From Mustelus asterias (taxonomy: Eukaryota), in contig NW_027590197.1 in NCBI RefSeq assembly GCF_964213995.1, positions 186,001 through 250,000 of the forward strand: a DNA stretch of 64,000 bases, in the 5' to 3' direction. The translations under genes were made by a program, and so were the position numbers. Below the pieces are notes generated by a model that made no database searches, was not told where the DNA came from, and saw only the letters and a program-made list of their open reading frames with translations. Every line of letters starts with the position of its first letter. Positions within the stretch are counted from its first letter, which is position 1. Positions 1 to 64,000 of this stretch are shown here, piece after piece.

Positions 1-19
1 CGTAGTCTGACTGATGGTG

Positions 20-290
20 CCCGCTGCGCAGGCGTGGAGTGGACGCTGTAGGCGAATGGAATGGAGGCGGTGTCGTGGTGTTTGTGAGGAGACATGAGCT
101 CCGGACAGGAGAGGAACAGAGCCGGTGAGTGGACTGGGAAGTTTCATAAACACCTTCTGGAGGATTCACAATCCAAATAAGAAGCTATCAGTTCTACGTT
201 GTCAGTAAGAGACGCTACGACTTTTTTTAATGACAGACCCGGGACACGGCCGCCATCTTGGTGGTAGAAATGCGCATGCGCAGTGACCCT
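20..290. promoter_or_regulatory. CpG-rich promoter-like cassette (NRF1 and YY1 motifs)
   Basis: TGCGCAGGCG at ~26, YY1-type GCCGCCATCTTG at 249-260 and perfect NRF1 palindrome TGCGCATGCGCA at 271-282; the same arrangement recurs near 6.7-7.0, 48.9-49.3 and 63.1-63.4 kb. Confidence 0.55.
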
Positions 291-819
291 GTCTGTAGAA
301 GGTGAGAATCATGAGTGGATTTTAGGACTGAAGAGAGGTAGAAATGTCACGGCTGTTATATTGTTGGAGAGGGTGGAGCAAAATAGAAGGTCAGTGAAAG
401 TAGATCAGGAGAGATTTAACAAATATGTCATGGACACAAGACAACGGAAGTGCTAATGGTAGTGTTAAAGACTAAGGCAGTCTTAATAGTGGCGTAAAGG
501 TCAGTTTGCAGACTGTGTTCATCAACGAATAAAGGTTAATGTTCTCTCAAAGCAAAACATGCGAAGACGTTAGAGACTGGTGCTTGGGCGGGGAGGTAGT
601 GGAGGGAAGGATGAGCTTGAAAAAGTATATATCAAAATGGATTTCCGCTAGGACAAGAGGTATGGCCTTCCTTGGGTAAGGAGACCAAAATTGCACACAC
701 TACTCTAGGTGAGGATTTACCATTGCACTGTAAAATTGTAGTAAGACTTTTTTACTTAATTCCGTATGCACTTAGGAAATATGAGTATGATCAAACAAGT
801 AGCATGGTATTACAAAAGC

Positions 820-935
820 AAAATTGTGCTTGATAAGGTTCTTTGGGTTTTTTGAGGCTGTGACTCATCGGGTAGATGAAGGGCGACCAGTGGGTGTTGT
901 GTACTTGGATTTCAAAAAGACATGAGACAAAAGGC
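820..935 (+). mobile_element. Degenerate CR1 LINE RT fragment
   Basis: Decayed 'FFE.VT..VDEG.PV.VVYLDF.K' coding sequence (gtagatgaagggcgaccagtgggtgttgtgtacttggatttc). Confidence 0.55.
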
Positions 936-1964
936 ATGCTGAAGGTCCACCGTCAATAACTCCAGGAGCCTAGTGCACCAAACTGGGATGGCACTGTGCT
1001 CTGAGCACGCTCAGTGAGGTTGGTGGAGGTGGACTGAGGAGGAACAGGTGGCTCAGATAGTAGGAGCAGATTTTGGTGCAGGGGAGGAATTGGAGCTGTG
1101 GGTCGGCTGGGAAGCTTCAGAAACACGTGATGTATGGAACTCGCAATAAGAATATCAAATTCCTGAGTTTACAGCGCTGGGGCTTTATGGGGACAGGCCC
1201 AGGTTAACAGTTACCATCCTAGTTTGATGACTGGCAGAGCGCATGCACAACTTTCTTGGTGTGGGAGTAGAGAGTGGGTGGGACTTCATGGTCCCAGTGA
1301 TCGGAGAGATAATTATTCACTCATTGATTTTATTCTCATTCTTCACTCAGCAGCTGGAGAATTGAACCCAGGCAGAATAAAGGAAAGGAGAAAACTGGGA
1401 GGAGAAAGGAAATGATGGAGATTGCACTGAAATCCAGTGAATCACATTGGGAGGAGGGACAGTTTGTGGAATGTGATTTACTTTGTGAGTTGTGTCAGCA
1501 ACTTGGAGAACAAGAGAGGAAAAAATATTCCAAAGAAACTAGAGTTGTCAGTTTTGGATTTATGCCTGCACTTTCAGTGAATCATTTGTGTAATGTCCTT
1601 TTACAGGGCATTCACACTGGAGAATTTTCAGACAGGAAATCCAAACCAAACATCACATTGAGATCTGACAGAGTCACTCGATTCATTAGGACCTGAATAT
1701 CTTCGGCCTTTGAATATGGATGGAGAAATGTTTTTCTGTTCTATCTGTGGGAAAAGATTTCAAACATCAGTGTGACTGGAAAAGCACCGACACAGACACA
1801 CCCGAGTGAGAGTGTTCCAGTGAACTGACTGTGAAAAGAGCTTTAACCAGTTACACAGCCTGAAAAAAAATCACACCATTCACAGCGAGGAGAAACGATA
1901 CATGTGTTCTGTGTGTGGATGAGGCCTCAGCTGATCATCCAACCTGGAGAGACACCAGGGCACC

Positions 1965-2723
1965 ATGGAGAAACCGTGGAAATGTGGGGACTGTGGGAAG
2001 GGGTTTAGTTGTCCATCCCACCTAGAAACTCATCGACGCAGTCACACTGGGGAGAGGCCATTCATCTGCTCCAACTGTGGGAAGGGATTCACTCAGCCAT
2101 CCAGCCTTGTGTCACACCAACGAATTCACACTGAGGAGAAACCTTTCAAATGCTTTGACTGTGGGAAAAGCTTTAGGAGCTCTGGGTGTTTAATTCAACA
2201 TCAGGGACTTCACACAGGAGAGAGACCGTTCATCTGCTCCATGTGTGGGAAGAGATTTGCGTCTTCATCGCAACATTCAAAACACCTCCGAGTGCACACG
2301 GGGGAAAGACCATTCACCTGTTCTGAGTGTGGGAAGAGATTCAGGTGTTCATCCAACTTCACTGAACATCTCCGTGTGCACACAGGAGAGAGACCATTCA
2401 CATGCTCTGAGTGTGGGAAGGGATTCACTTGTTCATCCCACCTTGCTGAACACAATCGTGTTCACAGTGGAGAGAAACCATTTGTCTGTTCCACGTGTGG
2501 GAAAGGATTCACTACGTCATCCCAGCATCTGACACACCAGCAGGTTCACACTGGGGAGAGACCGTTCAGCTGCTCCACGTGTGGGAAGAAATTTAGTCGT
2601 TCATCCACCCTGCAGAGACACCAGCGGGTTCACACTGGGGAGAGACCGTTCTCCTGCTCCGAGTGTGGGAAGGGACTCACTCAGTCATCCCACCTGCTGA
2701 GACATCAGCAAATTCACAAGTGA
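1965..2723 (+). CDS. C2H2 zinc-finger protein, 9 tandem fingers (unit 1)
   Basis: Open ORF with 9 CxxC-x12-HxxxH repeats and TGERP linkers; ATG in Kozak context cACCATGG; decayed linker and fingers upstream (~1607-1960). Confidence 0.85.
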
Positions 2724-2756
2724 TTACAGGGGTTGGATTCTGCTGTTAGTCACCAG

Positions 2757-3615
2757 TAAGAGACACTCTAACTACCGGCCCTTGACATTCAATGGTGTTA
2801 CCATCACTGATTTCCTCACTGTCAACATCCTTGGGGTTACCATTGACCAGAAACTCGCCACATAAACACAATGACTACAAGAGCAGGTCAGAAGCGAGTA
2901 ACTCACCTCCTGACTCCCCAAAGCCTGTCCACCATCTACAAGTCAGGAGTGTGATGGAATGCTCCCCACTTGCCTGTATGGGTGCAGCTCCAACAACACT
3001 CAAGAAGCTCGACACCATCCAGGACAAAGCAGCCCGCTTGATTGGCACCACATCTACCAACATCCACTCTCTCCACCACTGACACTCAGTAGCAGCAGTG
3101 TGTACTATCTACAAGATGCACTGCAGCAATTCACCAAAGATCCTTCGACAGCACCTTCAAAACCCACGACTACTTCCATCTAGAAGGACAAGGGCAGCAG
3201 ATGCATGGGAACACCCCCACCTGCAAGTTCCCCTCCCAGTCACTCACCATCCTGACTTGGAAATATAATCGCCGTTCCTTCGCAGTCACTGGGTCAAAAC
3301 CGTGGAATTCCCTCCATAACGGCATTGTGGGTCAACCCACAATAGGTGGATTGGCTATGCTAAATCACCCCTTAGTGTCAGGGGGATTAGCAGGGTTATG
3401 GGAATAGGGCCTGGGTGGGATTGTTGTTGGAACAGACACGATGGGCCGAATGGACGCCTTCTGTATTGTAGGAATTCTATGATTCTATGAATCCATAGCA
3501 TGTGGACTACAGTGATTCAAGAAGGCAGCGCAGCTCCACCTTCTCAAGGCAAATACGAATTGGGCAATAAATGCTGCCCAGCCAGTGATGCCCATGTGCC
3601 ACGAATGAATTTTAA
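2757..3615 (+). mobile_element. Non-LTR retrotransposon (CR1/L2-group) 3' fragment interrupted by a SINE piece at ~3343-3488
   Basis: Translates to QVRSVMECSPLACMGAAPTTLKKLDTIQDKAARLIG, typical of post-RT LINE ORF2. Confidence 0.65.
3343..3488 (+). mobile_element. HE1-like SINE, 3' half
   Basis: ggattggctatgctaaat...gggcctgggtgggattg...gggccgaatgg...gattctatga matches the 3' half of the full copy at 38225-38564. Confidence 0.7.
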
Positions 3616-3779
3616 AAATCAGACCCAGGACTGAACTATGTTCAATCTGACTGAATTCTGAGTTTCTGAACATTGGGTTTGGTGTCCAATGAATCACTTT
3701 TGTTTCCATCATTTTATCCCAACTCCTTGATTTCTCCAAGATGAGAGGAGACTAATTCATCTCCTGTTACTGGGATAGA

Positions 3780-4425
3780 AAGCTGACAAATCCCCTGGAT
3801 CATACGGTCTGCATTCCAGGATCTGGGAAGAGGTGACTGCACTGATACTCGAAGCACTGCCAGTGATTTTCCAAAATTCTCTAGATTCTGCAGTGGTACC
3901 AATGGATTGGAAAGTGGAAAATGTAATCCCAATAATAAAAGCAGGAGAAAGGAAACAGGGGATGACAGGCTATTTAGCCTGACATCAGTCATCAGGAAAA
4001 TATTGGCATCTATCATGAAGGAAGTGGTAAAAATACAATTAGAAAAGTAGAACATGATTGGACAAAGTTAACATTGGTTTATGAAAGAATTTGACAAATC
4101 CAGTAGGATTTGTTGAGGATGTAACTAACAGGTTAGATAAAGGGGAACCAGAGAATATTGTATGATTGAATTTCTAAAAGCTATTTGATAAGGTGCCGTA
4201 CACAAGGTTGTTGCACAGGATAAGGGCTCAGGTCACTGGGGGAAATATTAGCATTGGTAAAGGAGTTGTTAAAGGACAAAGAGAAGGGATTGATGTGTCA
4301 TTTTCAGGTCGGCAGGCTCTTATTATGGGGACAGCACAAGAAGCAGGACAGGAGTTTATTAACAATCCATATTCATGACTTATTTCAAGAGACCAAGTCC
4401 AATGTGTTGAAGTTTCCCGATGGGA
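3780..4425 (+). mobile_element. Highly degenerate CR1 LINE ORF2 fragment
   Basis: Remnants of KSPG.D..HPR, RP.SLTSV, Q.GF, KAFDKVP motifs with stops and frameshifts. Confidence 0.6.
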
Positions 4426-5699
4426 GACTGTCTCAGGGCAAACAACATCAAGGTGGTCAATACAAATGATACACGGACCCCGTAAAATATATCCTCACAA
4501 TCTTCTGCACTGCGGACCATCTCTCTGGAGAAAACACTGTGGTGACCGGCATGTGTGGAGGCAGCACTGAAATTTGGTTCAGTTTCAAGGACCATCATCA
4601 CCAAACTCTCAACATCCGAGGTATCGAGAGGAAGATCAGAAGTGGAGCGGTGGCAGAGCAAGACCAGAGGTGGAGCAGCAGCAGAGGAAGACCAGAGGTA
4701 GATTGGCTGCAGAGTTCACCCCCCGCCCCCACCCCACGCCACGAGCACTATAAAACAACATCATAAACTGCCAGTTCTACGGATGTCCATGTTGATCCCA
4801 CGTCTGTCAGTAGAGGATCCACAGAAAACAATAAAATCATTGACAGCTTCGACACACTCAAACCAGGAGGAGTCTACCCCAACATTCTCCCTGTTCTCTG
4901 AATGGGGTAACTGTACACTGTAGTTAATAAAGTCAGTAAAAGACAATCTGTTGTTGAGAGCTTGATTATCTGGTGTCTGAAACCACAAGATTCAATATTT
5001 AGAGTCAACAAGATGAACAAGGAAACAGATCAGGGCCCAATACTCCAGCTGGATATTCACAGGAGAAAGTCTGTTATCTAACACCTCGAGTGGACAGAAC
5101 AGAGAAAGATCCCAACTGAAAGAAATCCTCCAACTATTTGTGAATATCTTTCAAATGCTGACAGGTTTCAATTCACAGTTTCCATTATGCTGAATCAATG
5201 GAAGCTGAGAGAGCGGTTATCCTGGAACTATTAAAAAAACTAACTAGAGTACTCAGCATCTCAAAGGGACTGCAGAGTATTTCAAACTGTGTCGTCATGC
5301 TGTAGTTCACGACCTTGATTTGCGGAAATAGAATTCGGACTGGATATTTTGGAATGTTGGAGAGACATTGATCTAACAATCGTGAAATAACATAGCTCAT
5401 GAGGAGACACATCATGTCAATGCCAGCTTATTTTCAAAGAATTATGCAATTAGTCCCAATATTGTTCCCCTTCATAAAAACACGCATATTTCTCCTTTCA
5501 ATTCTCTTTTTGAAAAATCTGAGTTAACAAAAAACAATATCGGAAGAGTTGCAGAAGCCTCTGCAGTATTCATGGACATTTTTAAAATTAACAAGTTTCT
5601 TGACCCAATAACATGAACAGTCAGGTGGGGATTTTCTCCCAAAAATTTTGGAAGAAAAACTATTCAATTATGCAGTTGATTTCATAGCATTTCAAGGAT

Positions 5700-6003
5700 C
5701 ATAGAATCCTACAGAGCAGAAGAAGCCCATTCAGCCCATCGAGTCTGCACTGACCACAATCCCGCACTGACCACAATCCCACCCAGACCCTATCCCCGTA
5801 ACCCCATGCATTTACCCTAGCTAGTTCCCCTGGCAATTTTTAGCATAGCCAATCCACCTAACCCGCACATCTTTGGATTGTGGAAGGAAACCCATGCAGA
5901 TACGGGGAGAATGTACAGACTCCACACAGATCGTGACCCAAGCCGGGAATCGAACCCGGTTCCCTGGCGCTGTGAGACAGCAGTGCTAGCCACCCTGCCG
6001 CCC
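5700..6003 (-). mobile_element. HE1-like tRNA-derived SINE
   Basis: Reverse complement of the 38225-38564 element, including B-box GGTTCGATTCC. Confidence 0.8.
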
Positions 6004-6311
6004 CTCAATGTTGGTCTTGGAAACAGGGCAATGCTGACCCAGCAGAATGTCAGTTCTGGAATGTAAGTGGTCAGTTACCCTATTGACAGCAGCACAGTCA
6101 CACCAGAAAGAGACCATTCAGGTACATTATGTGTGCAAATGGATTTATTCAGTTTCCCCTCCTATTAACATACAAGCTTTAAAAGTTCGAAGGAATTGAT
6201 CAACCATGAGTTCATTCTTATTGTCAAGTCCGTGTGTGTGTGTGTGGAGAGGGGGTGGATGGTAAATCAATCAGTTTGTTACACCAGCTGACAGTCCAAG
6301 GAGTTCATCTT

Positions 6312-6495
6312 GATGTGCGGGTTAGGTTGATTGACCAAGTTAAAAATTGCCCCTTAGAATCCTGAGATGCATAGGTTAGAGGGATTAGCGGGTAAAATAT
6401 GTGGGGGTAGGGCCTGGGTGGGATTGTGGTCGGTGCAGACTCGATGGGCCGAATGGCCTCCTTCTGCACTGTAGGGTTTCTATGATTTCTATGAT
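6312..6495 (+). mobile_element. HE1-like SINE, 5'-truncated
   Basis: Near-identical to ~38384-38564, ending in a (TTCTATGA)n tail. Confidence 0.8.
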
Positions 6496-6719
6496 CTTCA
6501 GGTGTGGACGTTTGTTCCGCGATTAATTAAACTCAGGACAGAACTGTGGTGCCTGTTGACATTAGCTGCTGTATTAGTTATTTTCATTTTATACCTTGGT
6601 GCTTTGGCTTCAGTTGTAATTGAATCACAAAACATAATTTTTTTAAAGCAATAACATACCTCAATGGTGGCTATCTTACCCAGCATTCACAGTGAATCGG
6701 AATATGATCTATCCTTACA

Positions 6720-7030
6720 ACAGACCTTGCGCATGCGTACTGTAGATCCAAAGTGCATGCGCAGTGGATGTTGCTCCCGCAGTAGCAGGAGGGCGGTTAT
6801 ATCGGCTCCGGGTTTCCAGGGAAACGGCTTATTATGGAGGGTAATGCAGGCGGCGGGGTGGATGGGGAGACTTCATAAGCACCCAGTGGAGACAGGAGAA
6901 CCCGAATAATAACTGCTCAGTGCCGCGTTCCAACCATTCGGGGCCGCGACCGCAGATGCCGAGTTGGAGGCCCCGAGTTGACGGAGGCCATCTTTCTCGG
7001 GGCGATGGGCAATAGTGCGCATGCGCGGTT
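6720..7030. promoter_or_regulatory. CpG-rich promoter-like cassette
   Basis: TGCGCATGCGTA (~6728), GTGCATGCGCA (~6752), GCCATCTTT (~6987), TGCGCATGCGCG (~7016); locally CpG-rich. Confidence 0.55.
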
Positions 7031-7039
7031 CTCCCTGTC

Positions 7040-7350
7040 AGCAGGAGGAGAGAATGTTGTGAATTTCTCTCCTGGACTGACAGGGATGGACTTTGGAAAC
7101 TCCTTTTACAGGGAGTTAGAAGGGGAGGATTTACACACAGAAAACTCAACCCAAGAGAAATGTTTCTCACTTAATTTCTATTCTTGACTGACAGTGATGA
7201 TCTTTTTTTACAGGAAATTTGACGACAAAATTTGAAGGGAAACTCAAACCAGACATCAGATCAAAACCTGCCAGAGTCACTCCATTCATCAGAACCTGAT
7301 TGTAAGTGTGTCTGTAGAAAAAGATTCAAACATCTGTGTGACTGGAAATA
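7040..7350 (+). pseudogene. Orphan ZNF-cassette 5' part (two acceptor blocks and decayed linker, no finger array)
   Basis: ctccttttacagg...ggatttacacacagaaaactcaa, then ttttacagg...aactcaaaccagacatca...gtgtgactggaa, homologous to the start of units 1, 9 and 10, then truncated. Confidence 0.55.
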
Positions 7351-7439
7351 GGAAACAATAATGTCATGGAAGGATTTGCAAAAAAAGATGCAATGTTTTA
7401 AATTGAGTTGTTTAACCGGGAGCCTGTGTGGGTCAGTGT

Positions 7440-7690
7440 TTTAAACTTTATTTATTAGTGTCACAAGTAGGCTTAGCCTATATTAACACTGCAAGTTCCT
7501 GTAAAATTCCTCTAGTTGTCACACTCCGGCACTTGTTCGGGTCAATGCACCTAACCAGCAAGCCTTTCTGACTGTGGGAGGAAAACCATGCAGACATGGG
7601 GAGAACGTGCAGACTCCACACACACAGTCACCCAAGCCATGAATTGAACCCACTGTGAGGCAGCAGTGCTAACCACTGCAGCCCCATGGT
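7440..7690 (-). mobile_element. tRNA-derived SINE (HE1-related head, different tail)
   Basis: Reverse complement of gtggttagcactgctgcctcacag...gtcactgtctgtgtggagt; tail ending ctaataaataaa. Confidence 0.65.
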
Positions 7691-8391
7691 GAGGACATGG
7701 TGATAGGTGAGTGTGTGGGACTTGATGCAGAGGACAGGGGTTTATATACACCAAAGTTTTTCATGGGTTAAATGAGGGACGCTGACAGTCAAGTCTAAAG
7801 AAAATAAAGGAATGAATGAAAGTTCTAGAAACCTCAGCTGAGACAGGGATTTAGCGAAACTCAAGTTGGTAATGAATAGATGAGGCTGTCCAGTCAAGTC
7901 AGGAGGGAATGCATGAAATTTTCAGAAACAACACTAAGACAGGGCCAGTGTGAGCCATGTTAGGGGGATATGTTATCTACAGGAGGGGCGGAAGGTAACT
8001 TATTCCACATTGATTTCTCATCTCACATCTGTCTGTGACCAGAAAGATGTTTTTGATTTGATTCGTCCTTTATAAGCAGTGGCATACGACCCAATACTTC
8101 AAGGCTTACTCCTGCTCGTAATTCATACATCCGTATGTATGTTCACTAATGTCCTTTAGGGAAGGAAATGGGTACGATGGCTATAGAGGGATATGGGCCA
8201 AATGCGGGCAATTGGGACTAGCTTAGGGGTTTAAAAAAAGGGGTGGCATGGACAAGTTGGGCCGAAGGGCCTGTTTCCATGCTGTAAACCTCTATGACTC
8301 TAAGTGAGAATTAACTTTAGTTTACTCACAGACACTCCAAATGTGGAAACTCAATGTTGCGCCATTTGATTTGATTTATTATTGTCACACA

Positions 8392-8690
8392 AAGTTTATT
8401 TATTAGTTACAAGTAGGCTTACATTCAGACTGCGATGAAGGTCCTGTGAAAATCCCCTCGTCGCCACACTCTAGCACCTGTTCAGAGGGAGAATTGAGGG
8501 AGAATTTTAGCATGGCCAATTAACCTAACCTGCACATCTTTGGAGTGTGGGAGGAAACCGGAGCACCCGGAAGAAACCCACGCAGACACAGGGAGAACAT
8601 GCAAACTCCACACAGACAGTGAGCCAAGCCGGGAATCGAATCTGGGTCCCTGGTGCTGTGAGGCAGCAGTGCTAACCACTGTGCCACCAT
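8392..8690 (-). mobile_element. tRNA-derived SINE (HE1-related head)
   Basis: Minus strand GGTGGCACAGTGGTTAGCACTGCTGCCTCACAGC...TTCGATTCCCGG. Confidence 0.75.
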
Positions 8691-8699
8691 GTAATAGTA

Positions 8700-9945
8700 T
8701 GAAGTGAAAAGTATTGTTTCTTGCACGCCATACAGATAAAGCATACCGTAGATAGAGAACGAAAGGAGAGTGTGCAGAATGTTGTGTTACAGTCAGAGCT
8801 AGGGTGTAGAGAAAGATAAACTTAAAGGAGGTCCATTCAAAAGTTTGATGGCAGCAGGGGCGAAGCTGTTCTTGAGTCGATTGGTACGGGACCTCAGACT
8901 TTTGTATCTTTTTCCCGAGGGAAGAAGTTGGAAGAGAGAATGTCTGGGATGTGTGGGGTTCATTGATTATACTGGCTGCTTTTCCGAGGTCGCGGTAAGT
9001 GTAGACAGAGTCAAGGGGTGGGAGGCTGGTTTGCGTGATGGACTAGGCTTCAGTCATGACCCATTGTAGTTTCTTGTGTTCTTGGATAGAGCAGGAGCCA
9101 CGCCAAGCTGTGATACAACCAGAAAGAATGCTTTCTATGGTGTATCTATAAAAGTTGGTGAAAATCGTCACGGACATGCCAAATTTCCTTAGCCTCCTGA
9201 GAAAGCAGAGGCATTGGTGGGCTTTCTTAGTTGTAGCATTGGCATGGAGGGACCAGGACAGGTTGTTGGTATCTGGTCACCTAGAAACTCAGCTCTCGAC
9301 CATTTCCACTTCATCTCTGTTGATGTAGACAGGGGCATGTCCCCAACTACGCTTCCTGAAGGCGATGACTATCTCCTTCATTTTGTTGACATTGAGGGAG
9401 AGATTATTGTCACCGCACCAGTTCACCAGATTCTCTATCTCATTCCTGTTCTCTGTCTCATCATTGTTTGAGATCCGACCCACTGCGGTGGTGTCATCAG
9501 CAATCATGAAAATCAAGTTGGGGGGGAATTTGGCCACTCAGCCATAGGTGTATAAGGAGTATAGTAAGGGGCTGAGGACACAGCCTTGTTGGGCACCAGT
9601 GTTGAGGATGATCGTGGAGGAGGTGTTGTTGCCTATTCTTACTGATCTGAGTGTTAGGAAGTCTTGGACCCAGTCGTAGAGAGGAGCTAAGGCCAGGCCA
9701 CGGAATTTGGAGATGTGTTTCGTAGGAATAATGGTGTTGAAGGCTGAGCTGTAGTCAATAAATAGGAGTCTGAAATGGGTGCTTTGTTATCTTGGTGGTT
9801 CCAGGGTTGAGTGCAGGGTCAGGGAGATGGTGTCTGCTGTGGACCTGTTGCGGCGGTAGTGAACTGTAGTGGATCCAGGCAGTCTGGGAGACCGGACTGA
9901 TTTGTGCCATGACTAACCTTTCGAAGCACTTCGTAATGATGGATG
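8700..9945 (-). mobile_element. Degenerate Rex1/Babar-like LINE, RT C-terminus to 3' end
   Basis: ORF 9289-9537 ADDTTAVGRISNNDETE.RNEIENLVNWC..NNLSLNVNKMKEIVIAFRK resembles the Rex1-type RT signature. Confidence 0.7.
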
Positions 9946-10254
9946 CATTAATACATAGAAGATGGACAGAGAAAGGAAAGATTTACAGTGCAGAGATCAC
10001 AGAGAACAATTGTGTTTCACATGATCCAGAATCAAAATGTCGCTTCTGGGAGAATGAGGTGTGAGTTTCTTTGTGTCTCCCAGATTGCTCCATTTGTTCA
10101 GGGGTCAGAAACACTCTCAGATTCAGCTATTTCTCCCATTTTAATAATTTTAGAAATAGCTATGAGGATATCAATACATGTTTTCAAAGAAGTATGCAGT
10201 GTGTGGTCCCAGCCCCCTCACCGATGGAAACCCATTCTTGGAGATGGAACAGGT

Positions 10255-10560
10255 GTGTGGTTGGAAGGGCATCGGGGGTGGGGGGTGAGACCCAGAGTAA
10301 TGTTCTGGGAACTGAGGTTCAAATCCTGCCATGGCAGGTGGTGGAATTTACATTGAATACAAGTTTGAATTTGAAAGGCTAATGATGAGCAAAAAAATCA
10401 TTATTGATTATCATAAAAGCCCATTGGGTTCACTGGTGCTGTTTAGGGAAAAACAAATCTGCCATCTTCACCTGGTCTGGCCTACATGTATCTCCAGATC
10501 TGCAATGTGGTTGAATCTTAAATTCCCTCTGATATGGCACAGCAAGCCTCTCAGTTATAC
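10255..10560 (+). mobile_element. Second tRNA-derived SINE family (related copies ~12750-12835, ~15400-15680, ~45305-45610)
   Basis: acccagagtaatgttctgggga..ggttcaaatcc..ccatggcag.tggtggaattt repeated at four places, with a B-box-like GGTTCRAATCC. Confidence 0.55.
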
Positions 10561-11336
10561 CCAACTGGTACAAAGTTACTAAAAAGGTATGGAAATGGGC
10601 AGACCAGGCATGGGCCTTGACACGGGAAACGGCCTTGTCGACCCTGCAAAGTCAGATTTAGAAAATAAATATTTGAAGCTGGTTGTAAACAGCCTGCTTC
10701 AGCACCAGAGTGGGATGCTGTCAGTGTCCACGGGGTGGAGTTTGTAGCACGGACTGAAGACAATCGTTTCATGTTTCTCACTCTTTAAATGGAGGAAACT
10801 TCTCCGAATCCAGGACAGGATCTCAGTCCAGTCGCGATGCTGTGTGACTTTGAGGTGATGATGTTCACATTCACCTGTGAACCTGGTCTTTCTAAATGGT
10901 GGAGGTTGAGGGTTTGGGAGTTTCTATCTGGTTGTAGATGTATCCACTCCTTCACCTCTTCTCCTCCCACATCTCTTAATCCCGCCCATCCGCTGCCTCT
11001 TCACATTGAAGCTCTGGTCTTGTATAGGTTCAGACTGGCTCAAAGGTTCCCTTCCCTGAAGGACATTAGTGAACCAGTTGGGTTTTTATGACAATCCATC
11101 AGTTTTCTTGGTCTCTTTTTCCCAGTGCCGGCCCCACAAATTACCAGATTCATTCAGCTCCATTTCACAACCTGCCTTGGTGATTTTGTGGGTTTTCTCT
11201 CACTCTCTTTTCTTTTTTAAATCAATTTCACAGCATATTCAAAGGTGAGGATTTGCAGTCAGAAAACTGAAACCAAACATCACATCAGGATCAGACAGAG
11301 TCGCCCAATTTATCGTAATATGCGTATCATTGGATT

Positions 11337-12188
11337 TTGAACATGGAAGGAAAAAGCACCGCTCACAGTGGGGAGAAACTGTACACGTGTTCCGTGTGTG
11401 GACGAGGATTCAGCCGTTTATCTGGCCTGTCAAAACATAAATGCAGTCACGGTGGGGAGAAATTGTGGAAATGTGAGTGTTGTGGCAAGGGATTCAGTTC
11501 CCCATCAGAGCTGGAAATTCATCGACGGTGTCACACTGGGGAGAGACCGTTCACCTGCTCCGAGTGTGGGAAAGGATTCACTCAGTTGTCCCACCTGGTG
11601 AGACACCAGCGAATTCACACTGGGGAGAGACCTTTCACCTGCTCTGTGTGCAAGGTGGGATTCACTCAGTCAGCCCACCTGGTGTCACACCAGCGAGTTC
11701 ACACGGGAGAGAGACCATTCACCTGCTCCGAGTGCAAAATGGGATTCACTCAGTCAACCCACCTGGTGACACACCAGCGAGTTCACACTGGGGAGAGACC
11801 ATTCACCTGCTCCGAGTGTGGGAAGAAATTCAGCCGGTCGTTTCACCTTCTGATTCACCAGCGAATTCACTCTGGAGAGAGACCATTCACCTGCTCTGAG
11901 TGTGAGAAGGCATTCATTACATCAACAGAACTGTTGACACACCAGCGGATTCACACTGAGGATAACCCGTTCACCTGCTCCAAATGTGGGAAGGAATTCG
12001 CTAACTCTTCGAACCTGATCTGCCATCAACGGATTCACACTGACGAGAGACCCTTTAAATGCCCAGACTGTGGAAAGTGCTTTAAAAGTTTTGGGAACTT
12101 GATGACCCATCAACGGGTTCACACTCGAGTCCGTTCAGATGCTTTCACTGTGGGACTGAGTTCAGACAATCATCTCCTCTCACTGTAA
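11337..12188 (+). CDS. C2H2 zinc-finger protein, 9 fingers, frameshifted decayed fingers downstream to ~12280 (unit 2)
   Basis: ORF track; likely start ATG GAA GGA at 11343; further finger sequence continues out of frame. Confidence 0.8.
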
Positions 12189-13884
12189 ACCAGCGAGTTC
12201 ACACTGGGGAGAAACCATTCATCTGCTTCAAGTATGGGAAAGGATTCAATCAGTCATCCAACGTGCTGACACACCAGCCAGATTGGAGTTTGCTGTTAAT
12301 CACATCCAGAACTGAACTATATTTATTGGGGTCTGATGTTAACAATATCCAGTGCAGATTTAGATATTAGTATTCTGGGTTAAAAATAAAAAAACATCAA
12401 CTTTGTTTTAATTTTTGAATGACTGCATCTTCATTTGGGAGGCTGGGATTATCCCCGTTTCGAGGGAACTAAGGAATAGACCATAAGCCGTAGGAGCAGC
12501 ATTCGGCCATTCAGCCTTCATTATAACAATGATCCCATTGTGATTCCTGCTGGTTGGGAAATGTGCGATATTGATGCCAGTCTGTCTTTCTTTAATTATC
12601 TTCAATCCCAGTCCTCTGGTTACTGACCCGCATCAGTGGAACAGTTTCTTCCGATCTGCTCTATCAAACCACCCGTCCCCACCCCGATCATCTTGAACAG
12701 ATCCATGAAATCTCCATTTCAGCTTCTTTGTTCTAAAGGGAACACATTTGGGGGAGGCGATGTCTAATGGTATTATCGATAGACTATTAATCCAGAAACC
12801 CAGCTAATGTTCTGGGGACCTGGATTCGAATCCACATGTTGAAAAAGATGAACAGTGTCTGTGGTACCTGCTGGATGTGGTGCAGCACATTTCCCAGGAC
12901 ATTGGAGCAGTAATGAATGAGGCCAGGATGACAGATTCGAAACAACATTATATTCTTTATGCTTGAAACCTGTCTTAGAATTCTCTTCATTAACTGGACC
13001 ATCAATGTGAGGGGAATTAGCATCTTCTGTAATTCCAGAACCCAGAGACACTGATTACCCAAGGATGTTGTTCTGTAATTTACACTATCCCCCAGCAGGG
13101 CTCTTCACCCAGGCTGACAAGAGGCAGCTCAGTGTTAGTGATTTGTCACTGCTGCTGTCCCAGATGTTGTTCAATATAGATTCAAGTTTAGAGAAAGGAG
13201 TGGAAATGGGTAATCCGAACTGCTCACTGTCCCTGACGGGTAATGGTTACTTGAATTTCTCAAACATCGTAGTTTGTAAAGCCACTGTTATTTCATCTCC
13301 AGTATTAGTCAGAATGGGCTATATTCTCCACATGATAGGGCTGGAATTATCTGTGTGGGTGTGTGTCTATGAATGAAGATGTCTGTTTGGTTGTGGGTAT
13401 GTCTCTATGTTTGCCCATGTCTGTGTAAGAGACAGGGAGAGAGAGTGTGTTTGGATCTCTGTGTTTGGATATCTTTATGTGCTGCTTCTTCTTAGGTGCT
13501 TCCTCTCAAAGGTTCCTCTCCGGGTGATTTGAATAGAATCATTCAGAGATTCTGCATCCTGGGTGAATCCACAGGCTGACCATATGCTGTGTAAAACCTG
13601 ACATCCACACCACCAGACCCCACTTTTCCTGGAACAACATCAAGTGTTTGCTGCTTTCCTGATCCTTCCTTTTCCCTCCCTTTTCAATTATATCACTTCT
13701 CATTATTCTGAATTTCAGAGAGGACAGACTCATCCCACTGAATGTCCTCCAAGGACAACCACCTCATCTCAGGAATCAATCCAGTGAAATTTAGTTGCAC
13801 AAAGACAGTGAGCAAATAGAACAAAGACCAAAAGAGTGAAATAGAGACACAGACAGAGACTGTTAGAGTGAAAGAGACTGAGTG

Positions 13885-14680
13885 AGATTTACAGTCAGAG
13901 TCATACAGTGCAGAAAACACCCTTCGACCCATCGAGTCTGCACCAACAATAGCTACCACTAAACCCCATGCTAATCCCATTTTCCAGCACCTGTCCCAGA
14001 TCCTTATCTGAATGCTATAATATTTCAAGTGCTCATCCAAATACTTTTTAAAGGTTGTTAAGTTTCCAGCCTCCACTACCTTCCCAGGCAGTTTATTACA
14101 GATTCCCACCACCCTCTGATTTTTTTTTTCTCAACTTCCCTCTGAATCTCTTGTCAGGCACCCTAAAACTATGTCCCCTCATGATTGACCCCCTCAACCA
14201 AGGGTTCTACTCACCCGATCCATATCCTTCATAATCTTATACACCACAATCATGTCCCCCTCAGCTTTCTCTGCTCTGAAGTAAACACTCCAAACCTATC
14301 CAGTCTCCTTATAGCTCAAATGTTCCATCCCAGGCAACATCCTGGTGAATCTCCTCTGTACCCCCTCCAGTGCAATCACATCCTTCCTGGAGTGAGGTGA
14401 CTCGAACTGCACACGGTACTCCAGCTGTGGCCTAACCAACATTCTGTACAGCTCCAACATTATCTCTTTGTTCTTATACTGTATGCCACGACTGATAAAA
14501 GCAAGTGTCTCATATGCCTTCTTATCTATTCTATTCAGCTGCTCTGTTACCTTAAGTGAATAAGTACCCCAAGATCCCCATCTGCTCCTCTGATTTTACC
14601 TCGTGTCCTTCCATTCATTAATTATTTCTTTGTCTTGTTACTTCTTCCAAAGTGCATCACTTCGCACTTATCAAGATTAA
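13885..14680 (-). mobile_element. CR1 LINE 3' fragment, degenerate
   Basis: Minus-strand VVGICNKLPGKVVEAGNLTTFKKYLD and RPQLEYRVQF-like motifs; gactcgatgggtcgaaggg tail. Confidence 0.75.
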
Positions 14681-15109
14681 ATACCATATTTTTTTTATTC
14701 ATTTGTGGGACATGGGCGTCGCTAGTTGGCCATCCCGAGTTGCCCTTAAGAAGGTGGTGGTGAGCTACCTTCTTGAATCACTGCAGCTCGTGTGCTGTGG
14801 GTTTACCTACAATGTGGTTAGGGAGGGAATTCCAGGATTTTGTCCCAGCGACTGTGACGGAATGGTGATATATTTTGAAGTCGACCACTGTTCTGCCCAT
14901 GTGACCAACCCAACTATATTGTGCTGCAACCTACGACAGAGTGGGGAAGACTCTAAAAGGACCCTGGGTCTCTGGAATGCTCATCCAGTAACAATTCCAC
15001 CACGCACATTGGTAGATGTATCAATTGGTTGAATAATTTTATATATTAACCCTGTAGTTCTGATCGTAATTGGATGACAAAGCACAATTTTGTGTTGAAC
15101 ATTATCTCC

Positions 15110-15390
15110 TTCCTATGGCGGTCCTCTTACCCAGCATTCGCAGCGAGAGAGAATGTGCCGTATTGTCACAATAGCAGCCGCCTGCGCAGGCGCAGTACCT
15201 GATTCTGAGTGGAGCATGCGCTGTGCGGATTCGGACTGGCCCATGCGCAGTGTGGGTGCTGGAGCTGCAGGGAGGCGGGGAAGTGGGTGCAGAGGCTTCA
15301 GAAACAGTTAGTGGAGGAGGCCTCAAAACCCAGAATAAGGAACCCCCGGGCCCAAGTTTGCACCGACCCGGGGGGTAATTGCAGCAGCTC
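15110..15390 (+). promoter_or_regulatory. CpG-rich promoter/leader of unit 3
   Basis: CTGCGCAGGCGCA, GCATGCGC, CATGCGCA and GGAGGCGGGG motifs ~700 bp upstream of the unit-3 exon. Confidence 0.5.
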
Positions 15391-16029
15391 TAAAATCGGG
15401 GAGGTGGTGGTAATATCAGTGACACAGCCTCATGTTCTGGGGATGGGTTCAAGTCCCATCATGGAGCTGGGGGGGTTTAAATAGAATTCACAAAACGCTG
15501 GAAAATCTGGAATATAATTTCACTTGAGTAACCATTACAGCTGTGAACAATTTTAAAAACCCATCCTGTTTATTCATGGGAATCTGCTGTCTCTCCATAG
15601 ACTTGTCAACATGCGATTCAGTCTCTAACTGCCCTCCTCAGGGGCAGGAAATAAATGCTGGTCTTGGCAATAAAACCACATCACATGAAATAGTGAAGGA
15701 GAAACACTGATAGACTTGGGTTAATGGATGTCATCTTTCTCGGGAGCAGGACACAGGCACGGTTATCACTGTCCCTGTGAGAAAATGTGAATTTCTATCC
15801 TGGACTGACATTGATAGATTTTGGAGTCTCCTTTTCCAGAGGGTGAGAAGGGGAGGATTTACACACAGTAAACTCAAACCAAGTTTGCTTCAATTTTTAA
15901 CTTTGGACTTTTTCTTACAGGATATTAGAAGCGCAGGAGTGGAAGGGAGAAAACTCAAACCAAACATCGCATCAGGATCCGACGCTATCGCCTAAATTAG
16001 TGTAATCTGAATATCATTGGGTTTTGAAC

Positions 16030-18496
16030 ATGGAAGGGGAAAGCACGGTTAACAGTGGAGAGAAACTGTACACGTGTTCTGTGTGTGGACGAACATTCAG
16101 CCGATCATCTGGCCTGTTGAAACATAAATGCAGTCACAACAGGGAGAAACAATGGAAATGTGGAGACTGTGGGAAGAGATTCAGATTTCCATCTGAACTG
16201 AAAACTCATCGACACAATCACACTGGAGAGAGACGACACAAAACTGGCAGGACTTGCAGATAGTGAGGAACATTGTCAGAGGCTACAGAAGGATATAGAT
16301 AGGCTGGAAATTTGGGCAAGGAAATGGCAGATGGAGTTCAATCCTGATAAATGAGAAGTGATGCATTTTGGTGGGAATAATGTAGGGAGGAGCTACACGA
16401 TAAATGGAAGAACCATAAAGGGTGTAGAGTCGCAGAGGGACCTGGGTGTGCAAGTCCACAGATCTTTGAAGGTGACGTCACAGGTGGAGAAGGTGGTGAA
16501 GAAGGCATATGGCATGCTTGCCTTTATAGGAGGGGGCATAGAGTATAAGAGTTGGGGTCTGATGTTGCAGATGTATAGAACGTTGGTTCGGCCGCATTTG
16601 GAATACTGCGTCCAGTTCTGGTCGCCACACTACCAGAAGGACGTGGAGGCTTTGGAGAGAGTACAGAGGAGGTTTACCAGGATGTTGCCTGGTATGGAGG
16701 GGCTTGGTTATGAGGAGAGATTGGGGAAACTGGGGTTGTTCTCCTTGGAAAGACGGAGGATGAGGGGAGACTTAATAGAGGTGTATAAAATTATGAAAGG
16801 CATAGATAGGGTGAACGGTGGGAAGCTTTTCCCCGGGTCGGTGGTGACGTTCACGAGGGGTCATAGGTTCAAGGTGAAGGGGGGGAGGTTTAACACAGAT
16901 ATCAGAAGGACATATTTCACACAGAGGGTCGTGGGGGCCTGGAATGTGTTGCCGGGCAAGGTGGTGAAGGCGGACACACTGGGAACGTTTAAGACTTATC
17001 TAGACAGCTATATGAACGGAGTGGGAATGGAGGGATACAAAAGAGTGGTCTAGTTTGGACCAGGGAGCGGCGCGGGCTAATTGTTCCTTGTTTCTCGTTT
17101 CAAGGCTTCATTCTATGATCATCTTGCTGGTGCCAGTACAGAGCGAGACTGCGGATAGTTGGGAACCTGTCTCGGGGGCAGGGAATTCATATGGTGTTTG
17201 TGGAAGTGGAAATGACTAGGGTTGGGAAGCATTTTCCGATCAGGGCCATTGTGATCTCCTGGACTCGTTTCGATCGCCTCAGGGGGTCGGAGAGGAATTT
17301 CCCAGATTCTTTTTCCCCATATTGGCCCTGGGGTTTTCACTCTGGGTTTTCGCCTCTCCCTGGAGATCACATGGTCTGGAATGGGGGGGTGGGGGTGAGT
17401 TAATAGGTTGTGATGAACAAAGCATCGTAGCTGTGAGGGACAGCTCGGTGGATAGGATATTGGTATGTAGATAGGCTGGAAAATTGGCCGGGGATCCTGG
17501 ATTCAGGATTCAATCCTGGACCGGGGAGCGGCGCGGGCTTGGAGGGCCGAAGGGCCTGTTCCTGTGCTGTATTGTTCTTTGTTCTTGAGACCATTCACCT
17601 GCTCTGAGTGTGGGAAGGGATTCACTACCTCATCCATCTTGCTGACACACCGGCGAGTTCACACTGGGGAGAGACCGTTCACCTGCTCCAAGTGTGGGAT
17701 GGGATTCATTTGTTCATCGCATCTGCTGAAACACTGGTGGGTTCACACTGGGGAGAGGCCATTCAACTGTCATGAGTGTGGGAAGGGATTCGCTACCTCA
17801 TCAATCCTGCTGACACACCAGAGAGTTCACACTAGAGAGAGACCATTCAGATGCTCTGATTGTGGGAAGGGATTCCCTACCTCTTCTATCCTGCTGAAAC
17901 ACCAGCGAGTTCACACTGGAGAGAGCCCGTTCACCTGCTCTGAGTGTGGAAAGGGATTCACTGATTCATCCGACCTGCTGAAACACCAGAGAATTCATAA
18001 TGGGGAGAGGCCATTTATCTGCTCCGAATGTGGAAAGGGATTTACCCAGTCATTCAACCTCCTAAAACACCAGCGAGGTCACACCGGAGAGAAGCCGTTC
18101 ACCTGCTCTGAGTGTGGGAAGGGCTTCAGTCAGTCATTCATCTTGTTGAAACACCAGCGAGTTCACACTGGGGAGAGGCCATTCACTTGCTCCAGTTGTG
18201 GGAAGGGATTTATTGATTCATCCACCCTGCAGAGACACCAGCGAGTTCACACCGGGGAGAGACCATTCACCTGCTCTGATTGTGGTAAGAGATTCAGTCA
18301 ATCATCCAACCTGGTAAAGCACCAGCGAATTCACACTGGGGACAAGCCATTCACCTGCTCCGTGTGTGGGAAGGGATTCACTCAGTCACCTCACTTGCTG
18401 AAACACCAGCGTGTTCACGAGCGACTGCAAGGACTGGATTTTGCTCTTAATCACATCAAGGTCCTGACTATTTTCATTGGTGTCTGTTTCTGCTGA
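16030..18496 (+). pseudogene. C2H2 zinc-finger gene (2+10 fingers) disrupted by a CR1 insertion (unit 3)
   Basis: Removing 16235-17591 (element plus one GAGAC copy) restores CAC ACT GGA GAG AGA CCA TTC (HTGERPF) in frame. Confidence 0.85.
16235..17586 (+). mobile_element. 5'-truncated CR1/HER1 LINE inserted in a ZNF exon
   Basis: Starts at the DTK of the RT; ORF 16358-17053 (RPHLEYCVQFWSP...FTQRVV); tail gggccgaagggcctgtt...gttctt; GAGAC at 16230-16234 and 17587-17591. Confidence 0.9.
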
Positions 18497-18872
18497 TAAA
18501 TCCTAGCCCAGCTGGAAGGTTTATATTTTGGGTGGAACTCAAATACACAAGCTTTATGTTCAACACAGTGTGATGAATGCTTTTAATACCTCAAACATGT
18601 TAGTTCCATTTGAAGGGCTTCCCCCTCTCCCGTCTCCTCCATCCTCACCTCCAACAAGTGTGAGGAGCTCATGGAGCTTCTTTGTCACCAAGATTGAGAC
18701 AATCTGATCAGCTGTCTCTGCTCCTTCCCTCTCTTCCATTCGCCCACCGGGCTAAACTGTCTTTAAATTTCCTTCTGGCCTGACTCTTGAACTCATAAAT
18801 ACAAACAGGAAGTGCTGTAAAAACACGCGGGTCTGACAGCACCTCTGGCGAGAGAAACAGATTTAATGTTTT

Positions 18873-19060
18873 GGGAGGCACGGTAGCACAGTGGTTAGCA
18901 CTGCTGCTTCACAGCGCCAGGGACCCAGATTTGATTGCCGGCTTGGGTCACTGTCTGTGTGGAGTTTGCACATTCTCCCCGTGTCTGCGTGGGTTTCCTC
19001 CAGGTGCTCCGGTTTCCTCCCACATTCTGAAAGACGTGCTGGTTAGACGCATTGACCCGA
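18873..19060 (+). mobile_element. HE1-like SINE 5' part
   Basis: ggcacggtagcacagtggttagcactgctgcttcacagc head. Confidence 0.8.
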
Positions 19061-19392
19061 ACAGCTTGTCTGGACTTGCAGAATCTCACTGGCTGTCCTG
19101 TCTGGAGACAATACACATCTCTTTAACGTGTGCTTAATGCTCCCTCCATTCACATTGTTTGTACCTTTAAGACTTGAATATCTGTAAAGACTGCATTCCA
19201 ATCATTATTCTGTAAATTGAGTTTGTGTCTCTGTATGCCCTGTTTGTGAGCATTTCTCCACTCCACCTGACGAAGGGGCAGCGCTCCAAAAGCTAGTGGC
19301 ATTTGCGACCAAATAAACCTGTTGGACTTTAACCTGGTGTTGTTAAACTTCTTACTGTGTTTACCCCAGTCAACGCCGGCATCTCCACATCA
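19061..19392 (+). mobile_element. Penelope-like element 3' end (pLTR) fragment
   Basis: Similar to 23110-23443, ending ...tttaccccagtcaacgccggcatctccacatcat. Confidence 0.8.
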
Positions 19393-19809
19393 TGGATTCA
19401 GTTCTCCAGCTCCTGTCTGCAGACTGACAATAAAACCAATGGGTCTTATTGGGGGTGTTGGGGCCTCCAGCGGGTGTTTGTGAATCCTCCCCGCCCACCT
19501 CCCAGGGTTTCCTTCCTTCCCAGAGATCAGAGTCCTCATTGATTTGAGGCCAAAGTGTAACCTCTTATTTATTGTCCCCCTCCCCCATCCTCTGATGTGA
19601 ACCATCCTCCAGTGGCTGAGCCAGGATGGGGCCGTTAACCTGGGCCTGTTCCCGGGAGGGAGGGAGGGAGAAGCCCCGCAGCTGCAAACCAGGGAGCTGA
19701 CAATGATTCTGAAGGGTTTGCGGATCCACAAAGTGTTTCCAAATCCTCCCAGCCACCGCCTAACGCTGACTCCGCTTCTCCGGGACAAACAACCGCCAAG
19801 GACAGCAAT

Positions 19810-19990
19810 GACACTGCGCATGCTCCACATCACAATGCCCGGCACTGATTGACGGCAGCTCCGGACCAATAGGAAGAGGGGGCGGGGCTGGAGGACTGAG
19901 CGGGAGCGGCTGGTCCTCCGACCAATCAGAGTGAATGAGGGGCGGGACCTGAAGCATGCGCAGTGCGGGTAATGGCGACGGACAGACGGA
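19810..19990. promoter_or_regulatory. Putative bidirectional promoter core
   Basis: NRF1-like TGCGCATGCT, ATTGA, CCAAT, GGGGCGGGG, CCAAT, GGGGCGGGA, GCATGCGCA, TAATGGCG; homologous at 40430-40610 and 62990-63150. Confidence 0.65.
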
Positions 19991-20237
19991 TGGTTTTAAC
20001 TTGGAAGCGAGATCAATACGAGGTAGAGGGCGGCGTGCGAGGAATGATAAATGTGGCGGGTGGGTGGAGAGGCTTTGTAAACATGTTGTTCAAACCCAAA
20101 CCCCGGAAATGAACTTCCCGGTTCCCCCCCTTTGTACCAAATGGAGCGGCAGCTTGTAGTGTTAGACCCGGGCTGACTGCCGCCATTGAGGCTGCATGTG
20201 GGAGGCCGGCAGGGATTGTGATCGGAGAGTGAAGCCC

Positions 20238-20401
20238 TGACGTCACAATGGAATGGGTGACAGTGTGACGTCACAATGGAATGGGTGGGAGTGTGAGGTC
20301 ACAATGGAATGGGTGAGAGTGTGATGTCACAATGGAATGGGTGAGAGTGTGACGTCACAATGGAATGGGTGAGAGTGTGATGTCACAATGGAATGGGTGA
20401 G
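20238..20401. repeat. 28-bp minisatellite, ~6 units (TGACGTCACAATGGAATGGGTGAGAGTG)
   Basis: Unit starts at 20238, 20266, 20294, 20322, 20350 and 20378. Confidence 0.9.
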
Positions 20402-20455
20402 GGTTCCAGATGAGCTGAGACTGGGCTGGAGTCGGGCGATGGCACTGACATGTGG

Positions 20456-20665
20456 CCTGGTGGCGCAGTGGTTAGTGCAGCTGCCTAACAGCGCCAGGGA
20501 CCCGGGTTCAATTCCAGCCTCGGGTCACTGTCTGTGCAGAGTTTCTACATTCTCCCTGTGTCTGTGTGGGTTTCCTCCAGGTGTTCCGGTTTCCTTCCAC
20601 AGTCTAAAGATGTGCAGGTTAGACAGATTGGCCATGATAAATTAACCCTTGGCATCAGGGGGATT
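20456..20665 (+). mobile_element. HE1-like SINE, 5' part (3' part continues at ~23457-23550 after the PLE insertion)
   Basis: tggcgcagtggttagtgcagctgcc...gggttcaattcc head; continuation aacaggtaaatatgtggatagggcctgg...gggctgaatggcctcc. Confidence 0.8.
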
Positions 20666-21047
20666 CACAGTAAGAAGTTTAACAACACCAGGTTAAAGTC
20701 CAACAGGTTTATTTGGTAGCAAAAGCCACACAAGCTTTCGAGGCTCTGAGCCCCTTCTTCAGGTGAGTGGGAATTCTGTTCACAAACAGAACTTATAAGA
20801 CACAGACTCAATTTACATGAATAATGGTTGGAATGCGAATACTTACAACCAATCCAGTCTTTAAGAAACAAAACAATGGGAGTGGAGAGAGCATCAAGAC
20901 AGGCTAAAAAGATGTGTATTGTCTCCAGACAAGACAGCCAGTGAAACTCTGCAGGTCCACGCAACTGTGGGAGTTACAAATAGTGTGACATAAATTCTGA
21001 TTCTAGGATCGCATGATAAAGACTCAGGAGGAAAAAAGCAGAAATAT

Positions 21048-22040
21048 TTATGTGAAATAGTGTGACATAAACCCAATATCCCGGTTGAGGCCGTCCTTGT
21101 GTGTGCGGAACCTGGCTATCAGTTTCTGCTCCGCGACTCTGCGCTGTCGTGTGTCGCGAAGGCCGCCTTGGAGAACGCTTACCCGAATATCAGAGGCCGA
21201 ATGCCCGTGACCGCTGAAGTGCTCCCCAACAGGAAGAGAACAGTCTTGCCTGGTGATTGTCGAGCGGTGTTCATTCATCCGTTGTCGCAGCGTCTGCATG
21301 GTCTCCCCAATGTACCATGCCTCGGGACATCCTTTCTTGCAGCGTATCAGGTAGACAACGTTGGCCGAGTTGCAAGAGTATGTACCGTGTACCTGGTGGA
21401 TGGTGTTCTCACGTGAGATGATGGCATCTGTGTCGATGATCCGGCACGTCTTGCAGAGGTTGCTGTGGCAGGGTTGTGTGGTGTCTTGGTCACTGTTCTC
21501 CTGAAGGCTGGGTAGTTTGCTGCGGACAATGGTCTGTTTGAGGTTGTGCGGTTGTTTGAAGGCAAGAAGTGGGGGTGTGGGGATGGCCTTGGCGAGATGT
21601 TCGTCTTCATCAATGACATGTTGAAGGCTCCGGAGGAGATGCCGTAGCTTCTCCGCTCCGGGGAAGTACTGGACAACGAAGGGTACTCTGTCCACTGTGT
21701 CCCGTGTTTGTCTTCTGAGGAGGTCGGTGCGGTTTTTCGCTGTGGCGCGTTGGAACTGTTGATCAATGAGTCTAGCGCCATATCCTGTTCTTATGAGGGC
21801 ATCTTTCAGCGTCTGGAGGTGTCTGTTGCGATCCTCCTCATCCGAGCAGATCCTGTGTATACGGAGGGCTTGTCCGTAGGGGATGGCTTCTTTAACGTGT
21901 TTAGGGTGGAAGCTGGAGAAGTGGAGCATCGTGAGGTTATCCGTGGGCTTGCGGTACAGTGAGGTGCTGAGGTGACCGTCCTTAATGGAGATGCGCGTGT
22001 CCAAGAATGCAACCGATTCCGGAGAGTAGTCTATGGTGAA
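21048..22040 (-). CDS. Penelope RT C-terminus/thumb plus GIY-YIG endonuclease (left arm, 5'-truncated)
   Basis: FLD, LYRKPT, S.HP, NVVY.IRC..C...YIGET..LRQRMNEH and ..GLN motifs of PLE ORFs. Confidence 0.85.
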   Translation of the reverse strand, partial: FTIDYSPESVAFLDTRISIKDGHLSTSLYRKPTDNLTMLHFSSFHPKHVKEAIPYGQALRIHRICSDEEDRNRHLQTLKDALIRTGYGARLIDQQFQRATAKNRTDLLRRQTRDTVDRVPFVVQYFPGAEKLRHLLRSLQHVIDEDEHLAKAIPTPPLLAFKQPHNLKQTIVRSKLPSLQENSDQDTTQPCHSNLCKTCRIIDTDAIISRENTIHQVHGTYSCNSANVVYLIRCKKGCPEAWYIGETMQTLRQRMNEHRSTITRQDCSLPVGEHFSGHGHSASDIRVSVLQGGLRDTRQRRVAEQKLIARFRTHKDGLNRDIGFMSHYFT

Positions 22041-23029
22041 CCATAGACTACTCTCCGGAATCGGTTGCATTCTTGGACACGCGCATCTCCATTAAGGACG
22101 GTCACCTCAGCACCTCACTGTACCGCAAGCCCACGGATAACCTCACGATGCTCCACTTCTCCAGCTTCCACCCTAAACACGTTAAAGAAGCCATCCCCTA
22201 CGGACAAGCCCTCCGTATACACAGGATCTGCTCGGATGAGGATGATCGCAACAGACACCTCCAGACGCTGAAAGATGCCCTCATAAGAACAGGATATGGC
22301 GCTAGACTCATTGATCAACAGTTCCAACGCGCCACAGCGAAAAACCGCACCGACCTCCTCAGAAGACAAACACGGGACACAGTGGACAGAGTACCCTTCG
22401 TTGTCCAGTACTTCCCCGGAGCGGAGAAGCTACGGCATCTCCTCCGGAGCCTTCAACATGTCATTGATGAAGACGAACATCTCGCCAAGGCCATCCCCAC
22501 ACCCCCACTTCTTGCCTTCAAACAACCGCACAACCTCAAACAGACCATTGTCCGCAGCAAACTACCCAGCCTTCAGGAGAACAGTGACCAAGACACCACA
22601 CAACCCTGCCACAGCAACCTCTGCAAGACGTGCCGGATCATCGACACAGATGCCATCATCTCACGTGAGAACACCATCCACCAGGTACACGGTACATACT
22701 CTTGCAACTCGGCCAACGTTGTCTACCTGATACGCTGCAAGAAAGGATGTCCCGAGGCATGGTACATTGGGGAGACCATGCAGACGCTGCGACAACGGAT
22801 GAATGAACACCGCTCGACAATCACCAGGCAAGACTGTTCTCTTCCTGTTGGGGAGCACTTCAGCGGTCACGGGCATTCGGCCTCTGATATTCGGGTAAGC
22901 GTTCTCCAAGGCGGCCTTCGCGACACACGACAGCGCAGAGTCGCGGAGCAGAAACTGATAGCCAGGTTCCGCACACACAAGGACGGCCTCAACCGGGATA
23001 TTGGGTTTATGTCACACTATTTCACATAA
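22040..23029 (+). CDS. Penelope RT C-terminus/thumb plus GIY-YIG endonuclease (right arm, 5'-truncated)
   Basis: Same protein as the left arm apart from DEEDR/DEDDR; open frame but no RT catalytic core. Confidence 0.85.
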   Translation, partial: TIDYSPESVAFLDTRISIKDGHLSTSLYRKPTDNLTMLHFSSFHPKHVKEAIPYGQALRIHRICSDEDDRNRHLQTLKDALIRTGYGARLIDQQFQRATAKNRTDLLRRQTRDTVDRVPFVVQYFPGAEKLRHLLRSLQHVIDEDEHLAKAIPTPPLLAFKQPHNLKQTIVRSKLPSLQENSDQDTTQPCHSNLCKTCRIIDTDAIISRENTIHQVHGTYSCNSANVVYLIRCKKGCPEAWYIGETMQTLRQRMNEHRSTITRQDCSLPVGEHFSGHGHSASDIRVSVLQGGLRDTRQRRVAEQKLIARFRTHKDGLNRDIGFMSHYFT

Positions 23030-23311
23030 ATATTTCTGCTTTTTTCCTCCTGAGTCTTTATCATGCGATCCTAGAATCAGAATTTATGTCACACTATTTG
23101 TAACTCCCACAGTTGCGTGGACCTGCAGAGTTTCACTGGCTGTCTTGTCTGGAGACAATACACATCTTTTTAGCCTGTCTTGATGCTCTCTCCACTCCCA
23201 TTGTTTTGTTTCTTAAAGACTGGATTGGTTGTAAGTATTCGCATTCCAACCATTATTCATGTAAATTGAGTCTGTGTCTTATAAGTTCTGTTTGTGAACA
23301 GAATTCCCACT

Positions 23312-23351
23312 CACCTGAAGAAGGGGCTCAGAGCCTCGAAAGCTTGTGTGG
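23312..23351 (+). ncRNA. Minimal hammerhead ribozyme-like motif in the PLE pLTR (mirror copy at 20726-20765 on -)
   Basis: CAC-CTGAAGA-A-GGGGC-TCAGA-GCCTC-GAAA-GCTT-GTG: CUGAnGA/GAAA core boxes, stem II, palindromic AAGCTT stem III, CAC/GTG stem I; PLE pLTRs are known to carry minimal hammerheads. Confidence 0.6.
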
Positions 23352-23678
23352 CTTTTGCTACCAAATAAACCTGTTGGACTTTAACCTGGTGTTGTTAAAC
23401 TTCTTACTGTGTTTACCCCAGTCCAACGCCGGCATCTCCACATCATCAGGGGGATTAACAGGTAAATATGTGGATAGGGCCTGGATGGGATTGTTGTCGG
23501 TGCAGGCTCGATGGGCTGAATGGCCTCCTCCTACAATGTATTTTATGATTCATTACTGTTAATTAATTAATTACTTTGAATGAAGGTGGTCTTGATGATG
23601 ATGTGGACGTGGTTGGAAGCTCATATTGGGATGAACTATTTCACCCTGGTTGTGAACAGCCTGGTTCAGCCTCAGACA

Positions 23679-24047
23679 GTAAGTAATCTCACAACACCAG
23701 GTTAAAATCCAACAGGTTAATTTGCTGGCATAAGCCACAGGATTTTGGAGCGCTGCTCTTCATCAGGTGAGTGGGAGTTCTATTCACAAACAGGGCACAG
23801 AGACACAAACTCAATTTACAAAATAATGGTTGGAATGTGAGTCTTTACAGGTAATCAAGTCTTAAAGGTACAGACAATGTGAGTGGAGAGAGGGTGAAGC
23901 ACAGGTTAAAGAGATGTGTATTGTCTCCAGCCAGGACAGTTAGTGAGATTTTGCAAGCCCAGGCAATTTGTGGGGGTTACAGATAGTGTGAGTTACAGAT
24001 AGTGTGACATGAACCCAAGATCCCGGTTGAGGCCGTCCTCATGTGTG
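23679..24047 (-). mobile_element. Older Penelope-like 3' fragment
   Basis: Diverged reverse complement of ~22975-23410 (caacaccaggttaaaatccaacagg...cccggttgaggccgtcc). Confidence 0.8.
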
Positions 24048-24954
24048 ATTGACAGATCCATGCTCACTGCTTCTTGCCCTGGATGCAGAGAGCTGAAAAT
24101 TTCCATGCAGGCTGCCAGACAAATAAATGTCTACATTACTGGAGTAAAAATGTGTGGAATATACAGACCGAATTCACTTCATTCCCTTCAGTTGCTGCAA
24201 GTCCCCAATTTCCCCAGAATGAGAAAAGAAATGGAAAGGGGGAAACATTGATTTCCTCCCAGATGTTGTCCAGAAGAGGAAGTTTCAATCTGAAGCTCAT
24301 TGGACAACTTCCGCATTGTGACGTCACAATGGAGCCTGCCTGAATCAGCGAATAGGAATCTCTCTTCCTACATCAAGAGCTGATGTTTCTTGTCTCGATG
24401 ACCCTTTGTCAAAGCTCTGAAACATCAGTTCTTTTCTCTCCATCCAGATGCTGCCAGACCTGCTGAGAATGGGGAGAGAGTGTGTGGGATGGAGATTTAC
24501 AGCTTTTGGGGAATGAGAGAGGAAAGAATGTTCCATAGAAATTGTCTGTTCTGAATTTCTATGCTGTACTGACACTGATGACTTTTGTAAACTCGTTTTA
24601 CAGGATATTGAAAGAGGAATCACAGGCCGAAATCTCGAACGTCATGTCTAGACGTGACAGAGTCATATTCCTTGGGACCTCAATATCATCGGACTTTGAA
24701 TCCAGAAGGAGAAATGATTGTCCAGTCTGTCGATTTGAAAAGATTTGAAATGTCAGTGTGAGTGAAAAAGCATCAACACACTGCCACACTTGAATGAGAG
24801 TGTTCCAATGCACTGACTAAAGAGCTTTAACCAGTTACACAGTCTGAATAAATATCACACCATTCACAGCGGGGAGAGACTGTAATCTTGTTCTGAGTGT
24901 GGGCGAAGTTTCAACTAATTGTCCAGTCAAGAGAGAGGTAAGGACACCTGCACC

Positions 24955-25881
24955 ATGGATAAACCATGGAAATGTGGGGACTGTGGGAAGGGATACAGAG
25001 CCCCATCTAAGCTGGAAGCTCATCGACGTAGCCACACTGGGGAGAGACCATTCACCTGCTCTCAATGTGGGAAGGGATTCACTCGATTATCCCTCCTGCA
25101 GAGACACCAGCGAGTTCACACTGGAGAGAGGCCATTTTCCTGCTCTCAATGTGAGAAGGGATTCAGTCAGTTATCCGACCTGCAGAGACACCAGCGAGTT
25201 CACACTGGGGAGAGGCCGTTCACCTGCTCTCAGTGTGGGAAGGGATTCACTCAATTATCCACCCTGCGGACACATGAACGAGTTCACACTGGGGAGAGGC
25301 CATTCACCTGCTCTCAGTGTGGGAAAGGATTCATTCTGTTATCCAGCCTGCGGATACACCAGCGAGTTCACACTGGGGAGAAACCATTCACCTGCTCTCA
25401 GTGTGGGAAGAGATTCACTCAGTCAGCCGACCTGCAGAGACACCAGCTACGTCACACAAGGGAGAGGCCGTTCACCTGCTCTCAGTGTGGGAAGGGATTC
25501 ATTCTGTTATCCAGCCTGCGAATACACCAGCGAGTTCACACTGGGGAGAAACCATTCATCTGCTCTCAGTGTGGGAAGGGATTCACTAACTCATCTGATC
25601 TGCGGACACACCAGCGAGTTCACACAGGGGAGAGGCCGTTCACCTGCTCTCAGTGTGGGAAGGGATTCACTCAGTCATCCCACCTGCAGAGACACCAGCG
25701 AGTTCACACTGGGGAGAGACCATTCAACTGTTCTCAGTGTGGGAAGGGATTCACTCAGTCATCCAACTTGCAGACACACCAGCGAGTTCACACTGGGGAG
25801 AGGCCATTCACCTGCTCTCAGTGTGGGAAGGGATTCAGAGTTTCATCCCACCTGCTGAGACACCAGCGAGTTCACGAGTGA
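24955..25881 (+). CDS. C2H2 zinc-finger protein, 11 fingers (unit 4)
   Basis: ORF 24919-25881; Kozak ATG cACCATGG at 24955; highly homogeneous CSQCGKGF fingers. Confidence 0.85.
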
Positions 25882-26106
25882 TTCCAGAGGTTGGATTCTG
25901 CTGTTATTGTTTCTGCTCTCAATTACATCCAGGACTGCATTTTGTTCATTCTCACAGTTGGTCAATGGGGAGGGTCAGAGGGTTTTTTTCTGCTGGACTG
26001 GCCGGTCTCATGACTTTGCCTCCAGTGGGCTGATGCTCTTTGAGTCTTGTTGCGAATACCTGGTTTTTAGATTTCACACGGATCACAGAGTGACAGGGTG
26101 TGAGGA

Positions 26107-26380
26107 AGTTATAGAGGTTTACAACATGGAAACAGGCCCTTCAGCCCAACTTGTCCATTCCGCTCAGTTTTTACCACTAAGCTAGTCCCAATTGCCCGTA
26201 TTTTGCCCATATCCCTCTATACCCATCTTACCCGTGTAACTGTCTAAATGCTTTTGAAAAGACAGTATTGTACCCACCTCTACCACTGCCTCTGGCAACT
26301 CGTTCCAGACACTCACCACGACCTGAGTGAAAAACTGCCCCTCTGGACCTTTTTGTATCTCTCTCCTCTCACCTTAAACC
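26107..26380 (-). mobile_element. CR1/HER1 LINE 3' end fragment
   Basis: Minus-strand RFKVRGERYKKVQRG and the atagaggtttacaacatggaaacaggccc tail. Confidence 0.75.
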
Positions 26381-26418
26381 TCAAACTAAGAACAAGAAAT
26401 GTATCGATAAAATGATTA

Positions 26419-26590
26419 GAGAACAGAGCCAACGTTTTGAGTCTGGATGATGCTTCATGAGAGCTGTTATGAAGGGTCATCCAGGATTGAAACTTTGGCT
26501 CCATTCTTCACAGGTGCTGTCAGACCCGCTGAGATTTTCCAGCATTTTGTGTTTTTGTTTCAGATTCCAGTATCTGCAGTATTTTACTCT
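26419..26590. repeat. Short PLE-like repeat (second family) with inverted hammerhead-like half
   Basis: agagccaacgttttgagtctggatgatgcttcat...atgaagggtcatccaggattgaaactttggctc; related copies at ~24380, ~36647, ~59111, ~59397. Confidence 0.5.
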
Positions 26591-26976
26591 TCTGATGAAA
26601 TGATTAGTTCTGATTGGAATCCCCATGACCCTCCTTCAAAACAGAGGGAGTGGTGGCAGAAGGAGAAAAATGGTCAGGATGATAAAGTCTGGGTTCTGAT
26701 TCTCCGAGCCCATGTAGAATTAACAAAATGAGTGAACCAGTTTATAAAGAACAGAAGTTACCCATCCCTAACAAAAACTGATCAAATTAAAATAATTAGG
26801 TTGAGGAAGAGAACAAAAGAATTCATAGATAAAGTTTAAAATCAACTTTGTTTTGTTGTTAGAGAAGTTTTTAAAAATTATGTAAAGTGATGTAACTGTG
26901 TGCCAAGTTTCTTCTCTCACTCCCCACCCCTTTCGGTTCTGTAGAAAAGTTAACCCTTTCAGCAGACAGTTGATTT

Positions 26977-29660
26977 AGTCATGGAGTCATAGAGGTTTCC
27001 AGCTTGGAAACGGGCCCTTCAGCCCAACTTGTCCATGCCGCCCCTTTTTTAACCCCTGTGCTCATCCCAATTGTCCACGTTTGGCCCATATCCCTCGACA
27101 CCCATCTTACCCATGTAACTGTCTAAACGCTTTTTAAAAGACAAAATTGTACCTGCCTCTACTACTACCTCTGGCACCTTTTTCCAGACACTCACCACCC
27201 TCTGTGTGAAACAAGTGCCCCACTGGACCCTTCTGTATCTCTCCCCTCTCACCTTAAACCTATGCCCTCTAGTTTTAGACTCCCCTACCTTTGGGAAAAG
27301 ATATTGACTATCTAGCTGATCTATGCCCCTCATTATTTTATAGACCTCTATAAGTTCACCCCTAAGCCTCCTACATTCCAGGGAAAAAAGTCCCAGTCTA
27401 TCCAGCCTCTCTTTATAACTCAAATCATCAAGTCCCGGTAGCATCCTAATAAATCTTTTCTGCAGTCTTTCTAGTTTAATAATATCCTTTCTATCATAGG
27501 GTGACCAGAACTGTACACAGTATTCCAAGTGTGGCCTTACCAATGTCTTGTAAAACTTCAACAAGACATTCCAACTCCTGTATTCAATGTTCTGACCAAC
27601 ATGCAGAATGCCTTCTTCACCACTCTGTCCACCTGCAACTCCATTTTCAAGGAGCTATGTACCTGTACCCCTAGATTTCTGTTCTGTAACTCTCCCCAAC
27701 ACCCTACCATTAACTGAGTAAGTCCTGTCCTGGTTCGATCGCCCAAAATGTATTACCTCGCATTTATCTAAATTAAACTCCATCTGCCATTCGTCAGCCC
27801 ACTGGTCCAATTGATCAAGATCGCGCTACAATCCTAGATAGCCTTCTCCACTGTCCACGATGCCACCAACTTTGGTGTCATCTGAAAACTTACTAACCAT
27901 GCCTCCTACATTCTCACCCAAATCATTAATATAAATGACAAATAACAGTGGACCCAGCACCGATCCTTGAGGCACACCGCTGGTCACAGGCTCCAGTTTG
28001 AAAAACATCCTTCTACAACCACCCTCTGTCTTCTGTCATCAAGCCAGTTTTGTATCCATTTGGCTAACTCACCCTGGATTTCATTAGATTTAACCTTAAG
28101 CAACAATCTACCACGCGGTACCTTGTCAAAGGCCTTTCTAAAGTCCATGTAGACAGCATCACCTGTACTGCCCTCATCTACCTTCTTGGTTACCCCTTCA
28201 AAAAACTCAATCAAATTTGTGAGACATGATTTTCCACTCACAAAGCCATGCTGACCGTCCCTAATCAGTCCTTGTGTCTCCAAATGCTTGTAGATCCTGT
28301 CTCTCAAATACCTTCTGACAACTTACAGATGTGAATCACACCGCCCTTTAGTTCCCAGGCTTTTCCCTGCAGCCCTTTTTAAACAAAGGCTCCACATTTG
28401 CCACCCTCCAATCTTTAGGCACCTCACCTGTGACTATCGATGATTCAAATATCTCTGCTAGGAGACCCGCAATTTCCTCCCTCGCCTCCCACAGTGTTCT
28501 GGGATACACTTCATCAGGTCCCGGGGATTTATCTACCTTGATGCGCTTTATGACTTCCAGCATCTCCTTCTCTGTTATAAGTACACTTCTCAAGACATCA
28601 CTTTATTTCCCCAAGTTCCCTAACATCCATGCTTTTCTCAGCAATAAATAATGATGAAAAATATTCATTTATGATCTCACCCATCTCTTGTGGATCCGCA
28701 CATAGATGACCTTGTTGATCCTTAAGAGGCCCTACTCTCTACCTAGTTACTCTTTGGCACTTTATGTATTTATAGAACCTCTTTGGATTATTCTTTGCCT
28801 TATCTGCCAAAACAATCTCGTGTCCCCTTTTTGCCCTCCTGATTTCTCTCTTAATTCTACTCCTACACCCTCTATATTCTTCAAGGGATCCCAGCTGCCT
28901 ATGCATGTCATGTGCCTCCTTCTTCTTGATGAGGGCCTCAATATCTCGAGTCATCCAGGGTTCCTGACTTCTACCAGCCTTGCCCTTCACTCTAAGAGCA
29001 ATGTGCTTATCCTGAACACTGGTTAAAACACTTTTGAAAGCCTCCCACTTTCCAGACGTCCCTTTGCCTTCCCACAGACTCCCCCAGTTAACTGTCGAAA
29101 GTTCCTGCCTGATACCATCAACATTGGCCTTGCCCTAATTTAGAATTTTAACTTTTGGACCTGACCAATCATTTTCCATTGGTATCTTAAAACTAATGGA
29201 ATTATGGTCACTGGTCCCAAAGTGATCCCTCACTCACACTTCTATCACCTGCCCTTCCTTATTTCCCAAGAGGAGGTGAAGTTTTGCCCCTCTCTAGTCA
29301 GGCCATCCACATACTGAATGAGAAATTCCTCCTGAATACACTCAACAAATTTCTCCCCATCCAAGCCTCGAATACTATGTCTGTCCCAGTCAATGTTGGG
29401 AAAGTTAAAATCCCCGACTATTACCACCCTATTTTTCTTGGAACTATCTGTAATCTCCTTACATATTTGCTCCTCAATTTCCCACCGACTATTTGGGGGC
29501 CTATAGTACAACCCTATCAAAGTGATTTCCCCCTTCTTATTTCTCAGTTCACCCCTTTTGACTCAGTGGGCGAACCCTCGGATATGTCCCCTCTCAGTAC
29601 TGCCGTGATGTTTTCCTGAATCAAAAGTGCAACTCCCCCTCCTTTCTTTTCTCCTGTTCT
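26977..29660 (-). mobile_element. Long degenerate CR1/HER1 LINE ORF2 (APE endonuclease, RT, 3' UTR)
   Basis: YYRPP..VIVGDFNFPNIDW (EN), KSPGPD, SGVPQGSVLGP, SKFSDDTK, RPHLEYCVQFWSP spread over several frameshifted ORFs. Confidence 0.9.
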
Positions 29661-30759
29661 ATCTTTCCTATGGCATCTTGTTTTTAACTTGTTTTTAAAT
29701 CACCCAGAAACTCGTGTCTATTTTAGTTTATAATTGTGGATTTATTGGAGCCAGTTAAATGTGGAAATTTTAAGCGTAGCCTGGAGGAATTTGGAATAAC
29801 TGAGAATTTTATATTGTTGTCACCTCAACCCCAGGTAAAGAACAAAGAGATTGCAGGTGGTAACGTGTTTGGGATTTTAAATTAACAAAGATTAGATGTT
29901 GCTGATAAAATGGCTTAAAAAGGGTTAAGTTATAATGAAGGATCTTGGATCTTATTTTAATCAAGGAGTTGTGAGCTTGTAGTGCTCTATCACTTTAAGA
30001 AGCTATCGCTGCGAGAGAGAATGCTGAGGATTCATTGACTGAAATTTACGAGCTGTGAGAATCTGTGTGTTTCATTTTGTTTTCTGTGGATGTTTGTAGA
30101 TGTGTTTTATTATTGTTTTGGGCTACATTTGTTAAGTTTTATCTTTCTGGGGAATTAACCTTACCTTGAGTCTTTGATTAAAGGCATTTTTGGAAGTTTT
30201 AAAAACAGAATCACAAGAACGCTTAAGTAATTAATTTTGGTTATTGTTGTTGTAAAGCACATGCTAAGTTTCTCTGTTTGTGTATGGATGATATTTGTGG
30301 GTTGAATGCTTCAGGCTTTGAGTTTTTCTGTCTGTGATTTAAATCAAACATTTAAAAAAGGAAGTGTAATTAATAAAATGTTTTTTTTCAAAAGTTATGA
30401 ACTTGGAGCCATATTTACTGGACAGAGACATCTTTCCAGGATATTTTACTAAACATGCAGGAATTTTAATCCGGATAAAACTCACATGTGAGAATGAGAG
30501 TTTTAATTTGTAATGGTTATTTAAAATTTGGTACATATGAAACGACTCTGACCAATCCTGTGTTGGATTGATCTTGGGTTAAACTTCCTGTCAGGTCCAA
30601 AGATTTATTCCTGACACAATTAACACAATGAAAAGGAAAATTCTGGAATTGGATACTGAAGAACAGAGTTTAAAAGGAGAGATTATTAAATAGAAATGAT
30701 TCCCAGACCGTGTGATCGTTAGGTTGGAACAAAGGAAGGTTGCTGACATCCATTTGAGA

Positions 30760-31130
30760 ACTTTTAATCCACCCCTTTTCAAACTCAGTCTATGTACAAA
30801 GAAAACCCCAAGGATGGTAGATAAGGGGGTCTGGAAAACATCATGATGGGGGCACCTATCTGTTCATGAGATGCTGACAAAGCCCCATGATGCCCAGATA
30901 CTAATTTAATTGCACCTCTAATGTATGTAATCTATCACCATTCTGATTGGATTGTGTCCAGCTGGGATGGACTAAGTAACTGCATAAGAATTGATCATAT
31001 TCTTTATTGGGTGGAGTTGCACGTGGTCAGCCCCTGTGGCTTCTCCCCGCTGGCCTAGCTCAATAAACTGTTTGTCGATTGAATCAGGTTTGAGTGTTGA
31101 ATGATTCTTCTGAGTTCATTCCCCCCAACA
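30760..31130 (+). mobile_element. Possible LTR fragment
   Basis: AATAAA (~31063) followed by a T-rich tract ending ...ccccccaaca directly before a Gypsy integrase relic; weak. Confidence 0.3.
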
Positions 31131-31134
31131 CACT

Positions 31135-31290
31135 GGGTACATTACCACTTCATCCTCGGGAGTGGCCTGATAGGCCGTGGTCCAGACTACATGTGGCCCT
31201 TGGGGGACCTTTCATGAATCACATGTTTTTGCTTGTTGTAGATGCACATTCAAAATGCTTGGAAGCACAGATCATGAGTAATATTACAGG
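31135..31290 (+). mobile_element. Gypsy/Ty3 integrase fragment
   Basis: PLHPREWPDRPWSRLHVALGGPFMNHMFLLVVDAHSK resembles the Gypsy integrase core start (PWEWP..PW.R.H.D..GPF...FL..VDA.SKW). Confidence 0.75.
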
Positions 31291-31959
31291 GCAATTAGGA
31301 CTAGCTTATTGGTAAAAACTGGGCGGCATAGACAAGTTGGGCTGAAGGGCCTGTTTCCATGCTGTAAACCTCTATGACTCTAACTACCTTTTTTGTGGCC
31401 TGAAGTTCCCACAATTGGAAAGCAGCCAGATTAGTTAAATAGACAGCATTAATTGTGAGACAATTAAATAATAAATGATTCATTAATATATATGTTATAA
31501 AGGCTGGAAATATAAATTTGAACACAAGTTTATAACTTTTAGAATTGTAAACACATTAAGAATGGTTAAAATGCTGTGGGAATTACCAGATGTTCCCTTC
31601 CCATGCTGACAGAATAAAGAAAGATGAAAGGACTTGTTAACCTTGACTGGAGGGAATGAATCGGCTCCTGTTCAAGATGTCTCAACATTGAATGACTGAT
31701 GTGAACCAATTATTGGTTGACACTCAGGCTACCCCAAGCTAAGAGATATCGTTTGAGAGAAAGAATTGTCTTAAAATTAAGACAATGTGCGCAATTAGCT
31801 AAAAACCAAACCAATGTCATTATTGACAAGTTATAGACCAATTGGCTCATTCCCAACAATTAGCTGAGGATGGCTTTCTACATTTTGAAAGTATAAAAAG
31901 GGGGATTCGAGAAACCAATTTGGTAGAAGTTTTTAAAAGTTAACTTTGTTTATAGTTTG

Positions 31960-32495
31960 TTTATTAGTGTCACACATAGACTTACATTAACATTGCAATG
32001 AAGTTACTCTGAAAATTCCCCAGTCGCCACACTCTGGCGCCTGTTCGGGTAAACTGAGGGAGAATTTAGCATGGCCAATGTACCCAACCAGCACGTCTTT
32101 TCGACTGTGGGAGGAAACTGGAGCACCCGGAGGAAACCTGCACTTTACTGTTCAAAAATCTATCTATCCTTGCCTTAAAAACATTCAATGAGGTAGCCTC
32201 AACTGCTTCACTGGGCAGGGAATTCCACAGATTCACAACCCTTTCTGTGAAGAAGTTCCTCCTCAACTCAGTCCTAAATCTGCTTCCCTTATTTTGAGGC
32301 TGTGTCTCCTAGTTGTAGGTTAGGGGGATGAGCAGGGTAAATACTTGGGGTTATGGGACAGGTCTGGATGGGATTGCCCTGTGTGTCAGGGGGATTATAT
32401 GAGGTTACAAGGATAAGGCCTGTGTGGGATTGTTATCAGTGCAGACCTGATGGGCCAAATGGCCTCCTTCTGCACTGAAAGGATTCTATGATTTC
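31960..32495. mobile_element. Mosaic of a SINE (-), CR1 3' fragment (-) and HE1 tail (+)
   Basis: ORF 32066-32266 MRRNFFTERVVNLWNSLP; SINE body ggaaactggagcacccggagg; HE1 tail ggccaaatggcctccttctgcac. Confidence 0.6.
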
Positions 32496-32617
32496 AGAGA
32501 ATTGTGAAATTGGAGATTACTGAGATAGGGAGGGATAAGGTCATGGAGGAATTTGAAAATAAGGATGTGAATTTTAAAATTGAAACATGACTTGACTTAA
32601 AGCCGATGTCGGCTTTA

Positions 32618-32680
32618 TGGATGAATAGGATTTGGATGAATAGGATTTGGATGAATAGGATTTGGATGAATAGGATTTGG
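32618..32680. repeat. 15-bp tandem repeat (TGGATGAATAGGATT)x4 within an L2-like fragment
   Basis: Directly visible. Confidence 0.9.
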
Positions 32681-33460
32681 TGTGAGAAAGCAGACGGGCG
32701 GCAGAGTTTTGGATGATCTCACGTTTCTATGTGGGGAGTGGGGTGAATGTGAGAGGCTGCTCAGAAATGTATTGGAATCATCAAGACTAAAGGTAACAGA
32801 TGGAGTGGGGTGGAGACTGTGGACATTATGGAGATTGAAATATTTGGTATCAGTGATGGGATGGATATGTGGTCAGAAACTCATCCTGTTGTTAAATCTG
32901 ACAGCAAGGCCTGAATTTTTCATCCATTGGGCACACTCACACGGGAGTGCCTGGAAACGGGTGCAATCAGCCCTGGAAATCGGCCCCGGAAAGTGATCTC
33001 ATGCTGGCTGGCTGATTAACGGGCAGTCAGTGTGAAACGTGCACTGGGAAAGGCTCAGTGCTGCCAGGGAGGGAGGTAAGGGGACGGGGAGGGAGGGAAG
33101 GGGACGGGCACTGAGGAAAGCGAGGGTGCTGTTGGTATTTCCAATACACTCCCTCAGGGGGACAGCTGCTGCGGAGCCTGTCTCTCAGCTACAGCCCTGG
33201 AAAAAATAAACTGTGATGGAGCTCCTCACACTTGTTGGAGGTGAGGATGGAGGAGATGGGGAGAGGGAGAACCCTTCAAAAGGAATTAACTTCTGTTAGC
33301 AGTATTTAAAAGACGCAAGACACTGTGTTTAACACAAAGCTGATTTATTTGACTCTTATCCAGAATATTTACACCTATAACCGGCCTGGTGTTCATTAAT
33401 ATCAGCAGGACCAGACTCCAGTGAATAATCTTCAATCCTGCAGGTGATTCACAGCGGCAA

Positions 33461-34879
33461 ATGTTGTTCCTCTGTTTAAGAAAGGGAATAGAAATGACCC
33501 TGGTAATTATAGACCGGTTAGTCTGACTTCGGTGGTTGGTAAATTGATGGAAAAGGTCCTTAGGGATGGGATTTACGACCATTTGGAGAGATGCGGATTA
33601 ATCCGGGATAGTCAGCACGGATTTGTGAAGGGCAAATCGTGCCTCACAAATTTGATAGAATTTTTTGAGGAGGTAACTAGGTGTGTTGATGAAGGTAGGG
33701 CGGTTGATGTCATATACATGGATTTTAGTAAGGCGTTTGATAAGGTCCCCCATGGTCGGCTTATGATGAAAGTAAGGAGGTGTGGGATAGAGGGAAAGTT
33801 GGCCGATTGGATAGGTAACTGGCTGTCTGATCGAAGACAGAGGGTGGTGGTGGATGGAACATTTTCGGACTGGAGGCAGGTTGCTAGCGGAGTGCCGCAG
33901 GGATCGGTGCTTGGTCCTCTGCTCTTTGTGATTTTTATTAATGACTTAGAGGAGGGGGCTGAAGGGTGGATCAGTAAATTTGCTGATGACACCAAGATTG
34001 GTGGAGTAGTGGATGAGGTGGAGGGGTGTTGTAGGCTGCAAAGAGACATAGATAGGATGCAAAGCTGGGCTGAAAAATGGCAAATGGAGTTTAACCCTGA
34101 TAAATGTGAGGTGATTCATTTTGGTAGGACTAATTTAAATGTGGATTACAGGGTCAAAGGTAGGGTTCTGAAGACTGTGGAGGAACAGAGAGATCTTGGG
34201 GTCCATATCCACAGATCTCTAAAGGTTGCCACTCAAGTGGATAGAGCTGTGAAGAAGGCATATAGTGTGTTAGCTTTTATTAACAGGGGGTTGGAGTTTA
34301 AGAGCCGTGGGGTTATGCTGCAACTGTACAGGACCTTGGTGAGACCGCATTTGGAATATTGCGTGCAGTTCTGGTCACCTCACTATAAGAAGGATGTGGA
34401 AGCGCTGGAAAGAGTGCAGAGGAGATTTACCAGGATGCTGCCTGGTTTGGAGTGTCGGTCTTATGAGGAAAGGTTGAGGGAGCTGGGGCTGTTCTCTCTG
34501 GAGCGGAGGAGATTGAGGGGAGACTTAATAGAGGTTTATAAAATGATGAAGGGGATAGATCGAGTGAACGTTCAAAGACTATTTCCTCGGGTGGATGGAG
34601 CTATTACGAGGGGGCATAACTATAGGGTTCATGGTGGGAGATATAGGAAGGATATCAGAGGTAGGTTCTTCACGCAGAGAGTGGTTGGGGTGTGGAATGG
34701 ACTGCCTGCAGTGATAGTGGAGTCAGACACATTAGGAACATTTAAGTGGTTATTGGATAGGCACATGGAGCACACCAGGATGGTAGGGAGTGGGATAGCT
34801 TGATCTTGGTTTCAGATGAAGGTCGGCACAACATCGTGGGCCGAAGGGCATGTTCTGTGCTGTACTGTTCTATGTTCTA
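33461..34879 (+). mobile_element. 5'-truncated young CR1/HER1 LINE with open RT ORF (33532-34803)
   Basis: 423-aa uninterrupted ORF with QHGF, DFSKAFDKV, GVPQGSVLGP, FADDTK; (GTTCTAT)n tail. Confidence 0.92.
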
Positions 34880-34896
34880 AAACCCAATCACTATAG

Positions 34897-35766
34897 TTAC
34901 TTGTGGCCTCGCTGGTGTCTCAGCAGATGGGATGACTGAGTGAATCCCCTCCCACACACAGAGCAGGAGAACGGTTTCTCCCCGGTGTGAATGCGCCGGT
35001 GTTTCAGCAGATTGGATGAGTGATTGAATCCCTTCCCGCACTCAGAGCAGGTGAGCGGCCTCTCCCCAGTGTGAATTCTCTGGTGTACAGTGAGCTGAGA
35101 TGATTTCCTGAATCCAGTCCCACAGTGAGAGCATCTGAACGGTCTCTCGTCAGTGTGAATACGTTGATGGGTCACCAGTTCCCCAGAACTTTTAAAGCAC
35201 TTCCCACAATCCAGGCATTTAAATGGTCTCTCGTCAGCGTGAACCCGTTGATGGGATGTCAGCTCCACAGAACTTTTAAAGCACTTCTCACAGTTCAGGC
35301 ATTTAAAAGGTCTCTCATCAGTGTGAACTCGCTGATGTTTCAGTCGGTGAGATGACTGAGTGAATCCCTTCCCACACACAGAGCAGGTGAATGGCCTTTC
35401 CCCAGTGTGACCATGTTGGTGTCCTAACAGATTGGATAACTGAGTGAATCCCTTCCCACACTCAGAACATGTGAATGGTCTCTCCCCATTGTGATCTCGC
35501 TGGTGTTTTAGCAGACTGGATGACTGAGTGAATCCCTTCCCACACTGAGGGCAGGTGAATGGTCTCTCCCCAGTGTGACTGCGTCGATGAGTTTCCAGGT
35601 CAGATGGATAACTAAACGCTTTCCCACAATCCCCACATTTCCACAGCTTCTCCCCAGTGTGACTGTGCTTGTGTCTCGACAGGCCAGATGATCAACTGAA
35701 GCCTCGTCCACACACACAACACGTGTATGGTTTCTCCTCACTGTGAACAGTGCTTTTTCCTTCCAT
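34897..35766 (-). pseudogene. C2H2 zinc-finger gene, 10 fingers, in-frame TGA in finger 1 (unit 5)
   Basis: ATG GAA GGA AAA AGC at 35766; in-frame TGA at 35694-35692; frame otherwise open to the stop at 34897. Confidence 0.75.
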
Positions 35767-36939
35767 GTTTAATATTCAATGATATTCAGGTTACGATAAA
35801 TTGTACACCTCTGTCAGCTCCTGGTGTGATGTTTGGTTTCAGTTTCCTGACTGTAAATCCTCCTCTTCAAAAACCCTGTGAAATTGATTTAAAACAAAAA
35901 AACAGGAGTGAGAGAGAACCCACAAAAACACAAAGGCAGCTTGTGAAATTGAGCTGAATGAATCTGGTCATTTGTCTGATACTAATGAACAGTGCTGGAT
36001 TATCATAAAAACCCAACTGATTCACTAATGTCCATCAGGGAAAGGAACCTACCACCCAGTTTGGGGTCTGTACAGACTCAGGCCTCTACTTAAGGAGAGT
36101 ACAAGACAGTGGGAGAGAATGGGGAGTAATGCAAGAGGTGAGGTTGTGGGGGGGGTGGGGGAGGTGCTGGTGATGGCAGGAGGAGAGGGATTTTACACAT
36201 CTATAACTCAGCTGGAGCTTTGACAGAATCTCCCAAACCCTCAACTTCCACCACCTGGAAGGACCAGGATCACAAGTGTGAATGAACACCTCTAAATTCA
36301 CCTTCAAGTCTCACACACTGGGGGATTTTCACAGTAACTTCATCGCAGTGTTAATATAAACCTACTCGTGACATGAATAAATAAACTTTTTTAAAAAGCG
36401 TTAAACACACTGTCCTGACTTGTCTGCCATCCAGTGCTGGATGAACAGATATTTTATATATTGGGAAGACTGAAGCCACTGGTTTCAGTCTTTGCTACAA
36501 ACTTCACTCCCCAGCCACCGACTCCATCTCTCTCCCTGATAATTGTCCAAGGCTGAACATGATTGTTCACAGCCATGGTGACATGTTTCACCTCAGGAAT
36601 TAGGAGTCGGCCATTCGGTCCGTCAGGTCTTTCACTTCAGTCACTGTTTCAAGTCTGGATGACCCTTCTCCAAACAGTCATTCAGACTCGGAACGTTGGC
36701 TCTATTCTCTCTCCAAAGATGCTGTCAGACATGCTGAGATTTTCCAGCACTTTCTGTTTTTTGTTAAACATTCACTTGATTGCAGTTTGCTGTGGGTAAA
36801 TCCTCCCCTTCTAACCCATGTAAAATAAGTTTCCAAAACCCATCACTCTCAGTCCAGGATAGAAATTCACAACATTGTGTCTGCCTGCTTTCCGGCTCAG
36901 GATTACTTAAGCTGGGACACATTTTCATTGGAAGCAGAT

Positions 36940-37270
36940 GAGAAAATGTTCACTAGGCTGACTCCTGTGATGAGGGGGTTTGGCTTCTGAGGAAAGGTGG
37001 AACAGGTTGGGTCTTTACCCATTGGAATTCAGAAGAATGAGTGGTGATCTTGGTGAAGCATATTAGATCCTGGGGGAGCTTGACCGGGTAGATTCTGAGA
37101 GGATGTTTCCCCTCATGGGGTAATATCGAATTATGAAACAGTTAAAAAATAAGAGGTCTCTCAGTTTACACCATGAGGAGAAACATATTCTCTATGAAGA
37201 TCATTAGTCTTTGGAAATCCCTTCGCCAGTAAGTAGGAGGCTTGGTCATTGAATACATTTCAGGCTGTGT
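36940..37270 (+). mobile_element. Degenerate CR1 3' fragment
   Basis: aaaatgttcactaggctgactcctgtgatg...ttggaattcagaagaatgagtggtgatct. Confidence 0.65.
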
Positions 37271-37279
37271 TAAGTTGAT

Positions 37280-38050
37280 AAGATATTGGAGCAGAATGAG
37301 GGCATTTGGCCCATCGAGTCTGCTCCGCTGATATGCTCCTCATTCCCATTTTCCTGCCTACTCCCTATAACCAGTTAAAAATCTGTCTAACTCCTCCTTA
37401 AATTTACTCACTGTCCCAGCATCCACCACACTTCGGGGCAGCGAATTCCAGATTCACAACCCTTTGGGAGAAGTAGTTTCTCCTCAACTCTGTTTTACGT
37501 TTGCTGCCCCTTATCCTAAGACTATGACCTCTCGTCCTCGAATGCCCCACAAGAGGAAGCATCCACTCCACGTCTACTTTCATCACCTTGTGTACCTCGA
37601 TTTGATCTCCCCTCATTCTTCTAAATTCCAGAGAGTATAGGCCTATCTCTCTTCATACGACAAACCCTTCATCTCTGGAATCAATCTAGTGAACCTCCTC
37701 TGAACTGCCTCCAATGCCACTACACCTTTCCTCAAATAAAGGGACCAAAACTATGCACAATACTCCAGGTGTGGCCTCACCAATGCCTTGTATAGTTCCT
37801 TACATTTATATTCTAATCCTTTAGCTATAAATGCCAACATTCCATTCACTTTCTTTACAATCTGCTGTACCTGCATGCTGGCTTCCTGTGACGGGTGAAC
37901 GAGGACACCCAGATCCTTCTGCACTGGAGCACCCCGAAGTCGCTCCCCATTTAGATAATAAATCGCCTTCCCAACACTCCAGCCCAGGCAACATGCTGGT
38001 GACTCTCCTCTGTACCCTTTCTCGTGCAATCACATCCTTCCTATCGTGTT
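37280..38050 (-). mobile_element. Degenerate CR1 3' fragments
   Basis: ORFs 37404-37616 (MRGDQIEV...TRGHSLR...YFSQRVV) and 37751-38029 (KDLGV...RPHLEYC). Confidence 0.75.
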
Positions 38051-38224
38051 CCTCAGTGTTCCTCTGTCTGTCTGATTCTGTCAGTTGATGTTTCTGAGAT
38101 TCACCTTGGGACACTCTCCTACATTAAAGGTCTGATATAAATCAAAGTTATTTTTAAATCACATTGTAACAGACTGGGGAAGTCAGGATTAAAACAATAT
38201 CTGGGTAAATGGAGTTTGGTCACA

Positions 38225-38564
38225 GGGCGGCACGGTAGCACAGTGGTTAGCACTGCTGCTTCACAGCTCCAGGGTTCCGGGTTCGATTCCCGGCTCGGGT
38301 CACTGTCTGTGTGGAGTTTGCACATTCTCCTCGTGTCTGCGTGGGTTTCCTCCGGGTGCTCCGGTTTCCTCCCACAGTCCAAAGATGTGCGGGTTAGGTT
38401 GATTGGCCAGGTTAAAAATTGCCCCTTCGAGTCCTGGGATGTGTAGGTTAGAGGGATTAGCGGGTAAATATGTGGGGGTAGGGCCTGGGTGGGATTGTGG
38501 TCGGTGCAGACTCGATGGGCCGAATGGCCTCCTTCTGCACTGTAGGGTTTCTATGATTCTATGA
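38225..38564 (+). mobile_element. Full-length HE1-like SINE
   Basis: Pol III A-box TAGCACAGTGG and B-box GGTTCGATTCC, central domain, CR1-derived tail gggccgaatggcctccttctgcactgtaggg...(TTCTATGA). Confidence 0.9.
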
Positions 38565-38950
38565 GATCAGCCGTGACCCCAGTCAATAAGAGAACAGGCT
38601 CGAGGGGGATAAATGATTTCCTCCTGTTCCCAATAAACTTGGGCTCAAACACCAGCTGATGAATGGAAAGTGATGGGAGAACTGGGGGGGAAGACACTTC
38701 ACCAGAAACCAGCACTGGGGCAGAGTTAAAGAGTAGGACAGTCCTGTGGACAGACTACTCAGGAAATGGAATAGGTTGTTCAGCCCTTCAAGTCTGCTCT
38801 GTTATTCAATTAGACCCTGGTTGATCCATTAGTCTATCTGAACTTGAACAAATACCTGAATTGTTAACTCAAGCTGGTTACAGCAGTTATTAACAGCAGC
38901 AGAAACACACCATAGCTATCAGAATGCACATGGGTCAGTGCAGGATGTGA

Positions 38951-39463
38951 TTACCTGTTCAATAACTGGGGAATCTTGTGAACTCGCTGGTGTCTCATTA
39001 GGTTTTGTGACTGTTTGAATCCCTTCCCACACACGGAGCAGGTGAATGGCCTCTCCCCGGTGTGAACTCGCTGGTGTGTCAGGAGATCAGATGAGTTAGT
39101 GAATCCCTTCCCACACACGGAGCAGGTGAAAGGCCTTTCCCCAGTGTGAGCACGCTTGTGTTTCAGCAGGTGAGATGAACTGCTGAATCCCTTCATACAC
39201 ACAGAGCAGGTGAATGGCCGCTCCCCAGTGTGAAGTCGCTGGTGAGTGCGAAGGTTGAACATTCGACTAAAACTCTTCCCACACGCGGTGCAGATGAACA
39301 GACTCTTCCCAGTGTGATTGCGCTGATGTGCTTCCAGCTGGGATGGAGAACTGAATTCCTTCCCACAGTCCCCACATTCCCATGGGTTCTCTATGGTGTA
39401 GATGTCCTTGTGTTTCTCCAGGTTGGATGATTTAATGTGTGTATATTTCAAATATCCTGTCAA
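38951..39463 (-). pseudogene. C2H2 zinc-finger array, 5 fingers, linker deleted and conserved start ATG changed to ATA (unit 6)
   Basis: Open frame, but the paralogous ACC ATG GAG reads ACC ATA GAG (~39390); acceptor block directly upstream. Confidence 0.6.
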
Positions 39464-40379
39464 AGGAGTTTAGAAACATCACTATCAATACAAGATCGAA
39501 ATTCAGAACAGACATTTCTACTTTCTGTGGAACATCGTTTCCTCACTTGTTCCTGTGCAGCAGTAAATCCTCATCCTGAACACTTTCCCTCCTCCCTGTC
39601 CTGCAGCCAACTCCCACACTGACCAACCAGCTCATATTTCAATGGATTGTCCCGTGTTTGAGTCCAGTGTGCCAGGCTGCATGGTATATGGGTGCTGTTT
39701 CACCCATAAGATAGATGTGTGCAGCACCCTCTTCCAGCTGTTCTGGCTGCCAACCAGCCCATGTCCACCCTCGCAGTTCCAGCAGCACCGCGCACAATAC
39801 TGCTCACCTGCTCTAACAGACTCATGAAGGATGTCCTTTCGTTTTCTCTGAGAGAGTTGGTCAGCCTGGCAAACCCAGTGTGAAATATCTTCACAAATCT
39901 TTTCTCCCACCCTCTATTCTGGATGGGTTCAGTTCTCTTTTGAATAGAGTGAAAATAAAATCAATTATTTTCTCTGCTGATCACTGCAGGGAGCTGCAGC
40001 TTTTTACTGGGGGTGTTGGGGCCTCCAGCGGGTGTTTGTGAATCCTCCCCGCCCACCTCCCAGGGTTTCCTTCCTTCCCAGAGATCAGAGTCCTCATTGA
40101 TTTGAGGCCAAAGTGTAACCTCTTATTTATTGTCCCCCTCCCCCATCCTCTGATGTGAACCATCCTCCAGTGGCTGAGCCAGGATGGGGCCGTTAACCTG
40201 GGCCTGTTCCCGGGAGGGAGGGAGGGAGGGAGAAGCCCCGCAGCTGCAAACCAGGGAGCTGACAATGATTCTGAAGGGTTTGCGGATCCACAAAGTGTTT
40301 CCAAATCCTCGCAGCCACCGCCTGACGCTGACTCCGCTTCTCCGGGACAAAGGACTCTCGCTCCCGAGGCGAACAAAGG

Positions 40380-40830
40380 AATTGCGCATGCTCCACATTC
40401 AGATCGAGTGTCCGGCCTCATCAGCCGGACCGGACTGCGCATGTGCCAGTTCACAATGCCCCGGGGAGGGTGATTGACGGCAACTCCGGACCAATAGGAG
40501 GAGGGAGGCGGGCCTGGACTACCGTGGGGGAGCAGCTGGTCCTCCAACCAATCAGCGTGAAAGAGGGGCTCCGACGGAAGCATGCGCATTACGGGTAATG
40601 GCGACGGCGAATGCTTATGACCTCGGATCCGTAATCGCCGATCGGTGGGTACGATTGAACCGGCGAGTAGACGGAAAGGCTTCAGAAACCGGTTGTGCGG
40701 ATCTGTAAACTCCCCCTAAAATTCACCAGTTCCCCCATTTGCATCGAGCGGGTCAAAGATCCCTGAGATCGGCCCACGCGTTAACGACCTCCATCTTTAT
40801 TGGGGGCAATACGCGGCGGTGCGCATGGGT
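40380..40830. promoter_or_regulatory. Putative bidirectional promoter between unit 6 (-) and unit 7 (+)
   Basis: Several TGCGCATG sites, two CCAAT boxes, a GC box and TAATGGCG; strongly CpG-rich. Confidence 0.65.
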
Positions 40831-41159
40831 GATCACCATCTGTTTTTTATGTTTGCATTATTTAGTTTATAAAAACAATGGCATCATCCAGCCAATAAAA
40901 ACATGATAATACATATCTGGACAAGTTGTTCCAATTGACTACAACATTGTGGTGCTAATTATGTATACAGCCATGAACAGAACTGGGCCAGCTGGCATTT
41001 CCAATGCAAATTGTCATGTAATTGCAACATGGAAGATGTCTAAAATTGAATTTGCAAAGTAATGACAGCATTGTTATTCATAGTATGAATATGGAAAATA
41101 AAAGACCTGTTTCAGCAAACCTTCAGGTGAGGTAATTTAGGAAGTGCTAATCACCATCT

Positions 41160-42200
41160 TTGGAAGGAAGGATTTGCAGTTGGAAAACTCAAACTAAACA
41201 TCACATCAGAATCTGATGGAGTCACTCAATTTATCCAAATCTGAAATCATTGGGTTGTAAATGTGGAAGGAGAAAGTACCATTCACAGTGGGGAGAAACC
41301 GTCCGTGTGTTGTGTGTGTGGATGAGGCTTCATCTGATTGTGGAACCTGGAGAGACACAGGACACCCACAGCATGAAGAAACTGTGGAAATGTGAGGCCT
41401 GTGGGAAGGGATTCAGTTACTCAGTTATACTGGAAACTCATCAGTGCGTTCACACTGGGGAGAGGCCATTTACCTGCACCGAGTGTGGGAAGAGCTTCGC
41501 AAATTCAACCAACCTGCTGAGACACCAGCTCGTTCACACTGGGGAGAGGCCGTTCACTTGCACTGAATGAGGGAAGGGATTCACTCATTCATCATATCTG
41601 TTGAGACACCAACCAGTTCACACTGCAGAGAGACCTTTTAAATGCATGGACTGTGTGAAGTGCTGCAAAACCTCTGGGAACTGAAGCACCATCAGCATGT
41701 TTCACACTGGGGAGAGGCCGTTCAGGTGCTCTCACTGTGGGACTGGGTTCACACAATCATCTGACCTCACTGTACACCAGCGGATTCACACTGGGGAGAG
41801 GCCGTTCACCTGTAAAGAGTGTGGGAAGGGATTTGCTCAGATGTCCACTCTGCTGACACACCAGTGGATTCACACTGGAAAGGGACCATTCACCTGCCCT
41901 GAGTGTGGAAAGAGATTCATTAATTCATCCCACCTGCTAACGCACCAGCAGATCCACACTGATGAGACTGAACTGCGGAAAGTGCAACAAAAGTTCTGGG
42001 GAACTGCTGTCCCATCAATGAGTCCACACTGACGAGAGACAATTCAAGTGTTGTCATTTTGGTCTGAGTTCAGGTAACCTCATCCCACTGTACACCAGTG
42101 CATTGACACTGAGGAGAGAATGTTCACTCCCTCTGAATGTGGGAAGAGAGTCACTCATTCGTCCCATCCGCTGAGATCCAGTGATTTCAGAAATAACTAC
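41160..42200 (+). pseudogene. C2H2 zinc-finger pseudogene (unit 7)
   Basis: Finger repeats broken by TGA stops (~41568, ~41682) and frameshifts. Confidence 0.8.
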
Positions 42201-43020
42201 ATTAATTGTATTTTACTTTTAATCACAACCAGTACTGAATCGCATTCTTTGGGGTCTGTTTCTACTGCTGATGATAAACTCCAGGCCAGTTGTATGTTTT
42301 TAATCTTCTGGTTAAAAGTTAAATAAATCAGCTTTATGTTAAGCTGAGCGTCAATCTTTTTGATATCGGCAATATGTTAGGAGTTTTTGAGATGCTCTGC
42401 CCATTCCCTCTTTCCTCCATCCTCACTTCCAATAACAAGTGTAAGCAGCTCATAGAGCTTCTTTAAGATTGAGAACATCCAATGAATTACCTCTACTACT
42501 TCCAACAGCCCACCAGAAAAATACTGCTTCTAAAGTTCCTCATTGTCTGAGCTCTGAACCTGCATCTTCCTCTGGGTTCTGTCACCATTTAATTGGGACC
42601 ATCAGTGGAGGTGTTTTTAACCCAGCATTCCCCATGGTTGAGAGTATCCCCTTTCCACAGCACAGGAGAGCAATGGGCAGGCCTGGTTCTGCCCTGTGCT
42701 TGGAGCATCCGCAGTGTCAGCCATGACAATGAACAGACGTTTCTCTCTCGGATCCACGATGGGTAAAAGGTGGGATGGTGGGAGCAATGGATTTGGTGGG
42801 TGGATAGAGATTCTCCAGAAACATGTTGTGTAAACTACAAATCCCAAATGAGAAGCTACTGAGTGGACACAAGGGGAATTATCCTGGTGACAAAGCTGGA
42901 GCAGGAGGAGAGAATGTTGTGAATTTCTATCCTGGATGGATTTCGAAAACTCCTTTGACGGGGTTAGAAGGGGAGGATTTACACACGGCAATCTCAAACT
43001 AAAGAAAGGTTCATCTCTAC

Positions 43021-43272
43021 AGGGTGGCACAGTGGTTAGCACTGCTGCCTCACTGTCTGTGTGGAGTTTGCACATTCCACCTGTGACTTTAGGGGTTTTC
43101 TCCAGGTGCTCTGTTTTCGTCCCACAGTCAAAAGATGTGCAGGTTAGAGGATTAGCGGGGTAAACGTGTGCAGTTGCTGGCGGTGGGCCTGGGTAAGATG
43201 TTCTTTTGCAGAGTCAGTGCAGACTCGTTGGGCTGAATGGCCTCCTTCTACACTGTAGGGGATTCTATGATT
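43021..43272 (+). mobile_element. HE1-like SINE, internally deleted
   Basis: ggtggcacagtggttagcactgctgcctcac...gggattctatgattct. Confidence 0.75.
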
Positions 43273-43924
43273 CTTCGGATACAGGTCTTCAAATGGGATG
43301 GACAGGTAGATATGGACAGAATGTTTCCACTGTGATACACAGTAAATAGTAGTAAATCCAACCACTTACACCCAGGCACCAAATCCAGAGACCACTTCCA
43401 CCATGACATCAAACTCAAGGACCACTTACAACGAGACACCAAATTTAAGCAGCAATAAAAGGACATCTAAGCAAGCAGCCAATGTCACAATAAAATAAAG
43501 CTGTTTACAAACTGCGGAGAACATGTTCTAAAAAAATACATTTCTTAAAGGCACACGAGCGTCACTTTCTTGAAAACATAAAGGGCGCAATCTTCCCCAA
43601 CAAAAGTTCTATTTGTCAAAAGAGTCTGACGAGTTTGGCACTGCAATCTTCCCAAACTCTGTCAATTTCTTTAGCAATTGGGAGATTTGTGTCCATGGGG
43701 GAGCGGGTGGTGTAGAGCTTTTGCATGCCAGGGAAGCCATCAAAATCAACGATGACAATTGCAAAGATCAGAACATTTCAAAGGCTCTCACATGCAGTAC
43801 GTGTGGTGGAGTTTTAATAAACAGGATTCCAAAAGGGTTAATTGAGCCAGAAAATAACAGATTTCTTCTGCAATATCGTTCTACAATGGGTGGTTCACAG
43901 GAACTCCAGATGTGTGTAAAGTGA

Positions 43925-45135
43925 AACACATTGACGAAGGGAAAGCGGTAGATGCGGTTTATATGGATTTCAGCAAGGCGTTCGATAAGGTCCCCCATGC
44001 AAGGCTTCTAGAAAAAGTGAGAGGGCATGGGATCCAAGGGGCTGCTGCCCTGTGGATCCAGAACTGGCTTGCCCAAAGGAGGCAGAGAGTGGGTATAGAT
44101 GGGTCTTTTTCTAAATGGAGGTCGGTCACCAGTGGTGTGCCGCAGGGATCAGTTCTGGGACCCTTGCTGTTTGTCATTTTCATAAATGACTTGGATGAGG
44201 AAGTGGAGGGATGGGTTGGTAAGTTTGCCGACGACACGAAGGTTGGTGGGGTTGTGGATAGTCTGGAGGGATGTCAGACGTTACAGAGGGACATAGATAG
44301 GATGCAGGACTGGGCGGAGAAGTGGCAGATGGGCTTCAACCCAGATAAATGCGTAGTGGTCCATTTTGGCAGGTCAAATCGGATGAAGGAGTACAATATA
44401 AAGGGAAAGACTCTTAGTACTGTAAAGGATCAGAAGGACCTTGGGGTCCGGGTCCATAGGACTCTAAAATCGGCCCCGCATGTGGAGGAGGTGGTTAAGA
44501 AGGCGTATGGTGTGCTGGCCTTTATCAATCGAGGGATTGAGTTTAGCAGTCCGGGGATAATGATGCAGCTATATAAGACCCTCGTCAGACCCCACTTGGA
44601 GTACCGTGCTCAGTTCTGGTCGCCTCATTACAGGAAGGATGTGGAAAAGATTGAAAGGGTGCAGAGGAGATTTACAAGGATGTTGCCTGGATTGAGTGGC
44701 ATGCCTTATGAGGATAGGCTGAGGGAGCTCGGTCTTTTCTCCTTGGAGAGACGTAGGATGAGAGGAGACCTAATAGAGGTATATAAGATGTTGAGAGGCA
44801 TAGATAGGGTGGACTCTCAGAGGCTTTTTCCCAGGGTGGAAATGGCTGCTACGACAGGACACAGGTTTAAGGTGCTGGGGTGTAGGCACAGGGGAAATGT
44901 TAGGGGGAAGTTTTTCATACAGAGGGTGGTGGGTGAGTGGAATCGGCTGCCGTCAGTGGTGGCGGAGGCAAACTCAATAGGGTCTTTTAAGAGACTCCTG
45001 GATGAGTAGATGGGACTTAATAGGATGGAGTGTTATGATGGAGTGTTATAGGTAGGCCTAAAAGGTAGGGATATGTTCGGCACAACTTGTGGGCCGAAGG
45101 GCCTGTTTTGTGCTGTAGTTTTCTATGTTTTCTAT
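43925..45135 (+). mobile_element. 5'-truncated CR1 LINE with open RT ORF
   Basis: ORF 43912-45009 with DFSKAFDKV, GVPQGSVLGP, FADDTK; tail gggccgaagggcctgttttgtgctgtag. Confidence 0.9.
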
Positions 45136-46424
45136 TACAGTTCAATTTGTCACACCCAAAAGTAGAACACTCAAACAGAACAAGCTTGTGGTTTCTTTTC
45201 TTCTTCTCCTGTCTGAGAGAAGAAGCAAAAACCGTGTTAAATATTAATCTCTGAGCTCGATATCCAGGTCAAAGCTTCTGGTGTAAGATTTCTTATGAGT
45301 TTAGGGGCAGCCAGTGGCGAAGTAATATTGAACAAGTAATCCAGAAACCCAAAGTCATGTTCTGGGGACCTGGGTTCAAATCCCACCATGGCAGCTGGTG
45401 GAATTTGAATTCAATAACAAAAAAATCCAGAAATAAACTTTTAATGAAACCAATGCCGATTGTCATAAAAAAACTCTTGTCCTTTAGGAAAGGAAATCTG
45501 CCACCCTTACCCGGTATGTTCCATGTGTGACTCCAGATCCACAGCGATGTGGGTCTTTAAATGGTCCAGCAAGCCATTCAGTTCAAGGGCAATTAGGTTT
45601 GAGCAATGAGTATGGACAGAGTAAATAGTCAGAAACCCTTCCCACTCAAGAGAGCACCAAGAAGTAGGGCACAGATTCAAAGTATTTAGCAAAGGAGTAA
45701 GAGTGATGTGAGTAAAAATGTTTCACTCAGAGGTTGGTTGGAGTCTGGAACAAATTCACTGAGAAGGTCGTGGAGGCAGGTTCTATCAAGGTATTGAAAA
45801 GAAAATTCGATTGCTATCCGAAAAGAAAGAATGTGCAATGTTACGGGAATAAGGCAGGGAAGTAGGACTGGGTACAATGCCCTTTCAGAGACTCAGGACA
45901 GACTCAATGGGCTGAATGGTGTCCTTCTGCACTGTGAGGATTCTGTGTTTCTGTCAGCACAGACCCCACATCATCAGCATTGGAACTGAAACTCCCATCA
46001 TTACATCAACACCAGAACCACGATGAATTTCAGAAAACTGGGAAATCTTCCAAAAGGCAATGACACCAACAGGTGGGTTTAACCAAGCACCCAATGTCTT
46101 CAATAGATTGATAGGATTGATGAAAGTTCAGAGTTTAATCCGGGAGAAGATGAATCAGAGAACAGAAATAATCTTGAGCAAGAAAAGGCCCAAATAATGG
46201 CACTGTCAAAAACAGGAGATCAATCATTCTCCTCTTATTATTGGAGAAATCCAAAACACTGTGTTTGAATCAAAGCTGATTTAATCAACATTTACAAACA
46301 ACATCACTGCATACACCAGCTTTCATGCTTATTAATATCAGCAGCAACAAACTCCAACTGTCAGAATGAACATGGTTCAGTCCTGGATGCGATTAACAGC
46401 AGATTCTAAATCCAATCCCTTCAG

Positions 46425-47294
46425 TTACTTGTGAACTCGCTGGTGCCTCAGCAGTGTGGATGAACGACTGAATCTCTTTCCACACACTGAGCAAGGAAAT
46501 GGCCTCTCCCCGGTGTGAACTCGCTGGTGTGTCAGCAGGGTGGACAACTGAGTGAATCCCTTCCCACACACTGAGCAGGTGAACGGCCTCTCCCCAGTGT
46601 GACTCCGCTGGTGATTAAGTAGGTTGGACATCCAAGTGAAGCCTTTCCCACAGAAAAAGCAGGTGAAGGGTCTCTCCCTGGTGTGAGTGAGTTGGTGCAT
46701 CAGCAGATCCGTCTGGCTTTTAAAGTACTTCTCACAGTCAGGACATTTAAACAGCCTCTTATCAGTATGAACAAGTTGGTGTGTCAGTAGGTCGAATGAA
46801 CGGGTAAATCCCTTCCCACACACGGAGCAGGGGAACAGTCTCTCCCCAGTGTGAGTGCGTTTATGGTTCAACAGATCATTTTTCCTTTTATAGTTTTTCT
46901 CACAGTCAGAACATTGGAAAGGTCTCTCCTCACTGTGGATTCGATGGTGTGACAGGAGGTGGGATGAGTTTGTGAAGTCTTTCCCACAGACGGAGCAGGT
47001 GAATGGTCTCTCCCCAGTGTGAACACGCCGGTGTCTTAGAAGGTGGGATGATTTAGTGAATTCTTTCTGACGCACAGAGCAAGTGAATGGCCTCTCCCCA
47101 GTGTGACTGCGGTGATGAATATGTAACTCAGATGGGCAATCAAATCCCTTCCCACAGTCTCCACATTTCCACGGTTTCTCCCCAGTGGGACAGCACTTGT
47201 GTTTTGACAGGTTTGATGAGCGACTGAAACCTCGTCCACACACAGAACATGTAAACACCTTCTCCCCATTGTGAACGGTGCTTTTTGATTCCAT
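46425..47294 (-). CDS. C2H2 zinc-finger protein, 10 fingers, one degenerate (CSVR) (unit 8)
   Basis: Open ORF from ATG GAA TCA AAA AGC. Confidence 0.85.
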
Positions 47295-47824
47295 GTTCAG
47301 AAGTCGATGATGTTCAGGCCCTGATGATTTGGGTGTCTGTCAGATCCTGATGTGATGTTTGATCTGAGTTTCCCACCTACAAATCCTCCTCTTCCAATAT
47401 GCTGTAAAATTAATTCAAAAAGGAGAAAAAAACAGTGATAAACACAAAGGTAGGTTGTGAAATTCAGCTGAATGAATCCGGTAATTTGTGGAGCCGGCAC
47501 AAGGAAAAAGTGACTCCGGAAGCTGCTGGATTGTGATTAAAAACTCAAATGGTTTGCTAATGTCCTTCAATTCAGGAAACCTGCCACCCAGTCCAGATCT
47601 ACACAAGAATTCAACCTTAATGGGAGGAGAAAGATAGAGATGAAACAGGGAGGGAATGAACGGTAAGGACTTTATACATCTACAACTGGCCAAGAACTTT
47701 GACAGAACCTGCCAAACCACAACCTTCACCAACTCAAAGGATGCAGGAAAACTATCACCTCCAAATGTCGCTTTCAATCTCAAAACAACTTGTAATCCTG
47801 AGGTAACCTGTAACCTCCTGCATT

Positions 47825-48015
47825 TAAGGGGCAATTTAGCCTGGTCAATCCACCTAACCTGCCCACCTTTGGGGTGTGGGAGGAAACCGGAGCACCTAAA
47901 GGAAACTCATGCAGTCACAGATATAACGTGCAAACTCCACACAGTCACCCAAAGCTGGAATTGAACCCGGGTCCCTGGTGCTGTGAAACAGCAGTGTTGA
48001 CCACTGTGCCACCCT
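47825..48015 (-). mobile_element. HE1-like SINE 5' part
   Basis: Reverse complement of ggtggcacagtggtcaacactgctg...gggttcaattcc. Confidence 0.7.
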
Positions 48016-48889
48016 GTGCCACTGTACTATATTGCTCAGAAATAAGTTTTAGGATTTTGGCCGAGTGATTGTGAAGGCAGAGCAGTAAACTACCAAGTCA
48101 CAATAGTGTGTGATTCTGAAGAGTAAATGCAGGTAGTGGGGTTTCCATGCACAAACTGCCCTAATCCATATTGGAGAAGAGGTTTGTAGTTTTGGAAGCT
48201 GCTGTCAAAGGAGTTTTAGCCAATTGCTGGTAATTCCAGTAATGTCCATGTTCCAGTTATTAATTTGAAAATTTTCTAAATGAAAATTTAATGAAAATCC
48301 CTGACAGAACTACTTTTTCCTTACTTGAAACACAGCTTTAAATGGTCCGTTTGTTTCTAGATTCAGTTCCATGAGCAACGCCTTCAACTAAACAAAATCA
48401 AAACACTGCAGCTGCTGGAAATCTGAAATGAAAAGAGAAAACGTTGGAAATACTCATCAGCATCTATAGAGACAGAAATAGAGTTAATGTTTGCAGTCAC
48501 TGATGCTCCTCTAATAAAACACATACCAATAGCTGCTGTTTAATGGGGCCGTGGATCGCACAATCCCCTGTGCCCCAGAAACAGCTCTATCCATCACACA
48601 CATTTCCCATTATGACACTTCTATGTCAAGAGGGCGAGCTGTTTAAAAGTCGTCAAGTTCCATTTTTGCGTGTTGATGTTCATTAAAGATACGGATCGAC
48701 TTCCCCCTCATTATGTATCAATTTCAGATACTTTGGTCGAGAATTTCCATTCCCCTACTTCCTGGTGGATAATGGATGCCTTGAGCACTTCGATTACAGT
48801 ACATTTGATTCCTAATTTTATTAACTGCACCCCATCCCTAATTTTCACATCGCAGCAGAAAAAGCTACTGTTCACAAATGAGGAGTTTC

Positions 48890-49320
48890 GATGGCGTGCG
48901 TTTTACCCACCATTCCTCGCGGTGGGGAATGTCCCCTATCCACAGCACGGGAGAGTTGTGCATGCGCAGTGAAGCAGTGTTTGACGCGTGCGTAGCGTGG
49001 ACAATGGCAATGGAGAGGGACGTTCCTCTGTCTCATCAACAACCGGTAAGGATGCGGATACATGGAGGGAGGATTGGAACCAGCAGATGGACGGAGAGGG
49101 TTTCTAAATATCTGGTGAAGGTCTCAAACCTCTAATAGTAATCCGCAGGTCCCGTGTTTGCAGCTTCAGGTCTTTTTCCCGAGACGAGGCGAGGTTAACA
49201 GCCGCCATCTTGATTCAGCAGGGAGCGGAGCGCATGCGCTGGTGTCTTGGTGACGCAACAGAGAGTGGGTGGGGCTTAGGCATTTTCTGCTCCCAACCGG
49301 GTCCGAGTGACCGGAATGCA
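48890..49320. promoter_or_regulatory. CpG-rich promoter-like cassette between unit 8 (-) and unit 9 (+)
   Basis: GTGCATGCGCA (~48958), GCCGCCATCTTG (49201-49212), AGCGCATGCGCT (49229-49240). Confidence 0.55.
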
Positions 49321-49434
49321 GAGCAAACTGAGCAACAGGTTTTAAACAGCTTCACCCACTCCCAGGCTGCAGCTAATGTTTGCAGCCGAGAGGAATCCAT
49401 GGGCCATGTATATACTCCAGAAGTTGTTTATTCC

Positions 49435-51440
49435 TGTTTGGCGCAAGAGTGGTAAGGGAATTGTGGCCAAGCCATGGCTTACAAGGGAAATTAGAGATAG
49501 TATCAGATTCAAGGAAGAAGCATTCAAATCGGCAAGAAAAAGCAATAGGCCCGAGGATTGGGAGCAGCTTAAAATTCAGCAAAGGAAGGCCAAGGGATTG
49601 ATTAAGAAGGGAAAAATGGAGTATGAAAGTAAGCGAGCAGGGAACACAAAAACTGACTGTAAAAGTTTCTATAGATATGTAAAGAGAAGAAGATTGACAA
49701 AGACAAATGTTAGAAATGGGAGAATTCATAACGGGGAATAAAGAAATGGCTGAGGGATTAAATTGGTACTTTGCTTCAGTCTTCACAAAGGAAGACGTGA
49801 ATAATGTATCAGAAGTGCTGAGAGAAACATGTTTTAGTCAGGGGCTGAAGGAAATCAGCATCAGTTGAGAGGTTTTTGGGGAAATTGATGGGATTGAAGG
49901 TGGATAAATCTCCAGGTCCAGATAAACTTCATCCCAGAGTACTTAAGGAAGTGGTCCTGGAAATAGTAGATACGTTGGTGGTTATTTTCCCAAATTCTTT
50001 GGAATCGGTAATAGTTCCGACAGATTGGAGGGTAGCTAATGTAAACCCACTATTCAAAAAGGGAGGGAGAGAGAAAACAGGGAACTATAGACCAGTGAGC
50101 CTAACATTAGTACTGGGGAAGTTGCTGGTGTCTATTATCAAGGATTTCACAACTCGGCATTTGGAAGGCAGTGGTATAATCAGACAAAGACAGCATGGAT
50201 TTACAAAAGGGAAATCATGCTTGACGAATCTATTGGAATTTTGTAAGGATGTAAGGAGTAGAGTTGACCGAGGAGAACCAGTGGATGTAGTTTATTTAGA
50301 CTTTCAGAAGGCTTTCGACAAGGTCTCACATAACAGACTGCTATGTAAAGTTAAAGGACATGGGATTGCAGGTCATGTCTTGAGATGGATAGAAAGCTGG
50401 TTCGCAGATAAGAAGCGAAGAGTTGGCATAAATGAGTCTTTTTCTGATTGGCAGTCAGTGACTAGTGGGGTTTGGCAGGGATCTGTGCTTGGACCCCAAC
50501 TCTTCACATTATATATTAATGATTTGGAAGAGGGAACGGAATGTATTATCTCCAAGTTTGCAGATAATACAAAGTTGGGTGGGAGGGTGAGCTGTGAGGA
50601 GGCTGCAGAGATGCTTTAGCGTGATTTGGACAGGCGGAGTGTGTGGGCATCTGCATGGCAGATGCAGTATAATGTGGATAGATGTGAGATTATCCACTTT
50701 GGTAGCAATAATAGGAAGACAGATTATTACTTGAATAGGTGTAAATTGAGGGAGGTGTATCCTCAACAAGATGTTTGATTCCTCGTGCATCACTCGCTGA
50801 AAGTAAGCGTGCAGGTACAGTAGGCAGTAAAGAATGCAAATGATATGTAGGCCTTCATAGCAAGAGGATTTGAGTATAGGGATAGGGATGTTTTGCTGCA
50901 GTTCTATAGGGCGTTGGTGAGGCCACACCTGGAGTATTGTGTACAGTTTTGGTGTCCTTATCTGAGGAAGGATGTCCTTGTTATAGAGGGAGTGCAGCGA
51001 AGGTTTACCAGGCTGATTCCTGGGATGGCAAGTCAGTCATATGAGGAGAAACTAAATCGGTTAGGATTATATTCACTGGAGTTTGGAAGAGTGGGATCTC
51101 ATAGAAACTTAAAAATTCTAACAGGGTTAGATCGGGTAGATACAGAAAGAATGTTCCCAATGGTGGGGGGAGTCCAGAACTCGGGGTCATAGTTTGAGGA
51201 TAAGGGGTAAACCTTTTAGAACTGAGGTGAGGAGAAATTTCTTCACCCAGAGAGTGATGAATGTGTGGAATTCACGGCCACAGAATATAGATCAAGGGAT
51301 ATGGGGGAACGGGAGTGGAGTGGGGTGGGGGGGTGGATTAGGATATTGAATTTGATGATCAACCATGACCATAATGAATGGCGGAGCAAGCTCGAAGGGC
51401 TGAATGACCTACTCCCACTTCTAGATTCTATGTTTCAGTG
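49435..51440 (+). mobile_element. Degenerate CR1 LINE ORF2 and 3' UTR
   Basis: KPWLTREI, KSPGPD, NYRPVSLT, QHGF, DFQKAFDKV, RPHLEYCVQFW across frameshifted ORFs. Confidence 0.9.
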
Positions 51441-52414
51441 AGAGAAGTTGCCTGAAGCGGTGGCAAAATATTTGGTTACATTTCAGCCCCAGACTCCTCA
51501 TGTTTACATAGAAACATACTAGAAAATAGAAGTGGGGAGGAGGCTATTCGGCCCTTCGAGCCTGCTCCGCCGTTCATTATGGTCACGGCTGATCATCAAA
51601 TTCAATATTGTAATCCCGCCTCCCCCCCCACCCCCACCCCCCGGATCCCTTGATCCCCAAGAAATGTATCTAATTCCTTATGGAAATCAGACTCTACTTC
51701 TACTTTTGAGGAAGGGACTTCCAAAGATTCAAGACTCTCTGAATGAAAAAAATCTTCTCATCTCTGTCTTCAATGGGCTGCACTGTTTGTTAAACAGTGA
51801 CCCCTGGATTCTCCCATAAGAGTAAACATCCTCTCCACATCCAAGACCTTTCAGAATCTTGAAGGTTTAAATTAAGTTGCCTCTTTTTTAAAGTTGAGCA
51901 GAAGCTAAACTTGAGCAGAGACAGTCTCTGGTGTTATTATATGGGACAGATTTACTTCTGGTCCTGTAATAAATGCATTTATTATTTCCAGTCTTGTAAT
52001 ATAGTCCTGTAGCTACGTTATATATTTCCAGTCATAGAGTCATTCCAGCACAGAAGGAGTCCATTGGATAACTCGAGTTCATACCGACTCTCTCAGTAAT
52101 TTCATAGTTTTTCAGTTTTTTTGTGATTTTCACAGTGACTTCATTGCAGTGTTAATGTCAGCATCCTTGTGACACTAATTAATAAATTACCAAAACTAAA
52201 CTATAAACTGTCTGCCGAGCAATTCTGTCCGTCTGGAGTGGGTCCCATTCTGTAACCCTGCAGCACCCATCCAATCTCATTTAGAAATTATTGATCCCCT
52301 CGGCTTGACTACCCCCACAGGCAGCAAGTTCAAGATCATCATCAATCGCAACCCCCTGTATCTTAACCAACTGGAGCCATCCGATCCATTAAATATATTT
52401 TTAGTTCAATCATA

Positions 52415-53230
52415 GCAGAGATATTTGTATCATCGATAGTCACAGGTGAGGTGCCTGAAGATTGGAGGGTGGCAAATGTTGAGCCTTTGTTTAAAAAGGG
52501 CTGCAGGGAAAAGCCGGGAACTGCAGGCCAGTGAGCCTCACATCTGTGGTGGGTAAGTTGTTGGAAGGTATTTTGAGAGACAGGATCTACAGGCATTTAG
52601 AGATGCAATGACTGATTAGGGACAGTCAGCATGGCTTTGTGAGTGGTGAAGAAGGCATTCAGCATGCTTGGTTTCATTGGTCAGAACATTGAATACAGGA
52701 GTTGGGACGACTTGTTGAAGTTGTACAAGACATTGGTAAGGCCACACTTGGAATGCTGTGTACAGTTCTGGTCACCCTATTATAGAAATGATATTATTAA
52801 ACTAGAAAGAGTGCAGAAAAGAATTATTACGTTGCTACCAGGACTTGATGGTTTGAGTTATAAGGCTGGATAGACTGGGACTTTTTGTCTGGAGCATAGG
52901 AGGCTGAGGGGTGATCTTACCGAGGTCTATAAAATAATGAGGGGCATAGATCAGCTAGATAGTCAATATCTTTTCCCGAAGTAGGGGAGTCTAAAACTAG
53001 AGGGCATAGGTTTAAGGTGAGAGGGGCAATTTTTTCACACAGAGGGTGGTGAGTGTCTGGAACAAGCTGCCAGAGATAGTAGTAGAGGCGGGTACAATTT
53101 TGACTTTTAAAAAGCATTTAGACAGTTACATGGGTATGATGGGTTTAGAGGGATATGGGCCAAATGCGGGCAATTGGGACTAGCTTAAGGGTTTAAGAAA
53201 AAAGGCGGCATGCTGTAAACCTCTGTGACA
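52415..53230 (+). mobile_element. Internally deleted CR1/HER1 LINE
   Basis: Same subfamily as 26977-29660; jumps from catggctttgtgagtg directly to gtgaagaaggcattc. Confidence 0.8.
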
Positions 53231-53874
53231 CTGTAGAGACTGTCTGGCAGCCTGCATGGAGATTTTCAGCTCTCTGTGTCCAGGACAGGAAGCAGTGAGC
53301 ATGGATCTGTCAATCAGCCTCAATCAGCACCTTCAGGAGAATTGGGAGGGTGAATATTAGATACAGCAGAGTGAGAATGGAGGGAGAGTGTGTGGGATGG
53401 AGATTCACAGCTTTGGGGGAATGAGAGAGGAAAGAATGTTCCATAGAAACTAGAATTCTCTGTTCTGAATTTCGATCCTGTACTGACTGTGATGACTTTT
53501 GTAAACTCCTTTTACAGGATATCAGAAGGTGAGGGTTTACAGACAGAAATCTCAAACCAAACGTCACGTCAACATCTGACAGAGTCACTCAATTCAATGG
53601 GACCTGAATATCATCAGCCTTTGAATCTAGGAGAAATGTTTTTCTGTTCTGTCTGCTTCAGGAGATTTTAAATATCAGTGTGACTGGAAAAGCACCGAGA
53701 CACACACACCCGGGTGAGAGTGTTCCAGTGCACTGAGTGTGGAAAACGCTTCAGTTGCACAGCCTGAAAAAACATCACAACATTCACAGTGGGGAGAGAC
53801 TGTACCCGTGTTCTGTGTGTGGACGAGGCTTCAACTGATTGTCCGACCTGGAGAGTCACAAGGACACCTGCACC

Positions 53875-54465
53875 ATGGAGAAACGGTGGAAATGTGGGGA
53901 CTGTGGGAAGGGATTTAGATACCCTTCTCACCTGGAAACTCATCGACGCAGCCACACTGGGGAGAGACCGTTCACCTGTTCTCAGTGTGGGAATGGATTC
54001 AGTCGATTATCCACCCTGCAGACACACCAGAGAGTTCACAATGAGGAAAGGCCATTCATCTGCTTTCATTGTGGGAAGAGATTCACTCAGTCATCCAGCC
54101 TGCAGACACACCAGCGAGTTCACAATGAGGAGAGACCGTTCATCTGCTCTCAGTGTGGGAAGGGATTCAGTCAGTCATCCAGCCTGCGGACACACCAGCG
54201 AGTTCACACTAGGGAGAGGCCGTTCACCTGCTTTCAGTGTGGGAATGGGTTCACTCAGTTATCCCATCTGAAGACACACCAACGGTTTCACACTGGGGAG
54301 AGGCCGTTCACCTGCCCTCAGTGCGAGAAGGGATTTGCTCAGTTATCCACTCTTCAGACACACCAGCGAGTTCACACCAAGGAGAGACCGTTCACCTGCT
54401 CTCAGTGTGGGAAAGGATTCACTCAGTTATCCGACCTGCGGAGACACCAGCGAGTTCACATGTGA
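53875..54465 (+). CDS. C2H2 zinc-finger protein, 7 fingers (unit 9, close paralog of unit 4)
   Basis: ORF 53839-54465, Kozak ATG at 53875; 3' flank very similar to that of unit 4. Confidence 0.85.
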
Positions 54466-54689
54466 TTCCAGGGGTTGGATTCTGCTGTTATTGTTTCTGC
54501 TCTCAATTACATCCAGGACTGCATTTTGTTCATTCTCACAGTTGGTCAATGGGGAGGGTCGGAGGGTTTCTTTCTGCTGGACTGGCCGGTCTCACCACTT
54601 TGCCTCCAGTGGCTGATAATCTTTTAACCTTGTTTTGAATATCTGGCTTTGGATTTCTCAAGGATCACAGAGTGAAAGGGTGTTTGGAA

Positions 54690-54925
54690 GTTTAAAGATA
54701 TTTTGTTCACAATACTGTTTGGAAGGCTCGCAAAGCACGCAGAGGGAGTAGTGAGCATGAGGAACTGAAAGAGATTAGTATTCGTGAAAAAGTAGCACTG
54801 GAGAAATTAATGGAGTTGGAAGTGAATAAATCCCCAAAAAGCTGATGATCGACATCCCAGAGTGTTGGAAGAGGTGGCTGTGGAGATAGTGGATACATTG
54901 GTGGTCATCTTTCCAAATTCTATAG
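54690..54925 (+). mobile_element. Degenerate CR1 fragment
   Basis: LEKLMELEVNKSP..D..HPRVL.EVA.EIVD.L..IF motif. Confidence 0.6.
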
Positions 54926-54930
54926 GTTGT

Positions 54931-55110
54931 GTCTTGCAGAGGTTGCTGTGGCAGGGTTGTGTGGTGTCATGGTCACTGTTCTCCTGAAGGCTGGGTAGTT
55001 TGCTGCGGACAATGGTCTGTTTGAGGTTGTGCGGTTGTTTGAAGGCAAGAAGTGGGGGTGTGGGGATGGCCTTGGCGAGATGTTTGTCTTCATCAATGAC
55101 ATGTCATTGA
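54931..55110 (-). mobile_element. Internal Penelope-like fragment
   Basis: Nearly identical to ~21448-21620. Confidence 0.85.
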
Positions 55111-55701
55111 TCAGAACTGAATCCAGACAGAGGGAGGGAGGGAGAAAACTGGGAATGGAGGAAAAGAATGTTGGAGATGATGAGATGGGTTTGGATTTCA
55201 GCCCAGGGAGGAGGGAGAGTGTGTGGGACGGGGATTTACAGGTTTGGGGGAACAAGCGGAAAAAATGTTCCAGAGAAACTAGAATTGTCTGTTCAGAATT
55301 TCTATCCTGGACTGACAGTAGTTTTGTTATCTTCTTTTGCAGGATATTTGAAGGGGAAGATTTACAGACTGGAAACTCAAATCAAATTTCATACGAATAT
55401 TTTACAATCATTCGATTTATCAGCACCTAAACTCAATTAGCCTTTGAATGTGGAAGGAAAAATGTTTGTTCTGCCTGTGGGAAAATATTTCAAACATCAG
55501 TGTGACTGGAGAAGCATCGAGACACATGCACACACTGGAGTGAGACTGTTCCAGTGAACTGACTGTGGAAAGAGCTTTACCCAGTTACGCAGCCTGAAAA
55601 ACATCACACCATTCACTGTCGGGTGAAACCACACACGTGTTCTGTGTGGACAAGGATTTAACAGATCATCCAACCTGGAGCGACACAAAGACACCAGCAC
55701 C

Positions 55702-56781
55702 ATGGAGAAACTGTGGAAATGTGAAGATTGTGGAAAAGTTTGTAAAACCCCATCTCAGCTGGAAATTCATCGACGCAGTCACACTGGGGAGAGACCATTC
55801 ATCTGCTGTATGTGTGGTAAAGGATTCGCTCAGTCATTTAGCCTGGTGTCACACCAGCGAGTTCACACTGAGGACAGACCGTTTAAATGCTCTGACTGTG
55901 GGAACAGTTTTAAGAGTTCTGAGGGTTTAATTCACCATCAACGGGTTCACACTGGCGAGAGACCATTCAATTGCTCTCAATGTGGGAAGAACTTCAGGCA
56001 AGTATCTCACCTCACTGAACACCTACGTGTTCACACTGGGGAGAAACCCTTCACCTGCTCCATGTGTGGGAAGGGATTCACTTGTGCTTCCCACCTCACT
56101 GAACACAAGCGTGTTCACACTGGGGAGAGACCATTCAGCTGCTCTCAGTGTGGGAAACATTTCAGGCAGTATTCCACCCTCACTGAACACAAGCGTGTTC
56201 ACACTGGGGAGAGACCGTTTGTTTGCTCCTTTTGTGGGAAAGGATTTGTTAAATCATCCCATCTTCTTAGACACCAGCGCATCCACACTGGAGAGAGACC
56301 ATTCACCTGCGCTGAGTGTGGGAAGGGATTCACTACAACATCTCACCTCAGTGAACACCAGAGTCTTCACACTGGGGAGAAACCTTTCACCTGCTCCCTG
56401 TGTGGCAAGGGATTCACATGTTTATCCTACCTCAGAAGACACAAAATTGTTCACTCCGATGAGAGACCCTGTAAATGTTCTGACTGTGGGAAGAGGTTTA
56501 AAAGCAGAAATGAACTGATGAAACACCAGCCTCTTCACACAGGGGAGAGGCCGTTTGCTTGCTCTGTGTGTGGGAAGGGATTCACTCAGTCATCACAGCT
56601 CAGCAACCATCAGCTTGTTCATACTGATAAGAGACTGTTTAAATGCTCTGACTGTGGAAAGAGCTTTAAAAGTGCAGGGAATCTGCAGAGACACCAAACC
56701 ACTCCCACTGAGAGGGGCTGTTCAGCTGCTCTTCATCTGGGAACTGATTTACTACTTCATCCCAAATCACTGATCACCTGA
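55702..56781 (+). CDS. C2H2 zinc-finger protein, 11 intact fingers plus one incomplete; decayed fingers continue to ~57170 (unit 10)
   Basis: ORF track; Kozak cACCATGG; finger series related to unit 1. Confidence 0.85.
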   Translation: MEKLWKCEDCGKVCKTPSQLEIHRRSHTGERPFICCMCGKGFAQSFSLVSHQRVHTEDRPFKCSDCGNSFKSSEGLIHHQRVHTGERPFNCSQCGKNFRQVSHLTEHLRVHTGEKPFTCSMCGKGFTCASHLTEHKRVHTGERPFSCSQCGKHFRQYSTLTEHKRVHTGERPFVCSFCGKGFVKSSHLLRHQRIHTGERPFTCAECGKGFTTTSHLSEHQSLHTGEKPFTCSLCGKGFTCLSYLRRHKIVHSDERPCKCSDCGKRFKSRNELMKHQPLHTGERPFACSVCGKGFTQSSQLSNHQLVHTDKRLFKCSDCGKSFKSAGNLQRHQTTPTERGCSAALHLGTDLLLHPKSLIT

Positions 56782-57386
56782 GGGTTCACACTGGTGGGAG
56801 GCCATTCCTCTGATTTGAGTGTGGGAAGGGATTCACTGTCATCCAGCCTGCTAAAACACCGGTGCACTCCCACTGAGGGAGCATGTTCACCTGCTCCGTG
56901 TGTGACAGGGGATTCAATCAGTTCAGCAGCTTTATTTCACATCAACTTGTTCAGACCGAAAAATAAATGGTTTTGATGTTCTGATTGTGACGAGATTTAA
57001 AAGTGCAATGGATCTGCTGCAACACAAGCACAACACTGAGCAGAGGCAGTTTACCTGCTCCATGTGTGGGAAGGGATTCACTCAGTCATTGTATCTCAGT
57101 AAATATCAACTTGTTCACAATGAGAAGAGACTGTTTAAATGCTTGGACTGTGAGAAGAGGTTTAAAAGCTCCCTCCCTAACAGCACCGTGTACCTGTACC
57201 ACAGGGATTGCAGTGATTGAAGAAGGCAGCTCACCACCACCTTCACAGAGTAATGAGGAAGGGGCAATAAATGCTGGCCTGAGCATTTGAAAAATGGAAA
57301 GAAGTCATCGGTGATTTTTCACTCAGTTATTAAGAAGCAACAGTTTAGATATGATACATAAAAGACATAAAACCTGTAATAGGTAA

Positions 57387-57552
57387 GATCCCGGATGAAG
57401 GAAATACTGATCTCCGCTAATCGCTGGAGGTGATATTCTCCTCGGAAGGGTTTACTGATCCCGGATCAGGGGGATACTGATCTCCGTGTCTGGAGGTGAT
57501 ATTCTCCTCGGAATGGTTTACTGATCCCGGATCAGAAGGATGCCGATCTCCT
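57387..57552. repeat. ~66-70-bp tandem repeat, ~2.5 copies
   Basis: GATCCCGGAT at 57387, 57457 and 57523; ctggaggtgatattctcctcggaa occurs twice. Confidence 0.8.
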
Positions 57553-57769
57553 GTCTCAGTCACCTTTAGCCACTTTGAAAAGCTCTTTGTTGTTTGAAGT
57601 GATTTCCCCACACAAAATTCCATTTATGTAGCTTATTTCTGTGGCGGCGGGGGAGGGGGGGGCGCGGGGTGGTGGTGTGGTGGCTCGTGTTGGTGTTTAT
57701 GTCAATCATTTATTTAATTATCATTTGCAAGGGACAGATGTTCAGTGAATTCCCTGCTATTTCCATTCG

Positions 57770-58590
57770 AGTCAGAGAGGTTTACAGCATGGAAACAGGC
57801 CCTTTGGCCCAACTTGTTCATGTCGCCCCTTTTTTTAACCACAAAGCCAGTCCCAATTGCCCGCATTTGGCCCACATCCCTCTATATCCATCTTACCCAT
57901 GTAACCACTTTTTAAAACACAAAATTGTACCCGCCTCTACTACTAATCTGGCAGCTTGTTCCAGATGCTTACCATCCTCTGTGAAAAAATTGCCCCTCTG
58001 GACCCTCTTGTATCTCTCCTCTCTCACTTTAAACCTATGCCCTCTAGTTTTAGACTCCCCTACCTTTGGGAAAAAATATCGACTATCGAGCTGATCTGTG
58101 CCCCTCATTATTTTATAGACCTCTATAAGATCACCCCTCAGCCTCCTTCGCTCCAGAGAAAAAAGTCACAGTTTATCCAGCCTCTCCTTATATCTCAAAC
58201 CATCAAATCTCAGTAGCATCCTACTAAATCTTTTCTGCACTCTTCCTAGTTTAATAATATCCTTTCTATAATAGGGTGACCAGAACTGTACACAGTATTC
58301 CAAGTGTGGCCTTACCAATGTCTTATACAACTTCAATAAGATGTCTCAACTCCTGGATTCAATGTTCTGACCAATGAAACCAAGCATGCCGAATGCCTTC
58401 TTCACCACTCTGTCCACCTGTGACTCCACTTTCAAGGAGCTATGAACCTGTACCCCTAGATCTCTTTGTTCTATAACTCTCCCCAATGCCCAACCATTAA
58501 CTGAGTAAGTCCTGCCCTGTTTTGATCTATCAAAATGCATCACTTCACATTTATCTAAATTAAACTCCATCTGCCATTCGTCAGCCCATT
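57770..58590 (-). mobile_element. CR1/HER1 LINE 3' fragment
   Basis: ORFs 57893-58108 and 58346-58570; same subfamily as 26977-29660. Confidence 0.85.
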
Positions 58591-60032
58591 GGAAGTCTCT
58601 TCAGTCACTTTGTGGTTCATTGCTTGCTGCGACATCCTGTTTAACCTTTATGTAGTGAGTTTACATATTGGCCATGATCACCCCACCCTATCAAGCTTGT
58701 CTTGGCCATGATCACCCCATCCTATCAAGTTTGTCTTGTTTCAGATCTGTGCTAGAGACACGTTTTTGGCTGGGATAAACGGTCTACACTGTCTGAGAAA
58801 TTCAACACATTTAACACTTATTAAGTGGCAATTGTTTCCTGATTTCCCCATCCTTATTCACTTCTTACAAATGATTTCTGATTAACTCAGTAATTCCTAA
58901 ACTACGAGCTTGTTTTAATTTCTTGATTACATATCGTCGCTACTCGAATGATCAGAATCAGCAATACAAACCCTTGAGCTTCCAGCAAGACTAAATGTAA
59001 AATATGGTACAAGTACATTTTTCACTCAGTAATTAGAACATTTCACTTTTCTCAGCACAGCAGCTGGCAGCATTTTAGATTCAGTACCAATTGTTCACTT
59101 CTCTTCTAGCTGGGTCATCCAGACTGGAAACGTTGGCTCTATTCTCTCTCCACAGAAGCTATCAGACCTGCCGAGATTTTTCAGCATTGTCAGTTTTTGA
59201 ATTTCTTGATATCAGCTGGTCCAGTGATTATTGGCACAGTATCGCGCTGTTTTTACACATTTTTCCTGGCTATTTTCAAGTGACACAGTGTTCCAGCTGT
59301 TGGGTTTATGTTGTACCATCAAGTAGGCTTCGCTTTTTGCTTCAATGACACGTCATCTCTGCTGAATGGATCTCAAACCAGTCTTTGTTGTGTGTGGGGT
59401 CATCTGGACTCGAAATGTCAGCTCTTTTCTCTCCTTACAGATGCTGCCAGGCTTGCTGACATTTTCCAGCATTTTCTCTTTTGGTTTGTTGTGTGTTCCA
59501 CCTTACCAAATGTTGCTGCTGCTGTGTCAGAAATTATTGAACTCAGCGACTTTCCAGTTGCATCAATATCAATGTTGATTGTTAAAGTTTTAATTGATGT
59601 GTCTGTAAAATATTTCACTATTTTGTTCACTGTTCCTTGATAATTTCATTTCAGAATGGGAGTGTCACTGTGAAGAACGTGTTAATCAGTAATTGTCAGC
59701 AAGGATTAATCAGCACTTTCTAATTGGAGATGTTAATTAATGGACCCTTTTAAACATTGACTTCTGGATTTTGTATCAATTTAGGATTGAAGTAAAAGTT
59801 TATAATTTTATTGTAAACCAGTTCCTGAATTCTTGAATTTAGGAGAAAGATCACAAAATGTGTGTTTAAAAAGGGACATTGCAGCCCCGAAAATCAGTAA
59901 CATCTCCAGAATATTAAACTCCAGCCATAGAGTTTGTTAACATCAGCAAAATCAAACCAGATATTGTCAGATTATCAATCCTGAATGTGATAAACAGCAG
60001 CAATAACAACAGCAGAATCCAATCCCTTCAGT

Positions 60033-61140
60033 CACTTGTGAACTCGCTGATGTCTCCACTCTTTAGCTGCCTCAGTGAATCCCTTCCCCCACACACACAG
60101 CAGATAAATGGCCTATCCCCGGTATGAATTCACTGGTGTATCATCAAGTTGGAGACTTTGTAAATCCCTTCCCACATATAGAGCAGATAACTGACCTCTC
60201 CCCAGTGTGACCTCGCTGGTGTTCAATGAGGTTGGATGAAGATCTGAAATTCTTCCCACAGGAACTGCAGTTGAATGGCCTCTCCTGAGTGTGAACTTCC
60301 TGGTGGTATTGGAGGCTGGATAACTGGGCAAATTCCACCCCACACACGGAGCAGGTGTACACCTTCTCCCTGGTGTGAATTTGCTGGTGCGCAGTGATGT
60401 TGGCTGAGGACCTGAACCTCTTTCCACAGTGAATGCAGATAAATGGCTTCTCCTCAGTGTGAATAAGTTGGTGTGTCAGCAGGTGGGATGAATTGGTGAA
60501 TCCTTTCCCACACTCGGAGCAGATGAATGGTCTCTCCTGAGTGAACTTGCTGGTGTAATGTGAGGCCGGCTAATTGAGTGAATCCCTTCCCACATACAGA
60601 GCAGGTGAACAGCTTCTCCCCAGTGTGAATGCGTTGGTGATTTCTCAGCAGGGATGGGGAATAGAATCCTTTACCACAGTCCTCACATTTCCACGATTTC
60701 TCCAATGTGGCTGCATCAGTGGATTTCCAGATGGGATGGATAATTGAATCCTTTACCACAATCCTCACATTTCCAAGGTTTCTCCACACAGCCAGAGCTC
60801 TTCTGTCTCTCCAGGTTGGACAGTCAGCGCTGTTCACATACAGAATAGTTTACTATTGAGTCCCCCGCTGTCACTGGCACAATGTTTTTTTTTCAGGTTG
60901 TGAAACTAATCAAAACTCACTTCACTGCAACACCCAGGTGTATATCTCGGTGCTTTTTCTAATCACACTGATGTTTGGAAAGTTTTTCCACAGATTGAAT
61001 CTGGAAAATGAAGTTTTTCTCCATCCTAAGGCTGATGATATTCAGATCCTGATGAATAATATGAGGGTATCAGATCTTGATGTGATGTTTGATTTGAATT
61101 TCCTGTCTGCAAATGTTCTCCTTTTAATATCCTGTAAAAG
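60033..61140 (-). pseudogene. C2H2 zinc-finger pseudogene with frameshifts (unit 11)
   Basis: Fragmented finger ORFs 60144-60362 and 60454-60837; acceptor block and linker at ~60960-61140. Confidence 0.8.
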
Positions 61141-61176
61141 GAATTTTAAAATGTAACCAGTGTCAGTCCAGTATGA

Positions 61177-62259
61177 AGAACATAGAACAGTACAGCACAG
61201 AACAGGCCCTTCGGCCCACGATGTTGTGCCGAGCTTTATCTGAAACCAAGATCAAGCTATCCCACTCCCTATCATCCTGGTGTGCTCCATGTGCCTATCC
61301 AATAACCGCTTAAATGTTCCTAAAGTGTCTGACTCCACTATCACTGCAAGCAGTCCATTCCACACCCCTACCACTCTCTGCGTAAAGAACCTACCTCTGA
61401 TATCCTTCCTATATCTCCCACCATGAACCCTATAGTTATGCCCCCTTGTAATAACTCCATCCACCCGAGGAAATAGTCTTTGAACGTTCACTCTATCTAT
61501 CCCCTTCATCATTTTATAAACCTCTATTAAGTCTCCCCTCAGCTTCCTCCGCTCCAGAGAGGACAGCCCTAGCTCCCTCAACCTTTGCTCATAAGATCTA
61601 CCCTCCAAACCAGGCAGCATCCTGGTAAATCTCCTCTGCATTCTTTCCAGTGCTTCCACATCCTTCTTATAGTGAGGTGACCAGAACTGCACACAATATT
61701 CCAAATGTGGTCTCACCAAGGTCCTGTACAGTTGCAGCATAACCCCACGGCTCTTAAACTCCAACCCCCTGTTAATAAAAGCTAACACACTATAGGCCTT
61801 CTTCACAGCTCGATCCACTTGAGTGGCAACCTTTAGAGATCTGTGGATATGGACCCCAAGATCTCTCTATTCCTCCACAGTCTTCAGAACCCTACCTTTG
61901 ACCCTGTAATCCACATTTAAATTAGTCCTACCAAAATGAATCACCTCACATTTATCAGGGTTAAACTCCATTTGCCATTTTTCAGCCCAGCTTTGCATCC
62001 TATCTATGTCTCTTTGCAGCCTACAACAGCCCCCCACCTCATCCATTACTCCACCAATCTTGGTGTCATCAGCAAATTTACTGATCCACCCTTCAGCCCC
62101 CTCCTCTAAGTCATTAATAAAAATCACAAAGAGCAGAGGACCAAGCACTGATCCCTGTGGCACTCCGCTAGCAACCTGCCTCCAGTCCGAAAATCTTCCA
62201 TCCACCACCACCCTCTGTCTTCGATCAGATATGATGTGGGCTATCCAATTGGCCAACTA
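61177..62259 (-). mobile_element. 5'-truncated CR1/HER1 LINE (same young subfamily as 33461-34879) in the unit-11 intron
   Basis: ORFs 61252-61818 and 61867-62256 almost identical in protein to 33532-34803; splits the conserved acceptor block. Confidence 0.9.
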
Positions 62260-62429
62260 TTAAGATGCAGAACAGACAATTCTAGCTTCTCTGGAACATG
62301 TTTCTGTCTGTTGTTCCCCCATAATCAGTAAATGCCCATCCCACACTCCCTGGGCTGAAATCGAAATAAAGTTATGGATAATTATTTCTGTAAGCTTTTG
62401 ACAAATTTGGTATCGACTGATGTCCACAG

Positions 62430-62592
62430 AGATGTGCAGGTTAGGTGGATTGGCCATGCTAAATTGCCCTTTGGTGTTGGGGGAGGGGGTGGGGGCTAGC
62501 AAGGTGAATGCATGGGGTTGTGGGGATGGGGCCTGGGTGCAGACTCGATGGGCCAAATGGCCTCCTTCTGCACTGTAGGGATTTTATGATTC
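62430..62592 (+). mobile_element. HE1-like SINE 3' half
   Basis: gatgtgcaggttaggtggattggccatgctaaattgccc...ggcctccttctgcactgtaggg. Confidence 0.75.
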
Positions 62593-62821
62593 CAGAGTAA
62601 CAGACCTTGTGTCCAGAACTGACTGCCTGGAGATTTTCTTAGAGGAGTCAAACCGCCTGGTTATTGATCCCTCTCACAAGAGGAAAGGTTTCCTGCAAAA
62701 CATGTCCCTCAGAATTGGTAAACTTCAGTCAGGTTCTCCCGCCCCCCCAATGCTGAGAATCCAGATTGCACTAAACACGCGCACGCCCCCCGACATTGAC
62801 CTCTCCCGGGTACCTCACAAT

Positions 62822-62985
62822 AAGAAGTTTAACAACACCAGGTTAAAGTCCAACAGGTTTATTTGGTAGCAAAAGCCACACCTGGAGATTTTGCTACCAA
62901 ATAAACCTGTTGGACTTTAACCTGGTGTTGTTAAACTTCTTACCGTGTTTACCCCAGTCCAACGCCGGCATCTCCACATCATGAC
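62822..62985. mobile_element. Miniature palindromic Penelope-derived insertion with 11-bp TSD
   Basis: 54-bp arms (62821-62874 and 62889-62942), same 3' extension as 23412-23443, TSD TACCTCACAAT at 62811-62821 and 62986-62996. Confidence 0.85.
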
Positions 62986-62989
62986 TACC

Positions 62990-63420
62990 TCACAATGCCC
63001 GGGGAGTGATTGACAGCAGCTTGGGACCGATAGGGAGAGAGGGCGGGGTTGGAGGACCGATCGGAGCGGCTGGTCCTCCAACCAATCAGAGTGAATGAGG
63101 GGGCGGGGCTTGGCTGTGAGTGAAGCATGCGCAGTCTAGTTAATGGCGACGAAGACAAGCTTTTGTTCTTTGGATCTGCCATCCGTAACCGAGAGAATGG
63201 CGAGACGAAGGGAACCACGGATCAGGTGAGTGACTGGATACGTAACGTAAACACGTTACACAAACCGCAAATGCGGAAAAAATATCCCACCGTTTCCCGT
63301 GAACCGTTGCCTCCTCCCTGCAGCAGGGGCCGCAGCTTTCTCACAGAGCTGGGTTTCGCGGCCGCTATCTTTATCCAGGCATTAGCAGCAGAGCGCATGC
63401 GCGGCTCCATCTTTGTTCGG
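62990..63420. promoter_or_regulatory. Putative bidirectional promoter core and first-exon cassette upstream of unit 11
   Basis: Homologous to 19830-19980 (GC boxes, CCAAT, GCATGCGCA, TAATGGCGAC); GCGCATGCGC at ~63393. Confidence 0.6.
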
Positions 63421-63649
63421 GGCAGTAGCAGCAGAATGTGTGTATCGCCGCCACCTTTGTTGGGGGCAACAATTTTGATTATCTCCAAGTGAGAATCTCC
63501 ATCAACCTGTTTCACTCTGTCACTCCCAGTTTCTTACTGATGAGGCAGAACAATGATATATATCCAGGGCAGTCACCATTATTTGTATTTATATTGTGCA
63601 TGAATAGAATTAAACTTTTAAACACATTTCAGAGAAATGTTATGAAATA

Positions 63650-63960
63650 ACAATTGACATTGAGCCACATGACGAGATATTAGGTTTTAAGGAGAATCTT
63701 AACTGAGAAAAATAGGGTGGCGAATCAGAGAGGTTTAAGGAGGAAATTCCAGAGCTTCTGAAATAGGCAAAATCAGTAATGATGGAACGATTAAAATCGG
63801 GACTGCTCAAGTGGTCAAAATTAGATGAGTGCTGAGATCTCAGAGGATATGTGCCTGGAGGAGATTACAGAGATTGGGATGATTGCTACCATGGAGGAAA
63901 ACAAGGATAAGAAATTTACAATCTTGGTGCATCTTAAAATTAAGCATTGTAGATCAGTGA
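63650..63960 (-). mobile_element. Degenerate L2-like LINE 3' fragment (similar piece at ~32490-32910)
   Basis: ggaggagattacagagattggga...ccatggagga..aaacaaggataagaaattt shared with ~32510-32580; family assignment is by recall. Confidence 0.4.
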
Positions 63961-64000
63961 GCATTTGTTTGTAGATCAGCATTCGTCAATATATGTGCCA

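Follow-up and report, generated by a model that had tools for sequence, protein, structure and literature searches.

A cluster of C2H2 zinc-finger genes with a shared non-coding scaffold in the shark Mustelus asterias

PMC10380595 places KRAB zinc-finger proteins (KZFPs) in sarcopterygians and describes TRIM28 as absent in fish. The use that sharks make of their many zinc-finger genes is the question at stake. Shark genomes are rich in retroelements, and several species carry more than 1000 tandem zinc-finger ORFs according to the supplement of PMC10547256 (Wells et al. 2023). Supplemental Data 1 gives ZNF ORF counts of 3586 for S. canicula, 1851 for C. carcharias, 1223 for A. radiata, 1179 for S. 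torazame, 1165 for R. typus, and 1106 for C. plagiosum, compared with 697 for human and 1710 for zebrafish. These chondrichthyan counts very likely cover the same genes as the family described here. However, the supplement offers counts only, with neither anatomy nor marker in the parts read, and the terms 'shark', 'chondrichth-', and 'cartilaginous' are absent from the main text of that paper. We found no description in the literature of a family with the leader and the tryptophan-marked finger presented below, although that supplement had already counted zinc-finger expansions in sharks.

Eleven finger arrays in a recurring scaffold

We analysed a window of 64,000 nucleotides of Mustelus asterias contig NW_027590197.1 (positions 186,001 to 250,000). 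A pattern scan of this window revealed 96 C2H2 patterns, 92 of them free of stops. They form 11 arrays, distributed over both strands from position 1737 to position 60769. Using profiles made from the window's own pieces, we located a full-length leader, previously called a linker, in ten of the 11 units (U6 retains only its first bases), and a 3' UTR block in all units except U10. Leave-one-out E-values for the leader and the 3' UTR range from 1e-8 to 1e-26, and all four scaffold profiles gave zero matches in 10 shuffled windows. The original prediction of a finger cassette repeated about 11 times in 64 kb within a common non-coding scaffold is thus borne out. Its details fared less evenly. 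The conserved intron block that it quoted is present in six units (U1, U4, U6, U9, U10, and U11), whereas another block is common to U2, U5, and U8, and neither is recognisable in U7; two subfamilies, types A and B, are told apart by these blocks, the quoted one being type B. The 3' UTR recurs, but the polyadenylation motif quoted for it occurs within three mismatches in just two units. tRNA and Rfam matches were absent from the window.

Six of the 11 units are intact, with open frames of 196–359 codons. Each of these frames qualifies as a tandem C2H2 (Krueppel-type) array, defined by at least five CxxC-12-HxxxH fingers with TGEKP-type linkers in an open frame, and carries 7–11 canonical fingers; the intact proteins score far above the Pfam cut-off for zf-C2H2 and zf-H2C2_2. 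Four are of type B and lie on the forward strand. U1 (1330..3711) has an intron block at 1449–1606, a leader, three dead fingers, a coding region at 1965–2723 (252 aa, nine fingers), and a 3' UTR split by repeats. U4 (24465..26060; CDS 24955–25881, 308 aa) has 11 fingers that are 86% identical among themselves, and its nearest paralog is U9 (53373..54642; CDS 53875–54465, 196 aa), whose seven fingers share 84% mutual identity. U10 (55113..57170; CDS 55702–56781, 359 aa) has 11 canonical fingers and a frameshifted tail with dead fingers beyond. The homogeneity of the U4 and U9 arrays suggested a PRDM9-like reading, which was rejected, as within-array identity is only 84–86% and no SET domain is listed for these proteins. 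The intact type A units are U2 (10860..12420, forward), with a leader, a 3' UTR, an intron block holding old repeat fragments, and a coding region at 11343–12188 (281 aa, nine fingers) that ends in a frameshifted tail, and U8 (46258..47741, reverse; CDS 47294–46425, 289 aa, eight canonical fingers).

The remaining five units are broken, one of them by a LINE. In U3 (15786..18570, forward, type A) a doubled acceptor and leader precede an ATG at 16030 and two fingers, after which a LINE 3' fragment (16232..17586, forward), flanked by a 5-base target duplication GAGAC, separates these from ten further intact fingers and the 3' UTR. U5 (33322..36300, reverse, type A) begins with an ATG at 35766 and meets a stop at codon 25, beyond which nine intact fingers follow; its 3' UTR is split by a LINE fragment (RVT_1; 33449..34876, forward) that is 96% identical to 61177–62258. 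The latter is the LINE that splits the intron of U11 (59860..62348, reverse, type B), which has no ATG and carries a stop and frameshifts. U6 (38879..39598, reverse, type B) is probably broken, since its leader is deleted and ATA stands in place of the start codon ahead of five fingers. U7 (41156..42345, forward) has a leader and an ATG at 41373, with a stop after two fingers. LINE-derived coding fragments make up 19% of the window, and three units have such fragments within them. These LINE insertions are the sole relation seen in the window between the units and the neighbouring LINE, SINE, and Penelope families, which the original note suggested that the fingers might recognise.

Leader, promoters and the search for an effector exon

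Among leaders that align without gaps (U4, U7, U8, and U10 were omitted for frameshifts, and U6 for lack of a leader), differences at codon positions 1, 2, and 3 are 0.28, 0.33, and 0.30, revealing no codon periodicity, and five of six copies contain in-frame stops. The leader p-distance of 0.32 equals that of four-fold sites in the tryptophan-marked finger (0.32). Since the scaffold is no better conserved than silent sites, no special function need be invoked, and its appearance is that of a 5' UTR with dead fingers, handed down passively. We had considered the leader to be the remains of a coding linker that once followed a now-lost effector exon, a reading that lost its support when no codon periodicity was found. 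In type B, all five units that retain the first dead finger have a TGA in it, which is also where Pristiophorus and Heterodontus models terminate. Readthrough of this shared TGA was dropped as a candidate because further stops and frameshifts follow in the same dead fingers.

Translation would instead begin internally. The start context is ACCATGG in U1, U4, U9, and U10, and AACATGG in U2, U3, U5, and U8; database models P0165 and P0167 begin at the same two ATG positions. RefSeq models of sharks named 'zinc finger protein 239-like' and 'XlCGF/XlCOF-like' cover the same proteins, with the same two starts. However, these names are automatic best-hit assignments, and many such models translate leader, intron, or promoter as coding sequence.

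Gene models with tandem leaders (P0122, P0130, P0142, P0143, P0145, and P0157), whose exon joins come from the database and may be partly ab initio, are relevant to the pieces of scaffold previously described as fingerless orphans. Such pieces are indeed present at all three predicted places (about 7055–7304, 36819–36874, and 42915–43003), but some resemble upstream non-coding exons. The first belongs to a CpG island with two partial acceptor/leader copies (6651..7307, forward) and a GTAAGT donor at 7302, and these copies probably serve U2 as non-coding exon(s) upstream; the donor would be joined to the U2 acceptor at 11233. The second is a partial acceptor/leader copy (36770..36890, reverse) 0.9 kb upstream of the U5 leader on the same strand, apparently a relic exon with its AG changed. 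The third (42890..43010, forward) accompanies a promoter-like remnant (42616–42670) and has no same-strand unit downstream for 10 kb. An additional partial copy (15786–15882) lies just upstream of U3.

A CpG promoter had been listed among the scaffold parts, not all of which every unit was said to keep; we found seven islands for the 11 units. These seven CpG islands, which lie clear of LINE, SINE, and Penelope sequence, account for 17 of the 18 GCATGCGC sites, whereas simulation gave a mean of 0.19 and a maximum of 3. Besides the island upstream of U2, one on the reverse strand (19393..20300) contains a leader remnant with no fingers adjoining, and its bases 19446–19830 are 94% identical to 40004–40398. 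The others, to which no strand is assigned, lie at 1..300 (NRF1-type and YY1-type sites; U1 probably takes its promoter and first exon from here, and a leader-joining Carcharodon model has an N-terminal string that matches bases 119–199), at 15001..15400 (likely promoter of U3), between U6 and U7 at 40151..40850 (CCAAT and NRF1-type sites; possibly bidirectional), between the divergent U8 and U9 at 48801..49450 (likewise possibly bidirectional), and at 62901..63550 (likely promoter of U11, of the same family as 19651–20300 and 40151–40850). Promoters of the units belong to unlike sequence families. The gene layout that we propose runs from a CpG-island promoter through one or more non-coding exons to a single last exon, which would hold the 5' UTR (the leader and, in type B, also the three dead fingers), the internal ATG, the entire finger array, and the 3' UTR.

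An alternative is that splicing joins the leader in frame to an effector exon of unrecognised kind, located in the islands or beyond the window, giving a build like that of KRAB- or FiNZ-ZNFs. KRAB genes possess a linker exon, to which a leader that follows an acceptor in frame would be comparable. In several copies the leader that follows the acceptor does share the reading frame of the fingers, and some models run upstream through the leader in frame; the in-frame stops, the lack of codon periodicity, and the shared TGA with the models that end there argue against such splicing. A search for KRAB points the same way. A profile of 58 tetrapod KRAB stretches, run against six frames of the window (U1 or U11 could have an exon outside it), gave a best E-value of 2.6 versus 1.6e-20 for a coelacanth control, and among 57 proteins KRAB matches occur only in coelacanth P0087 and gecko P0166. 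No shark relative matched, so the expected lack of KRAB holds for window and relatives. No upstream domain is shared among 23 models, and their upstream strings match only in short stretches, nearly all of them translated intron or promoter DNA. We therefore strongly doubt that such an effector exon exists, and the proteins appear to contain nothing but zinc fingers. The Pfam families listed for the six intact window proteins and 12 database models (the best 25 families for two of the proteins) do not include SCAN, BTB, or SET.

Range, age and mode of copying

The leader profile found 37 matches among 1.84 billion representatives, from which P0139 and P0154 were removed as repeat-driven; the gene models of 11 of the 35 plausible matches lack fingers. 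Thirty matches were looked up; the 25 that carry names all come from sharks, of nine genera, and none of the named matches is a ray or a chimaera. Together with the empty KRAB profile search, this agrees with the predicted chondrichthyan expansion devoid of KRAB. Most matches from a word-index search with U10 were tetrapod KRAB-ZNFs, reflecting generic finger likeness, with three chondrichthyan entries in the 120 matches listed. Comparison of the U9 leader with longer proteins yielded one candidate and no match, and two motif scans of metagenome contigs had zero matches.

The leaders of window copies differ at 32% of sites, as silent sites do. Window copies are as distant from each other as from copies in other sharks, a comparison weakened as an argument for age by the selection of database matches for likeness to the profile. 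Grouping by genome occurs in 0 of 200 bootstrap trees, although a clade uniting the four type A window units survives an AU test (p = 0.054). Subfamily features of the window copies recur in Heterodontus and Pristiophorus. The window copies thus appear to be old, and the notion of a young, fast-spreading cassette is not upheld. Dating by a pedigree mutation rate was abandoned as unusable, its face value being about 3e8 generations. In sharks, non-coding sequence common to paralogs implies neither recent spread nor function.

Distances between leaders track those between 3' UTRs (rho = 0.65, p = 0.001), and the introns of U2, U5, and U8 share old repeat fragments, with a 3' end that is also matched by a Heterodontus model. 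This covariation and the inherited introns indicate copying as DNA-level transcription units, in accord with the original prediction, as is a birth-and-death family, given 11 units in 64 kb with five broken. A mobile element or generic repeat carrying zinc fingers would also place a non-coding scaffold on both strands and leave partial copies. Yet divergence among the copies is about 30% and their ends are ragged, the alignments show no terminal repeat or tail in common, the promoters are of unlike families, and matches concentrate on single chromosomes (five of the six Heterodontus proteins other than P0125 fall in one record, and all Cetorhinus proteins seen in another). In addition, all ten full leaders in the window run into fingers, contrary to a generic repeat unlinked to zinc-finger genes, and we regard a mobile unit as highly improbable.

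We favour, with some confidence, the interpretation that the window holds part of an old tandem family of C2H2 genes, shark-wide and encoding fingers only, copied as DNA and with many members dead. Copying would have proceeded by DNA segments, probably via unequal recombination, with many genes dying since, and the scaffold would remain alignable through passive inheritance in a slowly mutating lineage.

The tryptophan-marked finger and possible roles

All 11 window units have a conserved finger, either first or second, marked by a tryptophan (the W finger). It also occurs in Rhinoraja, Heptranchias, Pristiophorus, Heterodontus, and Cetorhinus, and is absent from stingray protein P0082. Only one of 1231 non-chondrichthyan fingers (from 117 other proteins) has tryptophan at the marker site. 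An AlphaFold model depicts an ordinary finger (pLDDT 92), and Atlas and PDB searches returned generic C2H2 neighbours only. A homodimer prediction with the W finger and the next finger scored 0.00 (mark 0.32), which is uninformative either way. The W finger has been kept across sharks and a skate.

The ratio dN/dS is 0.28 in the W finger versus 0.49 in the next, and about 0.9–1.1 at base-contact positions versus 0.3–0.4 elsewhere. The finger frameworks, with a dN/dS of 0.24–0.41, are under purifying selection. At contact sites pN/pS is about 1.0–1.4 in 40 independent finger pairs, which fits relaxed constraint and positive selection equally, and 81 fingers display 66 distinct fingerprints. With the W finger at or next to the N-terminus and the base-contacting residues of later fingers varying freely, the family would provide a large DNA-binding repertoire.

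In several respects the family resembles the KRAB-ZNFs of tetrapods and lobe-finned fish, which also form tandem clusters with a one-exon array, TGEKP-type linkers, many dead copies, and variable contact residues upon a conserved framework. In contrast, KRAB is lacking in the window and its relatives, and the protein appears to start within the finger exon. The FiNZ-ZNFs of cyprinid fish (PMC10547256) are similarly lineage-specific and clustered, number hundreds of genes or more, and have a common translation-start context that makes family-wide knockdown possible. The FiNZ domain is acidic, 28 residues long, encoded by an exon of its own, and restricted to cyprinids, and both positive selection and transposon repression have been demonstrated for these genes (PMC10547256). 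The shark units differ in that no conserved upstream coding exon was found, in that their conserved N-terminal element is a finger, and in that most copies are old.

By analogy, the family may help control jumping genes in animals without the usual KRAB system. Our guess is that the repertoire could quite possibly, though not probably, be aimed largely at transposons, through site occupancy or partners recruited through a finger. A bolder version, which we hold to be decidedly unlikely, is a third, independent zinc-finger defence in elasmobranchs with the W finger as a corepressor handle in place of KRAB or FiNZ. Were it true, perhaps a thousand genes would silence repeats without TRIM28, and the start codon would have shifted down the array, leaving the W finger first while the leader and earlier fingers decayed.

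The locus may instead be a largely neutral pile, in which repeat recombination duplicates finger genes, a few acquire ordinary host targets, and most decay with no part in transposon control. The broken units (five of 11), contact-site pN/pS near 1, the LINE content with its intrusions into three units, and old copies, unlike the young FZNFs linked to young transposons in PMC10547256, are all consistent with such a pile. Against it, six frames of up to 359 codons stay open amid non-coding DNA diverged by 30%, framework dN/dS is low, the W finger is retained from skate to sawshark to lamnids, and a correlation of ZNFs with retroelements across metazoans is reported in PMC10547256. We judge the neutral account unlikely, though a serious candidate.

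Whatever the targets, the leader and the W finger serve as family markers for counting and correct annotation. With two start-codon contexts shared, translation of the whole family could be blocked in shark embryos, the approach by which transposon repression by FiNZ genes was revealed (PMC10547256).

Organisation of the zinc-finger units

A six-frame scan of the window revealed 96 C2H2 patterns, 92 of them stop-free, in 11 arrays on both strands (units U1–U4, U7, U9 and U10 on the forward strand; U5, U6, U8 and U11 on the reverse). When the window is compared with itself, a check suggested with the original prediction, the likeness between arrays extends past the fingers on either side. Profiles of the non-coding parts detected a full-length leader, the block between the intron block and the fingers, in 10 of 11 units and a 3' UTR block in just as many, no leave-one-out E-value being worse than 1e-8, and four scaffold profiles gave zero matches in 10 shuffled windows. 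The recurring scaffold of the original prediction is borne out. Partial scaffold copies were matched at ~7055–7304, 15786–15882, 36819–36874 and 42915–43003.

The intron block quoted in the original prediction is restricted to U1, U4, U6, U9, U10 and U11 (type B). U2, U5 and U8 (type A) have a separate common block that includes short pieces of repeats present elsewhere in the window, the protein of U3 places it in type A, with a doubled acceptor, and U7 carries neither block. The start position also distinguishes the subfamilies. In type A, an ATG in AACATGG context closes the leader and opens one conserved finger preceding the W finger, which is marked by Trp. In type B, the leader is followed by three dead fingers and then by an ATG (ACCATGG) that sits in a former finger linker, directly before the W finger. 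Gene models P0165 (Pristiophorus) and P0167 (Cetorhinus) start precisely at one or the other of these two ATG positions. Six units are open from these ATGs, with 7–11 canonical fingers each: U1 (252 aa), U2 (281 aa), U4 (308 aa), U8 (289 aa), U9 (196 aa) and U10 (359 aa). The U3 array is interrupted by a LINE, the U5 and U7 frames stop early, and U6 and U11 have no ATG at the expected start position.

The type A first finger is conserved across sharks (window 11388–11450, 16075–16137 and 35659–35721; database proteins P0132, P0167 and P0173); its contact residues hardly change, and in many cases an additional Cys separates the histidines. Fingers within U4 (24973–25875) and within U9 (53893–54459) are 86% and 84% identical, respectively, versus 72–73% between the two arrays, which suggests internal duplication or conversion.

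The W finger is present in 11/11 units; no intact finger precedes it in type B, and one does in type A. It has Trp two residues before the first Cys and, in most cases, Pro-Ser at helix positions +1/+2 together with Glu at +5. It also occurs in Rhinoraja, Heptranchias, Pristiophorus, Heterodontus, Stegostoma, Carcharodon, Cetorhinus and Scyliorhinus; the stingray protein P0082 has none. Among 1231 fingers of 117 other vertebrate proteins, Trp occupies this site once and the Pro-Ser with Glu combination never occurs. The W finger has a dN/dS of 0.28 (0.49 for the next finger) and is predicted to fold as an ordinary finger. Variation persists at its positions -1, 3 and 6, and it may therefore contact DNA in the manner of the other fingers. 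The other fingers have 66 fingerprints among 81 and a dN/dS of 0.9–1.1 at contact positions versus 0.3–0.4 elsewhere, which fits either diversifying selection or relaxation.

Leader, probable upstream exons and promoters

Several leader copies continue from the acceptor in frame with the fingers, which suggested a lost effector exon before the leader. That now seems unlikely, since five of six ungapped copies contain stops and differences are spread equally over codon positions 1, 2 and 3 (0.28, 0.33 and 0.30). Judged by its sequence, the leader is non-coding. On average, leader copies are 0.32 apart in p-distance, the same value as for the four-fold sites of the W finger (0.32), and the scaffold can be accounted for without any special constraint. 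The 3' UTR value is 0.37; the intron block value, 0.21, was obtained within subfamilies only and is not comparable with either.

The finger-less piece at 7040–7350 lies directly after a CpG island, has a GTAAGT donor end at 7302, and is 4 kb upstream of U2, which has no CpG island of its own. Tandem leaders, the second in a different frame, occur in six database models (P0122, P0130, P0142, P0143, P0145 and P0157); the 7040–7350 piece is similar to the first of the two in P0145. We infer that it would be an upstream non-coding exon produced by internal duplication, and the pieces ahead of U3 and U5 are consistent with this too. Of the proposed orphans, the 42890–43010 piece does look like a true relic, as does the island at 19393–20300, a promoter copy (19.4–20.3 kb) that has lost its gene.

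Seventeen of 18 GCATGCGC sites fall in seven CpG islands outside repeats (simulated mean 0.19). Transcription would start from these CpG-island promoters, two of them possibly bidirectional. We take motifs in the promoter islands to be those of NRF1, YY1, NF-Y and ZNF143/Staf. The motif TTACCCA(G/C)CATTC, which resembles a ZNF143/Staf site, edges three promoter islands (6677, 15128 and 48904), and a related remnant is found at 42616–42670. Promoter-proximal DNA is duplicated at 19446–19830 and 40004–40398 (94% identical), a copy far younger than the finger units. A short tandem repeat of ~28 bases at 20238–20404, adjoining a CpG island, contains three TGACGTCA palindromes; upstream of U4, a comparable word is found at 24319.

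Range and duplication across sharks

A profile of seven leader frames matched 37 of 1.84 billion representative proteins, and exclusion of two repeat-driven matches left 35 plausible ones, 24 of which continue into fingers or finger remnants. Thirty matches were looked up and 25 are named. All 25 are from sharks, with no rays or chimaeras among them: Pristiophorus, Heterodontus, Stegostoma, Chiloscyllium, Rhincodon, Carcharodon, Cetorhinus, Scyliorhinus and Mustelus, genera that represent five orders. The units belong to a real, shark-wide tandem ZNF family. Models P0121 (Pristiophorus) and P0134 (Heterodontus) terminate at FQTSV; in U1, U10 and U11 FQTSV is followed directly by a stop codon, which U4 and U9 also have at this position. 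Because these models end where window units stop, the dead finger was probably already dead in early sharks. Scaffold translations also appear among ENA and JGI proteins from short contigs (P0123, P0128, P0135, P0153 and P0156), where gene callers have probably translated shark DNA contained in metagenome assemblies; P0128 reads Trp at the stop site after FQTSV.

Distances between leaders rise and fall with those between 3' UTRs (rho 0.65, p 0.001, 9 units), a pattern that duplication of entire genes as DNA would produce; W finger distances follow neither. Read in frame, the leaders of six window units share 50% identity with one another and 53% with those of 11 database matches, a set skewed towards the consensus. 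A tree built from 18 type A rows never unites the four window units in 200 bootstrap trees, but an AU test does not reject such a clade (p 0.054); a Carcharodon–Mustelus pair is strongly supported. The youngest pair is U4/U9, with 93% 3' UTR identity. For the epaulette shark, PMC10587355 gives 7e-10 mutations per base per generation. This rate is unsuited to dating the copies, but by its measure a shark divergence of 30% is old.

Effector domains, possible function and repeats

The original prediction recognised no KRAB, SCAN or BTB exon. Our searches agree for KRAB across the whole window, and for SCAN and BTB in the window proteins and database models. A KRAB profile built from 58 tetrapod stretches has a best E-value of 2.6 in the six frames of the window, versus 1.6e-20 for a coelacanth control; of 57 proteins compared, only those of coelacanth and gecko match it. 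Pfam gave no KRAB, SCAN or BTB for six window proteins or 12 database models (best 25 families for two). The strings upstream of the leader share no common domain among 23 models, their short mutual matches being nearly all translated intron block or promoter. The family is probably effector-less. Passages of PMC10380595, PMC8455134 and PMC11603059 place KRAB genes outside cartilaginous fishes.

The gene anatomy, its range, open frames with constrained frameworks and the lack of KRAB are established directly. Beyond these, non-coding exons would be spliced, finger-only proteins translated, and the units spread by old segmental duplication with decay. By analogy, repeats could be the targets, with action by occupancy or finger-mediated recruitment, a reading we hold at a little under even chances; that the W finger serves as a recruiting handle seems unlikely.

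Shark ZNF expansion is already counted in print: Supplemental Data 1 of PMC10547256 lists 3586 ZNF ORFs for S. canicula and 1851 for C. carcharias; Pristis (315) and Callorhinchus (475) have fewer. A word search of its main text finds no shark named, and its Supplemental Data 2–5 may hold these ORFs. Searches of the literature on shark and fish zinc-finger families, which took in few subscription papers or bioRxiv supplements, list no description of this one, though one may exist in print; passages of bioRxiv 10.1101/2025.03.13.642935 do not concern it. The gene anatomy, the dead-finger leader retained passively and the W finger appear not to have been described before, and with them the transposon question becomes testable.

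LINE coding fragments make up 19% of the window and lie inside U3, U5 and U11. Two LINE 3' fragments, in the U5 3' UTR (33449–34876) and the U11 intron (61177–62258), are 96% identical; a third, in the U3 array, shows a target duplication of 5 bases, and the ten fingers that follow it remain intact. At 21050–23030, two copies of a Penelope-like 3' fragment form a near-perfect head-to-head palindrome, with a GIY-YIG match (E 1.8e-4) that falls slightly short of the Pfam cut-off. An inverted pair (20658–20988 and 23089–23410) flanks them, and a 174-base piece, 99% identical, is found at 54931–55104. A dispersed repeat of ~200 bases, SINE-like in size and layout, is present in ~11 places (e.g. 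5832–5993, 8505–8691, 18873–19046 and 38225–38430), with copies 76–97% identical.

Follow-up and report, generated by a model that had tools for sequence, protein, structure and literature searches.

The KRAB-ZNF genes of sarcopterygians occur in tandem clusters whose last exon carries a spacer followed by TGEKP-linked C2H2 fingers, and they undergo copy birth and death and vary in their base-contact residues. Their origin has been placed in Osteichthyes, with PRDM9 as the only one credited to the whale shark (PMC11603059), and KRAB-box families are reported as missing from cartilaginous fishes (PMC8455134). The supplement of PMC10547256 gives 3586 zinc-finger ORFs for Scyliorhinus canicula, 1851 for Carcharodon and 1223 for Amblyraja. 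Zinc-finger ORFs are thus very numerous in cartilaginous fishes, which are reported to lack KRAB-ZNF genes.

The 64-kb window analyzed here (the whole stretch of DNA, from Mustelus asterias) holds a tandem C2H2 zinc-finger cluster of 11 units and one fragment (Table 1), which is like the KRAB-ZNF genes in the traits listed above and differs in that KRAB was not found in it, that its spacer does not code for protein and that translation is predicted to start within the finger exon. TGEKP-type linkers join C-x2-C-x12-H-x3-H fingers, as in tandem (Kruppel-type) C2H2 proteins, and with the starts as predicted the proteins are ZNF-only, consisting of fingers alone without a recognised effector domain. 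Variability peaks at helix positions -1, 3, 5 and 6, at about 3 bits, consistent with predicted sequence-specific DNA binding. Units 3, 5, 7 and 11 are broken copies. The putative exons of units 1, 4, 9 and 10 have their YAG acceptor at 1606, 24603, 53517 and 55342, and the motifs of the promoter-like element at 250..281 are presumably YY1/NRF1. A tRNA scan of the window gave 0 genes, and none of six window proteins looked up exactly in the protein collection was present (0/6). Trees of 70-112 nt blocks were firm for a class B first-finger clade (99) and for the spacers of units 4 and 9 (95); their support was otherwise mostly weak, and we therefore claim no order of events from them.

Table 1. 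Features of the zinc-finger cluster in the window
Feature	Position	Strand	Description
Promoter-like element	250..281	+	GCCATCTT + GCGCATGCGC, CpG-rich, 5' of unit 1; putative function
Unit 1 fossil leader	1607..1964	+	37-codon spacer and three dead fingers; five TGA in CDS frame
Unit 1 uORF	1716..1775	+	19 aa, strong context AATATGG; terminator is a TGA common to the four class A units
Unit 1 CDS	1965..2723	+	Class A, 252 aa, 9 fingers, N-terminus MEKPWKC
Unit 1 cap finger	1977..2045	+	Trp, Pro+1, Glu+5
Truncated unit	7112..7350	+	Acceptor and spacer doubled, part of first dead finger, no array
Unit 2 spacer (leader)	11234..11342	+	Two in-frame stops
Unit 2 CDS	11343..12188	+	Class B, 281 aa, 9 fingers, N-terminus MEGKST; frameshifted fingers follow to about 12290
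Unit 2 cap finger	11466..11534	+	Second in array
Unit 3	15921..18496	+	Class B, ATG 16030; array split by multi-copy repeat insertion at 16234-17586, 10 fingers stranded downstream
Unit 4 fossil leader	24604..24954	+	Four projected stops, three frameshifts, five uATGs
Unit 4 CDS	24955..25881	+	308 aa, 11 fingers, single Met
Unit 4 cap finger	24967..25035	+	
Unit 5	34897..35875	-	Class B, ATG 35766; TGA at 35694-35692 in first finger, 24 codons past ATG, then 9 open fingers without Met
Unit 6	38951..39456	-	Leader mostly deleted, ATA at 39394, 5 fingers, frame open from acceptor
Unit 7	41152..42050	+	Mosaic: spacer of class B, start (41373) of class A; acceptor lost; frame closed after 65 codons (stop at 41568-41570); frameshifts
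Unit 8	46425..47401	-	Class B, ATG 47294, 289 aa, 8 canonical fingers
Promoter-like element	49202..49239	+	5' of units 9 and 10
Unit 9 fossil leader	53518..53874	+	Three projected stops, one frameshift, two uATGs
Unit 9 CDS	53875..54465	+	196 aa, 7 fingers
Unit 9 cap finger	53887..53955	+	
Unit 10 fossil leader	55343..55701	+	Three projected stops, about five frameshifts, three uATGs
Unit 10 CDS	55702..56781	+	359 aa, 11 canonical fingers; decayed fingers past stop to about 57150
Unit 10 cap finger	55714..55782	+	
Unit 11	60030..61131	-	Class A pseudogene, GTG at start site; cap finger doubled, TGA in first copy, frameshifts

The first-pass annotation had proposed that several units start at a codon arisen inside a linker. 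Units 1, 4, 9 and 10 (class A) do begin at GCACCATGGA, with the ATG contexts GGCACCATGGAGA at 1965, TGCACCATGGATA at 24955, TGCACCATGGAGA at 53875 and AGCACCATGGAGA at 55702; its variants in unit 7 (CACAGCATGAAGA at 41373) and unit 6 (ATA at 39394, minus strand) are also there, as is the AAC ATG GAA start one finger earlier in units 2, 3, 5 and 8 (class B), of which units 3 and 5 are broken. Alignment puts the Met at the Gly of HTGEKP, but the CAC of the motif is not the His codon, the motif being read xGC ACC ATG. The aligned residues are H-K-D-T-(C/S)-T-M-E-K-x-W-K-C in class A and H-K-C-S-H-T-G-E-K-x-W-K-C in class B. In units 4 and 9 the linker ATG encodes the sole Met before the array. 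The Kozak context does not serve as separate evidence, because any change of the linker Gly to Met finds -3 A and +4 G already in place in the Thr (ACN) and Glu (GAN) codons; a reading of selection from this context was rejected on the same ground, ACC standing in 9/78 ordinary linkers.

Linker starts are already present in automated NCBI annotation. Judged from predicted models, the linker start is an old family trait, since horn shark models begin MEKxWKC (three Heterodontus models, their starts being automated annotations). Seventeen named shark models provide 28 cap-finger contexts, in which the position of the linker Met is occupied by Met in 11, Gly in 7, Thr in 4 and another residue in 6. 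The linker Met is not fixed, as seen from the 4 Thr against 11 Met of these models, the ATA of unit 6 and the GTG of unit 11.

Upstream of the linker ATG, the decayed fingers that had been reported are readily found: a 37-codon spacer and three fingers lie in the same putative exon, with stops and frameshifts. The class A leaders measure 351-359 nt and contain 15 projected stops at 9 distinct sites (five in unit 1, four in unit 4, three each in units 9 and 10) and about 9 frameshifting indels in total, none of them in unit 1. Readthrough or selenocysteine at the five TGA of unit 1 was considered and rejected, given that TAA, TAG and frameshifts occupy the same region in units 4, 9 and 10. Downstream, the arrays are open as described, with 252, 308, 196 and 359 open codons and 9, 11, 7 and 11 canonical fingers in units 1, 4, 9 and 10, respectively.

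This openness is partly given by definition, and the codon-position test is therefore the real control. Among the four class A units, which are non-independent paralogs whose downstream fingers may not be strictly orthologous, variable sites by codon position number 41/41/42 of 102 codons in the leader (p=0.9) and 60/78/119 of 194 codons downstream (p=4e-9). In the leader NG86 omega is 0.63, and 28% of 300 column shuffles give a value at least as low (null mean 0.73); over the first two fingers it is 0.30, a value that 0 of 300 shuffles reach (null 0.85). Identity of the upstream exon part (0.71-0.82) is no higher than that of the adjacent intron (0.71-0.93). In the last dead finger of class A, amino-acid-changing codons stand to synonymous-only codons as 19 to 1, against 12:10 for the matching finger of class B in the three units where it is intact (p=0.004) and 17:7 when unit 5 is added (p=0.054); within class B, where the units are few, the leader-versus-CDS contrast is weak (p=0.2-0.3). 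The comparison of stop and indel density and dN/dS across the ATG thus finds decay unequal, with constraint lost upstream and kept downstream. The earlier claim that selection acts only downstream of the ATG holds at the 5' side, but selection is bounded at the 3' side as well, where the ends of arrays decay.

The leader decay ends four codons short of a signature finger, here called the cap finger, which carries Trp, Pro+1 and Glu+5, occurs once per array as its first or second finger and is joined to the array through a normal TGERP linker. Its CGA Arg codon is kept in 4/4 class A genes and is TGA only in the pseudogene unit 11, and in the finger before it a stop takes the place of the corresponding Arg codon in units 1, 4, 5, 7, 9 and 11. 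Pro+1 is found in 9/10 and Glu+5 in 8/10 window copies, against about 1/73 and 0/73 in other fingers. Named shark copies have them in 21/21 and 20/21, a frequency in shark proteins that is inflated because the retrieval query contained the cap finger, array position being unaffected. Exactly one cap finger occurs in 26 of 39 finger runs of named chondrichthyan models, including Amblyraja and Narcine, where it is first in 20, second in 6 and never deeper. Pro+1 and Glu+5 occur jointly in 2/2373 fingers of 110 named non-chondrichthyan proteins. A search of the PDB with the cap finger returned generic C2H2 matches only. When two copies of a 34-aa stretch with this finger from unit 1 were modelled as a homodimer, the prediction scored 0.12 against a mark of 0.32, which we weigh neither way.

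These proteins had been taken to lack an effector domain and to be possible competitors or steric repressors. KRAB and SCAN were indeed not found with home-built profiles, which were the means by which the window introns were scanned: the best six-frame window score was -3.1 for KRAB (HMM from 70 named proteins, true domains 22 or more) and -1.1 for SCAN (HMM from 17 proteins, true domains 86 or more), and neither matched any of 60 shark-type proteins. Pfam gave only zinc-finger families at good scores for the unit 1 and unit 2 proteins, KRAB was absent among the best 5 families listed in a Pfam scan of 40 spacer-bearing proteins, and none of the Pfam labels of the shark matches is BTB. The step from there to effector-free competitors is not supported, since every array has a conserved, atypical finger at its head. 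The cap finger could still be a first finger of the usual kind, serving to cap the array or to touch the DNA backbone, and its positions -1, 3 and 6 do vary between paralogs, with cap-to-cap identity (0.60) modestly over other-to-other identity (0.49) in the window. Against this stand a signature conserved in sharks and also in a skate and a ray, its single copy at the array head and the halt of decay just before it, and we regard finger-only competition as possible though doubtful. As an N-terminal finger with conserved, atypical helix residues, of possible CLAMP-like role with putative partner binding, the cap finger offers a candidate surface for a cofactor, its conservation saying nothing on what is bound, and it may fill the role held by a separate repressor domain in other vertebrates. 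Our tentative reading is that it is a probably non-base-reading, cofactor-binding module and the proteins compact repressors rather than bare competitors; as to function, we lean hesitantly toward compact repressors, hold competitors to be rather doubtful and leave the rest to other roles.

The linker ATG is not the first AUG of its exon, as 2-5 uATGs precede it in each class A exon, one with strong context. The uATGs of class A exons could suppress translation of the array. An ATG in GAAATG/AAAATG context is common to 4/4 class A units, its uORFs ending 144-203 nt before the main ATG, and the Pristiophorus protein P0133 also has the Met and the stop. It is conceivable on these grounds that the leader is kept as a regulatory element whose conserved uORFs, ending at a shared stop, tune array translation. 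We consider this unlikely: about 60% of leader columns are invariant anyway, which makes the kept ATG and TGA unremarkable, uORF frames and lengths vary by unit, and the segment is absent from unit 6 and class B. Two database proteins have Trp at the "shared" stop.

Splicing of an upstream coding exon in frame past the decay, which would make the linker ATG an internal Met, seems quite improbable. Unit 6 is open from the acceptor through its 5 fingers, first exons may partly lie outside the window, and some automated models join other exons directly before the Met, including fused models that splice into the last dead finger; these joined exons differ case by case. From the last stop to the ATG there is no good acceptor (pyrimidine fraction 0.5 or less, unit 9 without any YAG). 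The KRAB and SCAN profiles found neither domain in the six frames of the window, and 41 spacer-bearing proteins (42 profile matches, minus the low-complexity repeats P0161, P0171 and P0172, plus P0133 and P0136; taxonomic range from named records, setting aside 32 matches among P0140-P0174) share no upstream coding exon or N-terminal domain. Their N-termini are heterogeneous (translated intron, repeats, histone), 0/41 continue through the dead fingers into the cap finger, and 4/41, including one from the squalomorph Pristiophorus, share FQTSV as the site where they terminate. Against the reading favoured below, the spacer runs open into the first finger in eight class B models. We rejected the idea that the lost N-terminus was a histone exon, as this occurs in two Pristiophorus models only and in opposite histone/spacer orders; we read these fusions as neighbouring genes joined by annotation or read-through. 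Of the proposal that an ancestral N-terminus became 5' UTR, the dead fingers upstream stand, but a former upstream effector exon has no support.

It is very unlikely that class A consists of young pseudogenes or of RNAs that are not translated, with arrays open through recent copying from working genes and an incidental ATG: 4/11 units are clearly broken, one lacks the ATG, uATGs lie ahead of the start and a separate promoter-like element is missing for unit 10, yet the paralogs are 20-30% diverged and hold 1115 codons without internal stop next to 119 adjoining codons with many, the purifying codon signal lies only downstream of the ATG and Heterodontus has the same start.

We contend that the start has very probably moved and the upstream fossil very probably become UTR, so that the linker-start proposal is supported in part. 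The explanation that we favour overall, and consider reasonably probable, is an old elasmobranch one-exon family with a moved start, a fossil leader and a cap-finger cofactor module; it builds on the Met position, the upstream loss and downstream retention of coding signal, the other sharks and the one cap finger heading each array. In this elasmobranch C2H2 family the whole protein would lie within one last exon, descended from an ancestral exon with spacer, fingers and the distinctive cap finger. In class A a Met would have arisen at the linker Gly before the cap finger, turning all upstream sequence into 5' UTR, in which the slow evolution of sharks would have left the dead fingers recognisable; in class B, starting one finger earlier, the spacer alone would be the leader. 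A non-coding first exon from a CpG-rich promoter would be spliced to the acceptor, ribosomes would bypass or translate the short uORFs and then initiate or reinitiate at the linker ATG, and the variable fingers would bind DNA, probably that of mobile elements as in other vertebrate ZNF expansions. It can be speculated, with considerable doubt, that this is an elasmobranch effector without KRAB or FiNZ, in which a finger turned into a corepressor-binding module, upstream parts were shed stepwise via the linker start, and the fossil leader with its uORFs and the ATG/ACG/GTG/ATA variants dose each paralog.

No paper describing the family, the linker start or the cap finger was found in the literature searched, from which subscription titles were mostly absent. 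The window supplies the gene anatomy of one family and a diagnostic motif for its genome-wide collection, and the cap finger is a single 23-residue candidate effector that is directly testable. It also offers a clear example from nature of coding sequence turned into 5' UTR via a new start within a repeat, and the steps can be seen next to each other: intact class B, a stop without rescue (unit 5), a mosaic (unit 7) and class A. A warning follows for annotation, as automated models splice or fuse across these leaders.

Among described systems, Drosophila CLAMP (10.1101/2022.02.16.480628), with its conserved atypical-helix N-terminal finger, and the CGx-phi dimerising fingers (PMC12774644) likewise place an atypical N-terminal finger at the head of a DNA-binding array; both are insect fingers with measured partners, and the shark cap finger is likened to them by its putative role. 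The FiNZ-ZNF genes of cyprinids (Wells et al., 2023, PMC10547256) share a lineage-specific expansion and a short conserved N-terminal element, but FiNZ is described there as an acidic domain of 28 aa encoded by a separate upstream exon, whereas the shark element is a C2H2 finger in the same exon and the upstream exons appear non-coding. Mammalian ZNF-only genes are also polydactyl without KRAB, SCAN or BTB and have lost fingers or domains through degeneration (PMC2443715, PMC3971581); the main text of PMC2443715 does not contain the terms "start codon" and "UTR". In the mammalian accounts these losses occurred gene by gene, whereas the shark linker start appears as the founding trait of a large subfamily.

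A six-frame scan revealed tandem C2H2 zinc-finger (ZNF) arrays on both strands of the window, which add up to 11 units and one fragment. The named nearest relatives of their distinctive parts are sharks without exception (Heterodontus, Mustelus, Scyliorhinus, Cetorhinus, Carcharodon, and Pristiophorus), and on this sequence likeness the window is taken to be a shark ZNF cluster; an exact look-up of six predicted window proteins in the protein collection matched none. The unit heads share a homologous pyrimidine-rich acceptor followed by a spacer of about 109 nt, except that the acceptor AG is gone in unit 7 and most of the leader in unit 6. Use of this acceptor in splicing is supported by three annotated shark models, which join other exons at the same position and in the same phase.

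The first-pass annotation had proposed that a start codon arisen inside a TGEKP linker made the former N-terminus of several units untranslated. This moved start is real, and the four ATGs of units 1, 4, 9, and 10 stand in the sequence contexts it described. Together with pseudogene 11 and the deleted unit 6 they form class A, in which the spacer and three dead fingers (the fossil leader) are followed by Met in place of the TGEKP Gly. Units 2, 3, 5, and 8 (class B) start at AAC ATG GAA, as also claimed, directly after the spacer; they lack two of the three leader fingers and retain the next one with a normal linker. These starts are already present in the NCBI annotation. Given that HTGEKP is the general linker, we infer a change from Gly to Met. 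The first fingers of class B group in a clade of their own (support 99), which makes this class a sister form rather than a demonstrated ancestor. Unit 7 is a mosaic, with a spacer closer to class B (0.70-0.75 vs 0.59-0.68) and a class A-like first-finger end, ATG included.

The linker Met is common, albeit not fixed, as 28 comparable contexts in shark models have Met in 11, Gly in seven, Thr in four, and other residues in six. Within the window, ATA and GTG occupy this site in two cases, and database models P0037, P0047, P0074, and P0118 have Thr, possibly encoded by ACG; each of these codons would be one step from ATG, and they could be near-cognate starts in strong context. The favourable Kozak context itself is a by-product of the linker Thr and Glu codons. 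Upstream ATGs precede the main start (five in unit 1, five in unit 4, two in unit 9, and three in unit 10); one of them is common to all four genes, and one in unit 1 is strong. Translation from the linker ATG therefore requires leaky scanning or reinitiation.

The 119 codons upstream of the class A ATG contain 15 projected stops at nine sites and about nine frameshifts, and exon identity there is at the same level as intron identity. Counted by codon position, variable columns are evenly spread upstream, at 41/41/42 of 102 (p=0.9); they amount to 12/21/33 of 61 for the first two fingers (p=5e-4) and to 60/78/119 of 194 for seven fingers downstream (p=4e-9). Omega is 0.63 upstream, which falls within the shuffled null (mean 0.73, with 28% of shuffles equally low), and 0.30 in the first two fingers against a null of 0.85, below 300 of 300 shuffles. 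These comparisons carry the proviso that the paralogs lack independence and that fingers downstream could have been shuffled. An internal control is provided by the finger preceding the cap finger, the signature finger that heads the arrays, since it belongs to the CDS in class B and to the leader in class A: the ratio of amino-acid-changing to synonymous-only codons is 19:1 for class A, against 12:10 for units 2, 3, and 8 (p=0.004) or 17:7 when unit 5 is added (p=0.054). A CpG-bearing Arg codon upstream of the start has become a stop in six units, and another downstream has been preserved in each of the four class A genes. The earlier claim that selection acts only downstream of the re-set start is supported for class A as far as decay upstream and constraint downstream go; for class B the leader-versus-CDS contrast is not significant.

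The alternative is a splice that skips the decayed part and joins an upstream coding exon in frame. Some fused Heterodontus models do have a junction just before the Met, but the joined exons differ from model to model, and we read these junctions as probable annotation artefacts; in the window, unit 6 is the sole unit that such an exon could join in frame. In the four class A genes the last in-frame stop lies 10, 12, 12, and 25 codons before the ATG, and this interval holds no YAG whose pyrimidine fraction exceeds one half; in unit 9 it has no YAG whatever. KRAB and SCAN profiles built from named proteins found no match in any of 60 shark-type proteins or in the six-frame translation of the window. 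The genes are of the ordinary tandem C2H2, ZNF-only type and belong to neither of these families. A spacer profile retrieved eight proteins, sharks only, by word search and 42 (39 judged real) by a full HMMER scan. The N-terminal parts of these proteins are mutually unrelated, apart from translated intron or promoter region, and no protein among them continues through the dead fingers as far as the array; four terminate at the shared FQTSV site, where two others have Trp, and the spacer is open in eight class B models. Two Pristiophorus japonicus models, P0133 and P0136, are fusions of annotated histones (H2A-like and H2B-like) with the ZNF spacer, suggesting that histone genes are intermixed with these ZNF genes in that genome.

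Both start types are found in Heterodontus (Galeomorphii), and Pristiophorus (Squalomorphii) has a class A leader with the same end site, so that, judging from these sequences, the death of the leader probably predates the split of the two lineages over 200 million years ago. The dead fingers are still readable in part because shark mutation rates are low, reported as 7e-10 per base per generation (PMC10587355).

The most important point absent from the first-pass annotation is the special cap finger, located four codons past the class A ATG and marked by Trp ahead of the first Cys, Pro at helix position +1, and Glu at +5. Pro+1 is present in 9/10 window cap fingers and 21/21 of those in named shark models, and Glu+5 in 8/10 and 20/21, both residues being near-absent in the other fingers of these arrays. 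Runs of at least three fingers in named chondrichthyan models numbered 39; a single Pro+1/Glu+5 finger is present in 26 of them, one Amblyraja and one Narcine model included, and is placed first in 20 and second in six. Because the retrieval query contained the cap finger, its frequency is inflated, but its placement at the head is unaffected. The two residues occur jointly in 2 of 2373 fingers from 110 named non-chondrichthyan proteins.

The surroundings of the units are listed in the table. The acceptor and first 45-60 nt of the spacer recur as a second, promoter-proximal copy ahead of several units, as well as in Cetorhinus model P0134, and this copy may be a small non-coding exon. Unit 10 might represent an alternative last exon in the unit 9 transcript. 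Units 4 and 9 share intron and 3' UTR sequence, which together with their internal finger repeats indicates recent finger duplication and common descent. ARAGORN called no tRNA over the window, SINE copies included.

Features in and around the ZNF units of the window
Feature	Position	Strand	Remark
CpG-rich promoter-like element	250-281
CpG-rich promoter-like element	6987-7026
CpG-rich promoter-like element	49202-49239
Looser CpG-rich promoter-like elements	near 15180, 19800-20000, 40380-40600, 63100-63400
Promoter-like block	19440-19990		5' of unit 4; two CCAAT boxes and a GC box
Promoter-like block	40000-40600		Between divergent units 6 and 7; near-identical to the preceding block, same boxes
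Doubled acceptor/spacer copy	7080-7215, 15780-15920, 42890-43010	+
Doubled acceptor/spacer copy	36790-36905	-
Long inverted duplication of CpG-rich element	21000-23450		Centre near 22030; in probable unit 4 intron; presumably retroelement-like, candidate Penelope-like
Multi-copy repeat	16234-17586		In the linker directly after the unit 3 cap finger; presumed candidate CR1-type LINE 3' end
tRNA-like SINE copies	5830-6000, 8500-8690, 18880-19060, 20450-20640, 38230-38560, 47820-48020		Taken by us as candidate shark HE1-type
ATA at start site	39394	-
GTG at start site	60787	-
Unit 4	24955-25881		Fingers repeated internally (LSSI twice)
Unit 5	34897-35691	-	Nine fingers open beyond an early TGA; Met absent
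Unit 9	53875-54465		Fingers repeated internally (QSST twice)
Unit 9 stop to unit 10	54465-55343	+	About 880 nt; promoter-like element absent

The best-supported account is one in which the N-terminus would have been shortened step by step, down to the cap finger, with the linker ATG rescuing the array after stops struck the preceding finger. Decayed fingers past the stop codons of units 2 and 10 imply that arrays are trimmed at both ends. Unit 5 (a stop and no rescue ATG) and unit 7 (a stop plus ATG) look like neighbouring states, with no order implied; unit 5 itself could be a recent pseudogene, or be expressed through readthrough or a non-AUG start. Finger and domain loss through degeneration is already known in mammals (PMC2443715). 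In the literature searched, mostly at abstract level, no description was found of a family-wide linker start, a fossil leader, or a cap finger.

The predicted product would consist of one cap finger and 6-10 variable fingers. The latter would bind DNA, probably that of mobile elements, by analogy with the binding reported for other ZNF expansions (PMC10547256). That the cap finger acts as an effector module is a tentative and rather doubtful reading; candidate partners would be TRIM24, TRIM33, NuRD, and H3K9 methyltransferase complexes. Analogy to CLAMP and its N-terminal finger (10.1101/2022.02.16.480628) makes us slightly favour cofactor binding as its putative role.

Follow-up and report, generated by a model that had tools for sequence, protein, structure and literature searches.

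Endonuclease-positive Penelope-like elements (PLEs) are characterized by truncated copies lying head to head, a tail on one side only, a target-site duplication (TSD) and a palindromic junction, all of which are treated as hallmarks in the sections drawn on here of Craig et al. 2021 (PMC8557442) and Arkhipova et al. 2013 (PMC3846280). The elements in those sections carry a 30–40-nt tail at one end, a minimal hammerhead in the pLTR and a TSD of 8–10 bp around the whole unit, and comprise either inverted pLTRs of ~200 bp or copies of unequal length. The Anolis Poseidon element PAc nicks and extends both target strands, prefers ATT in vitro at one nick and starts without target homology at two sites that bracket a tail lying downstream of a hammerhead (Frangieh et al. 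2024, PMC11167929, in part); in the portion of that study used here, inverted products are not discussed and no RNA-seq reads ended at the hammerhead site. In LINE-1 twin priming, one RNA serves as template for priming from the second target end as well, the TSD is kept (PMC11702581) and the inverted segment is end-joined, with the two cDNAs representing adjacent, non-overlapping parts of the RNA separated by gaps or overlaps of 1–10 bp (PMC11702581, PMC10191854). The R2 reverse transcriptase (RT), according to the excerpt cited, jumps between separate templates (PMC8857657).

The locus described here is typical for PLEs, not exceptional. With a probability of roughly 93%, we read it as one retrotransposition of an endonuclease-bearing Neptune/Nematis-type PLE that left two 5'-truncated head-to-head copies between 13-bp TSD copies, inside a SINE in a ZNF cluster of a shark-like genome. 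The head-to-head layout, one-end tail, palindromic junction, TSD around the whole unit and minimal hammerhead agree with the published PLEs, and the preliminary description was right to treat an inverted structure with a one-sided tail of ~30–40 nt as established. This locus differs from the PLEs in the cited sections in that both copies are cut equally in mid-ORF, forming a near-perfect palindrome of 2.75 kb without a 5' pLTR.

Structure of the insertion and its target

The window, by which we mean the whole 64-kb stretch of DNA analysed, contains the features collected in Table 1. Recomputation reproduced the equal arms and single substitution first reported: each arm measures 1372 bp, and they differ at 1 of 1372 positions (21834/22243). 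The extension confined to the right arm is 32 nt long (23412–23443), and the 13-mer that surrounds the whole unit occurs exactly twice in the window, a match with a chance probability of 1.5e-8 at a fixed site. Both TSD copies are identical, and none of the 63 CpGs per arm differs between the arms.

Table 1. Features of the insertion, its surroundings and a second insertion (positions within the window)
Feature	Position	Strand	Remarks
Putative CpG-rich promoter with first exon, downstream ZNF gene	19816..20022	+	Prediction; CCAAT and GC boxes, two of each; sites of CATGCGCA type; candidate donor 20023
Interrupted tRNA-type SINE, 5' part	20456..20665	+	
Left TSD copy, 13 bp	20653..20665	+	3' end ATT; ATT preference from PMC11167929 (in part)
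Left arm, 5'-truncated tail-less PLE copy	20666..22039	-	1374 bp including 2 templated nt
Right arm, 5'-truncated PLE copy	22040..23411	+	1372 bp; derived base at 22243
Open C-terminal ORF fragment, 329 aa	22040..23029	+	RT end/thumb, linker, GIY-YIG endonuclease; mirrored at 21048-22037, minus
CX4CxxC linker, zinc-finger-like	22607..22633	+	Neptune/Nematis feature; definition PMC8557442 (in part)
GIY-YIG core	22718..22771	+	Two cysteines between half-motifs
Subfamily marker, 62-nt segment between two 15-nt repeat copies	23008..23099	+	Both arms
Minimal hammerhead motif	23306..23351	+	CUGAAGA, 6-bp stem II, GAAA, palindromic AGCU; mirrored at 20726-20771; definition PMC4209133
AATAAA, possible polyadenylation signal, pLTR part	23364..23369	+	Function inferred; mirrored at 20708-20713
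Tail	23412..23446	+	32 nt unique to right arm plus 3 nt (CAT) common to element and TSD
Right TSD copy, 13 bp	23444..23456	+	
Interrupted SINE, 3' part	23457..23545	+	
Intact C2H2 ZNF ORF, 308 aa	24955..25881	+	11 fingers; behind candidate acceptor 24603
Miniature head-to-head insertion, same PLE family	62811..62996	.	11-bp TSD at 62811 and 62986

Two nucleotides (GA, 22038–22039) do lie between the arms, as reported, but they are not a spacer. Reverse-complemented, GA gives the two bases found in the element just before the breakpoint (L-T-M-D-Y-S in relatives), and a loose read end before 22040 (X5) ends in CAGACTC, in agreement with a templated GA. Because these bases are templated by the element, the left arm extends to 1374 bp and the centre junction is blunt, with zero microhomology and no foreign spacer. 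Over the longer arm's first 22 nt, the closest palindrome begins 16 nt in. At the tailed end, the first three TSD nucleotides (CAT) are also element sequence, so the tail measures 32–35 nt; two further copies in the window run on with CCACAT-CATG, and past 23446 the reads go on with GACTACCAT.

The family carries G at 22243 in 99.5–100% of the depth in three organism-A runs, which places the mismatch as a derived base on the tailed arm. At two other positions both arms share a base that is rare in the family: 22045, where they have A against G in 99.1–100% of organism-A depth, and 23227, where they have G against A in 98.3–99.8%. The shared A at 22045 sits 6 nt from the centre junction. Reads from 4 of the 24 runs listed were compared with 22002–23660, an interval that takes in the right arm and right flank; no RNA run stands among the 24, which has no bearing on expression. 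Among the matches listed (24 of ~174,000 pieces, 15 of 749 joints), no piece crosses the centre, the left TSD junction or the right one, and no empty allele appears among those over 22002–23660.

That the insertion splits a SINE, as first described, is borne out by its flanks, which when joined align along one intact paralog in the window (38234–38544) with 79% identity over 311 columns; the 16-nt gap in this alignment falls inside the duplicated 13-mer. The interrupted SINE is putatively HE1, the comparison having been made with the other SINE copies in the window. The stated placement between a promoter and unit 4 is also supported, in that the insertion occupies the predicted first intron of the ZNF gene, between the candidate donor and acceptor in Table 1. 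An Rfam search over 18000–26000 gave two sub-threshold matches and no hammerhead family; a mir-670 match (36.6 bits against a threshold of 95) was rejected as the hairpin at the palindrome centre. The insertion had been called very young, which holds only relative to the other copies (79–84% identical): at the epaulette-shark rate, one mismatch corresponds to 1.3e4–2.9e6 generations, or to zero if it is a synthesis error.

Element type, putative ribozyme and family ends

The ORF fragment lacks the YIDD catalytic motif and is therefore non-autonomous. Its GIY-YIG domain is C-terminal, with two core cysteines and conserved R, H, E and N, and matches the Pfam GIY-YIG model with E=1.8e-4 and 22.2 bits, just below the cut-off of 22.6. 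The linker between RT and endonuclease reads CHSNLCKTC (residues 190–198), and a CX2-5CxxC linker ahead of a C-terminal GIY-YIG also occurs in 11 of 15 homologues. In the relevant part of PMC8557442, a CX2-5CxxC linker is absent from Penelope/Poseidon and present in Neptune/Nematis, which share the C-terminal GIY-YIG with internal cysteines. The CX4CxxC linker thus rules out the Penelope/Poseidon clade, and the Penelope label first applied gives way to the Neptune/Nematis type, to which the linker motif and C-terminal GIY-YIG assign the element. A microsatellite target bias is hypothesised for Neptune in the same source, whereas the target here is not a microsatellite.

The shark relatives P0001 and P0002, 83% and 85% identical, have the YIDD and DKG motifs, a single ORF encoding the RT followed by the endonuclease (P0001 matches RVT_1); in the window this part is cut off. 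The 62-nt subfamily marker is common in organism A and nearly absent from the relative organism C. Exact-pattern scans for the element found 0 loci in metagenome contigs and 0 in viral contigs, and a protein scan of metagenome contigs found one locus among 104 candidate stretches, 26% identical over 92 residues.

The pLTR part contains a putative hammerhead, palindromic at positions 15.2–16.2, with a predicted cut between 23345 and 23346 and a 2-nt bulge in stem I. A relaxed descriptor matched three times in the window, always within this PLE family; a strict one gave 0 matches there because stem I is bulged. We considered a 70-fold depth step at 23346 (X23) as a sign of hammerhead-defined 5' ends and set it aside as confounded by subfamily divergence.

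The window holds a second, miniature insertion of the same design, which brings the insertions readable in full to n=2. Its tail-less arm (62822–62881) and tailed arm (62889–62985) are separated by a 7-nt filler, and their 5' ends lie within 7 nt of each other, that of the tail-less arm exactly at the predicted hammerhead cut. Both insertions show microhomology of 3–4 nt at the tailed end. The older copies at 19061–19390 and 23676–24047 and the internal fragment at 54931–55104 showed no flanking TSD.

In a relative, raw reads pass into heterogeneous flanks at 23410 (6,788 reads) and at 23445/23446 (7,137 and 18,994), and these two family-wide 3' ends are the two ends seen at the palindrome. 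Depth in the relative reaches ~15,000 over the endonuclease region against 4–7 in the flank. No 5' breakpoint shared with other insertions emerged, the palindrome's own breakpoint coinciding with no family-wide hot spot among the matches listed. At 23354, where other subfamilies diverge from the reference, the reads have 26,567 loose ends; because both arms stop aligning there by construction, symmetric joints (23354–23354 and the like) are no proof of equal 5' ends. One long asymmetric strand-change joint stands among the matches listed (22243–22586, in one X1 contig), so coincident 5' ends are not universal.

Formation of the palindrome

The blunt junction, the coincident mid-ORF 5' ends and the rare variants common to both arms narrow the choice to a single template molecule, used by dual priming or by fold-back, and argue against templated self-priming here. 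The variants at 22045 and 23227 point to one template since both arms carry them, and the arms' 5' ends coincide within 2 nt, away from any hot spot among the matches listed; this near-coincident stop hints at copying from one RNA molecule. The TSD, and 3' ends at 23410 and 23445/6 that match the start sites in the cited portion of PMC11167929, support the claim that a single PLE insertion took place here and that its ends preserve a record of priming.

We give about even odds to dual priming, in which each of the two target nicks primes at its own start site on a single RNA and synthesis continues off that RNA's 5' end. The PLE protein would cut the two strands at positions 13 nt apart. With the 3-nt match (CAT) to aid it, the bottom-strand end would prime at the outer start site and yield the tailed arm, and the top-strand end (ATT) would prime on the same RNA at the inner site, 32–35 nt further in, and yield the tail-less arm. 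Both-strand nicking and extension, the two start sites and the predicted dimer are taken from the literature on another PLE; observed here are the geometry, TSD, blunt junction, shared rare variants and the two family-wide 3' ends. Both cDNAs would then reach the same physical RNA 5' end, broken in mid-ORF, and stop 2 nt apart, after which they would be joined bluntly, by an end-to-end template jump or end joining, and the second strands filled in. We infer the single RNA, the run-off and the manner of joining. Precedents exist in L1 twin priming, which leaves TSDs in place, and in the template jumps of the R2 RT.

The biochemistry that this dual priming draws on comes from a Poseidon element of a different clade, which counts against it, and PAc starts without target homology whereas the window insertions have microhomology at the tailed end. 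The proposed use of the second target end resembles LINE-1 twin priming. An L1-type inversion proper is rejected, however, as the arms overlap over their whole length; the same 1.37 kb is covered twice, giving a palindrome, and the resemblance is in the working at most. A literature survey on self-priming and twin priming in PLEs, with most subscription papers outside its scope, yielded PMC3846280 alone as relevant, and dual priming may already be in print.

A serious competitor, to which we assign about a one-in-three standing, is fold-back: the tailed cDNA would be made first, its 3' end would turn back through a few non-templated bases or hairpin capping and be copied as DNA to the inner site, and the product would be joined to the other target end, so that one arm copies the other. 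The identical breakpoints and shared variants are equally expected under such copying, and the A 6 nt from the junction lies as a copied RT error would. The strand polarity (antisense, then sense) fits, the miniature insertion's 7-nt filler could be a non-templated addition, and palindromic PLE junctions are put down to self-priming in the section of Arkhipova et al. 2013 (PMC3846280) cited. Yet the family's upstream letters supply no templated primer at the junction, the loop would be 2 nt where 4 nt is predicted, and a separate reason is needed for the stop at 23410/1, a position known besides as an RT start site and as an end recurring across the family. The derived mismatch, moreover, sits on the would-be template arm. 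Its confinement to the tailed arm is something a pure fold-back synthesis error could not yield, a weak observation with n=1.

The preliminary description also saw the palindrome as a hairpin serving host silencing (an endo-siRNA or ADAR substrate) or as a cruciform driving cluster rearrangement, which we consider improbable and, if real, a consequence rather than an origin. Palindromes with spacers under 9 bp are fragile nuclease targets in yeast (PMC8053094, in the part cited), and because the palindrome lies in what is predicted to be the first intron of an intact ZNF gene, a pre-mRNA would fold into a 1.37-kb stem. Nothing points to selection, though, and the palindrome and TSD are intact at a locus without signs of rearrangement. 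Given the family's depth, its dsRNA can arise at many loci, and with thousands of copies this locus probably need not be a special source.

Still less probable is an origin from two RNAs of one source locus, from a pre-existing head-to-head source copied whole, or from later arm-to-arm conversion or central deletion evening out an older insertion. Conversion would also account for the near identity of the arms, and the yeast nuclease data leave room for a remodelled centre. However, two RNAs would not both be broken at one and the same base in mid-ORF, and the identical TSD copies and concordant CpGs also speak against this group of readings. Central deletions would be expected to increase asymmetry, not to leave 2 nt. 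A fold-back chimera of sequencing or assembly is very improbable, for although palindromes are hard to assemble (problems are noted in the portion of PMC8557442 used) and no contig or read among the matches listed crosses the centre or TSD junctions, an artefact would mirror flanking DNA and could not give rise to a TSD, to a tail on one side that stops at the two ends typical of the family, to SINE halves that join up or to an arm-specific base; a second locus of the same design also lies in the window.

Implications for the family

The palindrome is a clean data point on the origin of PLE tandem and inverted structures, a question named in PMC8557442 (in part), and it gives an instance of an intact 2.75-kb palindrome, its centre 2 nt long, in a vertebrate assembly. 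More tentatively, and in our view doubtfully as a general rule, a dimeric enzyme may make PLE inversions by copying one RNA twice from the tail-bracketing start sites, both cDNAs running off the RNA 5' end. If true, this would account in one step for the tail at one end, the TSD and the junction's palindromic form. In the many miniature insertions the RNA end would be the hammerhead cut, as it is for the arm at 62822–62881, and this would be genomic evidence for ribozyme-cleaved RNA as an in vivo template. A high-copy shark family with thousands of insertions could separate dual priming from fold-back by counting.

Structure and identity of the insertion

The palindrome is a real Penelope-like element (PLE) insertion of a textbook kind, in an unusually clean form. 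In the arm-to-arm comparison, the two 1372-bp arms (20666-22037, minus strand, and 22040-23411, plus strand) differ by a single mismatch (21834/22243), and a 32-nt extension is restricted to the right arm. The window has exactly two copies of the 13-mer that forms the target-site duplication (TSD), one at 20653 and one at 23444; the first three bases of this 13-mer double as element sequence, as seen in family reads continuing past 23446. Equal arms, one-sided tail and TSD are as the preliminary description had them. The two nucleotides between the arms (GA), which it read as a spacer, are instead templated by the element according to the family letters upstream of 22040, so the junction is blunt: the arms are offset by 2 nt, and both microhomology and filler are absent. 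Its reading of an interrupted SINE also holds, in that the flanks are two halves of a single SINE, putatively HE1. A C2H2 zinc-finger gene cluster surrounds the insertion.

In excerpts, Craig et al. (PMC8557442) describe an inverted 5'-truncated copy adjoining the PLE 5' end, with a 30-40-bp tail often on one side only. Excerpts of Arkhipova et al. 2013 (PMC3846280) report 8-10-bp TSDs on inverted units, one inverted pLTR carrying a 31-bp tail, and abundant palindromes at inverted junctions, interpreted there as self-priming.

Both arms contain an open fragment of 329 aa comprising the reverse transcriptase (RT) end, a linker and a GIY-YIG endonuclease, 83-85% identical to two shark proteins (P0001 and P0002) that contain DKG and YIDD motifs; the named protein relatives are from sharks, which marks the genome as shark-like. 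Because truncation has removed the catalytic RT motif, neither arm is autonomous. The linker carries CX4CxxC, a feature of Neptune and Nematis that is absent from Penelope/Poseidon in the excerpted account of Craig et al. 2021 (PMC8557442), so the original label "Penelope" applies in the wide sense only and not to the Penelope/Poseidon clade. Pieces of the ORF, at 74-90% identity, also lie in annotated shark host proteins (P0005 and P0009-P0012: NOXP20-like, septin 5a, XRCC5 and PPP1R12A-like isoforms), reflecting either exonisation or annotation error.

The element family in read data

The read comparison covered 22002-23660 in 4 of the 24 runs listed; contigs came from three organism A runs, and raw reads from organism C, a relative. 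The family is present in very many copies: in organism C the endonuclease region reaches a depth of ~15,000 and the pLTR end ~60,000, compared with 4-7 in the flank. Organism C reads pass from the element into a mixture of flanks at 23410 (6,788) and at 23445/23446 (7,137 and 18,994); the second count also includes every longer-running copy, since the reference sequence departs from the element at this point. These exits are the tail-less and tailed ends of the palindrome insertion. The comparison lists no pile-up of molecule starts or ends, so 22040 is not an evident family-wide hot spot in the reads listed. Nor did the listed pieces span the palindrome's own junctions, or the listed rows include an empty allele.

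Among the 40 of 622 variant rows listed, both arms carry A at 22045, where the family has G (99.1-100% of organism A depth), and G at 23227, where it has A (98.3-99.8%); at 22243, T is confined to the tailed arm and the family has G (99.5-100%). Five of the 15 joints listed (749 in all) change strand. Four lie at 23354-23361 with equal or near-equal coordinates on either side (367, 192, 128 and 68 reads in organism C), three of them recurring in organism A contigs, so head-to-head insertions of short length are common. The symmetry of these joints is confounded, as alignments of other subfamilies end there too. The fifth, 22243-22586, is asymmetric and comes from one contig. A subfamily is marked by a stretch of 62 nt that lies between two 15-nt direct repeats where the ORF ends (23008-23099; mirror 20978-21069): a contig of read set X5 (depth 749) is identical over 22980-23115, and organism C depth is ~34 against ~12,000 just upstream. 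The segment has the look of either a nested insertion or a duplication by template switching, with subsequent amplification.

Origin of the inversion

The shared rare variants, together with coincident ends at a site that is not a hot spot, point to one template molecule, used either through dual priming on one RNA or through fold-back of one cDNA. We favor dual priming, at a probability of about one half: both target nicks would prime on the same RNA, at two start sites bracketing the tail. It relies on no activity beyond those demonstrated for a PLE protein (two nicks, two start sites), accounts for the short arm stopping at a family-wide end, and can dispense with a primer at this junction, where none is available from the family sequence. 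In excerpts of Frangieh et al. 2024 (PMC11167929), a Poseidon protein, a predicted dimer, nicks and extends both strands with a preference for ATT, from two start sites that bracket the tail. Fold-back, in which one arm is copied from the other, is a tentative second choice; it explains the shared variants and coincident ends equally well, and the shared A lies only 6 nt from the center, but the missing primer counts against it. As excerpted, L1 twin priming (PMC11702581, PMC10191854) resembles the proposed dual priming, except that both palindrome cDNAs span the same stretch, and R2 template jumping (PMC8857657) offers a precedent for blunt joining. A search on Penelope twin and self-priming, whose reach excluded key older PLE papers, turned up no published argument for dual priming in PLEs, and the excerpted retrozyme preprint (10.64898/2026.07.22.740005) adds nothing further on inverted junctions.

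Related features in the window
Feature	Position	Description
Minimal hammerhead motif (definition excerpted from PMC4209133)	23306-23351	Predicted cut 23345/23346
Miniature head-to-head insertion, same family	62811-62996	11-bp TSD; left arm tail-less, right arm tailed
Older family copy	19061-19390	84% identical to arm; tailed; follows another SINE copy; no TSD found
Older family copy	23676-24047	79% identical to arm; tail-less, internally shortened; no TSD found
Internal ORF fragment	54931-55104	174 bp, 99% identical, without 3' end; no TSD detected

The arms of the miniature insertion have 5' ends 7 nt apart, joined by 7-nt filler; its tailed end shows 4-nt microhomology and its tail-less end a 5/6 match. 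The 5' end of the longer arm coincides exactly with the predicted hammerhead cut (n = 1), a position we hesitate to generalize because Frangieh et al. (PMC11167929), as excerpted, saw no RNA-seq reads ending there. The internal fragment may be the product of break repair by templated insertion.

Age, stability and host gene context

The description of the palindrome as very young stands relative to the other family copies in the window (79-84% identical), but not in absolute terms. At the epaulette shark rate of 7e-10 per base per generation (PMC10587355, excerpt), one mismatch gives 5e5 generations (95% range 1.3e4-2.9e6), a value that drops to zero should the mismatch have arisen as an error of synthesis. 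The 63 CpGs per arm do not differ, and arm-to-arm conversion could mask the age. In yeast, palindromes whose spacer is shorter than 9 bp are fragile (PMC8053094, excerpt); here palindrome and TSD are intact despite the short center.

The cluster contains three paralogous CpG-rich promoter-like modules (19780-20060, 40434-40607 and 62987-63151) with CCAAT, GC box and CATGCGCA-type sites. The family has inserted within 1 kb of two of the three, and the miniature insertion sits inside a paralog of the candidate ZNF promoter. A short tandem array of a ~32-nt unit with TGACGTCA-like (CRE-type) words (20237-20400) lies between the candidate promoter and the SINE, and 33797-34878 and 61177-62258 form an inverted pair (1082 bp, 96% identical, 26 kb between them). 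The palindrome itself falls in what is predicted to be intron 1 of an intact gene with 11 fingers, so the pre-mRNA of this gene would, judging from the sequence, fold into a long stem and encounter AATAAA at 23364.
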